Source: Octopus sinensis (lineage: Eukaryota). From it: a stretch of DNA of 64,000 nucleotides. Positions 1 through 64,000 of this stretch are shown here, one piece after another; the stretch's first letter is position 1, and each line of letters starts with the position of its first letter. The DNA is taken from assembly GCF_006345805.1 (NCBI RefSeq), contig NC_043001.1, positions 83,142,001-83,206,000 of the forward strand, read 5' to 3'. Below the pieces are notes generated by a model. The model searched no databases. It had not been told where the DNA came from and worked only from the letters and a program-made list of their open reading frames with translations. The translations under genes and the position numbers were made by a program.

Positions 1-261
<261 letters not shown>

Positions 262-1159
262 TCAAATAAAACTATGCATCAACACATTTTCGCTCGAGTA
301 CAATGTTGCATTTCTGCGATGCCTTTGTACGTACGTGTCTATGTCTGAAGATGTGTGTGCGTGTTTGTGTGGTGTGCTAGTGTGTTTATGCATCTCTGCG
401 TAAGTACTTTGTGTTTGCCATACCTCTCTTGCACATATATAAAACTATATTTGCACATCTAAACATTTTATTGAATCAGCAGACATTGTTGGACAACACA
501 TCACATCGCAACCTTGCCCCACCCCCGTCACACATAACCCCACGGTTAACAGTTTTCCTGTTGCACTAGAGCCGTACCGGAAATAAATATTGCGCGCAAA
601 GAATGCCGGTTGACTCACGTTCTTCGAGAAATAGTGAGATATCCTTTCCGGAAATTAAAAGCTACATACAGAATCCGGCGGTGCAAAAACTGATACGTCA
701 TAGGTAAAAATTGAAAAAAAAAAAAAAATGGAATAAAATAAAATAAAATGAAAATATAAAATGAATAAATGATTAAATAACTAGATAAATAAGTAAGTAG
801 ATAAATAAAGGACCCATACACAATATATCCGAAGTAATTTCGAGTTAAGGTTGCCAATGAAATAGAATTGTGTGGAGCCAGGAATTACTTTGATGTGCTG
901 TTTTGTGAACAAATTAAGTTTATAGGGAAACAAGTTTCAACACCAGGATGTGTCACGCATGCGCACACACACGCATATGTTTATGTGCGTGCGCGTGATA
1001 AGCTTCATTAAAAACTTAACCACCTCCCACTTTTATCTATGTATTACATATTTTGTGTTAGAAAATTTTTACGCCGTTTGTTTGGAACAATTCAACGTTT
1101 CCAGATGTTCTTAACCTTATCTTAATCTTCAGGATATAAAATAGATTTGGTTTAGACAT

Positions 1160-1215
1160 GCTCACATACGCACACACACATACACACACATACATACATT
1201 ACATATGCATATATA

Positions 1216-1267
<52 letters not shown>

Positions 1268-1374
1268 ATATGTAGATGCATATATATATAGATATATGTA
1301 TGTATATATATATATGAATACATATATACGCATATATATACATATATGTATAAAAATATATTCATATATATATG

Positions 1375-1423
<49 letters not shown>

Positions 1424-1460
1424 TATATATATACATACGCACACACACACACACACACAT
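1160..1460. repeat. (CA)n/(TA)n compound microsatellite
   Basis: Direct reading. Confidence 0.95.
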
Positions 1461-1840
1461 ATGGGAAACAAGTTTTCCTTAAGACATATTTTAAAAATAC
1501 GGCTATTTTAAAGCTTTATATTTTTTTATGGGCGATTTTCATATGTTCAATCTCTGGCAGTTTGTCAAGGACAGGAACATTTCTAGAATCATCATCGAAG
1601 TTTCTAGGTCTTCATATTCTCACATTCAGGGTTAAGAGTTGTTTGTGTGTGTTGCTACCATTTTATTGCAAGCAACGCTATTCTGGTTTGTTTAAACATT
1701 GTGGACGACATTTGAATTTATAATTTTAGATTTGTCCTCAATATGGTATCATTTCTTCTATAATTAACTGTTGTCATTAAAGTCTGTATTTTAGAATATG
1801 TGTTGTCATCAGAGTGTATATTTTTTTTCTTTTAACGTTA

Positions 1841-2244
1841 TACTCTTTTACTTGTTTCAGTCATTTGACTGCGGCCATGCTGTGGCACAGCCTTTAGTCG
1901 AGAAAATCGACCCCAGGACTTATTCTTTGTAAGCCTAGTACTTATTCTATCGGTCTCTTTTTCCGAACCGCTAAGTTACGGGGACATAAACACGCCAGCA
2001 TCGGTTGTCAAGCGATGTTGGGAGAACAAACACAGACACACAAACATATACTCACTCATACACACATATATACATATATACGACAGGCGTCTTTCAGTTT
2101 CCGTCTCCCAGATCTACTCACAAGGCTTTAGTCGGCCCGAAACTATAGTAGAAGACACATGCCCAAGGTGCCACGCAGTGGGAATGAATCCGGAACCATG
2201 TGGTTGGTAAGCAAGCTACTTGCCACACAGCCACTCCTGCGCCT
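1841..2244 (-). mobile_element. SINE family A, full length (tRNA-like head, CORE-like segment, internal TA/TG tract, AGTAAAAG tail)
   Basis: Reverse complement begins AGGCGCAGGAGTGGCTGTGTGGCAAG (A-box-like), has a B-box-like segment and TTGGGCATGTGTCTTC; matches more than 10 other copies in the window. Confidence 0.9.
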
Positions 2245-2264
2245 ATACTATGAGTATTGTTTCT

Positions 2265-2431
2265 TTTTATTGTGTCAGGGGAGAGTTGTTCTCTTTTAGT
2301 GCCTTAATTTACCGCACTCGCTGGTCTGATTTCCACTCAATTATCTATCTATGGTGGAAATCAGAAGACCGGTGACTGTGTTAAATCAATAAGGCACTAA
2401 AAGAGAATGATTCTCCCCTGACGCAATAAAA
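2265..2431. repeat. ~165-bp imperfect palindrome (fold-back)
   Basis: TTTTATTGTGTCAGGGGAGAG..TTCTCTTTTAGTGCCTTA..CTGATTTCCAC pairs with GTGGAAATCAG..TAAGGCACTAAAAGAGAA..TCTCCCCTGACGCAATAAAA. Confidence 0.9.
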
Positions 2432-3189
2432 TATGCTTCAACACAAGAATTCACATAAAGAATCTTGCAAGCCAAATGCAAAAACAAAATACTGTTTTTT
2501 TTATGTACTCGTATAAACTTTTAGAAATGATAACAGTAGATTACAGATATGTTGTCCACAAATACTTTTCCATATAGCTTTGCTGTATGTGATATAGCGC
2601 ATTTCAATTTCTCCTGTTGTGAGTATTTAGCTTGTATGATAAATACATCAGTTGAAGTCGTGAAGTTTACAACTTCCACATTTACATTCGAAACTATAAC
2701 ATGTACTATTAGCTTGCCTGCGGACGTACAAGCTGTGGTTTGTTATTGAGAAAATGGTTCTTAATGCTAGTGTTTTTGTACTAGTACTTTTATCATTACT
2801 TCAAGTTTGTTAGAGATAATGCTGTTTTATATACACTATAATCATTATGGATTTAATTTGCGGTGTTTATGTATTTCTCATACGTGTGTTCTCTCATATA
2901 CTTTTTGCTTTATATCGTGTATGCATTACAAACACACACATACACACAAACACACATAAGATTCGAGTTCACTATTTTCGGCACTGAGTCACTCCATCAT
3001 TAAATGTCTCGTTGTTATTCTTAAATTATCTGTAAACTAATGACCTTATTTCACATACGTGTGCACTCTCATATAATACACATACGCACGCTCTTAGAAA
3101 CAGCTACACACGCATACACACACATGATGTTGGTGTTTTTAAAGAAAATTGTAAACAGCTAGCAATATTAATTGAAAACAATATACGAT

Positions 3190-3203
3190 GTGTTTATGTG
3201 CGT

Positions 3204-3259
<56 letters not shown>

Positions 3260-3780
3260 GTGACTTAAAACAGGAAAACAGTCTAAGAAAGAAATACAGA
3301 GTTGCTGTGACTTCGAAGTTTCGACGAAACCGACTTGGCATGCGCACATACATACACACACATACACACACACACACACACATACACACACACATACACA
3401 CAGACACACGCAGACACACACACACGCAGACACACACACACTCGCAGAAAGACACACTCACACTCGCAGACAGACACACACGCAGACGCACACACACAAA
3501 CATTATATATATATATATGTATGCATATGTATATATCTATATCTATATATATATATATAATGTATATATACATACATATACATATATATATTCATATACA
3601 CACGCACTCATGCATACACACTCATATATATTTTTGCATACGTTGACTTTTGCCGATTAAAAATAACACACACACACACATATGTACATGTTTGTATGTA
3701 TGTATGTATGCATATATACGTATATATGTGAGTGTGACTTTCTTGTACACATATGCATACATACATGTACATATGTGTTG
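3190..3780. repeat. (TG)n/(CA)n/(TA)n microsatellite cluster
   Basis: Direct reading. Confidence 0.9.
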
Positions 3781-4019
3781 CAAGAGTGGAAGGGGAGTGT
3801 AGTCTACATTTACATTAACGCTCCCCGCCGTTCCTCTCGTACACCGCTCCACCAACCTTTTTTCAATAATGAATTCCATCTCTCCAGGATTCCAAGACCA
3901 TTAGATATATTATTGTAAACGTCTTCATATTCTCCATGTCAGCAGGATGTAGGCAATAAAGCTTTTTTCCTTTATTTTTAATAAGACCCATTAATTACTG
4001 CGGACCTCATACTTAGATG

Positions 4020-4464
4020 TAGTGGCGGCAAGGATGGTTCAGGCGGTGGTGGTGGTGGCTGTAGTGGAAGTGTTGAAAGTGGTGGTGTGACGGTGATGAT
4101 AGTATGACGTTGATGGTGGTAGTGGTAGTGGTAGTCATGGTGGTGCTGTTAGTAGTAGTGATGGTGGTGATGGTCGCGGAGTAGATGTTTGTACAATTAT
4201 TGTTGCTGGTAATGATGTAAGTGCTGGTGGCGGTGTAACCGTTGATGGTGGTGGTGTTAGTGGTGGTGATGTTGATTCTGAGGCTGGTGGTAGCAATAGT
4301 GATGATAGTAGTGATGGTAGAAGTGCTCATGATAGATGGTAGCGGTGGCGGTGGCGGTAGTAATGGTGGTGGTAGTTGTGACGGTGCTGTTAGCCGGGTG
4401 ATGTTGGTGTTGGTGGTGATAGAGTTAGTGGTGGTGTGGCGTTGGTAATACGGGAATGTTGCTA

Positions 4465-4539
<75 letters not shown>

Positions 4540-4586
4540 GTTGTTGTTGTTCTTTTTGCTATTATTATATTATCATTATTATTATA

Positions 4587-4633
<47 letters not shown>

Positions 4634-4655
4634 TATTATTACTATTATTATTATA

Positions 4656-4692
<37 letters not shown>

Positions 4693-4709
4693 ATATTATT
4701 ATTATTATA

Positions 4710-4795
<86 letters not shown>

Positions 4796-5191
4796 ATAGT
4801 AGTAGTAGTAGTAGTAGTAGATCTAGTTCTTAACCGCAGGTCAACTGTATTCAGAAAAACGGACGACATATAACTAAAGGCAGCCCAGTCGTGGCCATCT
4901 CATTATTTTTTGTATGCACGTAGAGCCCAAGGCTACATTATGCAATATGTCCATTCGTAGAAACAGTTTTGAGAATGAATTAGCTGTTATTTCTCGCAGG
5001 TCAAGCAATTACACCGATACCCCTATTTGTAGACTCGAAGTTCCGGTTGTGTTGGTGATGGCGATGGCGATGATGATGATTATGACGATAATGATGATGA
5101 TGATGATGACGACGACGACGACGATGATGATGATGATGATGATAGTACTGGGTTTGGTGGTGGTGGTGGTGGTGGTTGGTGGTGGTGGTGG

Positions 5192-5238
<47 letters not shown>

Positions 5239-5954
5239 GTTGTGGTGGTGGTGTTGGGTGATAGTATTATCGTGAGTTGAAGAATTGTTCATGGTGATAA
5301 TGTTCCTGCTATTTGTAGGGAGGGGATGAATGTGATGGTTATGATAATGGTGACACTAGAACTAGCAATGTTTATGGTGGTGGTGGTGGTGGGGTGGTGG
5401 TGGTGGTGGTGGTGGTGGTGGTGTTGGTGGTTTTAATGGTAGTGGCGGCGGTGATGGAGTTGTTGAATATACTACGTCGTTGTTATTGCTATTGTTGTTG
5501 GTGGTGGTGCTGTCTGTGGATTTGTTGCTATAGTTCTTTAATTCCAAGTCAGCCCGTATTAAGAAGACCTATAATCAAAATGTATTCCGAAGGTGACCAT
5601 CCCATCCCATCCCACCCCATCTCACTCTTTTCTTATATGTAAGGAAGAGCAGAGAGACATTTACCAACGTGTTCTTTTTCAAAACGGTAGGATGATAGCT
5701 GAGGGTAATTGGCTGCTATTTCTACAATGTAAAGTGGTCATGTAGGTTCTGTCTGTCAGTGATCCAGTGGAGGTGTTCCTGTTAGTAGGTTGCGTGGATG
5801 GAGTGCCTTGGTGTTGTTGGAGAGAGTAGGGTGGGTTGGTGTATGCATTGTAAGTGGTGCTCTTAGCATTCAATAATGGCCTCTGGTCTTTCGCTTCCTA
5901 AAAATCGTTCAACTGTTGTCATGTCGGCGCTGTGTCAACAGGACAACAACAAAA

Positions 5955-5985
<31 letters not shown>

Positions 5986-6106
5986 GCTATCTGTAATAGT
6001 GACAACAACGATACCAAATATACAAGCAAGGATTGTCGCAATAGTAAAAGGAAAAAAATAAATTAAAAAACATAACTGCAAAGAAAGGTGATGTTGACGA
6101 TAATGT

Positions 6107-6145
<39 letters not shown>

Positions 6146-6304
6146 CGACGACGACGACGACGAAAGGGAAGATGAAGATGAAGGAGAGAAAACGGAGGAC
6201 AAGACAAAAAGGAAGGGGGAGGAGCAGACGAAAACGAAAGAGAGAAAGTAGTAGTAGTAGTAGTAGTAGCAGCAGCAGCAGCAATAAACAACAACAACAA
6301 ACAC

Positions 6305-6340
<36 letters not shown>

Positions 6341-6375
6341 TAATAATAATAATAACTGCAACTACTTAATAATAA
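4020..6375. repeat. Trinucleotide low-complexity block: (GGT), (TTA), (TAG), (GAT), (TAA)
   Basis: Direct reading; accounts for the homopolymeric ORFs. Interrupted by old repeat fragments at ~4826-5035 and ~5535-5760. Confidence 0.9.
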
Positions 6376-6937
6376 CAAAATGTCAGCCATAAGATGGCAA
6401 TATAAATTGCGGTGTTGGAATAGAAACCTAAATGGTCACAGTATGTGGTCTAACGAGATTTTAGCATGAAATTTCCATTACGCTGGAGACAACAGAAGTG
6501 GGGACCTGTTGAGCCATTATCTCAAGAGAATTGAGACTATTTATCGTGACTCATGTGAAGACATCACTTACAAGTCAGTCCAAATATCTGAGATATTTCA
6601 TACCGGAACAATCTTCTATGTAAGTAAGTAGTTTGAAAAACATAGGTTCCTATATATTGCGATATACTGAAGACCTAACCCTGGTTCTTTTGGCCTCTTC
6701 ACTATAATTAACAAATATTTTTCGAAGTTCTTACTGTTTTTAAAGTAGGTTCTACATGAATCGACAAAGAAGTGCTCTCATAATCGTTGGACTTGTCAAA
6801 AAGACAGTCAAATCTCTATTAAAATATTACTTATCGTCTTTAAAATGGTGGCCTAGAAAGTTCCATTCGCTCTAGTGGTTGAGCAAGACACATTCAAATT
6901 TTACTTTGTAGCTCTTAGTTGATTTAAGTAGAAACCA

Positions 6938-7263
6938 CGTGGCACCTTGAGCAACTGTCTTCTACTATAGCCTCGGGCCGACCAAAGCCTTGTGAGTGGA
7001 TTTGGTAGACAGAAACTGAAAGAAGCCCGTCGTATATATGTATATATATGTGTGTGTGTCTGCGTTTACCCCCCTACCAACATCGCTTGACAACTGATGC
7101 TGGTGTGTTTACATCCCCGTAACTTAGCGGTTCGGCAAAAACGACCGATAGAATAAGTACTAGGCTTGCAAAGAATAAGTCCTGGGATCGATCTCCTCGA
7201 CTAAAGGTGGTGCTCCAGCATGGCCACAGTCAAATGACTGAAACAAGTAAAAGAGTAAAAGAG
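6938..7263 (+). mobile_element. SINE family A, 5'-truncated
   Basis: CTACTATAGCCTCGGGCCGACCAAAGCC...GACTGAAACAAGTAAAAGAGTAAAAGAG. Confidence 0.9.
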
Positions 7264-7667
7264 TATATGTGTAGGAGGTTCAAAGTAATAGTTTGATCCG
7301 TCCAACACAAGAGCTAAAATAATCTATAAACACTGTATTGTTGATCACATATCTTAACTATTTGAAGAACGTTTAAATTCTATGACGACTATGTTAATTA
7401 CAGGTACACTAAGCAGCGTTCAATGAAATATAGGTGTGTACAGCCAGACTTAACATGTTTGTGTACAGCCAGACTTAACATGTTTGTGTACACTCGGACG
7501 TGGGAAAATATATACACCGCAGAAATTGTTTCGGGAGTAAAAATTAAAAATTATCTTTTTAAATAATACGTGTGAAAAGCACAGCATTAAGTTATGAATG
7601 ACGTCATCGGACCTTAGGACGCATGCATTTCTGCATCGTTGCGTGTCGTCAGCTACGGATAATTCAG

Positions 7668-7921
7668 GTAAAGGTAAAGATACCTTTTCGAGTCATACCG
7701 ACTCATAATGGCCAGTTTCTCGGTTTAATGGCGTATATATTCCCCACGTAGACAAGACACCGGTCCGTCGCGGGATTACTCATTTTTGCCAGCAGAGTGG
7801 ACTGGAGCAACGTGAAATGAAGTGTTTTGCTCAAGAACATAACGCGTCACCCGGTCCAAGAATCGAAATCGCAATCATACGATCATGAGTCGAACGCTCT
7901 AACCACTAAGCCACGCGCTTC
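7668..7921 (-). mobile_element. SINE family D (tRNA head, CORE/V-like segment, TACCTT tail)
   Basis: Reverse complement: GCGTGGCTTAGTGGTTAGAGCG...TTCGATTC...TGTTCTTGAGCAAAACACTTCATTTCACGTTGCTCCAGTCCACTC. Confidence 0.85.
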
Positions 7922-8379
7922 TACTCAGCTACGAGTACCAAGTTGTTCGGAGCCACTATAAAAAGTTAGAAAGCCTTTGTCTAAATGGTTGTACAAAACT
8001 GTATTTCATTGAATGCTGCTTAGTGCGACGCTTATTAATTCTAGCTTTACAAAGCTTTGCACACATCAGCAAACGTACCAATTGCTGTTCTAATTTAAGG
8101 ACAACTATTATTTAGTAATTATGAACGACATCTCAGTATCCGCACCTGACGACATACAAATGCATGCTTTCTACACTTGTGGCGTCATACATAACCGATT
8201 GGCGCGTTTTTCACACAAGTTATCCAAAAGGAAACACTTTCGAAGGGTATTCTTTCCATCCCCAAATGTACACAAGCAGTTTAAATATAGTTGTACACAG
8301 TTATATGATAACAACAGCTCTTCGTTGGATTTTTTATTGATATAATTTTTACTGTGGGTTTTCCTTCGAAGGTCTTACT

Positions 8380-9340
8380 ATAACATTCTAAAACCCCATT
8401 TTCACATCAGTCATTACGCTAATGTTTTCTATTCTACTCACAACAGCGAGCTACAGCAGCCCCTGTTTTATATTCGTTAGTTTCCTTGAAGACAGAAAGC
8501 AGTTTATTGTTTTATTTATATTAGTAACCATTTTGCATTATAAACCCTAGTTTAACCAAATATTTCTGTAGCCTTACAGTATTTTCTAATAATTTTCTAA
8601 TTGAAGAAGGCCTCTAACTCCCTATATTCGTTGTAAGTATATTTTTATACTGGTTTTTGATGCAGTCATCTTTTCCCCTGTATCTTTGCCTAGGTTAATT
8701 GCTTTATGTTCCAGTTCAGAATATGACTATAGCTGTAACTTATTACTGGAATTACCAAAATATTGATGACTATTACCTAGGTTTTATCTAGTTCACTCTA
8801 TTCTAAGGCGTCAGTTTTACCGTTGCTTAAATTTTCATTATTGTACTCTGTCTAATTCCTTAAAACAAAAACATCTAACTATGTTTTATCTACTTCTCTC
8901 GTCTCTGTTTCTTTATCAAGCACGATATAGGTATAGTTTATTAATTCTCCTTTCTTAAGGATTTCTTTAACTTGTTTTACGAAAGCGAATTTCAGTTCAG
9001 CTCCTTTGGAGATTTATTCCTTGTCTTTATCGATCTCCAGTTGTCATCTTCAACGTAGTAGCTGGAGGAAGTCCATATAGAAAACGTAATTGATTGTTAT
9101 TTCAAAGCATTTGCATTTGAGTTCAGTCAGGTTTAACGTGTTGGCTAAAGATATTAACGCCAGGGAGAAAAGGAGAGAAGATAAAGAGTCCCTTTGGAAC
9201 ATATCCCCTTTAATAAAGGAAGAGATTTATTTTTATAAGACTCTATTCTATTTGTAAGTACAGAATTGTTAGCCATTTGTACATGTGACATGTACTTACT
9301 GTCAACGCTACCTTAGTTACGGGTAATAATTCAAGAATCT
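8380..9340 (-). pseudogene. Highly decayed R4/Dong-like LINE reverse transcriptase
   Basis: Minus-strand translation gives GDMFQRDSLSSLLFSLAL (cf. GIFQGDSLSPLLF), INYVFYMD (cf. HLFYMDD) and RGLLQLE; many stops and frameshifts. Confidence 0.7.
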
Positions 9341-9384
9341 TTGGATGGTGAACATCTCCAAGAGTGTTTGAGTTTGCATTAATG

Positions 9385-10200
9385 CTAGATTTGGTGTGAA
9401 TGTTGGGGTTATAGTTATACTCATTCTTGGGGTTTCTGTAAAGGTCAGGTATCAGGGTTAGGATTCGTAATAAACTTAGTGCTAAGATAATGATTAGGGT
9501 TTGAGTTAATGTGAGTATTAAGGTTAATATTAATATTAGTATTTTAATTGAGATTACACTTAGAGTAAGGATTAATGTCAGGATAAATATGAAGAATATG
9601 GTGAAATTTTGGGTTAGATATACTTTCAGGTTTAGAGTTATGGTTAGCTTTACCTTTAGGATAACAAGAAACTTCAGTTCTCAATTTAAGATTATTGCTA
9701 GGGTTAGGCTAAGTATAAAGGTTGAATGGAGGTTTTGGGTCAGATTTAAAATCGGGTTAGTTTTAGGATTAGGAATATATTTAGGGTAGGTATGGATGTA
9801 AATCAGGATTAAGTTATAGTTGCATAACGCTTGCTGGTTAAAGAGCTGGGCTCACAATCATGAAGTAGTCAGTTCGATTCCCGGACCAGACTCTGTGTTG
9901 TGTTCTTGAGCAAGACACTTTATTTCACGTTGCTCCATTTCACTCAGCTGTAGAAATGTGTTGCAATGTCACTGGTGCCAATCTGTATCGGCTTTTGCCT
10001 TTCTCTTGGATAACACTTGTGGCATGGAGAGGGTGATAGTGGTATGCATGGGTAACTGCTGGTCTTCCATAAACAACCTTGCAATTCCATGATCATTCAT
10101 GACCGAAGGTCTTTACACTTTGTAAATTTGAAGGTTAGGTGTTAGGGTTTCTGATATCTTTAGGTCGTGATTTAGATTTTGATTAAGGTTTGCGAATCAA
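9385..10200 (+). repeat. Degenerate (TTAGGG)n-like hexamer tract, split by a SINE D copy
   Basis: Recurrent GGGTTA/GGTTAG/GGATTA with ~6-nt periodicity; ORF 9511-9789 reads VR/FR/LG alternations. Confidence 0.6.
9827..10120 (+). mobile_element. SINE family D
   Basis: GGTTAAAGAGCTGGGCTCACAATC..GTTCGATTCCCGGACC..TGTTCTTGAGCAAGACACTT; homologous to 62952-63283. Confidence 0.85.
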
Positions 10201-10454
10201 AGATGAGGATAAGTTAATACACTGTGATGAGAATTGCTTTCGATTTCCATGTGAGGTGATTGTCCATGGAGGATGTTGCTATCACACGTGTACTGTATAC
10301 GTAGGTTTAGATCGATGAAGTAAAGATCACGATGACCATGGTCTGCAAGGGATTCCAGTGCTTTAACAAGACTATTTTTACGTGATGTTTCAGTGGTAGT
10401 CGTTATTTTGCCAGAGGATAGCCTTGACTGAAACGATCGATGTTCAAAGGCTTA

Positions 10455-10621
10455 CATCGACGCATGTATGCATAAATACATGCATGTATGCATACATGCA
10501 AGCAAGCATTCAGGTATGCATGCAGGTTTACATGCATGCATAGATAGAGTCATATATTGATAAACATGTACATACATGAACAATGCATACAGATTTACAA
10601 GCATACATAGAATAGAATCAC

Positions 10622-10682
<61 letters not shown>

Positions 10683-10898
10683 GATAGACAGATGGATGGA
10701 TGGATGGATAGGTAGACAGATGGATGGATGGATGGATGGATGGATGGATGGATGGGTGGATGGATGGGTGGATGGATGGATAGATAGATTGATAGATAGA
10801 TAAATAGATACACACATACACACGTAAACAAATACATAGATATTAGATATATAGAGACATAGATACATACATGTATATATATATATGTATATATATAT

Positions 10899-10940
<42 letters not shown>

Positions 10941-11120
10941 ATATATATATATATACATATATACATACATATATACATACATATATATATATAGATATAT
11001 ATATATATATTATATATATATATATATATTTTATATATATATATATATATAATATATCATATATATATATATATATATATATCAATATATATATATATAT
11101 ATCATATATATATATATATC

Positions 11121-11169
<49 letters not shown>

Positions 11170-11183
11170 ATATAATATATATA

Positions 11184-11225
<42 letters not shown>
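10455..11225. repeat. (CATG)/(GATA)n/(GGAT)n/(TA)n microsatellites
   Basis: Direct reading. Confidence 0.95.
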
Positions 11226-11229
<4 letters not shown>

Positions 11230-11749
11230 GAAACTTTTGTCCATCTCTCGAACTACGTTAAATAACATAACTCTGTTTCTTTTTTCTTTCTTTGAAAACA
11301 ATATGATAGATTTGAGGGAGAATTGACTATACTTTCTGACAGGCTGGTTGACTACATAGAAGACTACTTGGTTAGCTTCAGTTTCGTACCGTAACGGTAG
11401 TATTTCAACAGAATATATTAGCGCAACAATTACGTATGGTCGATATGAACGAACGTGTTAATGGCGGAAAAAGCAGATAAATGTCAAAATAAGTTATTTT
11501 GAATTATTGAAAATTCTCTTTGAAATCATATTTTGCAGTCGTAGCACGTTTGCCAGCTTGAGGTATTGTATGTTTTTTTATAAATTTTTTACAACACTGA
11601 ACAGCTTCAATCGATTGAATGTATTTTATGAATTCCTGAATTCTTTAAGACTTGTGACCATTCCATCCCTCGATTCATTCATTTTCGGGCGATTCACAGA
11701 ACATATATGCATGCCCATTTATTATCTCTAAATTCAGTAATCATACGAA

Positions 11750-12218
<469 letters not shown>

Positions 12219-12220
<2 letters not shown>

Positions 12221-12485
12221 TATAATATAATACTTTAAAAAAGGTTTATTTAAATAACTACAGTACATATGTTTCCACAATAGATATTTATATAATAAAT
12301 CAGCAATTGAAATCTAAATAATGTTTAAAATGAGGAAAAATATAGGCTATATTTTTCTACATTTTACACATTCATTTAGACCGCAATTGCCGATGAAATG
12401 ATAGATATTATTATATAAATATCTATTATGGAAACATTTGTACTGCAGTTATTTAAATAAATCTTTTGAAATATTATATTATATT
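12219..12485. repeat. ~265-bp imperfect palindrome containing a decayed hammerhead motif
   Basis: Arms pair around GAAAAATATAG-G-CTATATTTTTC; right arm has CCGATGA...GAAACATTTGTA. Confidence 0.8.
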
Positions 12486-12834
12486 ACTCTATGGATTTTT
12501 TTATGATATGATCTGATTAACTAGGTAAGTAAAAAAATTTTTCTCAATAATTCATATGGTTTCCATATGGAGTTTCTAAGTTATGCTTAATTGTTCCTAC
12601 TCTAATAACATATTAACAATGAATATATATATATATATATCTGTATATAAATAAATAAATATATATATATATATATATAATAAATCTAAATATATATATG
12701 CATATATATATATATACATATATAATAAATCTGAATATATATATATGAATCTATCTATCTGCCTACCTACCTTCCTATCTACCTACCTACCTACCTACCT
12801 ACCTACCTACCTACCTACCTACCTACCTACCTAC

Positions 12835-12888
<54 letters not shown>

Positions 12889-13440
12889 CTCTATCGACCT
12901 GTATTTATTTATCTATTTACGAATTAAAAGCAGCGGTGTTGTAAGCATTTTCGATCGCATATACTCAATGTATGTGTTTTGCATTTTCGCCGGTTCACTG
13001 TGGGATAGGCCCTAGGAGACGACTCCCTGATAGCACTGAGTGTTAAAACACTGTAAAGTCACAGAGAGGTGAGACAACTCGCCCTCAATCCCATTCCGGA
13101 GCGATGGATACCGATATTTCACTATTATGTTTGTGGTTTAATAATCTTACGTACATGAATCAAACAGAAATGGAACAGAATTGCCAGTCTATGAATATAT
13201 ATAAATAGTGTAGAAACAATTTGTGAGTGCGCCACACTTGTAAGATTAAATTCAATTATGTATTCAAAGCAGCGCTAGTTTTATAAACATTATCGACCGC
13301 ACAAACTCAGTGCATGTGTTTTACTTGCATACACATAGACTTACACACATTTGTTACAACGCACATACATAGTTATATACCAATATACATACTTATACAT
13401 ACATACATTCACAAAAATCAACATAGGAGTCTATGAAAAA

Positions 13441-13856
13441 AGGCGGTGAGCTAGCAGAAAGATTAGCACGCCGGGCGAAATACTTAGCGTTATTTCGTCT
13501 GCCGCTATGTTCTGAGTTCAAATTCTGCCGAGGTCCACTTTGCTTTTCATCCTTTCGGGGTCGATAAATTAAGTACCAGTTACGCACTGGGGTCGATGTA
13601 ATCGACTTAATACCTATGTCTGTCCTTGTTTGTCCCCTCTGTGTTTGGCCCCTTGTGGGTAATAAAGAAATAGGTATTTCGTCTGCCGCTATGTTCTGAG
13701 TTCAAATTCCGCCGAGGTCCACTTTGCTTTTCATCCTTTCGGAGTCGATAAATTAAGTACCAGTTACGCACTAGGGTCGACATAATCGACTTAATCCTTT
13801 TGTCTGTCATTGTTTGTCCCCTCTGTGTGTAGCCCCTTGTGGGCAGTAAAGAAATA
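13441..13856 (+). mobile_element. SINE family B, head plus tandem second unit
   Basis: AGGCGGTGAGCTAGCAGAA..GAGTTCAAATTC (B-box)..TTTCATCCTTTCGGGGTCGATAAATTAAGTACC (resembles the Meta/MESC SINE domain); the body occurs twice. Confidence 0.9.
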
Positions 13857-14841
13857 TAATAAGAGTCTATGAAAAGACTGTTCCAATGAACTGCAGGTGC
13901 CGTCAATTTGAAGGCATTCTAAAAAATTTCTGTTTACCACATTTCAAACAATTTCTGTTTACTGTATTTCAAAAGATTTGATGCTATGATTAGGGACACC
14001 CGCACGAAATTTCACGAACAGAAATCGAAAATGGGACTTCGTGATTACAAAACGAACCTTATAAAAATTCATCCATGTTGTGTCTAAACAACTATCTCTA
14101 TTAATGTGAGTCGTAATTTCGTTAGGATAAATAAAACTATTTCAGTATGTTGACATGAGAGATGATTTTTGCAAACTTCAAAATTGAGGTAGGTGCTTGA
14201 AACATAATGGATAATATACCACAATGTCAGAAGTACTCGTTGTTTCTTTTATTATAAGGTTTATTTTCATTGTGTATACGTGTGCCAGTGTATATTTTTA
14301 CTGTGTATAGTGTATAAATGGTGAAGGTCTCCTCTCTCTCCTTCACCATTTTCTCTCTCTCTCTCTCTTTCTCTCTCCCTCGTTCTCTTTTGTCTCGTTG
14401 CTCACACGTGGCCATCGTCCAGATTTCTTTTCCTCACGTGACTATCTTTCTTTTCCTGCACGGACGTTTAAACGAACGGACGGGTTTTTCTTTCTCTCTT
14501 CTATCTTTTCTCTTTTCAAAAAATGTTTCTTCCAGCTTTCAATATTTCCCCCTCATTCTGGTCCAAAGACCCTCCATATTCGTTTTCATTCAGCTTCCTT
14601 GTGTGTCTCCACTGTCATATTTTTGTTCCCAACTTTGGCCCTCCAAAAATCCTAAAGATTTTTTAGAATTTATGGGAGCAACTGTCGAATGCTTGAAATG
14701 AGGACTAGATAGACAGCCGACAACTGATGAAGAATCGTTTCTCTGTGTTAACTTGTTCTGTTTTCCATTTTTCTCATCGTTTACGTATTTCATGTTAATT
14801 GCACCGTTGGTGACACCCTGCACTCATATATGCATATATAT

Positions 14842-14958
14842 CACGTCACGTGACCGACCAGACCAACAGATGTTGTTACACATCGCTGGTCACAATGCGT
14901 TCGCATTGTTTTAGCCTTCGAATGACGCCACCCCCCCGCTGGCTAAGCGAGCAGGCCA
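14842..14958 (-). mobile_element. 3' part of SINE family C
   Basis: Reverse complement of 59045-59134. Confidence 0.8.
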
Positions 14959-15096
14959 TATGCAATATATATATATATATATAATATATATATATATATA
15001 TCGATATAATATGGAATATTTTATTTATTTAATTGAATTGCAACGCGTCCATTTACAAGTATATATATATTATATATATATATATATATATATGTA

Positions 15097-15302
15097 GTGT
15101 CTGTGCTTGTCCACCCACAATCGCTTGACAACCAATGCTGGTGTGATTATATCCCCGTATCTTAGCGGTTCGGCAAAAGAGTCCGATAGAATAAGTACTA
15201 ATCTTACAAAGAATAAGTCCTGTGGTCGGTTTGTTCGACTACAAGGCGGTGCTCTAGCATGGCAGCAGTAAAATCAGTGAAACAAATAAAAGAATAAAAG
15301 AA
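15097..15302 (+). mobile_element. SINE family A, 3' half
   Basis: CGCTTGACAACC..CTTAGCGGTTCGGCAAAAG..AAAAGAATAAAAG. Confidence 0.85.
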
Positions 15303-15384
15303 CATATATATATATATATATATGTGTATTAGTGTGTATACATAGTATATATACATACATACAATCATACATACATACATACAT

Positions 15385-15419
<35 letters not shown>

Positions 15420-15425
15420 GTATAC

Positions 15426-15461
<36 letters not shown>

Positions 15462-15620
15462 ATAAAAATGGAACAAAACCGCAAAAGAGGAGAATAAAAC
15501 ATTCGGACAGATAGACGATACAAAGGCGGACAGGGGAAACAATTAGAAGAACAGGCATAACAAGACGGGTCATTCATGGCCTTCTTTCCTCAGTGAAGTA
15601 CCACAAGTCACGACAGTTTC

Positions 15621-15785
15621 GGAGTGGCTGTGTGGTAAGTAGCTTGCTAACCAGCCACATGGTTCCGGGTTCAGTCCCACTGCGTGGCATCTTGGGCAAG
15701 TGTCTTCTGCTATAGCCCCGGGCCGACCAATGCCTTGTGAGTGTATTTGGTAGACGGAAACTAAAAGAAGCCTGTCGTATATATG

Positions 15786-15824
<39 letters not shown>

Positions 15825-16040
15825 ATGTGTTTGTGTGTCTGTGTTTGTCCCCTCAACATGGCTTGACAACCGATGCTGGTGTGTTTACGTCCCCGTAACT
15901 TAGCGGTTCGGCAAAAGGGACCGATAGAATAAGTACTGGGCTTACAAAGATAAGTTCCGGCGTCGATTTGCTCGACTAAAGGCGGTGCTCCAGCATGGCC
16001 ACAGTCAAATGACTGAAACATGTAAAAGAGTAAAAGAGAG
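15621..16040 (+). mobile_element. SINE family A, near full length
   Basis: GGAGTGGCTGTGTGGTAAG...GGTTCAGTCCC...GTAAAAGAGTAAAAGAG. Confidence 0.92.
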
Positions 16041-16614
16041 ATATATGCGGAGAAAGCGCGCAATATCATATGTAAAAGCTTCACGTTGGTACTAAATTTA
16101 AGATTTAAAACCCTTGTAAATACGACGACGATTTAATATAAGAAGTTCACGAAAATTGCAGAAAACACATCTCCAAGCATATTCAGATTGCAGTTATAAT
16201 TGAACACTTGAAAATATAGTATTAAACATATTATAGGAATTAAAATGCAATTAAAGAAAACGCGTAAACAGAAACAAAAAATAAAATTAAAGAATACATT
16301 CTAATATAAATACATATGAAACCCTTGTTTAGTGAGACACTATAACAAGTTTATTTCGATTCGTTTATATTTTACTATAACTGCAGCACTGCTTTGTGCG
16401 TAAAATCAACGCCATTACTATATGTAGCTTTCGTTCTTCACTCTCATAAGTGCACCTTGCGTTTGAGTAATATATATTTATTTTAATATGCGTTTCGCAA
16501 TTTCTTTTCCTGTGTCTCCTTGTTTACGATAATTACGTTCTAATTTTTAGATTTTTTTTTTAAACGAAATTATCGATCTTTCTCTAAAACGAGACGAAGT
16601 GAATCATTATATGA

Positions 16615-16829
16615 TATATACAAACACACATACACGCACGCACACCCACACATACATATATGCATACTCACATACACATACACACATACAAATATACTCA
16701 CACACACACGCGCAGATACATATATAGGTGAATGTGTGTGCATGTAAATATAGACACTCATATTTATATATATGCGTATATATATATACACACACACACG
16801 CTATATATAGATAATATATATATATATAT

Positions 16830-16863
<34 letters not shown>

Positions 16864-16875
16864 ATAGATTTACAG

Positions 16876-16920
<45 letters not shown>

Positions 16921-17126
16921 ACTATATATATATACACACACAGAAACACTCACGTAAACAGCACACACATACATCTATACATACTCACACGCACACATAC
17001 ACACACATACATACACTCACACATAGATAAATACATACTCACACACACACGCACACAGACACGTGCAGACACACACACATAGGTGTATGCATGTAAATTC
17101 ACACACATGTATACACACACTCATAC

Positions 17127-17158
<32 letters not shown>

Positions 17159-17923
17159 ATATATACACACACACACACAGAGACACACACACATATAAAT
17201 GCATGTATACATACGCAGTAACACATCTACGTGCACATCTACGTGTATGTAAATATATACATACAAACAAGTGTTTTAAAGTACATATTAAATTTACATA
17301 TGTGTGCGTGAGACAGTGTATGTATGTGCGTACGTATGAATGTATGTATGTATGTATGTATGTGTATGTATGTATGTATGTATGTATGCATGCATTTACG
17401 TACTCATGTGTATGTGATGATATGAAGAATATTGTTGAAAATGGAAGAGCGATATATATATATATATATATATACATATATACATGCGCACGCGTGTGTA
17501 TATGCGTGTATGAATGCACATGGACATGTATATATATATATATACATATATAGGAATAAATGTAGATAATCTCCATAGACTTTAAATATGTGTTATGCAT
17601 GTATGCATGCATGTGTATCTGTATGTACAATAATTACGTTGTAATTTCTAGATTTTTTAACGAAATTATCGATTACATTCTTAATGAAACAAGGTGATGC
17701 TTTGTATGATACATACATATATACATGCACACATTAGTATATAATATACACACACACACATGTATATATATATATGTATATATATATATTATATATATAT
17801 ATATAATATTATATATATATATACATATGCATATATATATTATATATATTATACATATACATATATTATAATATATATATATACATATGCATAGATATAT
17901 ATAATATATATATATATATATTT

Positions 17924-17954
<31 letters not shown>

Positions 17955-18135
17955 TATATATATATACATATATGAATATATATATATATATAGATATATT
18001 ATATATAATATATTATATATATATATATCAGTATATATATGGTTGAACGCGTGTGCGTGTACTCACACATACATATGTACGCATGTATACATAAATATAA
18101 ATGTGTGTGTGTGTGTGTGTGCGTGTGCGTGTATG
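16615..18135. repeat. (CA)/(TA)/(GA)/(TATG) microsatellite field
   Basis: Direct reading. Confidence 0.92.
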
Positions 18136-18229
18136 AAATACGAAACAAATGTATTTTGTTTCGTAACATAGTAGATCTGCACCCATATTATCGTTAGGTT
18201 GATATACGTTGATAAATGCATGAAACTTT

Positions 18230-18845
18230 GGAGATAGTGGTAACGATGGCGAAGGTTATATTCGTTGTAATAGAGTTAGTATTGAGACGACAATGGGTAG
18301 AGAACGGGTTGATTGTAGGGTAAGAGTTAGAGTGGTAGTGGTTGTGCTGTTCGTTGTGGGTTTCGTTAGGATCTCAAAAGTAGGGGAATATAGTAGTAGT
18401 CATGGTGGTAGGGATGGTGGAATAGAGTTTGGGCGACCTTGGTGGTTGTATTGTTATTGATAGCGGCGGCAGTGGTGCTGGTGGTGGTTGTAGTAGTCGT
18501 GGTGGTAGTGGTGGTATTGTTGATGTTATTTTTGATGATTATGGTGACAGTGGTGTTGGTGGTGGTGGTGGTGGTTGTGGTTATCTGTGTGGTTAGATTT
18601 TATGTTGTCATGGCAGTGCAGTTGTTGTCGGTGAAGGTGGTGATGGCGGTGAAGGCGGTGACAGTGGCGGTGGTGGTGATGGGTCTGATGGTGGTAGGGG
18701 CAGTAGCGTCTTGATATAGTGATGATGTTGGTGACTTGAGAATGCTGGTGGTGATGGTGAAGGTATAGTTTTGCTGATGGCGTTTCGTATGATAGTGGCG
18801 AGATGTTGATGGTGATGACGCAGTGAGGTTCGTGATGACGAAGAA
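18230..18845. repeat. Degenerate (GGT/GAT)n tract
   Basis: Direct reading. Confidence 0.85.
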
Positions 18846-18979
18846 TACAACAGATTATTTGGGAGTAGATCTAATTTTACATAATTGGCTTCAGTTAGCT
18901 TGTAAATCTAAGCATGAAGCATGAGTATGTATTCGTGAATATATATCTATATACGTATGTGTATGAGTGTATATATATA

Positions 18980-19017
<38 letters not shown>

Positions 19018-19059
19018 TATATACATATGTATATATATACATATAGATATACATATATT

Positions 19060-19208
19060 ACAGCAGGGATCACCACCCCCTGCCGGAGCCTCGTGGAGCT
19101 TTTAGGTGTTTTCGCCCAATAAACACTCACAACGCCCGGTCTGGGAATCGAAACCGCAATCCTACGACCGCGAGTCCGCTGCCCTAACCACTAGGCCATT
19201 GCGCCTCC
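19060..19208 (-). mobile_element. SINE family C, 5' part (tRNA-derived head)
   Basis: Reverse complement: GGCGCAATGGCCTAGTGGTTAGGGCAGCGGACTCGCGGTC..GGTTTCGATTCCC. Confidence 0.88.
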
Positions 19209-19247
19209 ACACACACACACACATATATATATATATTATATATATAT

Positions 19248-19283
<36 letters not shown>

Positions 19284-19351
19284 TAATATATATATATATA
19301 TAATATATATATATATATATAATATATATATATATATGTATATATATATAA

Positions 19352-20925
19352 GGAAGCACCAGGCGGTAAGGGGGACAACAGTCTCCTTAGTATAATTTTT
19401 TTTAAATGGTCATATTTCTTTATTGAGGTGTGGTCTGTACTTTTGTATGAACAGGTTTTCCTTGTTTAGGTGTTCTTGTACGGAGATTGAATCTTTGCAT
19501 TGGTATAATGGGAAGATATGAAAATTCGGCGTTTTATTACTTGCGCATTTGTTGATATGTCCTCTCAGTGCTCTCTGCCTGTATTGAGGGAAACGAATCT
19601 GTTCTTTATGCAGCGTGATACTGCGTCTCAAAGTAAGGCTCGTTTGGCCCACATAACTATGACCACAACCTGTGCAGGTTAGGACATAGAGAAGGTTCTG
19701 GGAAGCACATGTGAAGTTGGTCTTAATTGAGAATTTTTGTCTTGCTGGAATGTGAATTCCGAGCGTCCAGTTAGGTATTGGCATGTACCACAATTAGGTC
19801 GTCTGCATTTTTTAACTGTTGGTATCGTTTGTATTGAGTATAGTTCTGTATTTGTTAGGAGTCTCTTGAGTAATTTGTCCTGTCTTTTGCATTTTAGTAC
19901 TTTGTGTGTATTTAGGATGCTGTTCATTTTCGGGTCTTGAGTGAGCCGAGGGGGATTTTGTTTAATTGTGTTGTATGCTTCAATGTTTCTGGGGTTGTGG
20001 GTTGATATGTATGGGAGTGATTTAAGGTGTGGTGTGGTTTCTTTTTGTTGTCCTTAGTGTGTTTGTGTCCAATTTTTGGCACGTTTAATTTCATGTTCTG
20101 TACGTGTAGGGGGTATTGACGTTCAATGAGTGTTATTTTGAGTTCTTGTATGCGAAGTTCCCAAGTGATTGTGTCAGATACAATTGTACAGATCCTTTTT
20201 GCTAGATTGAATGGGATATTTGGTGTGTTTAGGATGGCATGAACTGAAAAGGAGATACTGTTTTGAGTCTGTTGGTTTGTAGTAAATGTCAGTTGCAATT
20301 TGGTTGTTGGACTTTTTTAAAATCAAAATGTCCAGAAATGGGAGCAGTTCCTTGCTATATCCCATCGTAAATTGGATGTTGGGGTTTATATTATTCAGTG
20401 TGGATTTGAAATCCAGGAGTTTATCATATGTTTCATTCCAGATGATAAAACAATCGTCTAGGTACCTTTTTCTTTTTCTGTCAGGCCTTTTCCATGTTTG
20501 AGTATTAATGATGCAAGATCTTTTAAGATCTTCACAAAAGGAGTCATTTTCTAGTATGGACAATGCTAGGTTTTTATAGTATTCTGTGTCAATCCCTACT
20601 ACAGCACTACATTTGTCTGCTTCTTTGATTGTCAGGTCTTTGTCGTTTTTTAGCTGTGATAGGTGCTTCCATTGTATGTTGTTGAAGTTAGGTACAATTT
20701 TTGGTTTATAGATAGTGTGAGGAAAATTCTGGATACTGTTGCAGAAGTCATCTAGTGCTTTATTCTTTCCTTTGGGTGGTAGATAATTACTTTTCTTTCT
20801 CACTAGTGATTCGCCATCGTTGTTTTAGTTGGTTAGTGATTCTGTCAATCGAAGTATTCTATAGAATTCTACAATATTGTCTTTAATTTCATTGGCGTTG
20901 GGTCTACGTGTAGTGGGTGTAAATT
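19352..20925 (-). mobile_element. Penelope-like retroelement (RT + GIY-YIG endonuclease), decayed and internally deleted; Neptune-like
   Basis: IKEADK, RYLDDCFIIW, LPFLDILI, IYYKPT (ORF 20174-20803); Cys linker KCRRPNCGTC; NLLYVLTCTGCGHSYVGQT..H..KENLFIQKYRPHLN (ORF 19410-19793); flanked by (TA)n. Confidence 0.93.
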
Positions 20926-21082
20926 TATATATATATATATATGTATATGTATATATGTATGCATGTATATTTATATATATTATATATGCTGTTGCCGCAT
21001 TATGTCGTACGCGAATGAGAGGATTTGCATCCCCAACGTAGAATTTTTGTTGTAATACATGTCCTTGAGGTAGTAGTTGTGC

Positions 21083-21160
21083 GCGGCTGAAGAAGGCCAC
21101 AGACACACATTATGCATTGTTATAAATCCGTCTAATAAAGGCACGAAACATATGTACCGC
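21083..21160 (+). ncRNA. Minimal type I hammerhead ribozyme motif
   Basis: GCGG-CUGAAGA-AG-GCC..GGC-AC-GAAA-CAUAUG-UA-CCGC: stem I GCGG/CCGC, intact core, palindromic stem III. Confidence 0.8.
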
Positions 21161-21210
21161 TGAATCCTTGGCATCATGTTTTTATTTTTATTTTGATTAA
21201 TTTATGTATG

Positions 21211-21278
<68 letters not shown>

Positions 21279-21542
21279 GTATGTATAAAGGCATAAATAA
21301 AGGGCTTTATCTATTTATTTCTGCATTGTAGACTTGTAGCTGCTTCAAAGTGCATTGCGTTTATTGTTCTGTTTAATCAATTGATCGATTGATCTACTGA
21401 AAATATAATGAACGACAGTTAGGATGGTATCGTTGTCAGTGTCCAACACAACGGCTGCCAAATTACTTGGCTCTGATGACGGTACCATTATGTGTGTGTA
21501 GGGGGGGCTGAGTGTGTGTCTGCCGCACGCGCGTGTGTGTAT

Positions 21543-21665
21543 GGCGCTCCGTCGGTTGCGACGACGAGGGTCGCAGTTGATCCGAACAAAGGAACAGCCT
21601 ACTCGTGAAATTACCGAGCAAATGACTGAACGCTTCCACAGGCACGTGTACACTTAATGTTATGT
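21543..21665 (-). mobile_element. Shared SINE 3' tail module
   Basis: Matches 43815-43960 and the reverse complement of 55960-56040 (GGCTGTTCC..GATCAACTG..TCGTCGTCG..CCGACGGAG). Confidence 0.8.
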
Positions 21666-22094
21666 TGTCATCTGAGGTCAGTGTATCAGTGTAGTTTGTT
21701 TCTGTTTTGTATTTTGTCGCCTCCTTGTGTATAGAGAAATGCCTTTTCTTTTTCTCGTGTTGCTTTACTACATGCAGTAGGTAGTCTTCCACTCTTTGAT
21801 TCTAAGTACTTCTATAGTCCAACCGTTGTTATTTTACAGTAATTCTCTATCAATATCAGGCCACGGCCACCTTCTGAGCAGGGTAGATATATTCTGTCTA
21901 CGTATGCGTTGGGATGGTATACGCTGTTTAGTAGTTTTTTTGGTTTTTCTATCTAGGTTTCTCAATTCACTGATCTCCCAGTTTATTATGTTAAAGCTGT
22001 AATTTATGACTGGCATGGCTAGCGTGTTTTTCCCTGTTATCTTATTTTTAGCATTAAGTTCAGTGTTTAATATTAGTCTAACTCTTCTGTAATA

Positions 22095-22401
22095 GAGTGG
22101 TTGTATACTGTCAACATAATGTGACAGTCCGTATGGATTACACCACCGCTGTTTAGCCCAAGGAAGCATCGACGCTTCCTGTCGGCTTTGACACATTTCC
22201 TGTGTCCTTATATTTGTGAAGGGGAGGCAAGCACCCCCACCAGCCAAGATTCACAGCTGAGGACATGCATGTTTCTGGGTCTTAACCCGTCATCAGCCCA
22301 GGATACTGAGATTTGCTGACTGAGGTGTCCGTCTAGCCTTCACAAACATATATATCTACAGTGAAATCTATTCACTGGTCACCGTAATTAGAAATATTAA
22401 A
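22095..22401 (-). mobile_element. ~307-bp structured non-coding insertion carrying a hammerhead ribozyme
   Basis: Splits the LINE frame MKEKISRAYY/RRVRL; TAATA is repeated at both junctions (22090-22094, 22402-22406); multiple hairpins. Confidence 0.8.
22257..22301 (-). ncRNA. Minimal type I hammerhead ribozyme motif
   Basis: CUGGG-CUGAUGA-C-GGGU-UAAG-ACCC-A-GAAA-CAUGCAUG-UC-CUCAG; all core nucleotides present; predicted cut after GUC (22262/22261). Confidence 0.9.
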
Positions 22402-24299
22402 TAATAAGCTCTACTAATTTTCTCTTTCATTCCTGTATGTTGTATTTTAGCTGTTTCTTCTTTTTCTAGATATTTGTATGGGCGGTTATGGTCTGATTCT
22501 GTGTCTATATCGAGTGCAGTGTTTGCAGTGCTGAATAATTTGCCTCTTGTCAGTGAGACTGGCACAATTGTCCAGCCCCATGCTCATTCAGATGTCATTG
22601 CTGATACTCAACAATTTTGATAAAGTTTTTCTGTTCTATGGTACAAGAGATGGTTATTTTTGTCCGTAGCACCTACAACCCATGGTGGTTTCGTTTAGCA
22701 AGGTTGTTAGCGGGTCAGAGAAAGGCAGAAAAGAAGGGTTGACAGTAAGTCTCCCTGGAAAATCTCTCTTCTTATGGGGTATAGGATAGGTTTTAATAAC
22801 TTGTAGGTCATTTTTTAATACTATACTGGTTTCCGGTTTGCCATTGCATACTTAATATATTTTAGTAGTGGTGGAGGCTACCTTTATTGTGTAGAGAGAT
22901 TCCAGCATCCATGAATGTGGAACACTGTCGAATGCTTTCTGGTAATCAATCAAGTCATGTTCAGGTTTGTCTTTCTCCTCTTACAGGCCTCCATAATTGC
23001 TCGGTTTACCAGAAGTTGCTCTTTATAGCCACATTTCCCTTTCCAGCACCCTTTTTGTTCTTCTGGTATGACACTGCTATTTTCCAGGTGCTTTATAAGC
23101 CGGTTATTGATGGCTGATGTTAGAGTTTTGTAGGATGTCAATAGGCATGTAACTGGTCCGTAATTTTGTGGTAGTACGGTGTCTTTGTTTTTGGGAATCA
23201 GGGCGATCTGCCCTTCCAGCATCCACTTTGGTGTTGGTTCTTATCAACAAATTGAACATGGTTATGGGTACTAGTGAGGTGTTTAACCTGAAGTTGGGGA
23301 CCTTGTCTATCCCTGGAGTTTTCCAGTTGCTGGTACTCCTCAGTGTGTCCATGATCTCTTGACCTGTGATAGTGGGCCATATCTGTTGTTCTATTGCGTT
23401 CTTCTCTTTTTCCCTTCTATACCACTCAGCATTTTTGTTGTGCTTCTTTGATCTTCTCCTTATTGCTTCCCAGTATGACTGAATCACTGACGTAGGCATG
23501 GCATCTACCGATGTAGTTTTTTAAAAACTTTCTATAAAAACATTGTGTTTTTTTTAATTCTCTATTTTGTTGAAAGAAGCGTTCCCGTTTTTCATACCGT
23601 TTCATGCAGCAAGTTTTTACTGCTATGCCCTGTTAAATTTTTTCTTTTACATCACAAGTATCTTCTTTATTTTTATGTTGTATTGTTTTGTTACATGGGC
23701 CCTTTTTTACTTTTCATATTTGATCCCTTTTTCTCTAATTCACAAAGTAGCGAAAAGTCTTTCTTTTGTTTTTGAATTTTATTTATGATCTGTTTTCATT
23801 TTGTGGTTTGAGATTTGGCTGGGATTTTTTCCTTGTAAAGATCAAGTCTAGTTTCCCTGGATATCACTACAGCTGTTGAGTAGATCAAGTCATTTAGTTT
23901 GCTGCTATCTAGTGTATCTTTTGATATGGTCATTATTACTTGTAAGGCTCTGTTGTATATATCCTTTCTTAGAACTGTTTATTTTTTTGTAGCCTGCGGA
24001 GACGTTTACGCTGCTCCATATTTATCGACTGTGTGATGTCTAGTTCTTTTACTTCTGTTATTTCTTCACTAGGTTCGTCTCTGTCCTCGGTTATAACTCA
24101 TCTGCTTTGGTATGTGTTATTTTTGTTGTTGTTTTGCGCTTTAGTATTCGCTTGTGTATGTTGTTGATATGCTGTGCTAATCTATTTATTTCAGGGTTGG
24201 GTAGCTATACAGAGATTTTACTTTGGTTTAGCCGTTTATTTACTGTTTGCAGTGATATCTCTGTTGTGTTCTCTTCTTTCCTTTCTGGAGTTTTATGCG

Positions 24300-24460
24300 T
24301 TTTCGGAGATAATTCAGTTCTTGTCCAATCTACAAAAGCTGCTGAGTATCTGAGTAATAATACTGCCCTAGTATTTACAGCCTTCACTAGATTCAGACCA
24401 TTTAGCTTTGACTTCATTAGCCTCCTCAGTTTTCGTTTTCATTTCTATGTTTTTATCATT
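24300..24460 (-). pseudogene. Fragment of a second R4-clade RT
   Basis: MKSKLNGLNLVKAVNTRAVLLLRYSAAFVDWTRTEL covers the same domain as 21950-22090, so it comes from a different element. Confidence 0.75.
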
Positions 24461-24469
24461 GTATTTCTC

Positions 24470-24863
24470 CCGTCGCTACGTTTTGAGTTCGAGTTCCGCC
24501 AAGGTCGACTTCGCCTTTCACCCTTTCAGTATCGATAAATAAAGTACCAATGAAACACTAGGGTCGATGTAATCGACTATTCCCCCCCCCAAAAAAAATT
24601 CCAGGCCTTGTGCCTTTAATAGAAAGGATTACTGTTATCATTATTATTAAAGCGGCGAGCTGGCAGAATCGTTAGCGTGTTGGGTAAAATGCTTAGCGGC
24701 ATTTAGTTCGTCTTTTCGTTTTGAGACCCAATTCCTACGATGTCGACTTTGCCATTCATCATTTCGGGGTCGATAAAATAAGTACCAGTCGAGCACTAGG
24801 GATAACGTAATTTACTTACTCCCTTTCCTCGAACTAGCTGGCATTGTTCCAAAATTTGAAACC
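24470..24863 (+). mobile_element. Two SINE family B copies
   Basis: GTCGACTTCGCCTTTCACCCTTTC and GCGGCGAGCTGGCAGAATCGTTAGC..GTCGATAAAATAAGTACC. Confidence 0.85.
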
Positions 24864-24881
24864 AATATATAGATACATAAA

Positions 24882-25258
24882 TCTCTCTATATATAAACGG
24901 CAGTTTGTCTGTGTGCGTTTCTGTGTGTCTGTTAGGTTGTACCCTCACCCTGACCACGGCTTTCAACCGATTCTTAATGAAACTTAACACACACATAGCC
25001 CAATGTCATAATTCAAAACTAACGCAGAGAAAATTTTGAAAAGTTCCCCCAGTTCTGAAAAAAATCGATAAATTCGACATGGGGTCGAGAATCAGAAACA
25101 CAAACCACAGACTGTCTAGGGGACGCAACTCGACCGTTTTAACTCTCAAAAAAAAATTTACCATAATTTTTTTTCCATTTTTTTTGGCTATAACTCTCTA
25201 AAAATGCTTTATAGTTATTTCCCTTACAAACCCGAGCAACGCCGGGCGATACTGCTAG
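24882..25258 (+). mobile_element. Non-autonomous Helitron
   Basis: A|TC start (TCTCTCTATATATAAA), 3' hairpin CCCGAGCAACGCCGGG, terminal CTAG|T, no TSD. Confidence 0.85.
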
Positions 25259-25569
25259 TACGTATATAAACATGCGTATATATACACATGCAAAATAAGA
25301 GGGACTGTACGGATTTGATTATAACGGATGGAGCAGGTTTGATTATCGGACTATCAATTAGAGAGGGCTTCAGAATGGACACTCGGGGCTAAACTACAGC
25401 AACTACAAAGCAATGCATATGGGGTAGAGTGGTTTGGTGTGTATATTTAATGTAACATCACTGGATGTCCAAACTGGCAAAGAACGGACGAACACAGACC
25501 TCGGTGACCAGCAATAGAGAAAACTGTTGGAAAACGAAAGCAACGTTATCATTATCACACATTTGCTTT

Positions 25570-25890
25570 TCCTTCTCCTTCTCCTACTCCTCCTCCGCCT
25601 CCTCCTCCTCATCATCATCATCGTCATCATCGTCATCACGGTTATCAGCGTCATCATCGTGATCATCATCATCATCGTCATCATCATCATCATCGTCATC
25701 ACCATCGTCATCATCATCATCATCATCGTCATTATCCTCATCATCGTCATCATCGTCATCATCATCATCATCATCAAAACTACGACAACGACAGCAAATA
25801 TATTTGCTGCCATCGTCGTCTTCAACGTCTTTGTTCACCTCCTCTTCTTCATCTCCTCCTCCCCCTCATCATCATCATCGTCGTCGCCGT

Positions 25891-25922
<32 letters not shown>

Positions 25923-26129
25923 CCATCACCTTCATATTTGCTGTCGTCGTCGTCATCAACGTCTTTTTTCACCCCCTCCCCTTCATCTCCTCCTCTTCAT
26001 CATCATCGTTGTCGTTGTCATCGTCATAATCGTCATCGCCAACACCATCAACCTCATATTTGTTGTCGTTTTCATCGTCGTTGTCGACATCATCATCACC
26101 ATCATCACTACCACCACCACCACTACCAC

Positions 26130-26166
<37 letters not shown>

Positions 26167-26200
26167 GTCATCGTCATCGTCATCATCATTATCAATAACA
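25570..26200. repeat. (CAT/CGT/CCT)n tract
   Basis: Direct reading. Confidence 0.92.
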
Positions 26201-26390
26201 TCAATTACAGTAATAATGTTTAATGCATGCGCAGTTGTAATGGCAATAGGTAGTTATTTTTACAGACAGATCGAAATAAATAATGCAGAAATTTATGTCT
26301 TGTAACTATTGAAGGTTATCACTGCTATCTGTCCATCCATCTATCCAAATCCCCTCTCATCCTCTCTCTCTGTCTCTTTCTGCACAAGTA

Positions 26391-26433
<43 letters not shown>

Positions 26434-27414
26434 AATGTTATATAATATATATACACACCACACCTATACACATCTACGTATGCACATATGTGTATATGTA
26501 TGTGTGTATGTATAATATATATATATATTATATATTATATATATATATGCATCATTATTTCTCTTTCTCTCTCTAGATATACGTGCACACACACATAAGC
26601 ACACACACAAACACACACATACACATATGTACTATGTATGTATTATGTGCGTGTATGTATGTGTGTTTGTATGAGTGTGTGTGTCTACGTATGTCCATGC
26701 GCGTGTGTGCATGTGTGTGCGTGTGTGTTTTACTTCAAAGCGAATCTCCCGCAAATAGTCACACTCTTGCCATATATATTAAACGATGTCAGAATTTCTT
26801 AAAATGTTATGTTGGAAGCTATTTCAATTCCTGCTTGATCAAAAGCATTTACATGGGTTTGTGAACTCCGCGTTTATCTAGGTTGTAAATTAGAACTGAA
26901 GTTGTCTTGGAAAGAAAGCAAGAAAACAAATTGTAGGTGTGGTAATGCAAAATAAAATGGGAGTTCAAGATATATTATATCCCTGGCATTTTTGATTGTA
27001 AATCTACGTAATATTAAAAGTCGAATGCTTACAGTAGCTGGTTTATACGTATGTATCTTATTTTTAGACTAATCACTGCATAGTTGCGATAAAATGTTAC
27101 CCTTAAAATTAACCATTTCAAAACCTACTACATTTAGAAGCTTAAAAATTGAAGGATTTTGTTAATTTATATACCAATATATTCCTCGAGATTTTTGCCT
27201 AATTTTTGATAACTAAGAAAACGAAAAAAACGTGTAGTTGCACATACGAAAAGCCATCCAATAAATACGTACACCTTTTATATACAAAGACGTTATTCAT
27301 ATTCATTTATAATAAAGACACACACATGCATACACACACGTCTATACACACACACATATGTACATACATATAACACTTAGAAAAAAGACAATATTCTTGA
27401 TGACTAACAAACAT

Positions 27415-27595
27415 TCACATGGACACGTAGCCACTACACACATTTTTTTTTCTGTGTTCTTTTCTGTGGCAGAGCGTAGGCTCGAAACGTAAAGGGACCT
27501 TTTCAATTCCGAGCGTTATATTAATACATCTGTTTGTTTCCTACACCACCTGTCTTCGTCTTTTGTTTTCTTTTTTTTTTCGTGAAATCTCTACA
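27415..27595 (+). mobile_element. Short PLE-terminus-like repeat with a variant hammerhead core
   Basis: CTGTGGCA-GAGC-GTAG-GCTC-GAAACGTA; inverted second copy at 30625-30815. Confidence 0.7.
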
Positions 27596-28459
27596 TACAC
27601 ATGCAAACGCATACACACAAACAGTCCGCTAAAATTTTGTTTAAAAAATCAACGTTGTGCTATTACATAACACAAAATTTTAAATATAATTATTTTGGGA
27701 TGGTACTAACTTACCCTAAAAATTACGCTCCCTCTTCTTACGTCTCTCCAGAAAATGTGAAGGAGACAGTGGCAGAGGTCTGCTCATATCTGGTGTAACG
27801 TTTGAAGTCATCGAAAATTTTAATAAATTTCAAAAACTTCAAAGATGCCCATTTGTCGGATAGGGAAACAATTTCTATTATGACGTGAATTCAATACTCA
27901 ATTTTGAATATAGAACATATCAGGATTGAAAATTTTGTTATATTTCTATTATGACGTCATAATCTGTTAAATTTTCTTCTAAAATATGCAACACTATTTT
28001 CCTTTCGTCTTCATGTCTTCAATTCTTCTGTAGACACCAACATCGAGTTTATAGTCCGCCTTGTCTATAATCAGGCGAGCTCTGAGATATGTCATCGACT
28101 GTATGATGAATAAAAACATAATATTCTACACTTACACACAGACACAGATACACACACTATTCGATTATGTAATAGCTCTGTCAATGGTTCTGTAGCGGAT
28201 CGTTATAAGAAGACTTGACTGCAGTTTAGATATATATTTATCGCTGCAATTGTACAGGACTTCATGAAAAATTCAGCGTCAAATTATAAGAACATCATAT
28301 TTATAAGAGTCGAAATATTAATGATTAAACTAATCGGCACATGGTTGCAAAAACGTATGGCGTTGACCTTTCTCTGGATATTTTATAATGCGGGAGTATT
28401 CATTCCTAATTTTAAGAAGCAACGAACTTTATTGGCGGACGAATGTAAGTGCACAGATT

Positions 28460-28544
28460 TATATACATACATACATACATACATACATACATACATACAA
28501 TATGTATATATATATATATATATATCATAGATACATACATACAT

Positions 28545-28584
<40 letters not shown>

Positions 28585-28586
28585 AT

Positions 28587-28661
<75 letters not shown>

Positions 28662-28690
28662 ATATATATATATAATATATATATATAACA
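28460..28690. repeat. (TACA)n/(TA)n
   Basis: Direct reading. Confidence 0.95.
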
Positions 28691-30026
28691 AAGGGACGAC
28701 ACCAGAAAAGGCAAATGTTATGTAATGTATTTCACTAGCTTACAGCTGTTTCTACTACGGAAAGTTCAGTCCCAAGTGCACTTCATATGTAAGGCTCTGA
28801 TCGTTAGATCTTGATTTCAATTCCCAGACCGGATGTTGCATTGACTTCTTGAGCAAAACACTTCATCTCACGTTGCTTTGTGAACACTTCGACACCTAAC
28901 GTGTGGCAAACCATGTTCCTGTTCAGACAACGTCGATTTGAGGGAGAAAGTGAGCACAAATATTTGATCACAATAAACAAACATTTGATCAATATAAATA
29001 AGTCCTTTGTGCAGGTCAATCGGCTAAACCTGATCACTCAAACGTCGTCTTTGACAGGAGAGTCCATTGTTATAATTCACAATAGCCATTTTTTGTGGTT
29101 TGATAGTATGACCCACACACCTTTCAATGAAACTATTTTATCGTGTTACAATTAAAAGGATCTTTACCATTACAAGAGGTTTACGTTTGCTGAACAATTT
29201 TAGTATGGTGACACTTTGTAGATTTTATTGCTCTCAGTATTTTACTGGTACTATATCATTTTATCAATCTTGGAATGATAAAATATAAAATCTACAACGG
29301 AAGTATTTGAACTGAGAATTTAAAAGAACCCTACTAAAACAGCAAGTCATTTTGTCTGTTGTTCTACGTATTCTGCCTGTCCATCCCTCGGAGAAGCAAG
29401 AATATTGGTAAGGTAAGGAGAACATTATAGCATTCTGAATAAAAATGCTTTTAGCTGGATGGAGTTGCAATTCCATTTTAATTATTTGTTTTAGCAGGAT
29501 AAGTTTGCAGTGCTTTAAACTGGGATTAATATTTTTAAACAGAACACATCTTTAAGAAATTTTATGCCAGAGGAATACCGCAGCAAGCTGCTTGTCAACG
29601 ATGCATATACATTAAGTATAAACATAGTATGCATAGTGCAAACACACACACACACACACACACACACCACACACACAACGCACACATACAAACACACACA
29701 GACATGTATTTATGTATGTCATTATTCAGTTTATTTCAATATTTCTTGCCAATAGAGAAAGAACCGGTTTCTAAACTAGACCCAAGGCTCCTTCATTGGA
29801 ATTTCAACGTCAACAACAGGGTATTTTTATATGTATGTATATATGTATGTTTGCATGTGTGTATGTTTTATGTGCATATATTCCCGTGCATATATTTGCA
29901 TACCTAGACATGCTCATATACATATCTAAATGATATTCATATATGCATATATATACAGAGAAAAATCCAATGGGTAAAGTTCCATTTCTTTCATATATAT
30001 ATATATATATATAATATATATATATA

Positions 30027-30400
30027 TAAGTAACTTGCTTACCAACCACATGGTTCCGGGTTCAGTCCCACCTTAGGCAAGTGTTTTTCTACTATAGCCT
30101 CGGTCCGACCAAAGCCTTGTGGGTGGATTTGATAGACGGAAACTCAAAGAAGCCCGTCGTATATATGTATATATGTATATGTGTATTTATGTAAGTGTGT
30201 ATATGTTTGTCCCCTCAACATGGCTTGACAACCGATGCTGGTGTGTTTACGTCCCCGTAACTTAGCAGTTTGCCAAAAAAGACCGATAGAATAAGTACTA
30301 GGCTTACAAAGAATAAGTCCTGGGGTCGATTTGCTCGACTAAAGGCGGTGTTCCAGCATGGCTACAGTCAAAGGACTGAAACAAGTAAAAGAGTAAAAGG
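30027..30400 (+). mobile_element. SINE family A
   Basis: Matches the family consensus. Confidence 0.9.
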
Positions 30401-30624
30401 AGAGTAAGAGAAATATTGTTCTTGAGAACACACTCTTTGTGGTAGGGCGATTTGACGTCTATTTCTAGTGTATAGGATTCCACTTTAGTGGTCATTCCTC
30501 TTATTAATTGTAATATGTTTTAACATTTCGGATTTCTTTTTTAATATGCTAGACCACCGGTATAAATTGATGTTAATTGATTGATACGAATTTCTACCCT
30601 CAGTATTTTAATTTATATATATAT

Positions 30625-30815
30625 GTATAGGGAGAGTTTATGAAAAAAACAAAAGACGAAGACAGGTGGTGTACAAAACAAACAGATGTATTAGTATAAC
30701 ACTCAGGAATAGAAAAAGTTTTTATGTTTCGAGCCTACGCTCTTCTACTGAAAGGGACACAGAGAAAACAAGGAGAGAAAAAAATGTGTGTAGTGGCTAA
30801 CGAACTATCATGGCG
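30625..30815 (-). mobile_element. Second copy of the 27415-27595 repeat
   Basis: Reverse complement: CAGTAGAAGAGCGTAGGCTCGAAACATA..TAATACATCTGTTTG..CACCACCTGTCTTCGTC. Confidence 0.75.
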
Positions 30816-31155
30816 GAGGGCATGGGGAGGGACCAACAGTCAGTTGCTGCTCATTTTTAACCGCGCAAACTGGAGCAACATGAAATGAAGAGTTTTGTTC
30901 AAGGATACAATGCACTGTGCGTGTCAGTCCAGCAATGGAGTCTGCAGCCTTATGATCTCTCCACTGCTAAGCCACTGGCTTCACAACACACACACACACG
31001 CACACACTCTCTCTCTCTCCCTCTCTCACACATACACTCACGCACTGAGATAAACACAGTTGTGATGGTAGCAGTTGTGGTAGTGGGGATGGTGGTGGAA
31101 ATGGTCGTGACAATCACGACGTCGAAGACAACGACAACGAGTACGATGACGATGG

Positions 31156-31186
<31 letters not shown>

Positions 31187-31326
31187 GATGACGGTAGTGA
31201 TGATGATTGCGACTGTGTTGATAATGTAAAAAGTATAATGCATACCTCTGTTATGTATGTGTGTATTGTGCGTGTGTATGTAGGTGTGTCATATATATAT
31301 ATATATAATATATATATATATTATAT

Positions 31327-31357
<31 letters not shown>

Positions 31358-31414
31358 GCGTGTGTGTGTATGTGTGTGTGTGGTGTGTGGGGAGGTGTTT
31401 CTATTTCTCGCAAA

Positions 31415-31658
31415 CAGGGTTGCCCAAAAGTAGGTTTACAATTAACACGTAGGTACTTCAAATTTTTTAAAAACATTTTATTACATTTAAATTTCTATCT
31501 TACAAACTGAAAAGGAAGCTTGACAAAATTAACTAAATTAGTATAGAATAATTGCTTTATATATATATATATATTTTTGGGATAATTAAGATCTAAACTG
31601 TTAATATATGAATGCGAAAGAGTTGAATAACTGTAAACCTACTTTTGGGGCAACTCTG
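31415..31658. mobile_element. MITE with ~28-bp terminal inverted repeats (Tc1-like CAG ends)
   Basis: CAGGGTTGCCCAAAAGTAGGTTTACAATT ... AACTGTAAACCTACTTTTGGGGCAACTCTG. Confidence 0.8.
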
Positions 31659-31804
31659 TTTATGCATAATTGTATGTATGTGTATGTGTATATTTCAGTC
31701 TGTTTGTGTGCATGTGGTTGTGTCTGTATGTCTGTATGAGTGTGTGTAAGAAAGAGAGAGGGAGAAAGCGAGAGTGAGAGAAAAAAGAGAGGGAGAGAGA
31801 GAAA

Positions 31805-31846
<42 letters not shown>

Positions 31847-31871
31847 ATGCGTGAGAGTATCATTATATATT

Positions 31872-32700
31872 CTTTTCTACTCTAGGCAAAAGGCCCGAAA
31901 TTTTTGCGGAGGGGGGCTAGTCAATTAGATGGACTTCAGTACGTAACTGGTACTTATTTTATCAACTCCGAAAGGATGAACGGCAAAGTTGACCTCGGCG
32001 GAATTTGAACTCAGAACATAGTGGCAGACGAAATACCTATTTCTATTTCTTTACTACCCGCAAGGGGCTAAACACAGAGAGGACAAACAAGGAGAAACAC
32101 ACGGATTAAGTTTCTTATTTCTTTATTACTCTCAAGGGGCTAAACATAGAGGGGACAAAAAGGACATACAAAGGGATTAAGTCGATAACATTGACCTCAG
32201 TGCGTAACTGGCAATTTATTTATCGACCCCGAAAGAATGAAAGGCAAAGTCGACCCCGGCGAAATTTAAACTCAGAACGTAACGGCAAAAGGAATACCTA
32301 TTTCTTTACTACCCACAAGGGGCTAAACACAAAGGAGACAAACAATTAAGTCGATTACACTGGTGTGTAACTGGTACTTATTTAATCGACCCCGAAAGGA
32401 TGAAAGGCAAAGTCGACCTCGGCGGAATTTGAACTCAGAACATAGTGGCAGACGAAATACCTATTTCTATTTCTTTACTACCCACAAGGGGCTAAACACA
32501 GAGAGGACAAACAAGGAGAAACACACGGATTAAGTCGATTATATCGACCCCAGTGCGTAACTGGTACTTATTTAATCGACCCCAAAAGGTTGTAAGGCAA
32601 AGTCGACCTCGGCGGAATATGAACTCAGAACGTAACGGCAGACGAAATACGGCTACGCATTTCGCCCGGCGTGCTAACGTTTCTGCCAGCTCGCCGCCTT
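31872..32700 (-). mobile_element. SINE family B head-to-tail tandem array (4 bodies, ~170-250-bp units)
   Basis: GAAAG..TGAAAGGCAAAGTCGACCTCGGCGGAATTTGAACTCAGAAC recurs at ~31970, 32230, 32395 and 32585. Confidence 0.9.
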
Positions 32701-32979
32701 TGTATCGTTATTTATAGTATCGTTATAAATAAATGTGCTTTGGTATATTTATTTTATTATTTTTGTTGAGATTTTATGTGTCTAATTAATATTGTAATTT
32801 CTTTCAAGACTGCTCTCTCCCAAGTGAAGAGCAGAGTGGCCATATGTTGTCATGGTGATATTAGAAACATCCGTTAATTCATTAACGGATGTTATTGCCA
32901 TGCTCTTGAGTTGCGTTCTTCAAGTATTGCGTTTATTCCTTTCAGTGTTTATACTACGTCGAACTCTACAAACTCCATT

Positions 32980-33024
32980 ATAGCCGTCGCCGCCGTCGCC
33001 ACCACCACCACCACCACCACCACC

Positions 33025-33055
<31 letters not shown>

Positions 33056-33182
33056 TACTACGAGCGCCATTACCACCACCACCATCGCAATCACTGTCAC
33101 CATCATCACTACTACTACTATTATTATTACCAAAACCACTACACCCACCATCACCACCACCGCCACCACCACCACCACCACC

Positions 33183-33228
<46 letters not shown>

Positions 33229-34180
33229 TCATCACCATCACCACCACCACCACCAATACCACCATTATTATTACCAACACCGCTTTACCACCACTACCTC
33301 TACTGTTACTACCATCACCACCACCGCTACAATTACTACTATTACCAATACCGCTACGACCCACTCCTACTACCACCATCACCACCACTACCCACACCAC
33401 CAGTACTACTAGTACTATTACTTTATTATCAGTACTAACACCACCACCACCACCACTACGTCTACTACTACTACCATCACCACCACCGCTACAATTACTA
33501 CTATTACCAACACCGCTACGACCCACTACTACTATTACTACCACCACTACCCACACCACCAGTAGTACTACTACTACTATTTACTACTAGTACTAACACA
33601 ACCACCGCCACCATCGCTACCACCACCAAAAATATTAATACCAACAACTTTATCACCATCACCACTACCACCTCCGTATATGCCACCACGAATATCTAGC
33701 ACCTATACTGTCACTACTATCATGAACACCAGCTCCATCATCGCACGCAATACTACAACAACCTTCATTACTACCACCACCACCACCACTACCACCACCA
33801 CTGGCACCAACACCTTAACCACCATCATGAACCCCCAAAACCATCACATATTATCACTACCACAATCACCACCATTATACATACCATTGTCATCATCAAC
33901 TGCCACCACCAATATCTTGCACCTATACTATCACTGCTGTCGAAAACACCAGCGCCATCATCACATGCGGCACTGCCACAACCTTTATGATAAACACCAC
34001 CACCACCACCACCACCACCACCACCACCTTCACCACCACCACCTTCAACACCACCACCTTCATCACTACTACAATCACCACAAGCAGCAGGAGAAGCAGC
34101 AGCAGCACCACCATACCACCACCAGCACTACCACCACTACCACCACCACCACCACCATAATCATCATAAAAAAACACTAA
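32980..34180. repeat. (CCA/CTA)n tract with an internal ~160-bp-period duplication
   Basis: CCACCGCTACAATTACTACTATTACCAA..CCGCTACGACCCACT occurs at ~33320 and ~33483. Confidence 0.9.
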
Positions 34181-35049
34181 TCACAACGTCCACCTTCAAC
34201 ACTGTCCTTTTCTCTAGACACAGCAAGATAAAAAACAAAAACAAAAAACCCTTCCACTACAAAAGAATGCATTTATGAATAAGAGATCCTTTAATGTATC
34301 TAACAGGTCTGTCTCCGGGGATGGTTCTATTGACACTAAAGGAGGTTTCATCCGTTTTTGGAACGTTTGATGAATGAGTCTCGTCAGATGGAGACTTGAA
34401 AGTTTCTTGTATTTTAGTATTATTAATTTTCTTTTGTTTGTTTGTCCATTTATGATATTCGTGTCGCCACATCTCTGCTATACTCACCTGAGAGATGGAC
34501 GCCGTTTCAAGGGCACATCAATATTCTCGAAAATTCCCTTTCAAGAGAGGTGTTTAAAGATGTACATTTAACACCAGTTAAAAATCATTTACACCTGACG
34601 TAGAAATCAGAAGTGCTGTGCTGGAAAGAGTGGACTATCTTAATATAGGAGGTCGCCTTATCAAGTAGGATTAGAGGACCAGTTCATCGCTTAACAGGTA
34701 CGATAAACGATGAGTGGGCCAGCCCATCCGCCTTAAGGATTTCAGGTTTCCAAAGCCAGGATTTTACAGTAAATTAGTTCTTGGTAAGATTCCGCAACAT
34801 AGTGCAGAGAAGAAATTTCATGACATCACGCGCGCGCATACACACATGCTCGCGCACAAACACAATCAGAAACATACACAGTTATAGGTTTCAAATTTTG
34901 GCACAGGTTCAGCAATTTCGGGGAAGAAACTACGTTGATTACATCAACCTCAGTGAACGACTGGTACTTATTTTATCGACTCCGTAAGGAGTTTTGCATC
35001 AGGAAATAATCTTTTTAAAGACCTATAATGTTAAGACCTATAATATTTA

Positions 35050-35657
35050 CAAATCGCATATTTTCAGCTACTCTAATAGATTCTTCAGATTTAAATTGTG
35101 TGAAGGGATTTGTCTCTTTTTATAGTATAAGTGAATGGGTTGGGGTGTAGAGAGAGAGAAGGGGGGGAAGAAGAGTAATGTGGAGTGTAAAGCGTAGGAA
35201 AAGAGGGAGAGGAATGGAGAGATAGTGGAGGGAGAAAGTGAAAGAGAATGTGTGTGTGTGTGTGCGTGCGTGCGTACGTGTGTGTATGTGTGTGTGCCTG
35301 TGTATCTGAAAGGAACTGTTTTGAACAGGAGGTAAAGAAAAAGAAGATTTTTAAGTAGGTGGCTTGAACAGATGCTTTTGGTTCAATCAGCTCACCACGG
35401 GGTCTGAAAGAAAAATGTCTTCAAAGTGAAAAACTGTTTTTTTTCTTTATGTCAATGGAAAACAGAAGGAAAGAAAGGAAGGAAGAAAGAAAGAAGAAAA
35501 AATGTATTTATATCTATGCAGTTGGTCAGTTCTGTCAATAGAAGATAACAAGTTGATTCTTGGTCTGTGAAAATGGCAAGACCAGGTGGTTACTCTAAGG
35601 GGGATTTGTTTTGATGAGGAATAATGAAATATATTTTTCAAAAAATTGTCTGGACTT

Positions 35658-35727
<70 letters not shown>

Positions 35728-37310
35728 CCAGCATCATCATCATCACCAGCATCATCATCATTGTCCAATGTTTGATTCCCATGCCGGTATGGGTTGGAAA
35801 ATCTGGATGCAAGAATGTCTCTATGTATATACATACATACACACATGCATATATCTTATGGTTCCAGAATTTTGCTATGAAGTGTTGTTCCATATTTTTT
35901 CTGAAGAAGGCGTCTGTAGTTTTCTACCCAGTGTTTTATCGCCTCCAGACCCAGGGTGTGTGGTATGTACGTGTATAAGTTTGTCACATCGAAGCTTGCA
36001 AGTATGGTGTTTTCTGGAACCGTACTTGGAATGTGTGTGAGAAAGTCTGTCATCCCTTATGTAGCTTGGTATCAGTGGGCATAAAGGTTTGAGGAGTACA
36101 TCTATGAAGTGGCTTAGTTGTGTTGGTGCTTGGGGTCCTGCCACTATTGGTCTCATTGTGAGGTATGTGGGCCTTTGTATTCTTATATAATGGCTGCTCT
36201 ATTCTTTTATGGCTCTCTGTATTTCAGAGCTTTTATGAATTTTAGGCAGTCTACAAAAATTGCTTTCTTTGGTTCTTGAGTTGCATAGATAGGCTTTCTC
36301 CTTGTCTGTAAAAGAATCCTGGTATTCATTGACTAATGTTCCGAAATTTTTAATGTTGCTTTCTCCGGTTGTGTTGATTCCTCTTTATAGTATGTCTGGT
36401 TGTTAAGAATATCTAGTATATTTTCTTTCTAGTAATCTGTATCCATAATCACTATTGCTCCACGTTTGTCAGCTTCTTTTAAGACGTTCGACTTGTCATT
36501 TTTTAAAGTTTTTGTAAAGCTTGTTTTTCTCCTCTGTGGAGGTTCTCTTTGCATTTATGTGTGTTGAGAGGGAATTTGGAGATTGTCTCTATGTATGTGT
36601 CTAGGTGTCTGTCAAATCTCCTTGTAAGGGGTGAATTGGGATTTTTGTCTTATGATTGAGTGATCTTCTGTTCCCTTATTTTCAAAGAATTCCATAAAGC
36701 AGAGGCGGCGGCTTAAGTTATATATATCAGTTTTTAGTTCTATGAGATTTTGAGTGGGTGTGGATGTAAATTTGAGGCCTTTTAGTAGTAGGTTCAGCTC
36801 ATTTTCGCTAAGTTCTCATTTAGATAGGTTTATTATTTTGGAGTCTGTGTGTTCATTCGGAATTTTTGGTATGTTGGATCTGGAGTATGGTTGCAGTATC
36901 CTTTCCCTAAAAAGTGGTTGTGTTGTTGCGTCTCCAACTTCCATTTTCAGGTTTTTAAAAATATTCTTTCTTTATCTCCTGTTCAAAACACTTCCTTTCA
37001 GATACACAGGCACACACACACACACACACACAGACACACACACACACACACCACACACACACATACCCACACACACACACGCACGCACACACACACACAC
37101 TCACACTCAAACACACACATTCATTCTCACTTTCTCCGTCCACTATCTCTCCATTTCTCTCCCTCTTTTCCTACCCTTTACACTCCACATTACCCTTCTT
37201 TTCCCCCTCTCTCTCTCCACCCCAACCCATTCACTAATACTATAAAAAGAGACAAATCCTTTCACACAATTGAAATCTGAAGAATCTATTAGAGTAAATT
37301 AGAATATTTG
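35050..37310 (-). mobile_element. Penelope-like element remnant (N-terminus and RT start) bounded by ~300-bp inverted pseudo-LTRs
   Basis: LLLKGLKFTSTP, KEADK, RPIVAGPQAPT, YIRD..DFL, LASFDVTNLYTYIPHTLGLEAI (35856-36850); 35060-35355 is the reverse complement of 36960-37297. Confidence 0.88.
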
Positions 37311-37344
37311 ATTTTTAAACACTCACACACACACCACACACACA

Positions 37345-37387
<43 letters not shown>

Positions 37388-37388
<1 letters not shown>

Positions 37389-37739
37389 GCGCAGGAGTGG
37401 CTGTGTTTGTAAGTAGCTTGTTTACCAACCACATGGTTCCGGGTCCAGTCTCATTGCGTGGCCCTTGGGCAAGTGTCTTCTACTATAGCCTCGAACCGAC
37501 CAAAGCCTTTGAGTGGATTTGGTGGACGGAAGCTCAATTAAGCCCGTCGTGTATATAATATTTATGTCTGTATTTTTTCTGCCTGTATTTGTCCCACCTG
37601 TCGAACTTTAGCAGTTAGGGAATAGAGTCCGATAGAATAAATACTAGGCTTACAAATAATAAGTCTTGGGGTAGATTTGATTGACTAAAGGCTGTGCTCC
37701 AGCATGGTTGCAGTCAAATGACTGAAATGTGAAAAAGAA
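37388..37739 (+). mobile_element. SINE family A
   Basis: AGGCGCAGGAGTGGCTGTG... head and 3' tail. Confidence 0.88.
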
Positions 37740-37892
37740 TTATATATATATATATATGTAATACGTATATATACATATATACTTATATATACATATATAT
37801 GTATATATATGTATATATGTATATGTATATATATAATATATATATAGATAATATATATATATATAGTTTAAAACTTGCAAAGAAGGTTTTGA

Positions 37893-37946
37893 AACCACCT
37901 GAAGAATGTCTCATAGAAGTGCTGACACGAAACGATTGTAGTGGTT
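37893..37946 (+). ncRNA. Minimal type I hammerhead ribozyme motif
   Basis: AACCAC-CUGAAGA-A-UGUC-13nt-GACA-C-GAAA-CGAUUG-UA-GUGGUU. Confidence 0.82.
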
Positions 37947-37998
37947 ATTTTAATTAAATTTAATTTATATAAATTATTTTATGTATTGGCTTTAAGTC

Positions 37999-38098
37999 NN
38001 NNNNNNNNNNNNNNNNNNNNNNNNNNNNNNNNNNNNNNNNNNNNNNNNNNNNNNNNNNNNNNNNNNNNNNNNNNNNNNNNNNNNNNNNNNNNNNNNNN
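37999..38098. other. Assembly gap (100 N)
   Basis: Run of N. Confidence 1.
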
Positions 38099-38286
38099 CT
38101 GTGTGGTAAGAAGCTTACTCTTAACCACACGGTTCCTGGTTCAGTCCTACTGTGTGGCAGTTTGGGGCAAGTGTCTTTACGATAGTCTTGGGCCGACCAA
38201 AGCCCTGTGAGAGGATTCGTAGACGGAAATTGAAAAGAAGCTCGTCGTGTACATATACATATATATATATTATATATATATATAAT

Positions 38287-38338
<52 letters not shown>

Positions 38339-38506
38339 TGGCTTATATGAAGCTTAGTATTTATTCTATCGGTCTCTTTTGCCGAATCGCTAAGTTGCGG
38401 GGACGTAAACACACCAGCATCGGTTGTCAAGGGATGTTAGAGGGACAAACGCAGACCACACAACACACACACACACACACAAACACACATATATATATAT
38501 ATACAT

Positions 38507-38602
<96 letters not shown>

Positions 38603-39020
38603 GATATATATATATATAATATATATTTATATTGTTTGTTTGTACTCTACCTGCCTTCGTCTTTGTTAATTTCGTAAGCTTCCCGTTATATATATATATA
38701 TATATATATACACATACACACACATATATGTGTGTGCCTGCATTGTGTATGTGTGTGCCTGCATTGTGTATGTGTGTGCCTGCATTGTGTATGTGTGTGT
38801 CTGCATTGTGTATGTGTGTGTGTGTGTGTTTCCCAGCACCTTTTGACAATCGATGCTCATGTGTTTACATTCACGTAACTTAGCGGTTCGGCAAAAGAGA
38901 ATAAGTACCAGGCTTTAAAACAATTAAGCATTATTGTCAATTCATTCGATTGAAATTCATGAGAGATGTGCCCCAGCATGGCCGCAATCTAATGCCTGAA
39001 AACAACAAACGGTAAAAGTG
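38099..39020. mobile_element. SINE A fragments in mixed orientation, microsatellites and a 21-bp x4 minisatellite
   Basis: 5' half + (38099-38250), 3' part - (38352-38460), 3' part + (38830-39020); TGTGTGTGCCTGCATTGTGTA x4 at 38729-38812. Confidence 0.8.
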
Positions 39021-39104
39021 ATATTTCATACAGGGAGTATTTTGGCCTTTATCTAGAAAGAATTATGCTTTCTGGAAAAGAAAGCAACAGAGAATTTAGA
39101 AAAT

Positions 39105-39310
39105 TGTGTGGTAAGTAGCTTGTTTACCAGCGACATGGTTTCGGGTTCAGTCCCACTGTGTGGTACCTCGGGCAAGTGTCTTCTACTATAGCCTCGGGCC
39201 GACCAAAGCCTTGTGAGTTGATTTGATAGACGAAAACTTAACGAAGCCTGTCGTATATATGTGTATATATATATATATATATATAAAAAAAATATATATA
39301 TGTATGCGTA

Positions 39311-39347
<37 letters not shown>

Positions 39348-39592
39348 CTAATATATATATATATATATATGTATGTAGTGTGTGTATATGCTTGCGTGTC
39401 TGTGTGTTTGTTCCCCAACATTGCTTGACAAGCAATACTGGTGTGTTTACATACCCGTAACATAGCGGTTCAGCAAAAGACCGATAGAATAAGTACTAGG
39501 CTTACAAAGAATAAGTGCTGGGGTCTATTTGCTCGACTAAAGGCGGTGCTCCAGCATGGCCACAGTCAAATGACTGAAACAAGTAAAAGAGT
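39105..39592 (+). mobile_element. SINE family A
   Basis: Consensus match with an expanded internal (TA)n. Confidence 0.9.
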
Positions 39593-39809
39593 GAAGTTCA
39601 ATTGCACGTTAATAGATCGCATGGTCATACGTTCGAATCTTATAGTTATTGAATCATAAAGTTGCTTTTCGAAAGTACATATTGTATATAGAGGGAGGAG
39701 CATCGCACCGATAACTAACTGGTGGATAATCTGCCTGGGGTTAAAATAATAGTAACGTGGAACAGCCACTTTGACGTGGCAAATTATTTTATTTGTTAGT
39801 ATAGTTACT

Positions 39810-40024
39810 ACTCTCTTTTCTCTTTTACTTGTTTCAGTCATTTGATGCTGGAGCACCGCCTTTATTCGAGCAAATCGACCCCAGGACTTATTTTTGGAAG
39901 CCTAGTACTTATTCTATCGGTCTCTTTTGCCGAACCGCTATGTTACGGTGACGTAAACACACCAGCATCGGTTGTCAAGCGATGTTGGGGGGGGGGGGGA
40001 AACACCACACACACACACACAAAC

Positions 40025-40072
<48 letters not shown>

Positions 40073-40248
40073 CATACATATATACATATATACGACGGGC
40101 TTCTTTCAGTTTCCGTCTACCAAATCCACTCACAAGGCTTTGGTCGACCCGAGGCTATAGTAGAAGACACTTGCCTAAGGTATCACGCAGTGGGAATGAA
40201 CCCAGAACCATGTGGTTGGTAAGCAAGCTACTTGCCATACAGCCACTC
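39810..40248 (-). mobile_element. SINE family A
   Basis: Consensus match. Confidence 0.9.
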
Positions 40249-40371
40249 TCATTTCTTGAGATTCTACGACTAGTTATTTTGCTTGTTGCGAATCAGTGGC
40301 AAATGGTCCCTTTGTTTACATTACATTGATGGCGGGAGCGAACCCGGGCTATCGCTCTGGCGGCCAGGTAC

Positions 40372-40420
40372 TCATGACTGAAGATGAGCCAAGCAGCTCG
40401 AAACTGAGTCAGTTTTGCGA
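40372..40420 (+). ncRNA. Hammerhead-like motif at the tip of a long hairpin (40331-40459)
   Basis: UCAUGA-CUGAAGA-U-GAGC-CAAGCA-GCUC-GAAA-CUGAGUCAG-UU-UUGCGA; stem I is imperfect. Confidence 0.68.
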
Positions 40421-41021
40421 TCCTGTGTCCGCTAGAGGATGGTAGAGGTTCGCTTCGCCTGCTAGCAATATATATTGTATATAGAGGGTGCAGCTTCGCA
40501 CCGATAACTGGATAATCTGCCTGGGGTTAAAATAGTAGTAACACGGAACAGCCAGTTTGACGTGACAAATTAGTGTACTTGTTAATATAGTTACTATTTT
40601 GATCTTTTCTTGAGATCTTTTCTTGAGATTTTCTTGAGATGTGCTCTATGTTCGGTTGATAAACATCGTATTAAAAAGGAAGCATATGCGTAATTGTTTC
40701 CCTTAGCGAAATTAAAATCATATTCGATATATACTAATATTGCTGTTGTTTTGTTTTCCTGAGAGCGTAGAAGTCTACAGATCGCATGGTCCTACGTTCG
40801 ATTCTTATAGTTATTGACTCATAAATTTGTCCTTTGTAAAGTACGATGTAGTCTATGTTCAACTGATAACATCATATTAAGAAGGAAACGTGTAATTGTC
40901 TCCCTTTATGAAATAATTAAAATCATATTCGACATAACCTAGCATTGCTGTTGTTTTCTTTTCCAGAGACCATAACTTTTACTAGATAAATGCTGAAAAT
41001 ACTCCTTGTATTAAATATCTT

Positions 41022-41297
41022 TTATCTTTTACTTGTTTCAGTCATTAGACTGCGGCCATGCTGGGGCATCGCCTTCAACAATGTTTAGTCAAATGAATCG
41101 ACCTGAATACTTACTTTCTGTTAAGCTTGGTAATAATTCTATCGGTCTCTTTTGTCGAACCGGTAGTTTACAAGGACGTAAACACACCGACATCGACTGT
41201 CCAGTGGTGGTGAAGGATAAATATAGACACAAAGGCAAACACACGCGCGTGCACACGCACACGCACACATGTAGACAGATAGATAGATAGATCGATC

Positions 41298-41335
<38 letters not shown>

Positions 41336-41517
41336 CAGACTGACAGATAGATATGCTACGGGTTTCTTTCCGTTTCCGTCTACCAAATCTACTCATAAGG
41401 ATTTGATCGGCCCGAGGCTAAAGTAGAAAGCGCTTACCCAAGGAGCAACGCAGTGGGACTGAACCCGAAACCAAGTGGCTGGGAGCAAGCTTCTTACCAC
41501 ACAGCCACGCCTGCGCT
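41022..41517 (-). mobile_element. SINE family A (older, internal GATA/GACA tract)
   Basis: Diverged consensus match. Confidence 0.85.
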
Positions 41518-41647
41518 TATAGTCGACAATATTTAAATACTGAGGCAAAATTTGAACTCTGTACCCAAAGAAATGAGACAGATGCGGCCAGATATCAAGT
41601 ACCACGCTCTTATATTTCTGCTAAGACACTACTGTGCATTGTTACTC

Positions 41648-42042
41648 TCTCTTTTACTCTTTTACTTGTTTCAGTCATTTGACTGCGGCCATGCTGGAGC
41701 ACCACCTTTAATCGAGCAACTCGACACCGGGACTTATTCTTTTGTAAGCCCAGTACTTATTCTATCGGTCTCTTTTGCCGAACCGCTAAGTAACGGGGAC
41801 ATAAACACACCAGCATCGGTTGTCAAGCAATGCTAGGGGGACAAACACAGACACACAAACACACACACGCATATATATACATATATACGACGGGCTTCTT
41901 TCAGTTTCCGTCTACCAAATCCACTCACAAGGCATTGGTCGGCCCGAGGCTATAGTAGAAGACACTTGCCCAAGGTGCCACGCAGTGGGACTGAACCCGG
42001 AACCATGTGGTTGGTAAACAAGCTACTTACCACACAGCCACT
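41648..42042 (-). mobile_element. SINE family A with target-site duplication
   Basis: CACTACTGTGCATTG at 41627-41641 and 42039-42053. Confidence 0.92.
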
Positions 42043-42694
42043 ACTGTGCATTGCTAGTTAACTTATCGTCCCTTAAACTTCCAAAACAAATTTGACTTCG
42101 GCGGTATTTGATCTCATAGCGAAGAAAATTGGAACCAATACCGCAAAGGTCTACAACGACTTTATCAATCCACTGCTTTTAATATAATTAGATGTTCTAT
42201 AATATATACCTATTCATAAATACGGGCATGCGAATATATTTATATGCATACAACGTAAGCCGAAGCAAGTAGATTAGCGCACGCAAAACACGCTAGCATT
42301 CATACACGCACAAACATATAGAGAAACGCACATACGTACTTATAGACATATAGATGCATATAGACATATAGATGCAAGCATACATACATACATACATACA
42401 TGTATACATATACATATACATAGATACATACACGTATATATAACATTCTTTAATCCAGCCGGGAAAGTTGCCGTAAGATACTTAATTGCATAGCCAGATT
42501 ATACCCAAATGCGCTGTCTTACCAATAGCCACTAGGGGGTCTTTGACAGCAGCAATTAGTTGTATAACGTTGATTGCTTATCAAATATAAACAACATATG
42601 ACATGCCTACACAGTGTTACATCACTATATATATTTAGGGAGAAACAGAGACAGTGACAGAGAAGGATAGAGAGAGCGAGATATAAAGATAAGG

Positions 42695-42762
<68 letters not shown>

Positions 42763-42796
42763 AATAAGATAGATATACATACATACATATACATGC

Positions 42797-42862
<66 letters not shown>

Positions 42863-43810
42863 ACGTAAATGCATTATAGATATGCTGCATATATAAATAA
42901 TATATATATATATACACACCACACATACATACGTATACTAAGACACAAATATACATGTATACATTAGCATACACAGACATAAACACGCACACACGTGTAT
43001 ATACACATGCAAATTTATATACATTGATAAACACACGCGCGCGCGCGTGCATTAAAACGTATATGATTAATGGATACACTTCACTACATACATCTATATA
43101 CTTACATACAAACAAATACATACATACAATGACATACACGTAGACACACCTCTGAACATATATAAAATATACATACATGCATAGACACACAAATATGTAT
43201 GTATGTATGCATGTAGGTAGGTAGGTAGGTAGGTTGGTAGGTAGGTAGGTAGGTAGGTATGGTTAGGTAGGTAGATAGGTATATGCGTGTAAACTTACAT
43301 GCCTATATGCATACAGACACAAGTGCTTCATAGAAAACTATCAGTGTATGACTATCTGAAGCACTAAGCCTATAATCTGTACACAAGTAATTGAAATCAC
43401 TTCCTTTAATAACATTACAAGTTCAACAAGTGAGCAACTGGTGAGTTAGATAGATTAAAAGAAGGACCAAAGATGTGCGGACTGGACAACCTTTTATTAA
43501 TAAAACTTTTGGGGGTTGAAGTGAAGAACAATCATTAACAACCTTTAATTAATTGGGATTCGAGGTGCAACGTATAATTTTGTGGTTATGGAGTTCGGGT
43601 CGTAATCATATTGTTTTGATTTCGAATCTATTGCGGACGATTTAAACAAGTGATTTCTTGGATTGATCGAATCATTTAATCGATTCAGAGGTTGTTAGCC
43701 GGCAAAATCGTTTGCACGCCGGACAAAATGCTTAGCAGAATTTTTCCCGGCCTTGAGTTCTGAGTGTAAACTTCGCCGAGTCCTTGCATTCTTTCGGGGG
43801 TTGATAAAAT

Positions 43811-44196
43811 GTCGTAGCACTCCGTCGGTTACGACGACGAGGGTTCCAGTTGATCCAATCAACGGAACAGCCTGCTAGTGAAATTAACGTGCAAGAGGTT
43901 GAGCACTGCACTGACACGTGCACCCTTAACGTAGTTCTCAGGGAGCTTCAGCATGACACAGAGAGTGACAAGGCTGGCCCTATAAAATACAGGAACAACA
44001 GAAACAGGAAGAAAGAGTGAGAGAAAGTTGTGGTGAAAGAGTACAGCAGGGTTTGCCACCACCCCCTGCCGGTGCCTCGTGGAGTTTTAGGTGTTTTTCG
44101 CTCAATAAACACTTACAACGCCCAGTCCAGGAATCGAAACCGCGATCCTACGACCGCGTGTCCGTTGCCCTAACAATTGGGCCATTGTGCCGCCAC
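43811..44196 (-). mobile_element. SINE family C nested in a SINE B copy (43693-44230)
   Basis: 12-bp TSD GGTTGATAAAAT at 43799-43810 and 44197-44208. Confidence 0.88.
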
Positions 44197-44947
44197 GGTT
44201 GATAAAATAAGTACCAGTCAATCACTAGTATTTGAGTCCTTTTGTCTATCTACCGAAAAAAAGGGAGAGTTTATGGGGTTGGCGTGAAAGGCGATTATAG
44301 AGGCCTTGTGGTTGTTTGGTTTGATAGTAAAAAAAGTGTTTGACTTCGGTTCCCTGCTATTGCAAATAAAATGACTTTAATGAAGAGCTTTACTCTTCTA
44401 TCAGCAGCCATAAAATGTCTTATAAATTCTTTGTCAAATAACACAATATTCTAAGCAAGAATACAACGGAAATTTCTTATGTTATCAATTACTGCAACGG
44501 AATTTTCTTAAATTTGTTTTTGTGTGCTGTTATTTATTTTGTCTCCAAATCCGATATCGTTTATAAAAATATCCTGCAGTTATATGCTAGGGTCTACAAC
44601 AGCTAGAAGCTACACTATAATCCATAATTTACAAATTGAAATTTTGAATAGCTAAAAGATATAGACAATGCTAAAAAAAAATATAGCTGGATGCCATGAC
44701 AACGCTGTCGACTAATATGTATACATGGAAGTTAATCAACGCAGAAAAACTGCTCTTTGTTATATATTTTGCGTCGATTTCTTCTTCTCCATACAATGAA
44801 TGCTACAAATTTGGCCAAAGTAGGAAAACTGCCAATTTTTTAATAATAATATCCTTTGTTTCACACAATGAATATAACGTGTTTGGAAGACATTGAAAAA
44901 AATAGATTTTGCATATTGGGAGGGTCAATATGCCAATAATTTCCTTT

Positions 44948-45625
44948 CCTTCTAATTTTGGCACAAGGCCGGCAATTTTGACGAAAAGAGTTAGTCGATC
45001 GTAATGCCCTCCCTACCCTTTCTTAACTGGAAAGAAAACCAAAGTTAACTTTGGTGACCCCGGATGGATAAAAAACAAAATCAACTTCGGTGGTATTTGA
45101 TCGTAAAGAAGCGAAAGAAATGCCGCTAAGCATTTTTTCCTATACGCTAATGATTCTGTCTGTTCACCGCCTTAATTACGCTAATAATAGACACACGAAC
45201 TAGTTCTATTAATTGACTAAACAATTAATCAAACAATTGATTAGTTGATTATTTAAATACTAAGTAATTGGCTAATGTGGTGGTGCATGGCTTAGCGGTA
45301 AAGGTGTTAGACTCATAATCGTAAGATTGTGGATTCAGTTCCTGGACCGGGTAATACGTTGTGTTCTTGAGCAAAACACTTCATTTCACGTTGCTCCGGT
45401 CCACTCAGCTGGCCAAAATGAGTAACCCTGCGATGGATCGGCTCGAGAGGGAAACCTTTATTTTATCTTTTATTTTAGTTGACTAATATTGGTTTCAAAT
45501 TTTGGCACAAGGCCAGCAAGTTCAGGGAAGTAAGTAAGTCGATTACATCGACCCCAGTACATGACTGGTACTTAATTTATTGACCTCGAAAAGATTGAAA
45601 GGCAAAGTCAACTTCAGTGTAAATT
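44948..45625. mobile_element. SINE cluster: B (-) 44948-45172, D (+) 45281-45440, B 3' part (-) 45489-45625
   Basis: Matches to the family motifs. Confidence 0.8.
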
Positions 45626-46299
45626 GGACTAATTGACTAATATTAATAATAGAAGTAAAATAAAATCAGTGGGTGTGTTCATTGTTTGTATAATTTTGCT
45701 TCCTTTCTCCCAGATTCACCGAATCTGTTTCAGCACCTTCGTGTGCATTCGGTCGTGCGAAAACCTGTGGCTGTGGAAGTATTCCTGGGCATGGGTTCTG
45801 CGGTGCGATGATGTCATTCATAGCCCAGTGTGCTGCACGCATTGTGAGGAGAACTTTCGTCTGGAACTATATCCGCAGCGAAGGGTTTTCCCTCATCTTT
45901 TTGGATACAAAAAGTCATGTCTAGAGGAGATTTAAGTTCGTGTCCCACTGGCCGCATCCGAAGTTTTCTGTCCAACAGTGTTTCTCAATCCAATATATGC
46001 TGCTATTTATTCAATACTTCACGTGAGTGCCTCGAGATATTCCGCAAAAGAATACTTAAAAGCATTCATAGACTCATAAATGCACATATGTAAATCTTTA
46101 TCCAGCAGTGAGAGTTGTTATATATTTATGTGTGTAGATGTAATATATGCGAATGTGCTGTCGAAGCAGTAACCACGAGCGGTCTTTCAGAGCAATTAGT
46201 TGTATAACATTGATTGCTTAACACGCATAAAACCTATGGCATTCGTACACACTGAAAATCACTACGTGTGTGTGTGAATATGTGTGTGCGAGTACATAC

Positions 46300-46890
46300 A
46301 TAGTACAAACATATGTCCACACATATATGTATGTATATATATATGTGTGTGTGTGTGTGTGTACACACATATATGTATGTATGTATATGTATATACACAT
46401 ATACATCTATATGTATATACACATATCTATATAGACAGAGAGATAGGTAGATAGCTAGATACATGCATTCATACATACATACATTCATACATCCATCCAT
46501 CCATCCATCCATCCATCCATACATACATACATACACACATTCTTACATACATACATACATTCATACACACATTCATACATACATACTTACATACATACAT
46601 ACATTCATACATACATACATACATACATACATACATACATACATACATACATACATACATACATACATACATACATACATACATTCTTACATACATACAT
46701 ACATTCTTACATACATACATACATTAATACACACATTCATACATACATACTTACATACATTCTTACATACATACATTAATACACACATTCATACATACAT
46801 ACTTACATACATACATACTTACATACATACATACATACATACATATATACATACATACATACATACATTCATTCATTCATACATACATAC

Positions 46891-46921
<31 letters not shown>

Positions 46922-46985
46922 CATACATACATACATACATACATACATACACACATACATACATACATACATACATACATAGAGA
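46300..46985. repeat. (CATA)n-dominated microsatellite
   Basis: Direct reading. Confidence 0.95.
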
Positions 46986-47899
46986 GATAAACACCTACCA
47001 ATCCATCTCCCACCTATTGCTTTCTGAAGCATTAAGCCTATATATCCTCTCTGTGGTTGTTCTGCCTGATGTCGCTCAATTTTGTCTTTCTATCGACTGT
47101 TACATTTTTTGTTATTGTATCTAATGTAACTTAAGTGTCATTCGTTCTCAATGATTAATTCGATTTTAATTTTGTTTTTCCTGATGAATCTAATTGTTAT
47201 TGTGTTAAAATCTGTATCGACGTACCGCCTCTACCATTACTACCCATGATATAGCATCACATATTTACCTTAATTGCAATTTAGACCATTGAAACAAATT
47301 TTCTGGTGTTTGTAACAAGAATCATTCTGGTTCTTCTGTTCAGCAAGCACGTTTTCCTACCGTACACAGAAAGTATTCCCGCAAGCGCTTTTCTACGGAA
47401 TGGCAGTGTGTATTATTGTTCACTTTATATTTTCTCCCTCTTAGGCAGCAAATGAACTTCGAAAAACAACAACATTGCGTTCCTACGATATATATTGTGG
47501 AACTAGGGTAAATGTGGTGTGTATCTGTCTTTGAACGCTACGTTTGTTGCAATGTTTTACATTTTACTTTTTCAACTTAACTCAGAAGATGACCAAGTAA
47601 AATTGAAACATCGGTGTCCGATGATTTGCCGACGACATGCAGTACAAGCTCTGTTTTTTTAACATACACTTTTCTTTGAGAAGTATCACTGAGAGAAAAC
47701 ACTACAGCAAGTGCTGTTCTAAGTTTGTATATACATTATAAATGTACAAACGTCGGTATTTTCCTATAATGATCTTTCAAGAACGTATTTCGATTTAATA
47801 TTAATGGTTTTTTCTTATATACTTTTTAAAAAACTACATATTAAGGAATCAGTTTATTTCAGCAGAAAACTTACAAACATTAAAGATAGGTGTCTGTTT

Positions 47900-48330
47900 T
47901 GGTTACTTTTGCAGTTGATTCTTTGGACTTTGCTTAGAAAAAAACTTTAAGTGAGGAAAAGAGAGCTTATAAAATATCTATGTCATAGAATCAATTGAAA
48001 CTAATCAATGCTGTGTTGAATGCTAATGGTTTTTTCTAGGTGTCAAAAACCATTTTAGCATTCATAAGACAGTAAAGAATACTGAATTAGTAGGGGACAT
48101 GCTCTTCAGTTTCAATAAGCTTGGATGTAATATGAACATTGATATCCGTTACACTCACAATCATGTGGATTGTTTTCCAGAAAAGCTTGGTGATTTTGAC
48201 AAATATTATTTTGGAAAGATTTTATCAGGGTATAAAAGCAACAGGGGAATATTGCTAAGAATGATAAAATGCAGACAAAATGGCAAATTATTACTGCAAA
48301 CTACAGTGTGAATATTTCGGTAAATTTCAT
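47900..48330 (+). pseudogene. Decayed DNA-transposase C-terminus, Chapaev-like (CMC)
   Basis: ELVGDMLFSFNKLGCNMNIDIRYTHNHVDCFPEKLGDF resembles the recalled motif LGCNMSxKxHxLHSHLDxFPENLG; a possible terminal remnant, AGATTTGGAAATCAGCACCC, lies at ~49438. Confidence 0.65.
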
Positions 48331-48424
48331 TCTAGAAAGTCGGGAGGCAGTAAACGCCTTCTAGAAACCTCCATTTCCCGAAGATGCTTCATGTCATCTG
48401 AAACATAAGGTCACCTACACACTT

Positions 48425-48795
48425 TGTGTGGCAGGGTGCTTGCGTCTCAAGTACACAGTTCCTGGTTCAGTCCCACTGCGTGGAACCTTTAGCAGGTGTC
48501 TTTCTCTATAGCCTCGGGCTGACCAAAGCCTTGTGAGTGGATGTGATAGATGGAAACTGAAAGAAGCCCGTCGTATGTGTGTGTGTGTGTGTGTGTGTGT
48601 GCATATGTGCGTGTGTGTCATTTTGTCTGAGATGTTCCCCTCTACTGTCTGACAACCGGTGTTGGTGTGTTTACGTTCCTGTAACTTAGCGGTTAGGCAA
48701 ACGAATAAGTACCAGGCCTAACAAAAGATAGGTAATGGGGCCGGTGTCAAAGAATGGCCGCAGTTTAATGACTGAAACAAGTAAAGAATAAAAGA
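48425..48795 (+). mobile_element. SINE family A (diverged)
   Basis: Consensus match. Confidence 0.85.
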
Positions 48796-48989
48796 TGTGT
48801 GTGTGTGTGTGTGCGTGTGCGTGCGTGCGTGAGTGTGTGTATGTGTGTGTTGTGAAGGCTCAGTGATTAAGTTGTTGCTCTCATGATCGCAAGATCGTGG
48901 TTTCGATTCCCTGACCAGATGGTGCGTTCTCTTCGCATTTAGATAGATAGATAGATAGATACACAGACAGACAGACAGACAGGTGGATG

Positions 48990-49068
<79 letters not shown>

Positions 49069-49107
49069 GATAGATAGATAGATAGATAAATAGGTTATAC
49101 ACGCACT

Positions 49108-49143
<36 letters not shown>

Positions 49144-49589
49144 GTGTGTGTGTGTGTGTGAGTGTTCTTATATATTGAATAATAAATAACTGATCACTAA
49201 CGAAGGGGTGTAATTACGACAATGGGATGTAATTGTTACAAAATAGATCATTATTGAATTGGTCCTAATAAGATAAAATTGATGTCATTTTTGGAACCAA
49301 CGCCTTGGAGATACACAAGAATAAGCATATCTCACTTCTAAAGTGCCAATATGTAACATGGACTTGGTGCAGCAAATTCCAGTACACGAGTGAATACGAC
49401 CCACGAACTAGAACCGATGTGGTAAGATTCAGAGAACAGATTTGGAAATCAGCACCCTAAATATACCAAAGAATATGTCTAACTTTGAAGAAAGCGTAGT
49501 AATGTTGGTGATGACGACGATAATAATAATAATAATAATAATAATATAATAATAATAATAATAATAATAATATAATAATAATAATAATA

Positions 49590-49633
<44 letters not shown>

Positions 49634-49636
49634 AAT

Positions 49637-50316
49637 AAAGCAGAGACAGAAGGATTTTTAATTGCAGCACAAGACCAAAGCCTCCCCACCAGAAATTACC
49701 AAAAAGCATGTAATGAAATGAAATATAACAAGTAACTGCAGAATATGTGGAGATGGACAAGAAACAATAAATCATATTATCTCTGGCTGCCCAGTCCTGG
49801 CTAAGAAGGAATATATTCACAGACATGACAGAGTTGGAACCTATATACACTGGAAGCTATGCCAACATTATGAAATAATAACAGAAAAAAGATGGTATAG
49901 GCACACACCAGAAAAGGTCACAGAAAACGAGAAAGCAACCATACTCTGGGATATGCCGATACACACAGATAGAGAAATCAAGGCCAACAGACCAGATATA
50001 GTTGTCAGAGATCATGAAGAAAAAAATGCTTTCTAATTAATGTATCAATACCAGCAGATGACAACGTGTCTCTAAAAGAAATGGAGAAACTTTCAAAATA
50101 CAAAGAACTGGAAATAGAGGTAACCAGAATGTGGAATCTAAAAACAGAAACAATTCCTATCATAATAGGTGCATTAGGCGTGATAAAAAAATATTCAGAC
50201 AAATACATAACAAAAACACCAAAACTTACAAACACATATAACATACAGAAAATTGCACTACTAGGCACTGCACACATCCTACGCACAATGATTTCCATAC
50301 AGTAACTATCAGAGCA
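49637..50316 (+). mobile_element. 5'-truncated R4/Dong LINE: CCHC knuckle and restriction-like endonuclease, inserted in (TAA)n
   Basis: AETEGFLIAAQDQSL..CRICGDGQETINHIISGC..HRHD..WD..ANRPDIVV..KLSKYKEL..IPIIIGALG..GTAHILR; one stop and one frameshift. Confidence 0.93.
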
Positions 50317-50327
50317 TAATAATAATA

Positions 50328-50381
<54 letters not shown>

Positions 50382-50398
50382 TAATAATAATAATAATA

Positions 50399-51066
50399 AT
50401 CCTTTCTACAGAAGGCACAAGGCCTGAAATTTGAGGGGAGAGGGCTAGTTCATTACATCCACCCCAGTGTTTAACTGGTACTCTGAAAGGAGGAAAGGCA
50501 AAGTTCACTCAGTGGAAATTGAGCTCAGAACGTAAAGACGGACGAAATACTGCTGAGCATTTCCCCGGTGTGCTAATGATCCTGCCAGCTCGCTGTCTTA
50601 ACAAAAAAAGAAGAACAACAACAACATCATCAATAACAACAACAACAACAGCAGCAACAACAACAATCCTTTCTACTATAGGCACAAGGCCTGAAATTTT
50701 GGGTGAGGAGACTAGCCGATTAAGACAGACGAAATACCCACAAGGTGCTAAACACAGAGAGGACAAACAAGGACAGACAAACGGATTAAGACGATTACAT
50801 TGACTCCAGTGCGTAACTGGTACTTAATTTATCGACCCCGAAAGGATGAAAGGCAAAGTCGACCTCGGCGGAATTTGAACGCAGAACGTAACGGTACACG
50901 AAATGCCCATTTCTTTACTACCCACAAGGAGCTAAACACAGAGGAGACAAACAAGGACAGACAGACGGATTAAGTCGATTATATCGACCCAGTGCGTAAC
51001 CGGAACTTAATTTATCGACTCCGAAAGGATGAAAAGCAAAGTCAACCTCGGCGGAATTTGAACTCA
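50399..51066 (-). mobile_element. SINE family B copies and tandem units
   Basis: Repeated AAAGGCAAAGTCGACCTCGGCGGAATTTGAAC with CCCACAAGG..AAACACAGAG modules. Confidence 0.88.
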
Positions 51067-51069
51067 AAT

Positions 51070-51290
51070 TGGGGGGACAAACACAGACGCACAAACAAAT
51101 ACACACACATACACATATATATACATATATACGACAGATTTCTTTCAGTTTCTGTCTACCAGATCCACTCACAAGGCTTTGGTTAGCCCGAGGCTATAGC
51201 AGAAGACACTTGCCCAAGGTGTCACGCAGTGGGACTGAACCCAGAACCATGTGGTTGGTAAGCAAGCTACTCACCACACAGCCACTCCTG
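51070..51290 (-). mobile_element. SINE family A, 5' half
   Basis: Ends CACACAGCCACTCCTGC. Confidence 0.88.
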
Positions 51291-51649
51291 CAAACATCAG
51301 AAAAAGAAATGGATGAAGATGACTTGATCCTTCTGATACAAGAGGACTTTTTAGAGAGAAACTTGGAACCCCCACCATCCAAGACCTGTCTGAACACCAA
51401 ATGTAAATGCCATCGCTAATTCTTTCTCTCCAACTCACAAGTCATATAGTTAGAGCAGACCCATCCACACTTCGCCATTTTCGCAGCTTTCACCCATATT
51501 TCGGTAAATTTACTCGAGGACACCTCCGTCCCCATCCTCACTTTTCTTTCGAATTAGAACACAGACAGGAGGGCAGTGTAGGCGTAAGTGTATGATGTCA
51601 CCATTATGGAATCGATCGTCCCCGAAATGGGGACGGTTGGCACCATTCT

Positions 51650-51757
51650 ATGGTCGATGTAATCAACTTATCCCCTCCCACGAAACTGCTAGTCTTGTGC
51701 CAAAATTTGAAACCATCATCATCATCATCATCATAATCATCATCATCATCATCATCA

Positions 51758-51804
<47 letters not shown>

Positions 51805-52090
51805 GTTATTATTATTATTACCATTATTATTATTTTCATTATTATTAAGGCGGTGAGCTGCCAGAATCATTAACACGCTGGGCAAAATGCTTAGCTGCAT
51901 TTCGTCCGTCTTCGTGCTCTGAGTCCAAATTTCCGCCGAGGGCGTCTTTGCCTTTCATCCTTTCGGGGACGATAAATCAAGTACCAGTCAAGCACTGGGG
52001 TCGATGTGATCGATTACTCTCTCCCTTCAAATTCCAGGCTTTGAGCCTATAGTGGAAAGGATTATTATTATCATTGTTAAAGGCAGCGAG
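51650..52090 (+). mobile_element. SINE family B copies separated by (CAT)/(TTA)n
   Basis: AGGCGGTGAGCTGCCAGAATC head at 51848. Confidence 0.85.
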
Positions 52091-52550
52091 CCTTTGCATA
52101 TCTCTCTATACTGTATCTATGACCAAGACTGCAGTCCAGTCCAGTCAGCTGTAAATAGGTACCACTGTGTACAGTAATTCAATGTAATGTGCTCGTGACT
52201 TAAGGCATCTTGCTACACCGTAACGTGATAGATTTGTCATACTCCGACGAGGAGTGGTGATCGTAGCGGCGGTGAGTGGTATGTAAAGTTGGTTGAAGAG
52301 GTGGCGAAAGTGGAGGCGGTGGAAGATATGCGATGATTTAGTGATAGATATGGTGGAGGTGACGGTGAGTGGTGATAGTGGTGGTGCTGGTGGCGATAGT
52401 GGTGATGCTGGTGTGCAGTAAATCAGGTTGCGATCGGAGCACAGTATCTGGTATTGGTGGTAGATGTTTCCAAAGGTGAATTATCCAAACCTCTAAGAAT
52501 TCCTTTCAACACACGGCTATGATGCCCCCCCCCCACTACTTGTGCTCATG

Positions 52551-52622
<72 letters not shown>

Positions 52623-52642
52623 GTTATTATTATTATTATGGA

Positions 52643-53013
52643 AAGCGGTGAGCTGGAGGAATCGTTAGCACGCCGGGCGAAATGCTTAGCGGTAGTTCGT
52701 CTGCATTACGTTGTGAGTTCAAATTCCGCCGAGGTCGACTTTGCCTTTCATCCTTTCGGGGTCAATAAATTAAGTACCAGTTACGCACTGGGGTCGATGT
52801 AATCGACTTAATACCTATGTCTATCCTTGTTTGTCCCCTCTGTGTTTAGCCCCTTGTGGGTAATAAAGAAATAGGTATTTCACCCGTCGCTACGTTCTTA
52901 GTTCAAATTCTGCCGAAGTCGCCTTTGCCATTCATCCCTTCAATGGGGTCGATGTAATCGACCCATCCCTTTCCCCAAAACCGCTGCCCTTGTGAAAAAA
53001 TTTGAAACCATTA

Positions 53014-53102
<89 letters not shown>

Positions 53103-53185
53103 GAAAGTAGTGAACTGGCGGAATCGTTAACGGTATTTCGTTCGTCGCTACGTTCTGAGTTCAAATTTCGCCGAAGTCCACTTTG
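52643..53185 (+). mobile_element. SINE family B tandem, flanked by (TTA)n
   Basis: Head at 52643; AATAAAGAAATAGGTATTTC junction at 52862. Confidence 0.88.
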
Positions 53186-53189
53186 TGTG

Positions 53190-55160
53190 GGGTTCAGTAG
53201 ATTTGGTTGTGGTGATGGTAGAAGAGGTTAGTTGATTGGCAGAATCGAGGATAGCAGTGGTGTTCTGGAAACACGTGTCTACTTGAAGGTGGTGGCGTTG
53301 CGTGAAAAAGCCACCAGATGTCTACTAGTGGGGACGTGGCACGGAAGATCTGCATGAGATGATGGGCAAAGGAATATACATGACCGGTAGAATGGAGTGG
53401 CGGTGTATTGGTTGTGGTGGTGATGGGGGAACAGTTGCCTTCTGGTGGTGGCGGTGGGACTGAAGACTTGGTTGTGGCAAGGATGGAGGAATGGAGATGA
53501 CTGATAGAATTGAGTGTGGTATTGGTGGCGCAGGAATATATGTCTGCCGGTGGTGGTGGCGGTGCGGAAGATTTTGGTTGGGTTGACGGTAAGAGGATGG
53601 GTTAAATGTTTGGTAGCATGTGGCGTGGAGGGTGCGGTTATGTGGAGGAAATCAATGTCTATTGGCTGTGGCGAAGGTGGTGGTGGCGGTGGTGCAGAAT
53701 AGATCTGTTTATGGTGACGGGGGTTAGGTATTTGGTAGAATAGGATAAGGGCGGGTTTGCGGTGGTATGGAAATAGTTGTCTGTTGGGTGGTGGCGGCGG
53801 TGGGGGTTGATGGTGGCGGCGTGGAAATAATGTGTGAATGCCTAGAGGTAATCTTGTTAAGCAAAACACCAACCAACAAAATCTAAACAGCAAGTAAAAA
53901 GAAAACACAAAAAAAACAACAACAAAAAACTCACAAACATCTACCCCCCACCCCACCTTTGTATCACTATACCTACATCACCCGTCACTACACCATCAGG
54001 CCACAACACTATACCACCCAACCATACCATCCAACTTACCGAACCATTGATACATGTCAAAAAATATAAAGATTTGATTAATATTTTTAATGAAATACAA
54101 CAAAAAAGCATTTTATTGTTAGTTGTTGCTAATGGTGGTGGTGGTGGTGTCGGTGGCGGCGGTGGTGGTGGTGATGGTGGTGTCGGTGGTGGTGGTGGTG
54201 GTGGTGGTGGTGGGAGTGATAATGGTGGTGGTGATAGTGGTGGTGTTGGTAGTGTTGTCGTTGGTGGTGGTGTTGCTCTTGTTGGTGGTGGTAGTAGTGG
54301 TGGTAGCGGCAGTGGTGGTTACGGTAATGGTGCTAGTGTTGTTATGAATGGCAGTGACAGTGCTGTTGGTGGTTGTAATTGTGGCAGAGGCTGCAGTTGT
54401 GTTCGTGGTAGTAACGTTGGGGATTGAAGTGTTGGTTGTGGTTGTAGTGGTAATGGTAATGGTAGTGGTGTTTTTCATGTTGGTGGTTGTACTGGTGCTG
54501 GTAGTAGTTGCAGTGTTAGTGGTGGTTGTAGTGTTGGTAGTTGTAGTGGTGATGGTAGTAGTGGTATTGCTTGTAGTGTTAGTGGTGGTTGTAGTGTTAT
54601 AGTGTTAGTGGTTGTTGCAGTGGCGGTAGGGATCTTGGTGTTTGTAGTGTTGATGGTGGTTGTAGTGGTGATGGTAGTAGTAATGTTGGTCGTTGTGGTG
54701 TTGAGTGTAGTGTCTGTGGTGGTTATAGTGTCTGTGATAGTTGTAGTGTTAGTGATGGTTGTAATGTTAGTGGTGGTTGTAGTGGAGTTAGTGGTGGTAG
54801 TGCTCTTGGTGGTTGTAGTGCCTGTGGTGGTAGTGGTGTTGGTGATGATTGTAGCGTTAGTGATAGTTGTAGTGGTGATGGTAGTAGTGGTGTTGGTTGT
54901 AGTGGTTGTGGTGGTTATAGCGTTAGTGATGTTAGTACACTTGGTGGTTGTATTTGTTGGCGGTAGTTGTAGTGTTGTTGGTTATAGTGTTGGTGGTGGT
55001 GGTAGTTGTGTTGGTAGTGGAAGAGGTAATGGTGGATTAGTAGTAGTGATGGTGCTAGTAGCGGTATAAGTGGTGGTTGCAGTGGTATTGGTGGTAGTAG
55101 TTGTGTCGGTAGTTATAGAGGTGATAATCATAGTAATGATGCCGTTGTCAGTGGTAGTTG
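53190..55160. repeat. G/T-rich degenerate minisatellite and (GGT/GTA)n tracts
   Basis: Direct reading; explains the poly-V/G/T ORFs. Confidence 0.85.
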
Positions 55161-55266
55161 TTATACAATGCCTGAAAAAATGTTTGGATGGTCACGGTTA
55201 GAATAACTGATCATATGTTTACTTGAGTCAGGGTGACCAACTTGTGGTTAAGCAGCTACAACAAGT

Positions 55267-55633
55267 GGAGGCGGAGTGGCCCAATGGTTAGGGCAGCGGA
55301 CTCGCGGTCGGAGCATCGCGGTTTCGATTCCCAGACCAGGCGTTGTGTGTGTTTATTGAGCGAAACTACCTGAAGCTCCACGAGGCTCCGGCAGGGGTGG
55401 TGGCGACCCCTGTTGTACTCTTTCGCTCCAACTTTCTCTCACTCTTTCTTCCTATTTCTTGTCCCCGACTTCCTACGCAACCGCTGAGCTTGGATGCGCA
55501 TTCATCCATCCGTCGATGCTCTCGGTGTCGGGGGTTGACCTGCTTTCTCTTCTGCGGATCTTACAAATAGCAAAGGACCACGTTTCGGACTTCTCCCACT
55601 ACAGAGAAGACCGCTTCGCTCAACAAACAAACA
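55267..55633 (+). mobile_element. SINE family C, full length, (CAAA) tail
   Basis: GGCGGAGTGGCCCAATGGTTAGGGCAGCGGACTCGCGG..GTTTCGATTCCC. Confidence 0.88.
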
Positions 55634-55722
55634 AGCAGCTACGACAACAACAACAGCTCTGATATATTAACAACAGCTATATCGACATAAGTAGCGATGC
55701 AACAATTATGGGTCTTCTATAT

Positions 55723-56040
55723 AGGCGCGTGGTTATGTGGTTAGCGTATTCGGTTCAAGTTCGTAGGGTCATGAGTTCGATACCAGGCTGTGCGTCGTGT
55801 CCTAAAGCAAGGCATTTTATTTCACGTTGCTCCAGTTGACTCAGCTGGCAAAAATGAGTTGTACCTGTATTTCAAAGGGGCCAGCCTTTTCACATTCCGG
55901 ATCACACTGGATTTCCTTGGAAAACACGTTAAGAGTACGCGTGTCTCCGGAGTGCTCAGCCACTTGCACATTACTTTCACGAGTAGGCTGTTCCGTTGAT
56001 CGATTCAACTGGAACCCTCATCGTCGTAACCGACGGAGTG
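55723..56040 (+). mobile_element. SINE family D with the shared tail module
   Basis: AGGCGCGTGGTTATGTGGTTAG..GAGTTCGATACC..TTTCACGTTGCTCCAG..CCGACGGAGTG. Confidence 0.85.
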
Positions 56041-56344
56041 TGAGTTTTTTTTTTTAATGGGTCTTCCGTCTGTTTCGACGATGAGCATTTGATACTTCGC
56101 TCAACTCAACTACCAACCCGTTAAATAAGCGTGTAAGTGGCCGAGCATTCGAACGAGACTTGACGAAATTCTCCTGTCAAATCAGCGTGACGTGATATTC
56201 GACAAGAGTGGCTCTTTTAATTACGGGCATAACCCACTGGAAAGTTTCCCTCTACCCAGTTTCTCTCACAAGGTTTGGGTACTCCAGCCTAGGGGCTATG
56301 ATTAAAACATTTACCAAAGATATCACACCGTCGAACCTGGCTTA

Positions 56345-56892
56345 TGGTGTTGGTGTTGGAGGTGGGGGTTGCAGTGGTGAGGTGGTAGTGATTATGGTGG
56401 TGTTAGTGGTTATGATGAAGGTTGTAGTAGTGGTGTTGGTGTTGGTGGTGATGATGATGATGGTGGTAGTGGTAGCAGTGATGGTATTGTGGTGGTGGTA
56501 GTGAGGCAGTAAAGATGGTGGTGTTGGTAGTGGTGGTGGCGATGATGGTGGTGCTGGTGGTGGTGGTAGTGAAGCGGCAGGGTGATGGTGTTGGTGTTAG
56601 TGTTGTTGTTGTTGGTGGTGGTGGTGGAAGTGAGGCGGTAGGGATGGTGGTGTTGGTGGTGGTGGTGGAAGTGAGGCAGTGGTGTTGGTGTTAGTGTTGT
56701 TGTTGTTGGTGGTGGTGGTGGTTGTGGTGGTGGTGGTGGTAGTGCTGATAGTGGTGGTCGTCGTCGTGGTGGTCGTGGTAGTGAGGCGGTAGGGCTGGTG
56801 GTGTTGGTGGTGATGATGGTGGTGGTGGTGGTGTTGATGATGATGGTGGTGGTGGTGGTAGTAGTGAGACGGTAGTGATAGTAGTGTTGTTG

Positions 56893-56924
<32 letters not shown>

Positions 56925-57609
56925 GGTGATGATGAGGTGATGACAATCAGTGAAGTTTGACAGACAACTTCAAAATTTGTAATCTTCAGCCATGTCAGTT
57001 TCTCATGTTGTAAAGGTGTGAGGGAGGGAAGAGGTAGGGTTATGGAGGTGGAAGTATATTGCAATGGTGAGGCGGTGAAGGCAGAGGGAGTAGAGAGAGT
57101 GAGTGAGAGAGAGAGAAAGAGATGGGGAGTGTCACTGAGTGTGCGAATGAGTGAGAAGGGGAGCGTGAGGTGAGACGGGGTGTGTGAGTGAGGGAAAGAG
57201 AGAGGGGTGAGTTACAGAGAGAGAAGCATAGGGTGGGTGAGAAAGATAGAAAGTCAGGGTAAGACAGACAGGAGTGCGTGAGTGAGAGAGGAGTAGGGAT
57301 GGAGAGTGAGTGAGAAGGAGAATGGAAAGTGAGCGTGTGTAAGGAGAGAAGTAGGGAGTGAGTTAGAGAGAGAAAAGGTGAGCGACAAGGACAGAGAGAA
57401 AACGGTAGGGAGAAAAATAGAAAAGGGGGACGTGAGTGAGAGAAGTGGGGGTGAATGAGAAAGAGAGACGAGAGGGTGAGGGAGAGAGAAGGTGAGAATG
57501 GGTGAGAAACAGAGAGAGAGAGAGAGAGAGAAAAGATTACGGTGTATGAGGGAGAGAAATAGAGGAGCAAGGTAACCGCGAGGGAGAGGGAGAAACGGAG
57601 GGTGAATAT

Positions 57610-57654
<45 letters not shown>

Positions 57655-57840
57655 TGAGTGAGAGATGGAAGTAGAGAGTGAGTTAGAGAGAGAAAGTGAG
57701 GGCGAGTGAGTGAGAGAAGACAATATCAGAATACAAAGAGAAAGGGTGAGGGACAGAAACGGAGGGAGAAAGAGAGGGGAAGGAAGAGAGGGAGAGAGAG
57801 AGGGGTAGATAGACCGATAAAGTGAGAGAAGTAAAAAAAA
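56345..57840. repeat. (GGT)n tract followed by a ~770-bp GA-rich polypurine tract
   Basis: Direct reading; ORF 57040-57951 is an LS-rich artefact. Confidence 0.9.
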
Positions 57841-58082
57841 AAAGAGTAGCAATGAAAACAGAAGCTCCAAAAATCTTATATACTGTAATATACTCTTAAA
57901 TATGTGTGTATTACGGTATATGAGGCGGTGCTCAAGCATGGCCACAGTCAAATGATTAAAACAAACAACGGAATAAAAGAATTACATGTATATGTTTATA
58001 TATGCATACATACAGATATATGTATGTGCGTGTGTATGTGTGTGTATGTAATTGTATTTATATATAAATATATCTATCTATG

Positions 58083-58123
<41 letters not shown>

Positions 58124-58244
58124 GTCTGTCTGTTCTTTGTTGTTTTTCATGCATTTCTGCATACAGCTTCTTGATTAGCCGTCCATATTGTGGTGTGGGC
58201 AATAATGCTGGCTTTTGTGGTTTTTCCTGCGGCTGTTGTTGTTG

Positions 58245-58563
58245 TTGTGATGACCGAGGTTACCGTGGTCTTTTCCGTAGGCTTTTCTTTCCACGGGTAA
58301 ACCTCACCTGTCCTCCCCTTTACACTTCATATTGACATTTCTGTGATTACGATCTCTATTGATCAACTTTTTTCCTCTCCCCTTTCCTTTTTTTTTCCTC
58401 TCTCCCCCTTTTTTAAAATTCTCCCCTTTTTTGTCCTCTTTCTTTCCTTTTACGATCCCTTTTGATCGAAAACCAACCCCCCCTTTTTTTACCCCCCAAA
58501 GAAAAGCTCTACCTTGTAATTTGTTCTGTCTGTGTGCAGCCCTGTGTGGCTAATAAAGAAACA
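58245..58563 (+). mobile_element. Probable LINE (L1/Tx1-like) 3' UTR fragment
   Basis: Stem GAGGTTACCGTGG/CCACGGGTAAACCTC, pyrimidine tract, and AATAAAGAAACA end abutting (TCTG)n; clade assignment is an inference. Confidence 0.5.
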
Positions 58564-58604
58564 TATCTGTCTGTCTGTCTGTCTGTCTGTCTATATTTAT
58601 ATAC

Positions 58605-58818
58605 ACGAGGGGGTGCGATAAAGACGCTGGTTTTGGGCAAAAGAAAACACAGGAGGATCAGTTAATTATCATTTCATTCAACATACACTTCTCTCACATT
58701 CACACACTTATTGCAGCAGTCCTTCAGTTCTAAGCTCTGTAAAAAAAACTCAGAAAGCTGTGCCTCCAGCCAGGCCTTTCGCGATACACTTAAAGCCAGG
58801 GATTTTTCTGCCCGCCCC

Positions 58819-58822
<4 letters not shown>
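58605..58822. mobile_element. Mariner-type MITE
   Basis: Imperfect TIRs ACGAGGGGGTGCGATAAAGACGCTGGTTTT / AAAGCCAGGGATTTTTCTGCCCGCCCCCCTT in a TA context. Confidence 0.65.
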
Positions 58823-58857
<35 letters not shown>

Positions 58858-58861
58858 TACA

Positions 58862-59134
58862 TGTGGAGTATGTGGTTAGAGCAGCGGACTAGTGGTCGTA
58901 GGATCGCGGTTTCGATTCCCAGACCGGACGTTGTGAGTGTTTATTGAGCGAAAACACCTAGAGCTCCACAAGGCTCCGGCAGGGTGGGGGGGCACTCCCA
59001 GCTGTACTCTTTCGCCACAACTTTCTCTCACTCTTTTTTTCTGTTGCCTGCTCGCTTAGCCAGCGGGGTGGCGTCATTTGAAGGCTAAAAACATGCGAAG
59101 TGCACTGTGATCAGCGATGTGTAACAACATCTGA
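58862..59134 (+). mobile_element. SINE family C
   Basis: TGGTTAGAGCAGCGGACT..GTTTCGATTCCCAGACCGG..GCTCCACAAGGCTCCGGCAGGG. Confidence 0.87.
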
Positions 59135-59210
59135 TATATATATATATATATATAAATATATTATATATATATATATATATAAGAGAGAGAGAGAGAGAGA
59201 GAGAAGAGAG

Positions 59211-59280
<70 letters not shown>

Positions 59281-59362
59281 GGATAAGATCGTTAATTTAA
59301 ATATCGATCTTATCAAGTGGTCAGCATGGGAATAAAAACCTTCAAAGGTAATAATTATTATT

Positions 59363-59614
59363 AAAATTATAGTTTAGGGTATCTAAGAGATACCTCCACG
59401 CTGGAAATAGCAGCCAAAACTTGACTCTAAAACCACATTAAATGTTCATACAGCACCAGGAGAGAACAAAGGACAAAATAAACTAGCAAAAAATTACTTT
59501 ATTTTGTCCTTTGTTCTTCTCCCCGGGTGCTGTATGAACATTTAATGTGGTTTTAGAGTTTTGGCTGCTATTTCCAGCGTGGAGGTATCTCTTAGATTCC
59601 CTGAATTATAATTT
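59363..59614. repeat. ~250-bp near-perfect palindrome
   Basis: ATCTAAGAGATACCTCCACGCTGGAAATAGCAGCCAAAAC..GAACAAAGGACAAAATAAA and its reverse complement, with a ~15-nt loop. Confidence 0.95.
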
Positions 59615-59628
59615 ATATATATATATAT

Positions 59629-59678
<50 letters not shown>

Positions 59679-59839
59679 AGAGTGAGAGAGAGAGAGAGAC
59701 ACTCACACATACACAGGTATATGTGCCAATAAAACTTTTAAGTAATTTTGTGGAGCCGAGTCGAGCTGTTATGAAATACGTGACAACAACTAGGTGTTAC
59801 GACTGCTACCGGCTTTCGTTTGTTCAGTCACCCGTATGG

Positions 59840-59857
59840 GCATGTGCATGTATGTGT

Positions 59858-59932
<75 letters not shown>

Positions 59933-59951
59933 GTATATGTGTGTATATGTG

Positions 59952-59983
<32 letters not shown>

Positions 59984-60032
59984 CATGTATGTGTGTGTGA
60001 GTGTGTGTGTGTGTGTGTGGTGTGTGTGTATA

Positions 60033-60069
<37 letters not shown>

Positions 60070-60070
60070 T
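59840..60070. repeat. (TG)n
   Basis: Direct reading. Confidence 0.95.
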
Positions 60071-60416
60071 AGGGCATATATGCGCCTCCATACACTGAAG
60101 CACAGAAGCAAACACCCAAACACAATTGAAGTCGAGGAAACTATATCAGGAGAGCGCTTACATGCTCACATTAAAGGTATGATAGAGTTTATATAACACA
60201 GACATATGTTATATAGAGAGATGAAACCTACATTTATTGTATAACATGTACAGCATCTTAGCGTCTGAGTATATTTAGCATGTAGAACGAACACTCCTCT
60301 TATATATTTTCTCTCCTTTATCCTTATTCCTGGGGATGAAAGAAAAATATTCGCTATTATTTTGAAGTGCTATTTATTATAGCACTCGCAAATAATAATA
60401 GGAACAACAACAATAA

Positions 60417-61300
60417 TTCTTTCTAGTAGAAGCATAAGGCCTCATCTTTAGGGGGAGGGATTAAATCAATTACATCGACCCCAGTGCGTAACTGGTACGT
60501 AATTTATCGACCCCGAAGTGATGAAATGCGAAGTCGACCCCGACGGCATTTGAACTCTGAATGTAGCGGCAGATGAAATACCGATAAGCATTTCGCCCGG
60601 CATGCTAACGATTCTTATTTCTTTACTACCCACAAAGGGCTACACACAGAGGTGACATACAAGGACAGACAAACGGATTATATCGACCCCAGTGCGTAAC
60701 TGGTACTTATTTAATCGACCCCGAAAGGATGAAAGGCAAAGTCGACCTCGGCGGCATTTGAACTCAGAACGTAGTGGCAGACGAAATACCTTTTTCTTTA
60801 CTGCCCACAAGGGGCTACACACAGAGGGGACAAACAAGGACAGACGAACGGATTAAGTCGATTATATCGACCCTAGTGTGTAAATGGTACTTATTTAATC
60901 GACCCCAAAATGATGAAAGGCAAAGTCGACCTCGGCGGAATTTGAGCTCAGAACGCAGCGGCGGACGAAATACCAGAAAGCATTTCGCCCGGCGTGATAA
61001 CGATTCTGCCAGTTCACCACCTTATTGAACAATAACAATAATAATGATAATCTTTTCTACTAAAGGCACAAGGTGTGAAATTTTTGTGGTAGGGGATAAG
61101 CCCATTACATCGACCCCCAGTGTTTCATTGGTATTTAATTTATCATCCCGAAAGGATGAAAGAGCAAAGTCGATCTCGGTGGAATTTGAATTCAGAACGC
61201 AAGGACGGACGAAATGCCGCTTAATGTTTTGCCTGCCGTGCTAACGATTCGGCTACCTCGCCGCCTTAATAATAATAATAATATAATATATAATAAAATA

Positions 61301-61335
<35 letters not shown>

Positions 61336-61359
61336 TGATGATATAATAATATAATAATA

Positions 61360-61396
<37 letters not shown>

Positions 61397-61662
61397 CATA
61401 ATAATCATTCCTACTATAGTCAAAAGCCTGAAATTTTGGGGGAGGGGGTTAGTCGATTTAATCGACCCCAATACTCAACTGGTACTTATTTTATCGACCT
61501 CAAATGGATGAAAGGCAAAGTCGTTCTTGGTGAAATTTTAACTCAAAAAGTGCAGACAGTCGAAAAGCCTCTAAGGATTTCGACCGGAATTTGAACTCAG
61601 AACACAAACACGGACGAATGCATTTTGTCGGACATGCTAACGATTCTTCCAGCTCGCTGCCT
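60417..61662 (-). mobile_element. SINE family B cluster (5 bodies, partly tandem, with TAA spacers)
   Basis: Repeated family B body at ~60510, 60720, 60905, 61150 and 61500. Confidence 0.88.
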
Positions 61663-61864
61663 ACAGTATAAATAGATATACCAGACTGTGGTTCCTATTT
61701 ACAGTTTACTGGACACTGCATTGCTGCCTTGGTCATGAACTCAGTACAGAGGGATATATCATACTCTAGTACCTATTTACAGCCAACTAGACTGGACATT
61801 GTAGCACCCGCTTATTTCTGAATGGACTGGACTGCGAAATATCTTCATTGTTGATATATGGGCA

Positions 61865-62020
61865 TAGGCGTGGCTGTGTGGTAAAAAGCTTGCGTTCCAA
61901 TCACATGGTTCTGGGTTCAGTCCCACTACGTGGCACCTTGGGCAAGTGTCTTCTACTATAGCCTCGAACCGACCAAAGTTTTGTGAATGGATTTGGAAGA
62001 CGGAAAGTGAAAGAAGCCCG

Positions 62021-62022
<2 letters not shown>
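61865..62022 (+). mobile_element. SINE family A, 5' half
   Basis: AGGCGTGGCTGTGTGGTAA..GGGTTCAGTCCC..AAGAAGCCCGTC. Confidence 0.88.
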
Positions 62023-62068
<46 letters not shown>

Positions 62069-62951
62069 TATATATATATACGAGTGAGTAGACAAAAAGA
62101 TGGACACTCAGTAATTTATTGTAAGTTACCTGTATGGATCAAAACGTTTGATTCAAATTCCTTGATACTCTTCAGTTTCAAGCGTGATGCTAGTCTTAAG
62201 TCATTTTGAATTTGAATGACACAAGTTTATTTTTATTACCGTAAGGTGGACTGCAATTGGTCAAGGACGGTCACACGGTGTTGGTATGTATGTAATGCTG
62301 GTATGTCGGTAACAGTTAGTTGGAAAATACCGCATGATGAACTGGAAATTAACGCATAAAAGAATAAAAGCATTGTACAGTGAGATGTCACACTGCTCTA
62401 CCTACATATAGCTCGCTTGAATAGATTAGTAAATGTCTTGGTCATAAACATAGTACCACACTCTGATATCTACTCACAGTTGACAGGTCTGTATTACTAT
62501 TTATGATTAAATCGTGGAGATGAAACGACAGAATATGTACAGTGTCAAGGTAAACGTTCGGTGGTGTGAATTTGTGTCCTTATAAGTTCTAGATACAAAT
62601 CTTACGTTTATAATTATAATTATTCTTATCACTAGTCTTAACCAGAAATCTTTCTCTGTTCCTAGTATCGCATATATTTGTTTCATATGGATTTCTGATA
62701 ACATTTAGCTCTAATGTGCGCATGAGGGAGTGTATGCATGTTCTAGATACATGTACATTTCTGTATATTTTGATTATTACACGTTATCTTTGGACTGATA
62801 TATCCATCTTTCCACCCATCCATCCATCAATCCATCCATCTATCCATCAATCCATCCATCCATCCATCCATCCATCCATCCATACATACATACATACATA
62901 ATACATACATACATACATACATACATACATACATACATAATACTTAGATAA

Positions 62952-63283
62952 AGACCCCCTTCGGTCATGAATGACCACCAGATTGCACCTAGAAAGTTAC
63001 CCTCCGAGGCACAAGTCCGGGTAATGTTGGAAATGAAAGACCAGCAGTCGCCCATGTATACCAGCCTCCCCTATCCATACCACTGATGTTTTCAAAGGGA
63101 AAAGCAATGTCCGATACAGCTTGGTACCAGTGACTTCGCAACTCATTTCTACAGTTGAGTGAAACAGAGCAACCTGAAATAAAGTGTCTTGCTCAAGAAC
63201 ACAACACACAGCTCGGTCCGGGAATCGAACTCACTACATCATGATTGTGAGCCCGGTGCTCTAACCACAGAGCCATGCGCCTT
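62952..63283 (-). mobile_element. SINE family D
   Basis: Reverse complement is homologous to 9827-10120. Confidence 0.88.
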
Positions 63284-63334
63284 CATTACATGCATACATA
63301 CATACATACATACATACATACATACATACATACA

Positions 63335-63365
<31 letters not shown>

Positions 63366-63375
63366 GTATATACGT

Positions 63376-63860
63376 ATGAAATACTGGTGGGATATTACCA
63401 TCAAAACTTCTGTCAAATGTAAACATAACAGGCCGGATATTGTTGTTTGGGACAGAGGGGCAAAGGTATGTACCATCATGGAGGTCAGCTACCCTGCATC
63501 TATAAATATCTCTTTGAAAATCAAAGAAAATGAGGATATCTATGGACAACTGCTTCAAAACCTCCAGCTTCTATATCCAATTCATACCAATAATAGTTGG
63601 AGCACTAGGCTTTGTTAGTAAATGCTTAAAGGAGAACCTGAATAAACTGGGATTTTCAGAATGAGAAATCGACCGGCTAATTCGCACATTACAAGTACAG
63701 TCTGTGAGTGGAACAGTAAGAATATGCAAGACTTTTCTCCAGTTCCAAATGTGAATTTGTCTTGTGTTAACTACATCTCGAAGATGGAGCCTTGTATCTT
63801 TGTTGGAAATGGCTCCCTCCTCAGTTGAAGATTTATAGTAATTAAGAAATAGAAGAGACA
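63376..63860 (+). mobile_element. 3' end of an R4-clade LINE (RLE domain and 3' UTR) inserted in (CATA)n
   Basis: YWWDITIKT..KHNRPDIVVWD..IMEVSYP..FIPIIVGALG..GTVRICKTFLQFQM*; flanked by (CATA)n on both sides. Confidence 0.88.
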
Positions 63861-64000
63861 CATACATACATACATACATACATACATACATACATACATA
63901 CATGATGATTGCCTCATCTTGTCAGATGGAAGCCATTTCACTTTCATCCTCTTTGTTCTGATTTACTTTCATTTCTACATGTGCGCGGATATGACTCCTC

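Follow-up and report, generated by a model that had tools for sequence, protein, structure and literature searches.

The repeat-rich window analysed here (64,000 nucleotides of Octopus sinensis contig NC_043001.1, whose own numbering is used throughout) contains about 13 recognisable hammerhead loci, four complete and about nine decayed. These scattered motifs are probably 3' end pieces (pseudo-LTRs, pLTRs) of several families of Penelope-like elements (PLEs), together with non-coding derivatives. Their palindromic stem III sequences would have been inherited by family, with the pairing of like with like as a by-product.

A strict descriptor (exact CUGANGA, GAAA and UH, stems I and II of at least 3 bp each, near-palindromic stem III), with thresholds chosen post hoc, once an earlier motif scan of the window was known, matched four loci in the 64-kb window, with cores at +21087, -22296, +37899 and +40378. 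Block-wise dinucleotide shuffling (200 replicates) yielded a mean of 0.10 and a maximum of 1 such locus, and the reversed window had none. A near-perfect palindrome of at least 8 nt stood behind 5 of 11 core-plus-GAAA pairs, as compared to 0.49 in shuffles, and none of the 200 shuffles reached five. Both results support a PLE origin, and they already refute, for the four strict loci, the idea that the motifs are random matches in low-complexity DNA. The recurrence of family copies and the PLE context also speak against that idea, which is extremely improbable for the cluster, even if it holds for the palindrome at 28742 and possibly for the motif at 47583, and even if most isolated motifs, as monomers, fold no better than shuffles. 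Relaxed tiers of the descriptor gave no excess in the 64-kb window, since their counts fall inside the shuffle range (7 vs. 3.7, maximum 9; 14 vs. 7.1, maximum 15).

The first complete motif (21083-21160, + strand; core at 21087) is a type-I minimal hammerhead with a GCGG/CCGC stem I, an irregular 51-nt stem II region, the palindrome ACAUAUGU (ACATATGT at 21148-21155) and a predicted cut after A21156. The second (22256-22302, - strand; core at 22296) has a 5-bp stem I, which is 6 bp in about 97% of the relatives compared, a C.A apposition at the base of stem II, the palindrome ACAUGCAUGU (ACATGCATGT at 22263-22272) and a predicted cut after C22262. The third (37893-37946, + strand; core at 37899), with a 6-bp stem I, A.C at the base of stem II, the palindrome ACGAUUGU (ACGATTGT at 37932-37939) and a predicted cut after A37940, is a solo fragment behind a (TA)n tract and is followed by an assembly gap. 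The fourth (40372-40420, + strand; core at 40378) has a complete core, a weak stem I of three contiguous pairs, an extra U before the G-C pair and an odd palindrome, ACUGAGUCAGU (ACTGAGTCAGT at 40403-40413), for which a 4-bp hairpin is possible; a long rod extends its helix I (40330-40460, + strand; z = -4.70). A full-core motif of the C...A type, which the first-pass annotation had not included, lies at 7612-7658 (- strand; core at 7652) and has the palindrome AUGCAUGCGU and mismatched stems. Its inverted partner at 8128-8180 (+ strand; core at 8146) carries a deletion and has ATCTCAGTATCC upstream of stem I in common with the 22296 motif.

The remaining motifs are decayed. The one at 27458-27497 (+ strand; core at 27464) has two core changes (CUGUGGC), a GAGC/GCUC stem II and an ACGU palindrome (ACGT at 27487), and a second copy of its family, at 30717-30756 (- strand; core at 30750), has the core CAGUAGA and ACAU; core position 6 is U in both. 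The 18-nt stem II/GAAA word of this family was also met at 14 metagenome loci, all GC-rich and without flanking core or stems, which we attributed to chance. An inverted pair with poor stem I in both members occupies 12239-12467: the 12390 motif (+ strand) has the core CCGAUGA, a 12-bp stem II and ACAUUUGU, and the 12303 motif (- strand; palindrome at 12265-12272) has a 13-nt deletion spanning core and stem II, lacks a good stem I and carries ACAUAUGU, which thus occurs twice in the window, in flanks unrelated to those of the 21087 motif. A weak, probable decayed motif at 47577-47618 (+ strand; core at 47583) has CAGAAGA, a non-folding stem II and ACAU. The ACAGCUGU site (ACAGCTGT at 28742-28749, - strand) is not a hammerhead as it stands, since CUGANGA, stem I and stem II are all absent. 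GAA followed by an 8-nt palindrome is by itself at chance level (5 seen vs. 2.8 ± 1.6 shuffled), and the GAA-plus-palindrome sites at 2139, 3322, 16015, 29771, 41426 and 53268 were rejected, being without cores. Three exact cores whose ends are ACGU-like, at -1132, -34387 and -62175, are possible additional relics and were left out of the counts.

All core nucleotides and GAAA are present at five of the about 13 loci, CUGANGA, GAAA and U16-H17 being found together at 21087, 22296, 37899, 40378 and 7652 and a full core being absent at 27464, 30750, 12390, 12303, 47583 and 28742. Stems I and II can pair around the core at the four strict loci. The palindromic stem III is perfect at 21087, 22296 and 27464 and has one change or a central base at 37899, 40378 and 7652. 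A G10.1-C11.1 pair after an unpaired 9.1 base is present at 40378, 27464 and 30750, with a single extra base before the G-C in 40378 and 27464; the base of stem II is C.A at 22296, A.C at 37899 and C...A at 7652, and irregular at 21087 and 7652. These appositions and extra bases agree with what the first-pass annotation had described. All seven of its differing palindromes are present as well, at most one base from where it had placed them (37931 becoming 37932). As hammerheads they are unequal: four lie in a complete type-I motif, those at 27487 and 12265 belong to decayed ones and that at 28742 is coreless. Its figure of at least seven motifs is likewise correct if decayed loci are included and too high for intact ones.

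Two PLE remnants lie among the motifs. Remnant 1 (19419-20926, - strand) is a broken reverse transcriptase (RT) with a CX4CX2C linker and a GIY-YIG domain (E = 2.8e-4, just under Pfam's cut-off), with an internal deletion, frameshifts and (TA)n on both sides; the order of RT and C-terminal GIY-YIG in one (broken) frame is that of EN+ PLEs. Homologues of the PLE remnants are RT plus GIY-YIG proteins of ~750 aa (183 matches; PF00078, PF26215, PF01541), and in viral contigs there was no match for the PLE protein or for two motif patterns. Remnant 2 (35880-36870, - strand) is the N-terminal part of a related RT and is flanked by an inverted repeat pair with one decayed core per arm: the 3' repeat (35046-35354, - strand) has a core at 35088 in sense, and its inverted copy on the 5' side (36955-37318, + strand) has one at 37277. 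Inverted-repeat flanks with hammerheads are a layout published for PLEs. Only the 35088/37277 pair, which is the most decayed, has a sequence link to a PLE frame. The 21087 motif is antisense to remnant 1 and about 160 bp upstream of it; no sequence shared between the two was found, and therefore they are linked by position only. At 37899, 40378, 22296, 7652, 27464 and 12390 no attached PLE frame was found. In the relatives compared, a CUGANGA...GAAA motif lies in sense downstream of the matched frame in three out of three cases; two of these (L015 and L017) can be read as complete minimal hammerheads, in L017 within both direct repeats. They speak for the PLE-relic reading, under which the solo motifs of the window, too, would derive from PLEs. 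In each of the four same-family pairs of the window the two members lie on opposite strands, so that the window contains no tandem dimer.

Rfam recognised no motif of the window, which counts against the PLE-relic reading: its covariance models gave no hammerhead among the 150 matches listed of 208 for the window, and none among the seven for 20985-22400. The hammerheads in the pLTRs of L015 and L017 are also missed; therefore these models miss this hammerhead subtype. The miRNA matches from Rfam were microsatellites, and no tRNA genes were found in the window. Overall, the identification by the first-pass annotation of PLE-type minimal hammerheads with a palindromic stem III is supported.

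The 22296 motif lies inside a long helix-I rod within a 312-bp multi-copy insertion (22090-22402, - strand) that interrupts a LINE reverse-transcriptase frame and has a target duplication of about 5 bp. The insertion is non-coding, has a better fold than any of 100 shuffles (z = -3.84) and contains one type-I hammerhead, as do the strongly folded 170-400-nt units of retrozymes. It may thus be retrozyme-like or pLTR-derived, and is possibly a retrozyme-like unit of ~350 nt. A further step would be to regard it, and perhaps the 40378 rod, as the monomer of a ~350-nt non-LTR retrozyme that cleaves in monomeric form, becomes circular and moves by means of PLE enzymes, a reading that we hold tentatively and, on balance, doubt. 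Summed contig depth, which is not a copy number, was 8,000-26,000 at the motif and reached 860,000 in the 3' part, as compared to ~40 for single contigs; it is very uneven along the unit, as 5'-truncated retrocopies predict. A joint of 22345 to 22094 in X2 represents a head-to-tail copy, but is the only such joint among the rows listed. Loose ends past both termini share TCTCA; joined there, the unit would measure ~350 bp, as mussel retrozymes do, but the agreement of these ends is only 0.5-0.7. Published retrozymes moreover have canonical hammerheads in tandem arrays, whereas no array of the unit is present in the window and a loop1-loop2 contact was not found in the 22296 motif. This reading concerns a portion of the cluster and does not conflict with a PLE origin of the whole. 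Coverage in X22, a presumed RNA run, was not counted as expression, because its element/LINE depth ratio resembles that of DNA runs.

Family sampling across copies covered the 22296 element. Its palindrome looks conserved among close copies, going by the variants listed, the sole one being at position 22270 with a depth of 0 of 11554 in X1 and 0 of 25982 in X2; one RNA-type contig has a changed palindrome at this position, and 103 variant rows lie beyond those listed. In relatives from another organism, loose ends (run X16) read as a shared 3' tail behind which stand ACAUGU and another stem I; their palindrome seems to be shorter by one CATG, in line with PLE relics. This reading comes from the consensus of loose ends on 30 contigs (median 14 letters, agreement 0.79), of which only a portion extend into the palindrome.

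In a simple energy count, the predicted homodimers of the six best motifs, which carry six different palindromes, ranged from -12.7 to -28.9 kcal/mol, with -6.8 kcal/mol for the best cross-family pair; this set leaves out 12390, 30750 and 47583, the last two having broken palindromes. Like-with-like pairing, expected by the first-pass annotation, is thus favoured. For stem III, self pairs gave -1.7 to -13.3 kcal/mol and cross-family pairs +0.1 or worse, except 21087 x 22296 (-1.9), and the shorter ACAUGU form paired poorly with ACAUGCAUGU (+1.1 kcal/mol). Favoured homodimers are also predicted if selection has made the palindrome a family-specific dimerisation code, which prevents cross-cleavage among co-resident families, and the distinct palindromes and the zero depth of the 22270 variant also fit such a code. 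We nevertheless consider it quite improbable. Orthogonality is expected of any unrelated self-complementary words, and conservation within a family is explained by descent and the need for self-complementarity, besides which one RNA-type contig departs from it. Palindromes are shared across families: in the published tables consulted, ACTTTAAGT is common to 5 of 14 Hydra magnipapillata families and ACGU is found in several families per species, and ACAUAUGU recurs within the window. The stem I share of the dimer energy exceeds that of stem III in four of the six motifs, and stem I strands are swapped in the double hammerhead; therefore stem I also sets specificity. Finally, insertion by an anole PLE in vitro did not need hammerhead cleavage. 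Of what the first-pass annotation had reported, the motifs are thus real and the code residing in the palindrome alone is not upheld. Its proposal that cleavage occurs only in tandem is also too strong, since the 10-11-nt palindromes are able to close a 3-4-bp monomer hairpin and, in the published descriptions available, invertebrate retrozyme hammerheads with just 2 bp and a tetraloop cleave as monomers. A broader version would have an undescribed, very abundant retrozyme-like family of ~350 nt whose palindrome gains or loses whole CATG units along with stem I changes, sister subfamilies being unable to dimerise and palindrome plus stem I forming a selected two-part compatibility code; this, too, seems unlikely.

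Under the preferred explanation, that the motifs are relics of several PLE families, partial tandem copies of an active parent would place two identical hammerheads on one transcript. As published work suggests, these would join via the stem III palindrome, swap stem I strands and cut after U16-H17. The palindrome would be inherited per family and could drift while self-complementary, for instance by slippage that adds or removes one CATG unit. Like-with-like pairing would then be a by-product of palindrome plus stem I, with no unique barcode. The copies in the window are solo or inverted, and therefore no in-cis dimers are expected; transcripts of the two motifs with 10-11-nt palindromes in long helix-I rods, should there be any, would more likely adopt a monomer fold.

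As it stands, this is one more case of a genome with abundant PLE-type hammerheads, which is a familiar pattern. A large genomic census, suggested by the first-pass annotation, is likely and a known kind of result, thousands of hammerheads per genome having been published; family-varying palindromes, long palindromes and the C...A apposition are all in published tables already. The freshest piece is the strongly folded 312-bp insertion. The result would be weightier if this element proves to be a cephalopod retrozyme, of which we found none described in a literature search that had the Lunse et al. data and the 2026 bioRxiv preprint supplements outside it. The same would hold if selection acts on which families pair with one another. 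ACAUGU and ACAUGCAUGU form a natural pair within one lineage, with which it could readily be tested whether dimer partners are chosen by palindrome, by stem I or by both, a question that touches on the function of PLE hammerheads.

Cervera and de la Pena (2014; PMC4209133) described minimal hammerheads that lie in pseudo-LTRs of metazoan PLEs, and as far as that account was available the window motifs share with them the type-I topology, CUGANGA-N, a short stem I, the extra base at 9/10.1, palindromic positions 15.2-16.2 and loop 3, numerous families in a genome, copies that are for the most part solo, and opposite-strand pairs (100-700 bp apart in the published cases). In contrast, most published families have palindromes of ACGU size, whereas several in the window are of 8-11 nt, and two window motifs lie inside long helix-I rods; the part of the supplementary alignment consulted has no Octopus entry. 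The File S2 table of Craig et al. (2021; PMC8557442), on hammerheads of Hydra- and Chlamys-clade PLEs, includes in the portion used 8-10-nt and odd-length palindromes that vary by family, one of them from Octopus bimaculoides (acca-a-tggt), as well as a C...A apposition in PLE-X1_cBra and a (TA)n insertion bias, all of which resemble the window; the Hydra-1_oBim palindrome matches none of those found here. The two PLE frames of the window differ in their CX4CX2C linker, which is of the Neptune/Nematis type. Small PLE-associated variants that cleave as dimers (Lunse, Weinberg, Breaker, RNA Biol), known to us via reviews (PMC6765202, PMC6466107), are similar in their short palindromic stem III, dimer cleavage and PLE association. 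Metazoan non-LTR retrozymes (Cervera and de la Pena, 2020, PMC7229834; bioRxiv 10.64898/2026.07.22.740005) are, in the sections consulted, derived from PLE pLTRs, present in mussel and known also as dispersed monomers. The 22090-22402 insertion differs from them in being a single dispersed copy with C.A, a 10-nt palindrome and no array in the window, and resembles them in being a non-coding, strongly self-paired unit of 170-400 nt with one type-I hammerhead.

The window has a GC content of 37%, about one fifth of it is tandem repeat, and dispersed repeats are abundant. A strict type-I hammerhead descriptor, with thresholds chosen after an initial look at the data, recovered four loci (cores +21087, -22296, +37899 and +40378), whereas 200 shuffles preserving local dinucleotides gave 0.10 on average and never more than 1, and the reversed window gave none. 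Since these thresholds were post hoc, a second test was run without stem rules: a near-perfect palindrome of at least 8 nt followed the core and GAAA in 5 of 11 pairs, against 0.49 in the shuffles, none of the 200 reaching 5. Motif density in the strict tier is above chance, whereas counts that allowed one or two mismatches in the core stayed inside the shuffle range (7 vs. 3.7 and 14 vs. 7.1); for this reason, decayed motifs were counted only if backed by a second copy or by context. Among the matches listed, the Rfam search of the window detected none of the hammerhead motifs, and Rfam was also blind to the clear pseudo-LTR (pLTR) hammerheads in the fetched relatives. The motifs are genuine and of a kind already known, and a very large genomic census of putative motifs is plausible.

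All seven palindromes named in the first-pass annotation were found in the window, the one at 37931 being off by one base. The seven motifs claimed fared less uniformly: they are complete at the four strict loci, while those at 27487 and 12265 are decayed and 28742, rejected as a hammerhead, has neither core nor stems. GAA followed by an 8-nt palindrome occurs in the window at chance frequency (5 vs. 2.8). Further loci had been overlooked, namely -7652, which has a full core and an inverted partner at +8146 (alignment score 113, as compared to at most 64 in 100 shuffles), the pair -35088/+37277 and the weak +47583. Exact CUGANGA cores with ACGU-like ends and damaged stems, found by core scan on the minus strand at -1132, -34387 and -62175, are possible older relics.

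In the 27487 motif the core reads CUGUGGC, and a sister copy lies at -30750 (2 matches vs. 0.00 expected). Both copies of this family, at 27464-27470 (+) and 30744-30750 (-), carry a CUGUNGA-like core with U at position 6, where hammerheads normally carry A. Either the whole family may share this variant core, or it may be a dead family; the term "A6U" did not occur in the hammerhead literature examined for it. A third copy, limited to the 3' portion, lies at 38622-38722. The 12265 motif, from which 13 nt of core and stem II are missing, forms one arm of the inverted 12303/12390 pair (229 bp), whose arms both have a poor stem I. The same-family pairs in the window lie on opposite strands in four cases out of four (7652/8146, 12303/12390, 27464/30750 and 35088/37277), and therefore no transcript across the window would hold two like motifs in sense. 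ATCTCAGTATCC was observed upstream of stem I in both the 8146 (8128-8145, +) and the 22296 (22301-22312, -) motifs, which are also alike in a C after the core, CATG-repeat palindromes and C17; it is possibly a conserved loop-1 element.

The stem III palindromes had been read in the first pass as a family-specific dimerisation code, with cleavage solely in tandem or like-with-like transcripts. From the topology of a type-I double hammerhead, the palindromes would pair and each stem I would combine the 5' arm of one copy with the 3' arm of the other. A simple helix count, which leaves out junctions, tertiary contacts and kinetics, put homodimers of the six best motifs at -12.7 to -28.9 kcal/mol and the most favourable cross-family pair at -6.8, so that like-with-like pairing would be favoured. 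In the same count, however, the energy share of stem I exceeds that of stem III in four of these six motifs, and unrelated palindromes would be orthogonal without any selection. Moreover, palindromes are shared: ACAUAUGU is found at both 21148 and 12265, with unrelated flanks, and in the published tables consulted ACTTTAAGT recurs, next to differing stem I arms, in 5 of 14 families of Hydra magnipapillata (our count from File S2 of Craig 2021, PMC8557442), and ACGU in both Xenopus, both Ixodes and two of four Schistosoma mansoni entries (Cervera and de la Pena 2014, PMC4209133).

Long palindromes could also close monomer hairpins, predicted at 4 bp and -0.5 kcal/mol for 40378 and at 3 bp and +1.7 kcal/mol for 22296. 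Together with coral and mussel retrozyme motifs, which are described as cleaving as single copies (PMC7229834; bioRxiv 10.64898/2026.07.22.740005), this goes against cleavage solely as dimers. In favour of the first-pass reading, the loops (UGCA, AUAU) can pair with copies of themselves, something not required of a plain hairpin, so that the motifs have likely kept the ability to dimerise. The code itself is unproven and partly contradicted.

The 22296 motif lies inside a 312-bp insertion (22090-22402) that splits a LINE frame, presumably Dong/R4-like. The broken LINE reverse transcriptase (21660-24450, -) is multi-copy in the compared runs. Other copies of the LINE jump from 22089 to 22402, and five letters that fit either side represent the target duplication. 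The predicted fold of the insert was better than that of each of 100 shuffles (z = -3.84). An extended helix-I rod (z = -2.28) carries the motif at its tip, and 40378 sits at the end of a similar rod of 130 nt (40330-40460, +; z = -4.70). The weak stem I arm of 40378 resembles CpG decay, and the window holds no second copy.

Contigs from 4 of 24 listed sequencing runs were aligned to 21950-22550 at 80% likeness. Summed contig depth, which is not a copy number, was 8,000-26,000 over the motif in runs X1 and X2 (single contigs, about 40) and up to 530,000 (X1) and 860,000 (X2) over the 3' part of the element; depth of this order is the mark of a multi-copy family. Of the 40 variant rows listed (103 further rows exist), four fall inside the motif: variant 22256 holds about 97% of depth and adds a sixth stem I pair, and variants 22258, 22259 and 22270 come mainly from one contig of X22, a presumed RNA run; the 22270 palindrome change has depth 0/11554 in X1 and 0/25982 in X2. 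None of these 40 rows contradicts the C.A apposition at the base of stem II in the 22296 motif, which is why C.A is likely the state of the family. In run X16 (organism E) the motif bins are without cover, and 30 contigs depart from the alignment at 22241 with the minus-strand consensus GAAA CAUG UC and a different stem I arm. The palindrome there reads ACAUGU, one CAUG fewer; given a median loose end of 14 letters and an agreement of 0.79, this is a lead rather than a count.

One X2 joint, from 22345 back to 22094, is a head-to-tail copy of the element, and TCTCA, common to the loose ends beyond both termini (agreement only 0.5-0.7), would complete a unit some 350 bp long. The element is possibly a retrozyme, but the unit is unevenly covered, and neither array nor circle was seen in the contigs compared. 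This element and the position-6 U of the 27464 family are leads deserving follow-up. Elsewhere, self-inverted elements at 59365-59613 (about 250 bp) and 2265-2431 (about 170 bp) are MITE-like or inverted end pieces, in which core scans gave no hammerhead core, and a weak zf-RVT match at 49722-50033 (+, E = 3.5e-4) is probably another LINE fragment.

Two broken Penelope-like elements (PLEs) are present on the minus strand. Remnant 1 (19419-20926) shows a YLDD motif, a CX4CX2C linker and a GIY-YIG domain; the linker, judged against a published passage, points to the Neptune/Nematis type. Its protein has 183 longer homologues, many of which have RT and GIY-YIG domains and a length of about 750 aa, and named matches of the local PLE protein include Octopus sinensis (64% identity), O. 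bimaculoides and other molluscs. With these matches, and with a microsatellite and SINE pattern that suits one, an octopus is the likely host. Remnant 2 (35880-36870) is framed by inverted repeats at 35046-35354 and 36955-37318 that are about 85% alike, with a decayed core in each arm, sense behind the frame and antisense in front. The 21087 motif is antisense in front of remnant 1, with a (TA)n tract between; as it has no sequence in common with the surviving 3' end, we assign it to remnant 1 by analogy only.

Among three fetched relatives, a full minimal hammerhead follows the PLE frame in contigs L015 (palindrome AACGUU) and L017 (palindrome AUAU, in both direct repeats); in L016 the core is present and stem III is less clear. 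All three are filed in bacterial genome bins, where they most likely represent contamination by animal DNA, and the look of several protein matches labelled Candidatus Thiodiazotropha is similar.

By title and abstract, in a search with most subscription journals outside its scope, neither a heterodimer or family-specific code nor an octopus or cephalopod hammerhead retrozyme was found described; Lunse et al. may cover the motifs. Retrozymes and their PLE origin are treated by Cervera 2020 (PMC7229834) and the 2026 preprint (bioRxiv 10.64898/2026.07.22.740005), and related literature includes PMC6765202, PMC6466107 and PMC13282606. One PLE hammerhead is reported to have required its protein for cutting, and the hammerhead itself to have been dispensable for insertion in vitro (PMC11167929). 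In the parts consulted, Perreault 2011 gives palindromic stem III and variants at A6 and 10.1-11.1, and Craig 2021 (PMC8557442) long palindromes, one octopus family, a C...A form and the PLE layout that the remnant 2 arrangement matches. Palindromic stem III, an extra base, opposite-strand pairs and many hammerhead families with thousands of motifs per genome are likewise described by Cervera and de la Pena 2014 (PMC4209133).

What the first reader, a model, noticed from the sequence alone, without database searches (positions are those of the whole stretch)
22095..22401. A ~307-bp non-coding, hairpin-rich mobile unit with an intact hammerhead ribozyme inserted into a LINE RT
Seen: the R4-type RT frame (MKEKISRAYY|RRVRLIL) is split by this insert, with TAATA repeated at both junctions. 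On the minus strand it has a complete HHR core (CUGGG CUGAUGA C GGGU-UAAG-ACCC A GAAA CAUGCAUG UC CUCAG). Stem I continues as a ~130-nt rod (UCAGUCAG/UUGGCUGG, CACC/GGUG, UUUGUGAAGG/CCUUCACAAA). Four more hairpins are present (ACTGTCA/TGACAGT, AGGAAGC/GCTTCCT, GACACA/TGTGTC, CAGTGAA/TTCACTG). Several rod mismatches are G-U on the HHR strand, suggesting RNA-level constraint. Established: minimal HHRs mark Penelope-like elements and retrozymes, which are non-autonomous and can yield circular RNAs. Inference: this is a retrozyme-like or PLE-dependent non-autonomous element, possibly undescribed in cephalopods.
Basis: partly seen in the sequence, partly recalled or inferred. Interest (0 to 1): 0.85.

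Follow-up and report, generated by a model that had tools for sequence, protein, structure and literature searches.

The report
Hammerhead retrozyme that Tx1 retrotransposons target
This insert is one copy of an abundant 353-base non-coding jumping element that carries a hammerhead-ribozyme motif (predicted to self-cleave) and is likely copied by Penelope-like elements; in its relatives across the genome, a second group of jumping genes (Tx1-like) sits almost only just upstream of that ribozyme motif.

Summary
Observation confirmed: 22095-22401 splits a LINE frame, with TATTA at both ends and a type I hammerhead core on the minus strand. It is a 311-nt copy of a 353-nt non-coding unit (about 2,100-2,400 first-look candidates). 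Copies show Penelope-like (PLE) hallmarks: partial tandems, inverted 5' arms, 64 of 68 3' ends at two sites about 55 nt apart. Relatives 50-93% identical keep the fold (21 of 38 pairs compensatory). So: a retrozyme-like, likely PLE-mobilised element. Long arrays, a partner PLE, cleavage and circular RNA were not shown.

The 3' ribozyme motif is kept, and composites are re-copied with PLE-type ends. The window copy is an empty site.

Tx1 targeting of other transposons is known; my paper searches found no hammerhead/retrozyme target. The scan noted a similar Tx1-PLE-repeat case in another genome (unchecked).

The parts
22095..22401 (-). Inserted copy of the 353-nt non-coding unit, family A (unit positions about 2-311; 96% to natural full unit L002:710-1062)
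22402..22406 (-). TATTA, 5' copy of the target duplication (its last A may be element-derived)
22090..22094 (-). TATTA, 3' copy of the target duplication (TAT also matches the element's own end)
22257..22301 (-). Type I hammerhead motif: stem I, CUGAUGA (22296-22290), C.A at base of stem II, stem II, GAAA, palindromic stem III; predicted cleavage 22262/22261
22210..22350 (-). Rod extending stem I (about 140 nt). Two point changes in this copy weaken the distal helix of stem I
22297..22326 (-). 5' arm of stem I: the Tx1 insertion site in other copies; empty here
   Evidence: no Tx1 match in the window
22190..22206 (-). Hairpin GACACA/TGTGTC, kept across families
   Evidence: helix 5
22155..22187 (-). 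Two-part hairpin AGCC-AGGAAGC/GCTTCCT-GGCT
   Evidence: helices 6, 7
22108..22127 (-). Terminal hairpin CTGTCA/TGACAG
   Evidence: helix 8
22092..22105 (-). 3' end site 1 (AC-rich ACAACCACTC), inferred first reverse-transcription start site
   Evidence: analogy to PMC11167929
22387..22402 (-). Unit positions 1-16: the end of the 55-nt tail (3' end site 2) of the preceding repeat
22359..22377 (-). Hairpin CAGTGAA/TTCACTG
21834..23520 (-). Degenerate host LINE RT frames interrupted by the insert (clade R4 by recalled motif only; extent approximate)

Best explanation
The insert is one copy of an abundant 353-nt non-coding, hammerhead-bearing repeat that is likely reverse-transcribed and inserted in trans by a Penelope-like element, and Tx1-like LINEs sit specifically in the 5' arm of its hammerhead stem I in many other copies. 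Shown: copy number, period, end structure, covariation, Tx1 junctions. Inferred steps: (1) a multimeric, mostly uncleaved transcript folds into a rod plus hairpins that a PLE RT/GIY-YIG protein binds; (2) the protein nicks AT-rich DNA on both strands and primes internally at site 1 or site 2, giving 5'-truncated partial tandems; in head-to-head insertions one arm ends at each site; (3) the ribozyme would work only as a dimer through its palindromic stem III, and rarely; (4) Tx1 ORF2 nicks about 17-32 nt upstream of the core and inserts by TPRT with a 10-22 bp duplication that rebuilds stem I, so the downstream ribozyme motif and the target are both kept; (5) Tx1 read-through into the unit supplies templates that the PLE machinery re-copies as composites.
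For: 2098 and 2415 first-look candidates, 40 scored each, top copies 88-100% identical. 64 of 68 distinct loci end at site 1 (31) or site 2 (33); 32 of 68 have an inverted 5' arm; 28 of 68 exceed one unit; 31 of 68 abut microsatellites. Of 26 inverted loci with both outer ends at a site, 24 have one of each (14 of 15 in the set not found with a tail query). Period 353 in families A and B. On 22 natural copies, 90.1% of 827 cells pair, 21 of 38 pairs change on both sides, 0 of 500 shuffles reach this, slid controls pair 26-43%; stem III is a palindrome of 4-8 nt in varied sequences. Intact RT-GIY-YIG ORFs with their own hammerhead, tail and (TA)n flanks exist in the genome. Tx1: 88 matches versus 7 control for AATAAAGA-N14-36-core; LINE-only queries give 29 of 30 autonomous and 21 of 27 ORF1-only 3' ends at the unit; ORF2 matches Xenopus Tx1 ORF2, E 7.6e-63, 31% over 92%. 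5'-truncated copies with unit and duplication on both sides (L126, L197, L218, L231, L232) and tandems of Tx1 copies split by one duplication (L185, L189, L217, L228, L135, L137) show repeated insertion. LINE identity is 95-97% whatever the target family against 52-62% between target groups. Inverted arms that include Tx1 sequence (L129, L134, L109, L017) show composite re-copying.
Against: No autonomous PLE sharing the unit as its terminal repeat was found in 90 PLE-ORF loci (three loci held a separate, unlinked copy). The tail is about 55 nt, longer than the 30-40 nt published. Only 3 two-core dimers genome-wide under an exact pattern, no long arrays. C.A at 10.1-11.1 departs from a pair described as highly conserved (PMC4209133), so families A and B may cleave poorly or not at all. 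A1 used 22 of 44 cluster representatives that I chose, leaving out rearranged ones, and I drew the structure from those sequences; shuffles ignore relatedness. Tx1 counts come from the best-scoring 30 of 489 and 30 of 340 candidates, so older copies may be less specific; 6 of 27 ORF1-only loci lack the unit; some occupied loci are composite copies, not independent insertions. In the ORF1-only tree the three B-target rows group together with one A row.
Confidence: 0.8

Rival explanations
1. The unit is simply the pseudo-LTR of an autonomous PLE family that I did not sample; the short copies are 5'-truncated PLE insertions, not an independent non-autonomous element.
For: Ends, tail and inversions are those of PLE pLTRs (PMC8557442). 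Only about 120 of thousands of copies and 90 of tens of thousands of PLE ORF hits were read. L243 has a GIY-YIG C-terminal remnant and 650 bp of AT-rich DNA directly before a truncated family B copy.
Against: The unit joins to itself head-to-tail with a fixed 353-nt period and no ORF in between; longest ATG ORF 63-68 aa. In 123 loci, PLE matches were unrelated neighbours or remnants that the unit interrupts; the L243 spacer is shared by no other fetched locus.
Confidence: 0.12
2. A classical non-LTR retrozyme: the RNA is cut to monomers, ligated into a 353-nt circle, and copied by rolling-circle reverse transcription.
For: Size, 45.6% GC and a highly paired circular fold (68% paired, z -9.9) match mussel and axolotl retrozymes (PMC7229834). 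Copies read through the cleavage site, twice in L017 and L019. Tandem pieces share rare variants 9 in 2994 columns versus 0.062% for pieces of different loci.
Against: Four of those 9 come from L009, probably a local duplication. In L017 the two tandem units differ at four positions where unit 2 and the inverted arm agree, which a single monomer circle would not give. Two-ribozyme loci are rare (2 of 68; 3 genome-wide). For a PLE in vitro, uncleaved RNA was the main template (PMC11167929). This rival differs from the best explanation only in the RNA template.
Confidence: 0.3
3. Tx1 is not target-specific: one or a few old insertions in the unit were amplified by hitch-hiking on PLE-driven copying.
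For: Composites are demonstrably re-copied; several family A loci share one junction.
Against: One 95-97% identical LINE family sits in targets of families B, D and A-like with no clustering by target on its tree (8-9 changes, shuffled mean 8.2-8.6, poorly resolved); truncated copies carry duplications of the local target; at least five LINE 3'-end clusters use the site.
Confidence: 0.05

Closest known systems
Metazoan non-LTR retrozymes (Cervera and de la Pena 2020, PMC7229834; Li et al. 2026, 10.64898/2026.07.22.740005)
   Same: Non-coding unit of 150-450 nt, GC under 50%, type I hammerhead, highly paired fold, co-occurring PLEs; mussel units are 350-390 nt.
   Different: Mostly 1-1.8-mers with inverted arms instead of long arrays; C.A at the base of stem II; clear PLE tail with two end sites; circular RNA not shown; no cephalopod, octopus or squid mention in the main text of PMC7229834.
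Pseudo-LTRs of EN+ Penelope-like elements (Craig et al. 2021, PMC8557442; Frangieh et al. 2024, PMC11167929; Cervera and de la Pena 2014, PMC4209133)
   Same: Partial tandems, inverted 5'-truncated arm, tail at one end, AT-rich or (TA)n targets, AC-rich internal start, palindromic stem III.
   Different: No ORF; tail about 55 nt; long rod beyond stem I; no sequence match to the terminal repeats of the PLE families read in this genome.
Target-specific Tx1-clade LINEs: Tx1L in Tx1D, Keno in U2 snRNA, Tx1-Mar and SINEU-3 in Mariner-N4_AMi (Kojima 2015, PMC4494074)
   Same: ORF1 with zinc knuckle, ORF2 RT with zf-RVT, insertion at a fixed site of a multicopy repeat, tandem re-insertion split by the duplication, non-autonomous passengers.
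   Different: The target is the stem I arm of a hammerhead in retrozyme-like units whose local sequence differs strongly between families; the host repeat is itself a retroelement that re-copies the LINE; passengers keep ORF1 (like half-L1 elements, a recalled name).

Membership tests
Non-LTR retrozyme | Type I hammerhead motif with covarying stems | tested here: met
   variant C.A at 10.1-11.1; Rfam did not score it
Non-LTR retrozyme | Non-coding unit of 150-450 nt, GC under 50%, highly paired | tested here: met
   353 nt, 45.6% GC, ORFs of at most 68 aa, z -7 to -10
Non-LTR retrozyme | [quoted passage not shown] | tested here: met
   3 loci by exact pattern plus L019; rare
Non-LTR retrozyme | Long tandem arrays | tested here: not met
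   none beyond dimers for family A under an exact pattern; assembly may collapse arrays; other families not searched
Non-LTR retrozyme | Self-cleavage and accumulation of circular RNA | not testable with these tools
   only contigs of runs guessed to be RNA were available
PLE-type insertion | Partial tandem, inverted 5' arm, tail at one end, AT-rich target | tested here: met
   28, 32, 24 of 26, and 31 of 68 loci; tail 55 nt rather than 30-40
Autonomous PLE | RT-GIY-YIG ORF between the repeats | tested here: not met
   123 unit loci and 90 PLE loci; queries covered two PLE groups only
Tx1 clade (the inserted LINE) | ORF1 zinc knuckle; ORF2 with RT and zf-RVT, homologous to Tx1 ORF2 | tested here: met
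   the AP endonuclease was seen in the homologues' Pfam lists, not scored on the partial frame I scanned
Tx1 clade (the inserted LINE) | Phylogenetic placement inside Tx1 against L1 and other clades | not tested
   no reference set of named clades was held
Target-specific LINE | One target type in over 20% of flanks (criterion of PMC4494074) | tested here: met
   29 of 30; 21 of 27
R4 clade (host LINE in the window) | RT and restriction-like endonuclease of R4 type | tested here: inconclusive
   RVT_1 E 0.01; atlas gave no useful hit; label rests on recalled motifs

The most novel reading that the evidence does not exclude
Tx1 LINEs here home on the hammerhead ribozyme as a structure or through RNA guidance rather than on a fixed DNA sequence, place themselves so that the host ribozyme forms their own 3' end, and trade their promoter for transport by the PLE machinery: a four-level PLE / retrozyme / Tx1 / ORF1-only Tx1 system, possibly repeated in other animals with PLE-type hammerheads.
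Probability: 0.25. Interest if true: 0.88.

Novelty: new variant of a known kind. Interest (0 to 1): 0.66.

Why it matters
It ties retrozyme-like units to PLE enzymology by insertion anatomy (two start sites, one per arm in head-to-head insertions), which tests the recent proposal that animal retrozymes are non-autonomous PLEs in an invertebrate. It adds a ribozyme-bearing retroelement as a target for site-specific LINEs. Because one young LINE family hits the same structural position in targets only 52-62% alike, it gives a direct handle on how Tx1 endonucleases or RNPs choose sites, relevant to site-specific retrotransposons as insertion tools. The natural C.A versus G-C and C3-G8 versus U3-A8 variants form a ready panel for hammerhead core tolerance.

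Tried and rejected
Rfam at E<=1 on 20000-25000: no hammerhead. Sequencing runs: no RNA holder listed; 20 of 24 rows hold part of the stretch, four organism labels. Contigs of four runs guessed to be RNA (three of organism A, one of B) cover the unit, far deeper over its 3' half; contigs cannot give strand, level or ends, 5'-truncated copies and diverged families confound it, and no DNA run was laid, so this is no evidence of expression. Partner PLE: 30 Neptune-like intact ORF loci, 30 loci of a second PLE group and 30 GIY-YIG loci share no terminal repeat with the unit. The old PLE remnant at window 19.4-20.9 kb is a neighbour, separated by LINE and SINE sequence. One search was swamped by a query frame that ran through the unit itself; repeated without it. 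Homologue search for the ORF1 fragment among longer proteins found nothing. Atlas on the host LINE fragment gave only weak unrelated hits. Strand assignment by folding energy failed. Rolling-circle test was equivocal. Paper searches: retrozyme+hammerhead+octopus, 3 papers, none seen to describe this (listing; one read by passages); Tx1+sequence-specific+non-LTR retrotransposon+target+hammerhead, 1 unrelated; Tx1+ribozyme+inserted+satellite, nothing relevant in the 20 listed of 229; octopus+Penelope+hammerhead, 5; Tx1+Penelope+inserted into+target-specific, 1 (listing only); retrozyme+Tx1, 0. Repbase, Dfam, subscription papers and supplements were not seen and may already hold these families.

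Full report
Observation. On the minus strand the host frame ...MKEKISRAYY resumes as RRVRLILNTELNAK... after a 307-bp insert and a second TATTA, and the empty frame has no stop. The hammerhead elements, the rod and four hairpins are in the sequence. Rfam did not score it; the core carries C.A where G10.1-C11.1 is usual, and the monomer fold does not form the junction, whereas a dimer pairs through the palindromic stem III (prediction).

The unit. A DNA search of the own genome gave 2098 first-look candidates, 40 scored; the 3' part gave 2415; an exact 35-nt core pattern gave 38 matches against 0 control. Flanks show that the true unit is 353 nt and joins head to tail. It is 45.6% GC, has no ATG ORF over 68 aa and folds at z -7 to -10. 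The window copy covers positions 1-314. A second group (family B, 2980 candidates) has the same 353-nt period and the same order of hairpins; further families (my labels C, D, B2) appeared in flanks.

Constraint. I aligned 22 natural copies, chosen from 44 cluster representatives and leaving out rearranged ones, 50-93% identical. With a structure I drew by eye, 90.1% of 827 cells pair, 21 of 38 pairs change on both sides, 0 of 500 shuffles reach this and slid controls fall to 26-43%; RNAalifold recovers stems I and II and the 3' hairpins on its own, 18 of 34 pairs compensatory. Stem III changes in sequence and length but stays palindromic. Relatedness inflates such counts, yet all five proximal stem I pairs covary.

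How it moves. In 68 distinct family A loci (22 of 90 dropped as duplicates), 64 end at one of two sites about 55 nt apart, 32 carry an inverted 5' arm, 28 exceed one unit, 31 abut microsatellites, and 20 of the 37 others show 9-16 bp duplications under a lenient match. Of 26 inverted loci with both outer ends at a site, 24 have one arm at each. These are the PLE hallmarks described by Craig et al. (PMC8557442, passages) and explained by two internal RT starts and nicking of both strands in AT-rich DNA by Frangieh et al. (PMC11167929, parts 1-2 of 4). The genome holds intact RT-GIY-YIG ORFs (32293 candidates) with their own hammerhead variants and tails, but none of 90 PLE loci shares the unit, and no unit locus of 123 runs into a shared PLE ORF (L243 is a single weak lead). 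Mobilisation in trans by a PLE is therefore inferred, and the partner is unnamed. This fits the proposal that animal retrozymes are non-autonomous PLE derivatives (10.64898/2026.07.22.740005, parts 1-3 of 5). Against a classical retrozyme (PMC7229834, parts 2-3 of 6 and passages): only 3 two-core dimers and no long arrays, and tandem units in L017 that differ, though tandem pieces share slightly more rare variants than chance. I favour an uncleaved multimeric template with rare dimer cleavage; a circle is not excluded.

The Tx1 finding. Two loci continued from unit position 99 into the same foreign sequence, a 1.67-kb ORF1-only element with a zinc knuckle, flanked by a 21-bp duplication of the unit. 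A query of this element alone found 340 candidates; of 27 distinct loci among the best 30, 21 are flanked by a unit. The pattern AATAAAGA-N14-36-CTGATGACRRG has 88 matches against 7 control; 3 of the 30 loci read were chance. Upstream lie also full two-ORF LINEs of about 5.3 kb whose named homologue is Xenopus Tx1 ORF2, with RVT_1, zf-RVT and zf-CCHC. A LINE-only query (489 candidates) gave 27 of 30 3' ends directly on a unit, 2 on the duplicated target followed by another Tx1, and 1 elsewhere. The distance from AATAAAGA to the core clusters at 28-32 and 19-22 nt. Independence is shown by 5'-truncated copies with the unit and a duplication on both sides (L126, L197, L218, L231, L232), by tandems split by one duplication (L185, L189, L135, L137), and by one LINE family at 95-97% identity in targets of different families (26 rows, target labels set by eye, tree poorly resolved) whose groups are 52-62% alike. 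Hitch-hiking also occurs: inverted arms include LINE sequence. The duplication keeps the 5' arm of stem I, so the ribozyme motif downstream survives. The window copy is an unoccupied site.

Mechanism, shown versus inferred. Shown: repeat structure, ends, covariation, junctions, LINE identity. Inferred: PLE protein in trans; dimer-only cleavage; endonuclease-led Tx1 targeting with a loose local motif (often ATC at the nick) plus some further determinant, either the palindromic rod as DNA or read-through RNA; composite transcripts driven by the Tx1 promoter.

Known versus new. Tx1 elements that target other transposons, U2 snRNA and microsatellites are known (PMC4494074, passages). Hammerheads in PLE repeats are known (PMC4209133, parts 1-2 of 4), and 235 hammerhead hits were counted in a squid genome (PMC6962438, passages). 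My searches found no paper on Tx1 targeting a hammerhead or retrozyme, nor on such units in cephalopods; Repbase, Dfam and supplements were not seen. After I had formed this reading, the scan's notes showed a similar case in a vertebrate genome, a Tx1 inserting in the tail of a hammerhead-bearing PLE repeat (unchecked AI note, not support). I did not identify the source organism; octopus proteins appear among PLE homologues.

Verdict. The insert is a real, new family of a known kind. The site-specific Tx1 association across diverged ribozyme families makes the system a new variant of known kinds. Interest 0.66.

Noticed in passing
window 7663-7611 (-): A second hammerhead-like motif with the same C.A at the base of stem II and a near-palindromic stem III, in a different context; weak profile match (E 0.005).
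   Followed up: partly
window 19410-20930 (-) and 35900-36840 (-): Degenerate PLE remnants (RT and GIY-YIG pieces), 37-54% identical to a full-length PLE protein.
   Followed up: partly
window 1838-2242, 15623-16041, 41646-42042, 13437-13856, 60456-61026 and others: Several dispersed SINE-like repeat families of 300-450 bp, 75-90% identical within the window.
   Followed up: no
L061-L090 and L293-L322, 3' ends: Intact Neptune-like PLE families carry hammerheads with a U3-A8 type core and palindromic stem III, 30-40 nt tails and (TA)n flanks; one family has a weak likeness to the unit's site 1 motif.
   Followed up: partly
L122:1095-3350; L263-L292: A second, abundant and young PLE group (17022 candidates) with long asparagine-rich linkers; no hammerhead with palindromic stem III found within 1.5 kb of its GIY-YIG end.
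   Followed up: partly
L204, L206, L208, L210, L211, L215, L225, L226, L231: Family D units have a canonical G10.1-C11.1 pair but a U3 core with A or G at position 8, the reverse trade-off to families A and B.
   Followed up: partly
L146 (5' junction of the ORF1-only element): The 5' flank resembles the start of U1 snRNA (recalled likeness, not tested), as in chimeric retrocopies.
   Followed up: no
L125, L127, L139, L146, L149 (3' junctions): ORF1-only copies outside the unit often continue for 4-8 nt like the target before diverging, hinting at read-through RNA used for priming.
   Followed up: no
L243:535-1300: GIY-YIG C-terminal remnant plus AT-rich spacer directly before a truncated family B copy: single weak lead to a partner PLE.
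   Followed up: partly
L190/L191 (G000:C23, 5346 bp apart): Two identical junctions of yet another element ending in AATAAAGA at the family B site, probably a segmental duplication.
   Followed up: no

Follow-up and report, generated by a model that had tools for sequence, protein, structure and literature searches.

A hammerhead-bearing rod in Octopus sinensis DNA: the middle of a repeated head-to-tail unit, likely a non-LTR retrozyme

A GC-rich island in the DNA of Octopus sinensis (contig NC_043001.1) folds into a long rod that is capped by a hammerhead-like motif, which raises the question of what kind of element carries it. The window, meaning the whole stretch of 64,000 nucleotides that was analysed, is repeat-rich eukaryotic DNA, with many duplications and inversions around the rod. 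The rod, with its hammerhead, forms the middle of a non-coding unit of about 350 bp that occurs in many copies and is repeated head to tail. The unit is likely a non-LTR retrozyme, and the window holds a decayed copy of about 1.5 units. Published work is cited from the portions of each source that were available.

The helices that a sequence-only reading of this DNA had named were all found in place on the plus strand. The 129-nt rod folds at −66.2 kcal/mol (z −6.0), a stability reached by none of 200 shuffles, and the reverse strand at −52.7 kcal/mol (z −4.2). Among 128 sampled 129-mers of the window (GC at least 0.48, step 65, the exact frame of the rod lying outside the sample), none fell below −50.3 kcal/mol on either strand. 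The supposed strand bias of G-U pairs had the expected direction but was weak, with 7 G-U against 2 A-C among 45 reference pairs (one-sided p 0.09), and it was rejected as proof of selection at the RNA level. In four of the seven G-U pairs the alternative letter recorded in the family gives a Watson-Crick pair. The parts of the rod and its motif are as follows.

40331..40459, plus strand: rod, a long imperfect extension of helix I (folding, family variant letters)
40365..40425, plus strand: extended type I hammerhead (descriptor, alignment to Rfam RF02275, family letters)
40365-40368 with 40422-40425, plus strand: distal helix
40369-40371, plus strand: UAC bulge
40372-40377 with 40415-40420, plus strand: helix I, 6 bp
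40378-40384, plus strand: core CUGAAGA
40385, plus strand: extra U between A9 and G10.1
40386-40389 with 40396-40399, plus strand: helix II, 4 bp, loop CAAGCA
40400-40403, plus strand: GAAA
40403..40413, plus strand: near-palindromic helix III (folding energies)
after 40414, plus strand: predicted cut, at GUU here and GUC in 82-90% of the family depth

The core proposed earlier, running from CUGAAGA through the extra U, GAGC, CAAGCA and GCUC to GAAA, was located at 40378-40403 on the plus strand, with the near-palindromic helix III at 40403-40413. All elements of a type I hammerhead (CUGANGA, GAAA, NUH and three helices, with helix I open) are present at 40365-40425. Against Rfam family RF02275 (Hammerhead_HH9), 77 of 77 model positions aligned at 40359-40439, with 14.4 bits (E 0.42), a score well below the gathering cut-off of 52 bits. 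At gathering level the window gave no Rfam match, RF02275 and RF00163 (Hammerhead_1) included. The RF02275 alignment matches UAC (40369-40371) to the helix I loop UUAC and CAAGCA to CAAAAA in loop II, so that the internal loop of helix I and the letters of loop II are placed for tertiary contact as in extended type I motifs. Judged from these letters, the UAC bulge and loop II are the parts for a tertiary contact, and the contact itself is predicted. The identity of the motif as a hammerhead is thus upheld by the full-length HH9 alignment on the plus strand, but the hammerhead is not the minimal one first described: with its 6-bp helix I, internal UAC bulge and six-base loop II it is an extended type I motif.

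Comparable designs have been reported. The tertiary contacts of natural type I motifs are carried by the helix I loop and loop II, looped extensions of helix I are needed for cleavage of the monomer in newt hammerheads (PMC6155905, PMC3088659), and folds with an extended stem I have also been proposed for cricket satellite hammerheads (PMC2837043). An extra base between A9 and G10.1 is a trait of Penelope hammerheads and of some canonical ones (PMC4209133).

Helix I of this copy is damaged, with one mismatch and two G-U pairs, and the letters of the family majority repair it. With those letters 40372-40377 and 40415-40420 read the same CpG-rich, six-base palindrome, and most damage in this copy resembles CpG decay.

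The type I descriptor found three motifs in the window, at +40378, −22296 and +37899, against a mean of 0.51 in local shuffles, of which 3 of 200 reached three. Since so loose a descriptor lies little above chance, the case rests on the family, the unit and the Rfam alignment.

The extent of the element was determined from self-comparison and from contigs of other sequencing runs. The copy in the window is made up of these segments.

39679..40637, plus strand: whole copy, about 1.5 units and about 520 bp without the SINE (self-comparison, junctions)
39679..39815, plus strand: upstream terminal repeat A', the 3' part of the preceding unit (alignment to A)
39816..40248, minus strand: SINE-like high-copy repeat between A' and X, a later insertion outside the element (boundaries, copies in the window)
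40250..40330, plus strand: segment X, 5' of the rod and part of the unit (family contigs in four of four runs, joints returning to 40253)
40469..40603, plus strand: segment A, with an AT-rich tract, a short hairpin plus TGGGGTTAAA (40522-40531) and a terminal hairpin
40601..40637, plus strand: start of the next unit, repeated about three times as an 11-13-base stutter (tandem repeats 40601-40640 and 40605-40640)

The window stretch, or part of it, occurred in 20 of the 24 runs listed, mostly as small shares; no RNA run was among those listed with it, which carries no information on expression. Contigs of four runs with four species labels (X1, X4, X5 and X13, of which X1 may be the window's own source) were mapped on 40250-41000 at 80% likeness, which gave 378, 363, 256 and 445 family contigs, respectively. 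Summed contig depth, which is not read as copy number, was 450-5,000 over the hammerhead and at most 180 past 40614 in the four runs. Between 40250 and about 40610 the coverage is deep, and beyond that only one or a few contigs remain; the family therefore reaches well past the rod on both sides. Among the 15 joints listed of 43, a single contig in each of X1 and X4 runs back from 40554 to 40253, and a single one in X13 from 40560 to the same position, giving family units of about 325-340 bp. Among the 24 loose ends listed of 562, those before 40253, from 14 contigs of X1 and 7 of X5, have the sequence of the segment A end. In the window the period is 354 bp, the start of X at 40255 recurring at 40609.

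The 354-bp unit is non-coding, with a GC content of 0.446, no ORF longer than 78 aa and one type I hammerhead, which places it within the size and composition of non-LTR retrozymes (non-coding, about 150-450 bp, GC below 50%, one type I hammerhead). Like these it is a many-copy, head-to-tail repeat, with 256-445 contigs in each of four runs and joints in three. Folded as a circle, the whole unit is 72% paired (z −6.7, 40 shuffles), and past its first bulge the rod likely belongs to this self-paired fold of the unit RNA.

Of 14 variant places listed in the rod, seven improve a pair and one turns A-U into G-U; four are unpaired (N7, loop II, the cleavage-site base and a bulge) and two break outermost pairs. 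The outermost GGCG/CGCC pairs are lost in the family majority (40334, 40457). All three listed places in helix I change from a mismatch or G-U to a Watson-Crick pair, by majority letters at 59-88% of depth, so that stem I is repaired in the family, a point that the sequence-only reading had proposed to check. The invariant core positions carried no variant among the 40 rows listed of 184, with variation at N7 and at one place in loop II; the homologues thus keep both core and pairing. No two-sided compensatory change occurred among the variant rows listed, and the family repairs are reversions of the decay of this copy, not covariation. Two hammerheads in tandem were not seen among the 32 contig pieces listed of 1,541, which are short contigs, and the window locus has one. 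A 2026 preprint (10.64898/2026.07.22.740005) calls retrozymes 'active' when at least two consecutive units each hold a complete hammerhead. Pattern scans for copies of the unit in metagenome contigs and viral contigs gave no match.

These results bear on two other explanations of the rod. One is a DNA inverted repeat or MITE-like hairpin whose loop resembles a hammerhead by chance: both strands fold well, the G-U bias is not significant and loose descriptors give about 0.5 chance matches per window. It is extremely improbable and already largely refuted, as the inverted repeat is internal rather than terminal, majority letters of the family bring back helix I and the GUC site, and the full-length Rfam alignment is on the plus strand only. 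Nor is the rod a lone inverted repeat at the DNA level, since it sits inside a larger family unit. The other explanation is a stand-alone class of rods of about 130 nt, whose long stem I would stabilise a minimal hammerhead. A second rod in the window (22213-22346) has about 45 pairs like the first, a similar length and no significant shared sequence, and the family letters tighten the rod at 40331-40459. Family coverage from 40250 to about 40610 exceeds this rod, however, the second one also lies within a longer insertion, the motif bears the tertiary-contact features of extended hammerheads, and looped helix I extensions are already known (PMC6155905), all of which make the stand-alone class very unlikely. 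Of the shared class proposed earlier, the structural likeness of the two rods therefore stands, while their status as free-standing elements of about 130 nt does not: the rod at 40331-40459 takes up the central third of an approximately 350-bp unit.

The copy in the window reads in the order A', SINE-like repeat, X, rod, A and stuttered start of X. A' and 40473-40596 are identical at 111 of 123 aligned letters (90%), with one 7-base indel, and the stutter matches 40250-40262. Because the start of X recurs at 40609 and a second A lies upstream, the copy spans 39679-40637, about 1.5 units. The interrupting repeat, which we take to be a tRNA-derived SINE on the minus strand, has ACTCTC on both sides and many copies in the window. 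Its insertion point (39815/40248) lies within a few bases of the unit junction, at the position where the second element described below begins and ends. At 11 family-variant places in A and A', a minority letter is shared in five, the upstream repeat has the family letter in four and a third letter occurs in two; going by these letters, the agreement would suit copying from one template over more than a single circuit. The copy has a lone hammerhead, a GUU cleavage site and damage in helix I, and is probably inactive.

The insertion lies in a low-copy tandem of about 205 bp (B, C, B', C'; 40638-40974 and 39614-39678), and these flanking repeats are unrelated to the unit. An element-free paralogous junction occurs at 40844/40845, and the flanks of the copy join up likewise. 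Both junctions of the insertion are present in X4, and the insertion is therefore present there too. No target-site duplication was seen flanking this copy; in non-LTR retrozymes such duplications, where they occur, exceed 4 bp. The flanking host repeats C and C' are alike at 57 of 64 places, on par with the terminal repeats, so that this copy may instead reflect a DNA-level duplication. For C/C' the comparison did not uphold the idea of an insertion clearly younger than its host tandem. The stretch 40948-41098 recurs in inverted orientation at 38940-39090.

The second rod belongs to an element of the same layout on the other strand.

22095..22401, minus strand: second element, a 307-bp monomer (junctions, folding, descriptor)
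22213-22346, minus strand: second rod, inside the 307-bp insertion

Its hammerhead on the minus strand has the core from 22296, a UAU bulge, a six-base loop II, a GUC site and a fully palindromic helix III; no Rfam hammerhead match was obtained in this rod up to E 10. The element is flanked by TATTA (5 bases) on both sides, and an open frame reads up to its left junction and resumes at the right one. This frame is presumably RT-like; Pfam put no name to the fragment searched. The two rods are of the same structural kind, and the earlier statement that they share no primary similarity agrees with their global alignment (z 1.2, with 67 of 500 shuffles equally high). The two whole units, shared core included, align with z 2.8 (1 of 500 shuffles); their 3' parts give z 3.8 against the upstream repeat and z 0.8 against the downstream one, and local alignments between the two elements were not significant. 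Any sequence homology between them would therefore be weak and mixed.

At 53-63 bases past the rod, both elements have a short hairpin, then UGGG(G/C)(U)UAAA, then a terminal hairpin; the counterpart of TGGGGTTAAA in the second element lies at 22151-22161 on the minus strand. The window shows no enrichment of the pattern TGGGN{1,2}TAAA (7 against 5.2 expected), and only the position of the pattern is therefore notable. The isolated 3' hairpins of the first copy were no more stable than shuffles (z −1.5 and −0.6), whereas that of the second element was (z −3.2). Summed depth at 40532 was 3.1-12.9 times that at 40414 in the four runs, a hint that more sequences share the 3' motif than the hammerhead. 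The stretch 40510-40561, which holds the short hairpin and TGGGGTTAAA, is the deepest-covered part of the family in all four runs.

A satellite-type hammerhead repeat, spreading by recombination or duplication of DNA with no RNA intermediate, would suit the many local duplications and inversions, the lack of a target-site duplication and the equal likeness of C/C' and A/A'. It is highly improbable all the same, as the second element is a clean dispersed insertion in a coding frame with 5-base repeats, the first copy ends in a short 3' stutter, and core and helices are kept in the family.

Among known systems, the non-LTR retrozyme reading compares the unit first with the metazoan non-LTR retrozymes, for example the 350-390-bp units of Mytilus and the 330/350-bp units of axolotl (Cervera and de la Pena 2020, PMC7229834). 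It shares with them a length within 150-450 bp, GC below 50%, the head-to-tail arrangement, many copies, one type I hammerhead, a self-paired predicted circle and Penelope-like remnants in the same genome. Differences are the loop 1/loop 2 letters, present at 40365-40425 unlike in the Mytilus motifs, the continuation of helix I for about 45 pairs, and a helix III that is predicted to block the core, whereas in most animal circles that paper predicts the hammerhead to be left free, some mussel circles excepted; the octopus unit is, moreover, known from DNA alone. With RF02275 (clan CL00010; Schistosoma Sm-alpha and newt satellite types, PMC6155905) the motif has in common the 6-bp helix I, UAC on the 5' side, a 4-bp helix II, a six-base CAA-type loop and the intact core. 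It differs in having an additional U between A9 and G10.1, a bulge with a single base on the 3' side and a longer, near-palindromic helix III, and at 14.4 bits it is not itself a member of that family. Plant LTR retrozymes are marked by type III hammerheads in their LTRs, a primer-binding site, a polypurine tract and a 4-bp duplication; the hammerhead found here is of type I.

The window also holds other retroelement remains. Broken Penelope-like RT fragments lie at 19410-20824 and 35875-36198, both on the minus strand, the former followed by a GIY-YIG fragment (PF01541, E 2.8e-4), and a relaxed pattern found no hammerhead beside the Penelope-like remnants of the window. Another non-LTR retroelement has left remnants at 21834-23520 (minus strand), interrupted by the 307-bp hammerhead element, and at 49722-50305 (plus strand), with a zf-RVT match (E 3.5e-4) at 49722-50033. 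Pfam named two of six protein fragments, both below the curated cut-offs, and a PDB search and a pairwise comparison gave no match. A third type I hammerhead lies at 37893-37946 on the plus strand (Rfam Hammerhead_1, 19.0 bits, E 0.015), in AT-rich DNA directly after a TA microsatellite and just before an N gap. It has a long helix II and a GUA site, with neither rod nor UAC bulge, and looks like the Penelope pseudo-LTR type.

The unit around the rod could instead be the pseudo-LTR of an autonomous Penelope-like element, the copy being a 5'-truncated partial tandem in which just the non-coding end is left, and the hammerhead a trimmer of Penelope transcripts. The extra base between A9 and G10.1, with G10.1-C11.1, and a palindromic helix III suited to cleavage of dimers are traits of such pseudo-LTR hammerheads (Cervera and de la Pena 2014, PMC4209133; Li, Clavereau and Pollet 2026), as are partial tandems with direct terminal repeats, and Penelope-like remnants occur in the window (GIY-YIG, E 2.8e-4; RT-like clusters, 0.87 in the Atlas, a lead only). 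The hammerheads of metazoan Penelope-like elements, however, have a long helix II, a short helix I and a poorly defined loop 1 in the available part of PMC4209133, whereas the motif at 40365-40425 is not minimal and has a 4-bp helix II, a 6-bp helix I and a defined bulge. Among the 24 loose ends listed of 562, those upstream of the unit return to unit sequence and to no other, no RT or GIY-YIG ORF adjoins it at the window locus and no ORF lies inside it, and the unit has no DNA match to the Penelope-like remnants of the window. This reading is accordingly considered unlikely. The 2026 preprint derives retrozymes from pseudo-LTRs (10.64898/2026.07.22.740005); the retrozyme and pseudo-LTR readings therefore grade into one another and differ mostly in label.

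For the preferred retrozyme reading, the steps of cleavage, circle formation and mobilisation are drawn by analogy from published elements. Metazoan non-LTR retrozymes consist of non-coding units of 150-450 bp in tandem, each with a single type I hammerhead (PMC7229834, PMC7761336). Their RNAs are cleaved into monomers, which a host ligase closes and Penelope-like elements probably mobilise (PMC7229834, PMC7761336, 10.64898/2026.07.22.740005). In the octopus, read-through transcription of tandem units would yield a multimeric RNA, in which each extended type I hammerhead would cut after GUC, aided by contacts between the stem I bulge and loop II. Cutting would probably proceed best as a double hammerhead, with the palindromic helices III of two units paired. 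A host ligase would close the monomer into a circle, and the RT of an autonomous element, most likely Penelope-like, may then copy the circle, or a multimer left uncut, through more than a single round. Copying beyond one round would leave ends far from the cut site and duplicated terminal segments. In both genomic copies the two ends do lie far from the cut site, which is what a circular or uncut multimeric template would be expected to give. Several points count against the retrozyme reading: 8 of 9 predicted retrozyme dimers did not cleave in the preprint (10.64898/2026.07.22.740005), the tandem joints amount to one contig per run, no contig piece among those listed holds two hammerheads, the Rfam score is far below the cut-off, the copy shows no flanking target-site duplication, and the extra base and palindromic helix III are shared with Penelope pseudo-LTR hammerheads.

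The predicted folding of helix III adds a further feature. Its 5' arm duplicates the five letters at 40377-40381, among these the catalytic CUGA, and its 3' arm can therefore pair with the catalytic CUGA. In the predicted fold the five inner pairs between the 3' arm and CUGA, which block the core, have probabilities of 0.94-0.99, and helices I and III of this copy have a pair probability of 0.0. The hammerhead fold is thus not the predicted ground state here: it lies 9.6 kcal/mol above the free fold, a cost that falls to 3.6 kcal/mol with four family-majority letters (nearest-neighbour estimates, in which tertiary contacts are not counted). As a hairpin helix III amounts to −0.5 kcal/mol and as a duplex of two copies to −13.2 kcal/mol, which is about the cost of opening two locked units (2 × 7.0), so that cleavage of dimers would be favoured. 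Helix III is accordingly predicted by this model to block the CUGA core in the monomer and to pair between units in the dimer.

A bolder combination, offered tentatively and rather doubtful as it stands, is a retrozyme lineage with two built-in signals, the helix III lock and a 3' docking module for the mobilising RT. By the first signal the monomer or circle would shut its own core, and only tandem units, joined helix III to helix III, would cut. The second would be the 3' module of short hairpin, UGGG(G/C)(U)UAAAC and terminal hairpin, which sits at a matching place in two otherwise unrelated families and has far deeper coverage than the hammerhead.

For cephalopods, the record in the available literature is a count, 235 Hammerhead_1 matches in the giant squid assembly (PMC6962438), and the cephalopod elements in the available text of the Naiad paper are without hammerheads. 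No published description of these retrozyme families, or of any cephalopod retrozyme, was found in the open-access literature, repeat databases aside. If the retrozyme reading is right, two hammerhead retrozyme families are added to a lineage with only hammerhead counts so far, an element kind that is already known and thus expected rather than surprising to a specialist. Both copies, one of 1.5 units and the other a 307-bp monomer, have ends far from where the RNA would be cut and would then be clean genomic traces of the copying of a circle or multimer. If the combined reading is true, lock and docking module would bear on how the circles of animal retrozymes escape self-cutting and on which autonomous element moves them; both features lend themselves to inexpensive tests.
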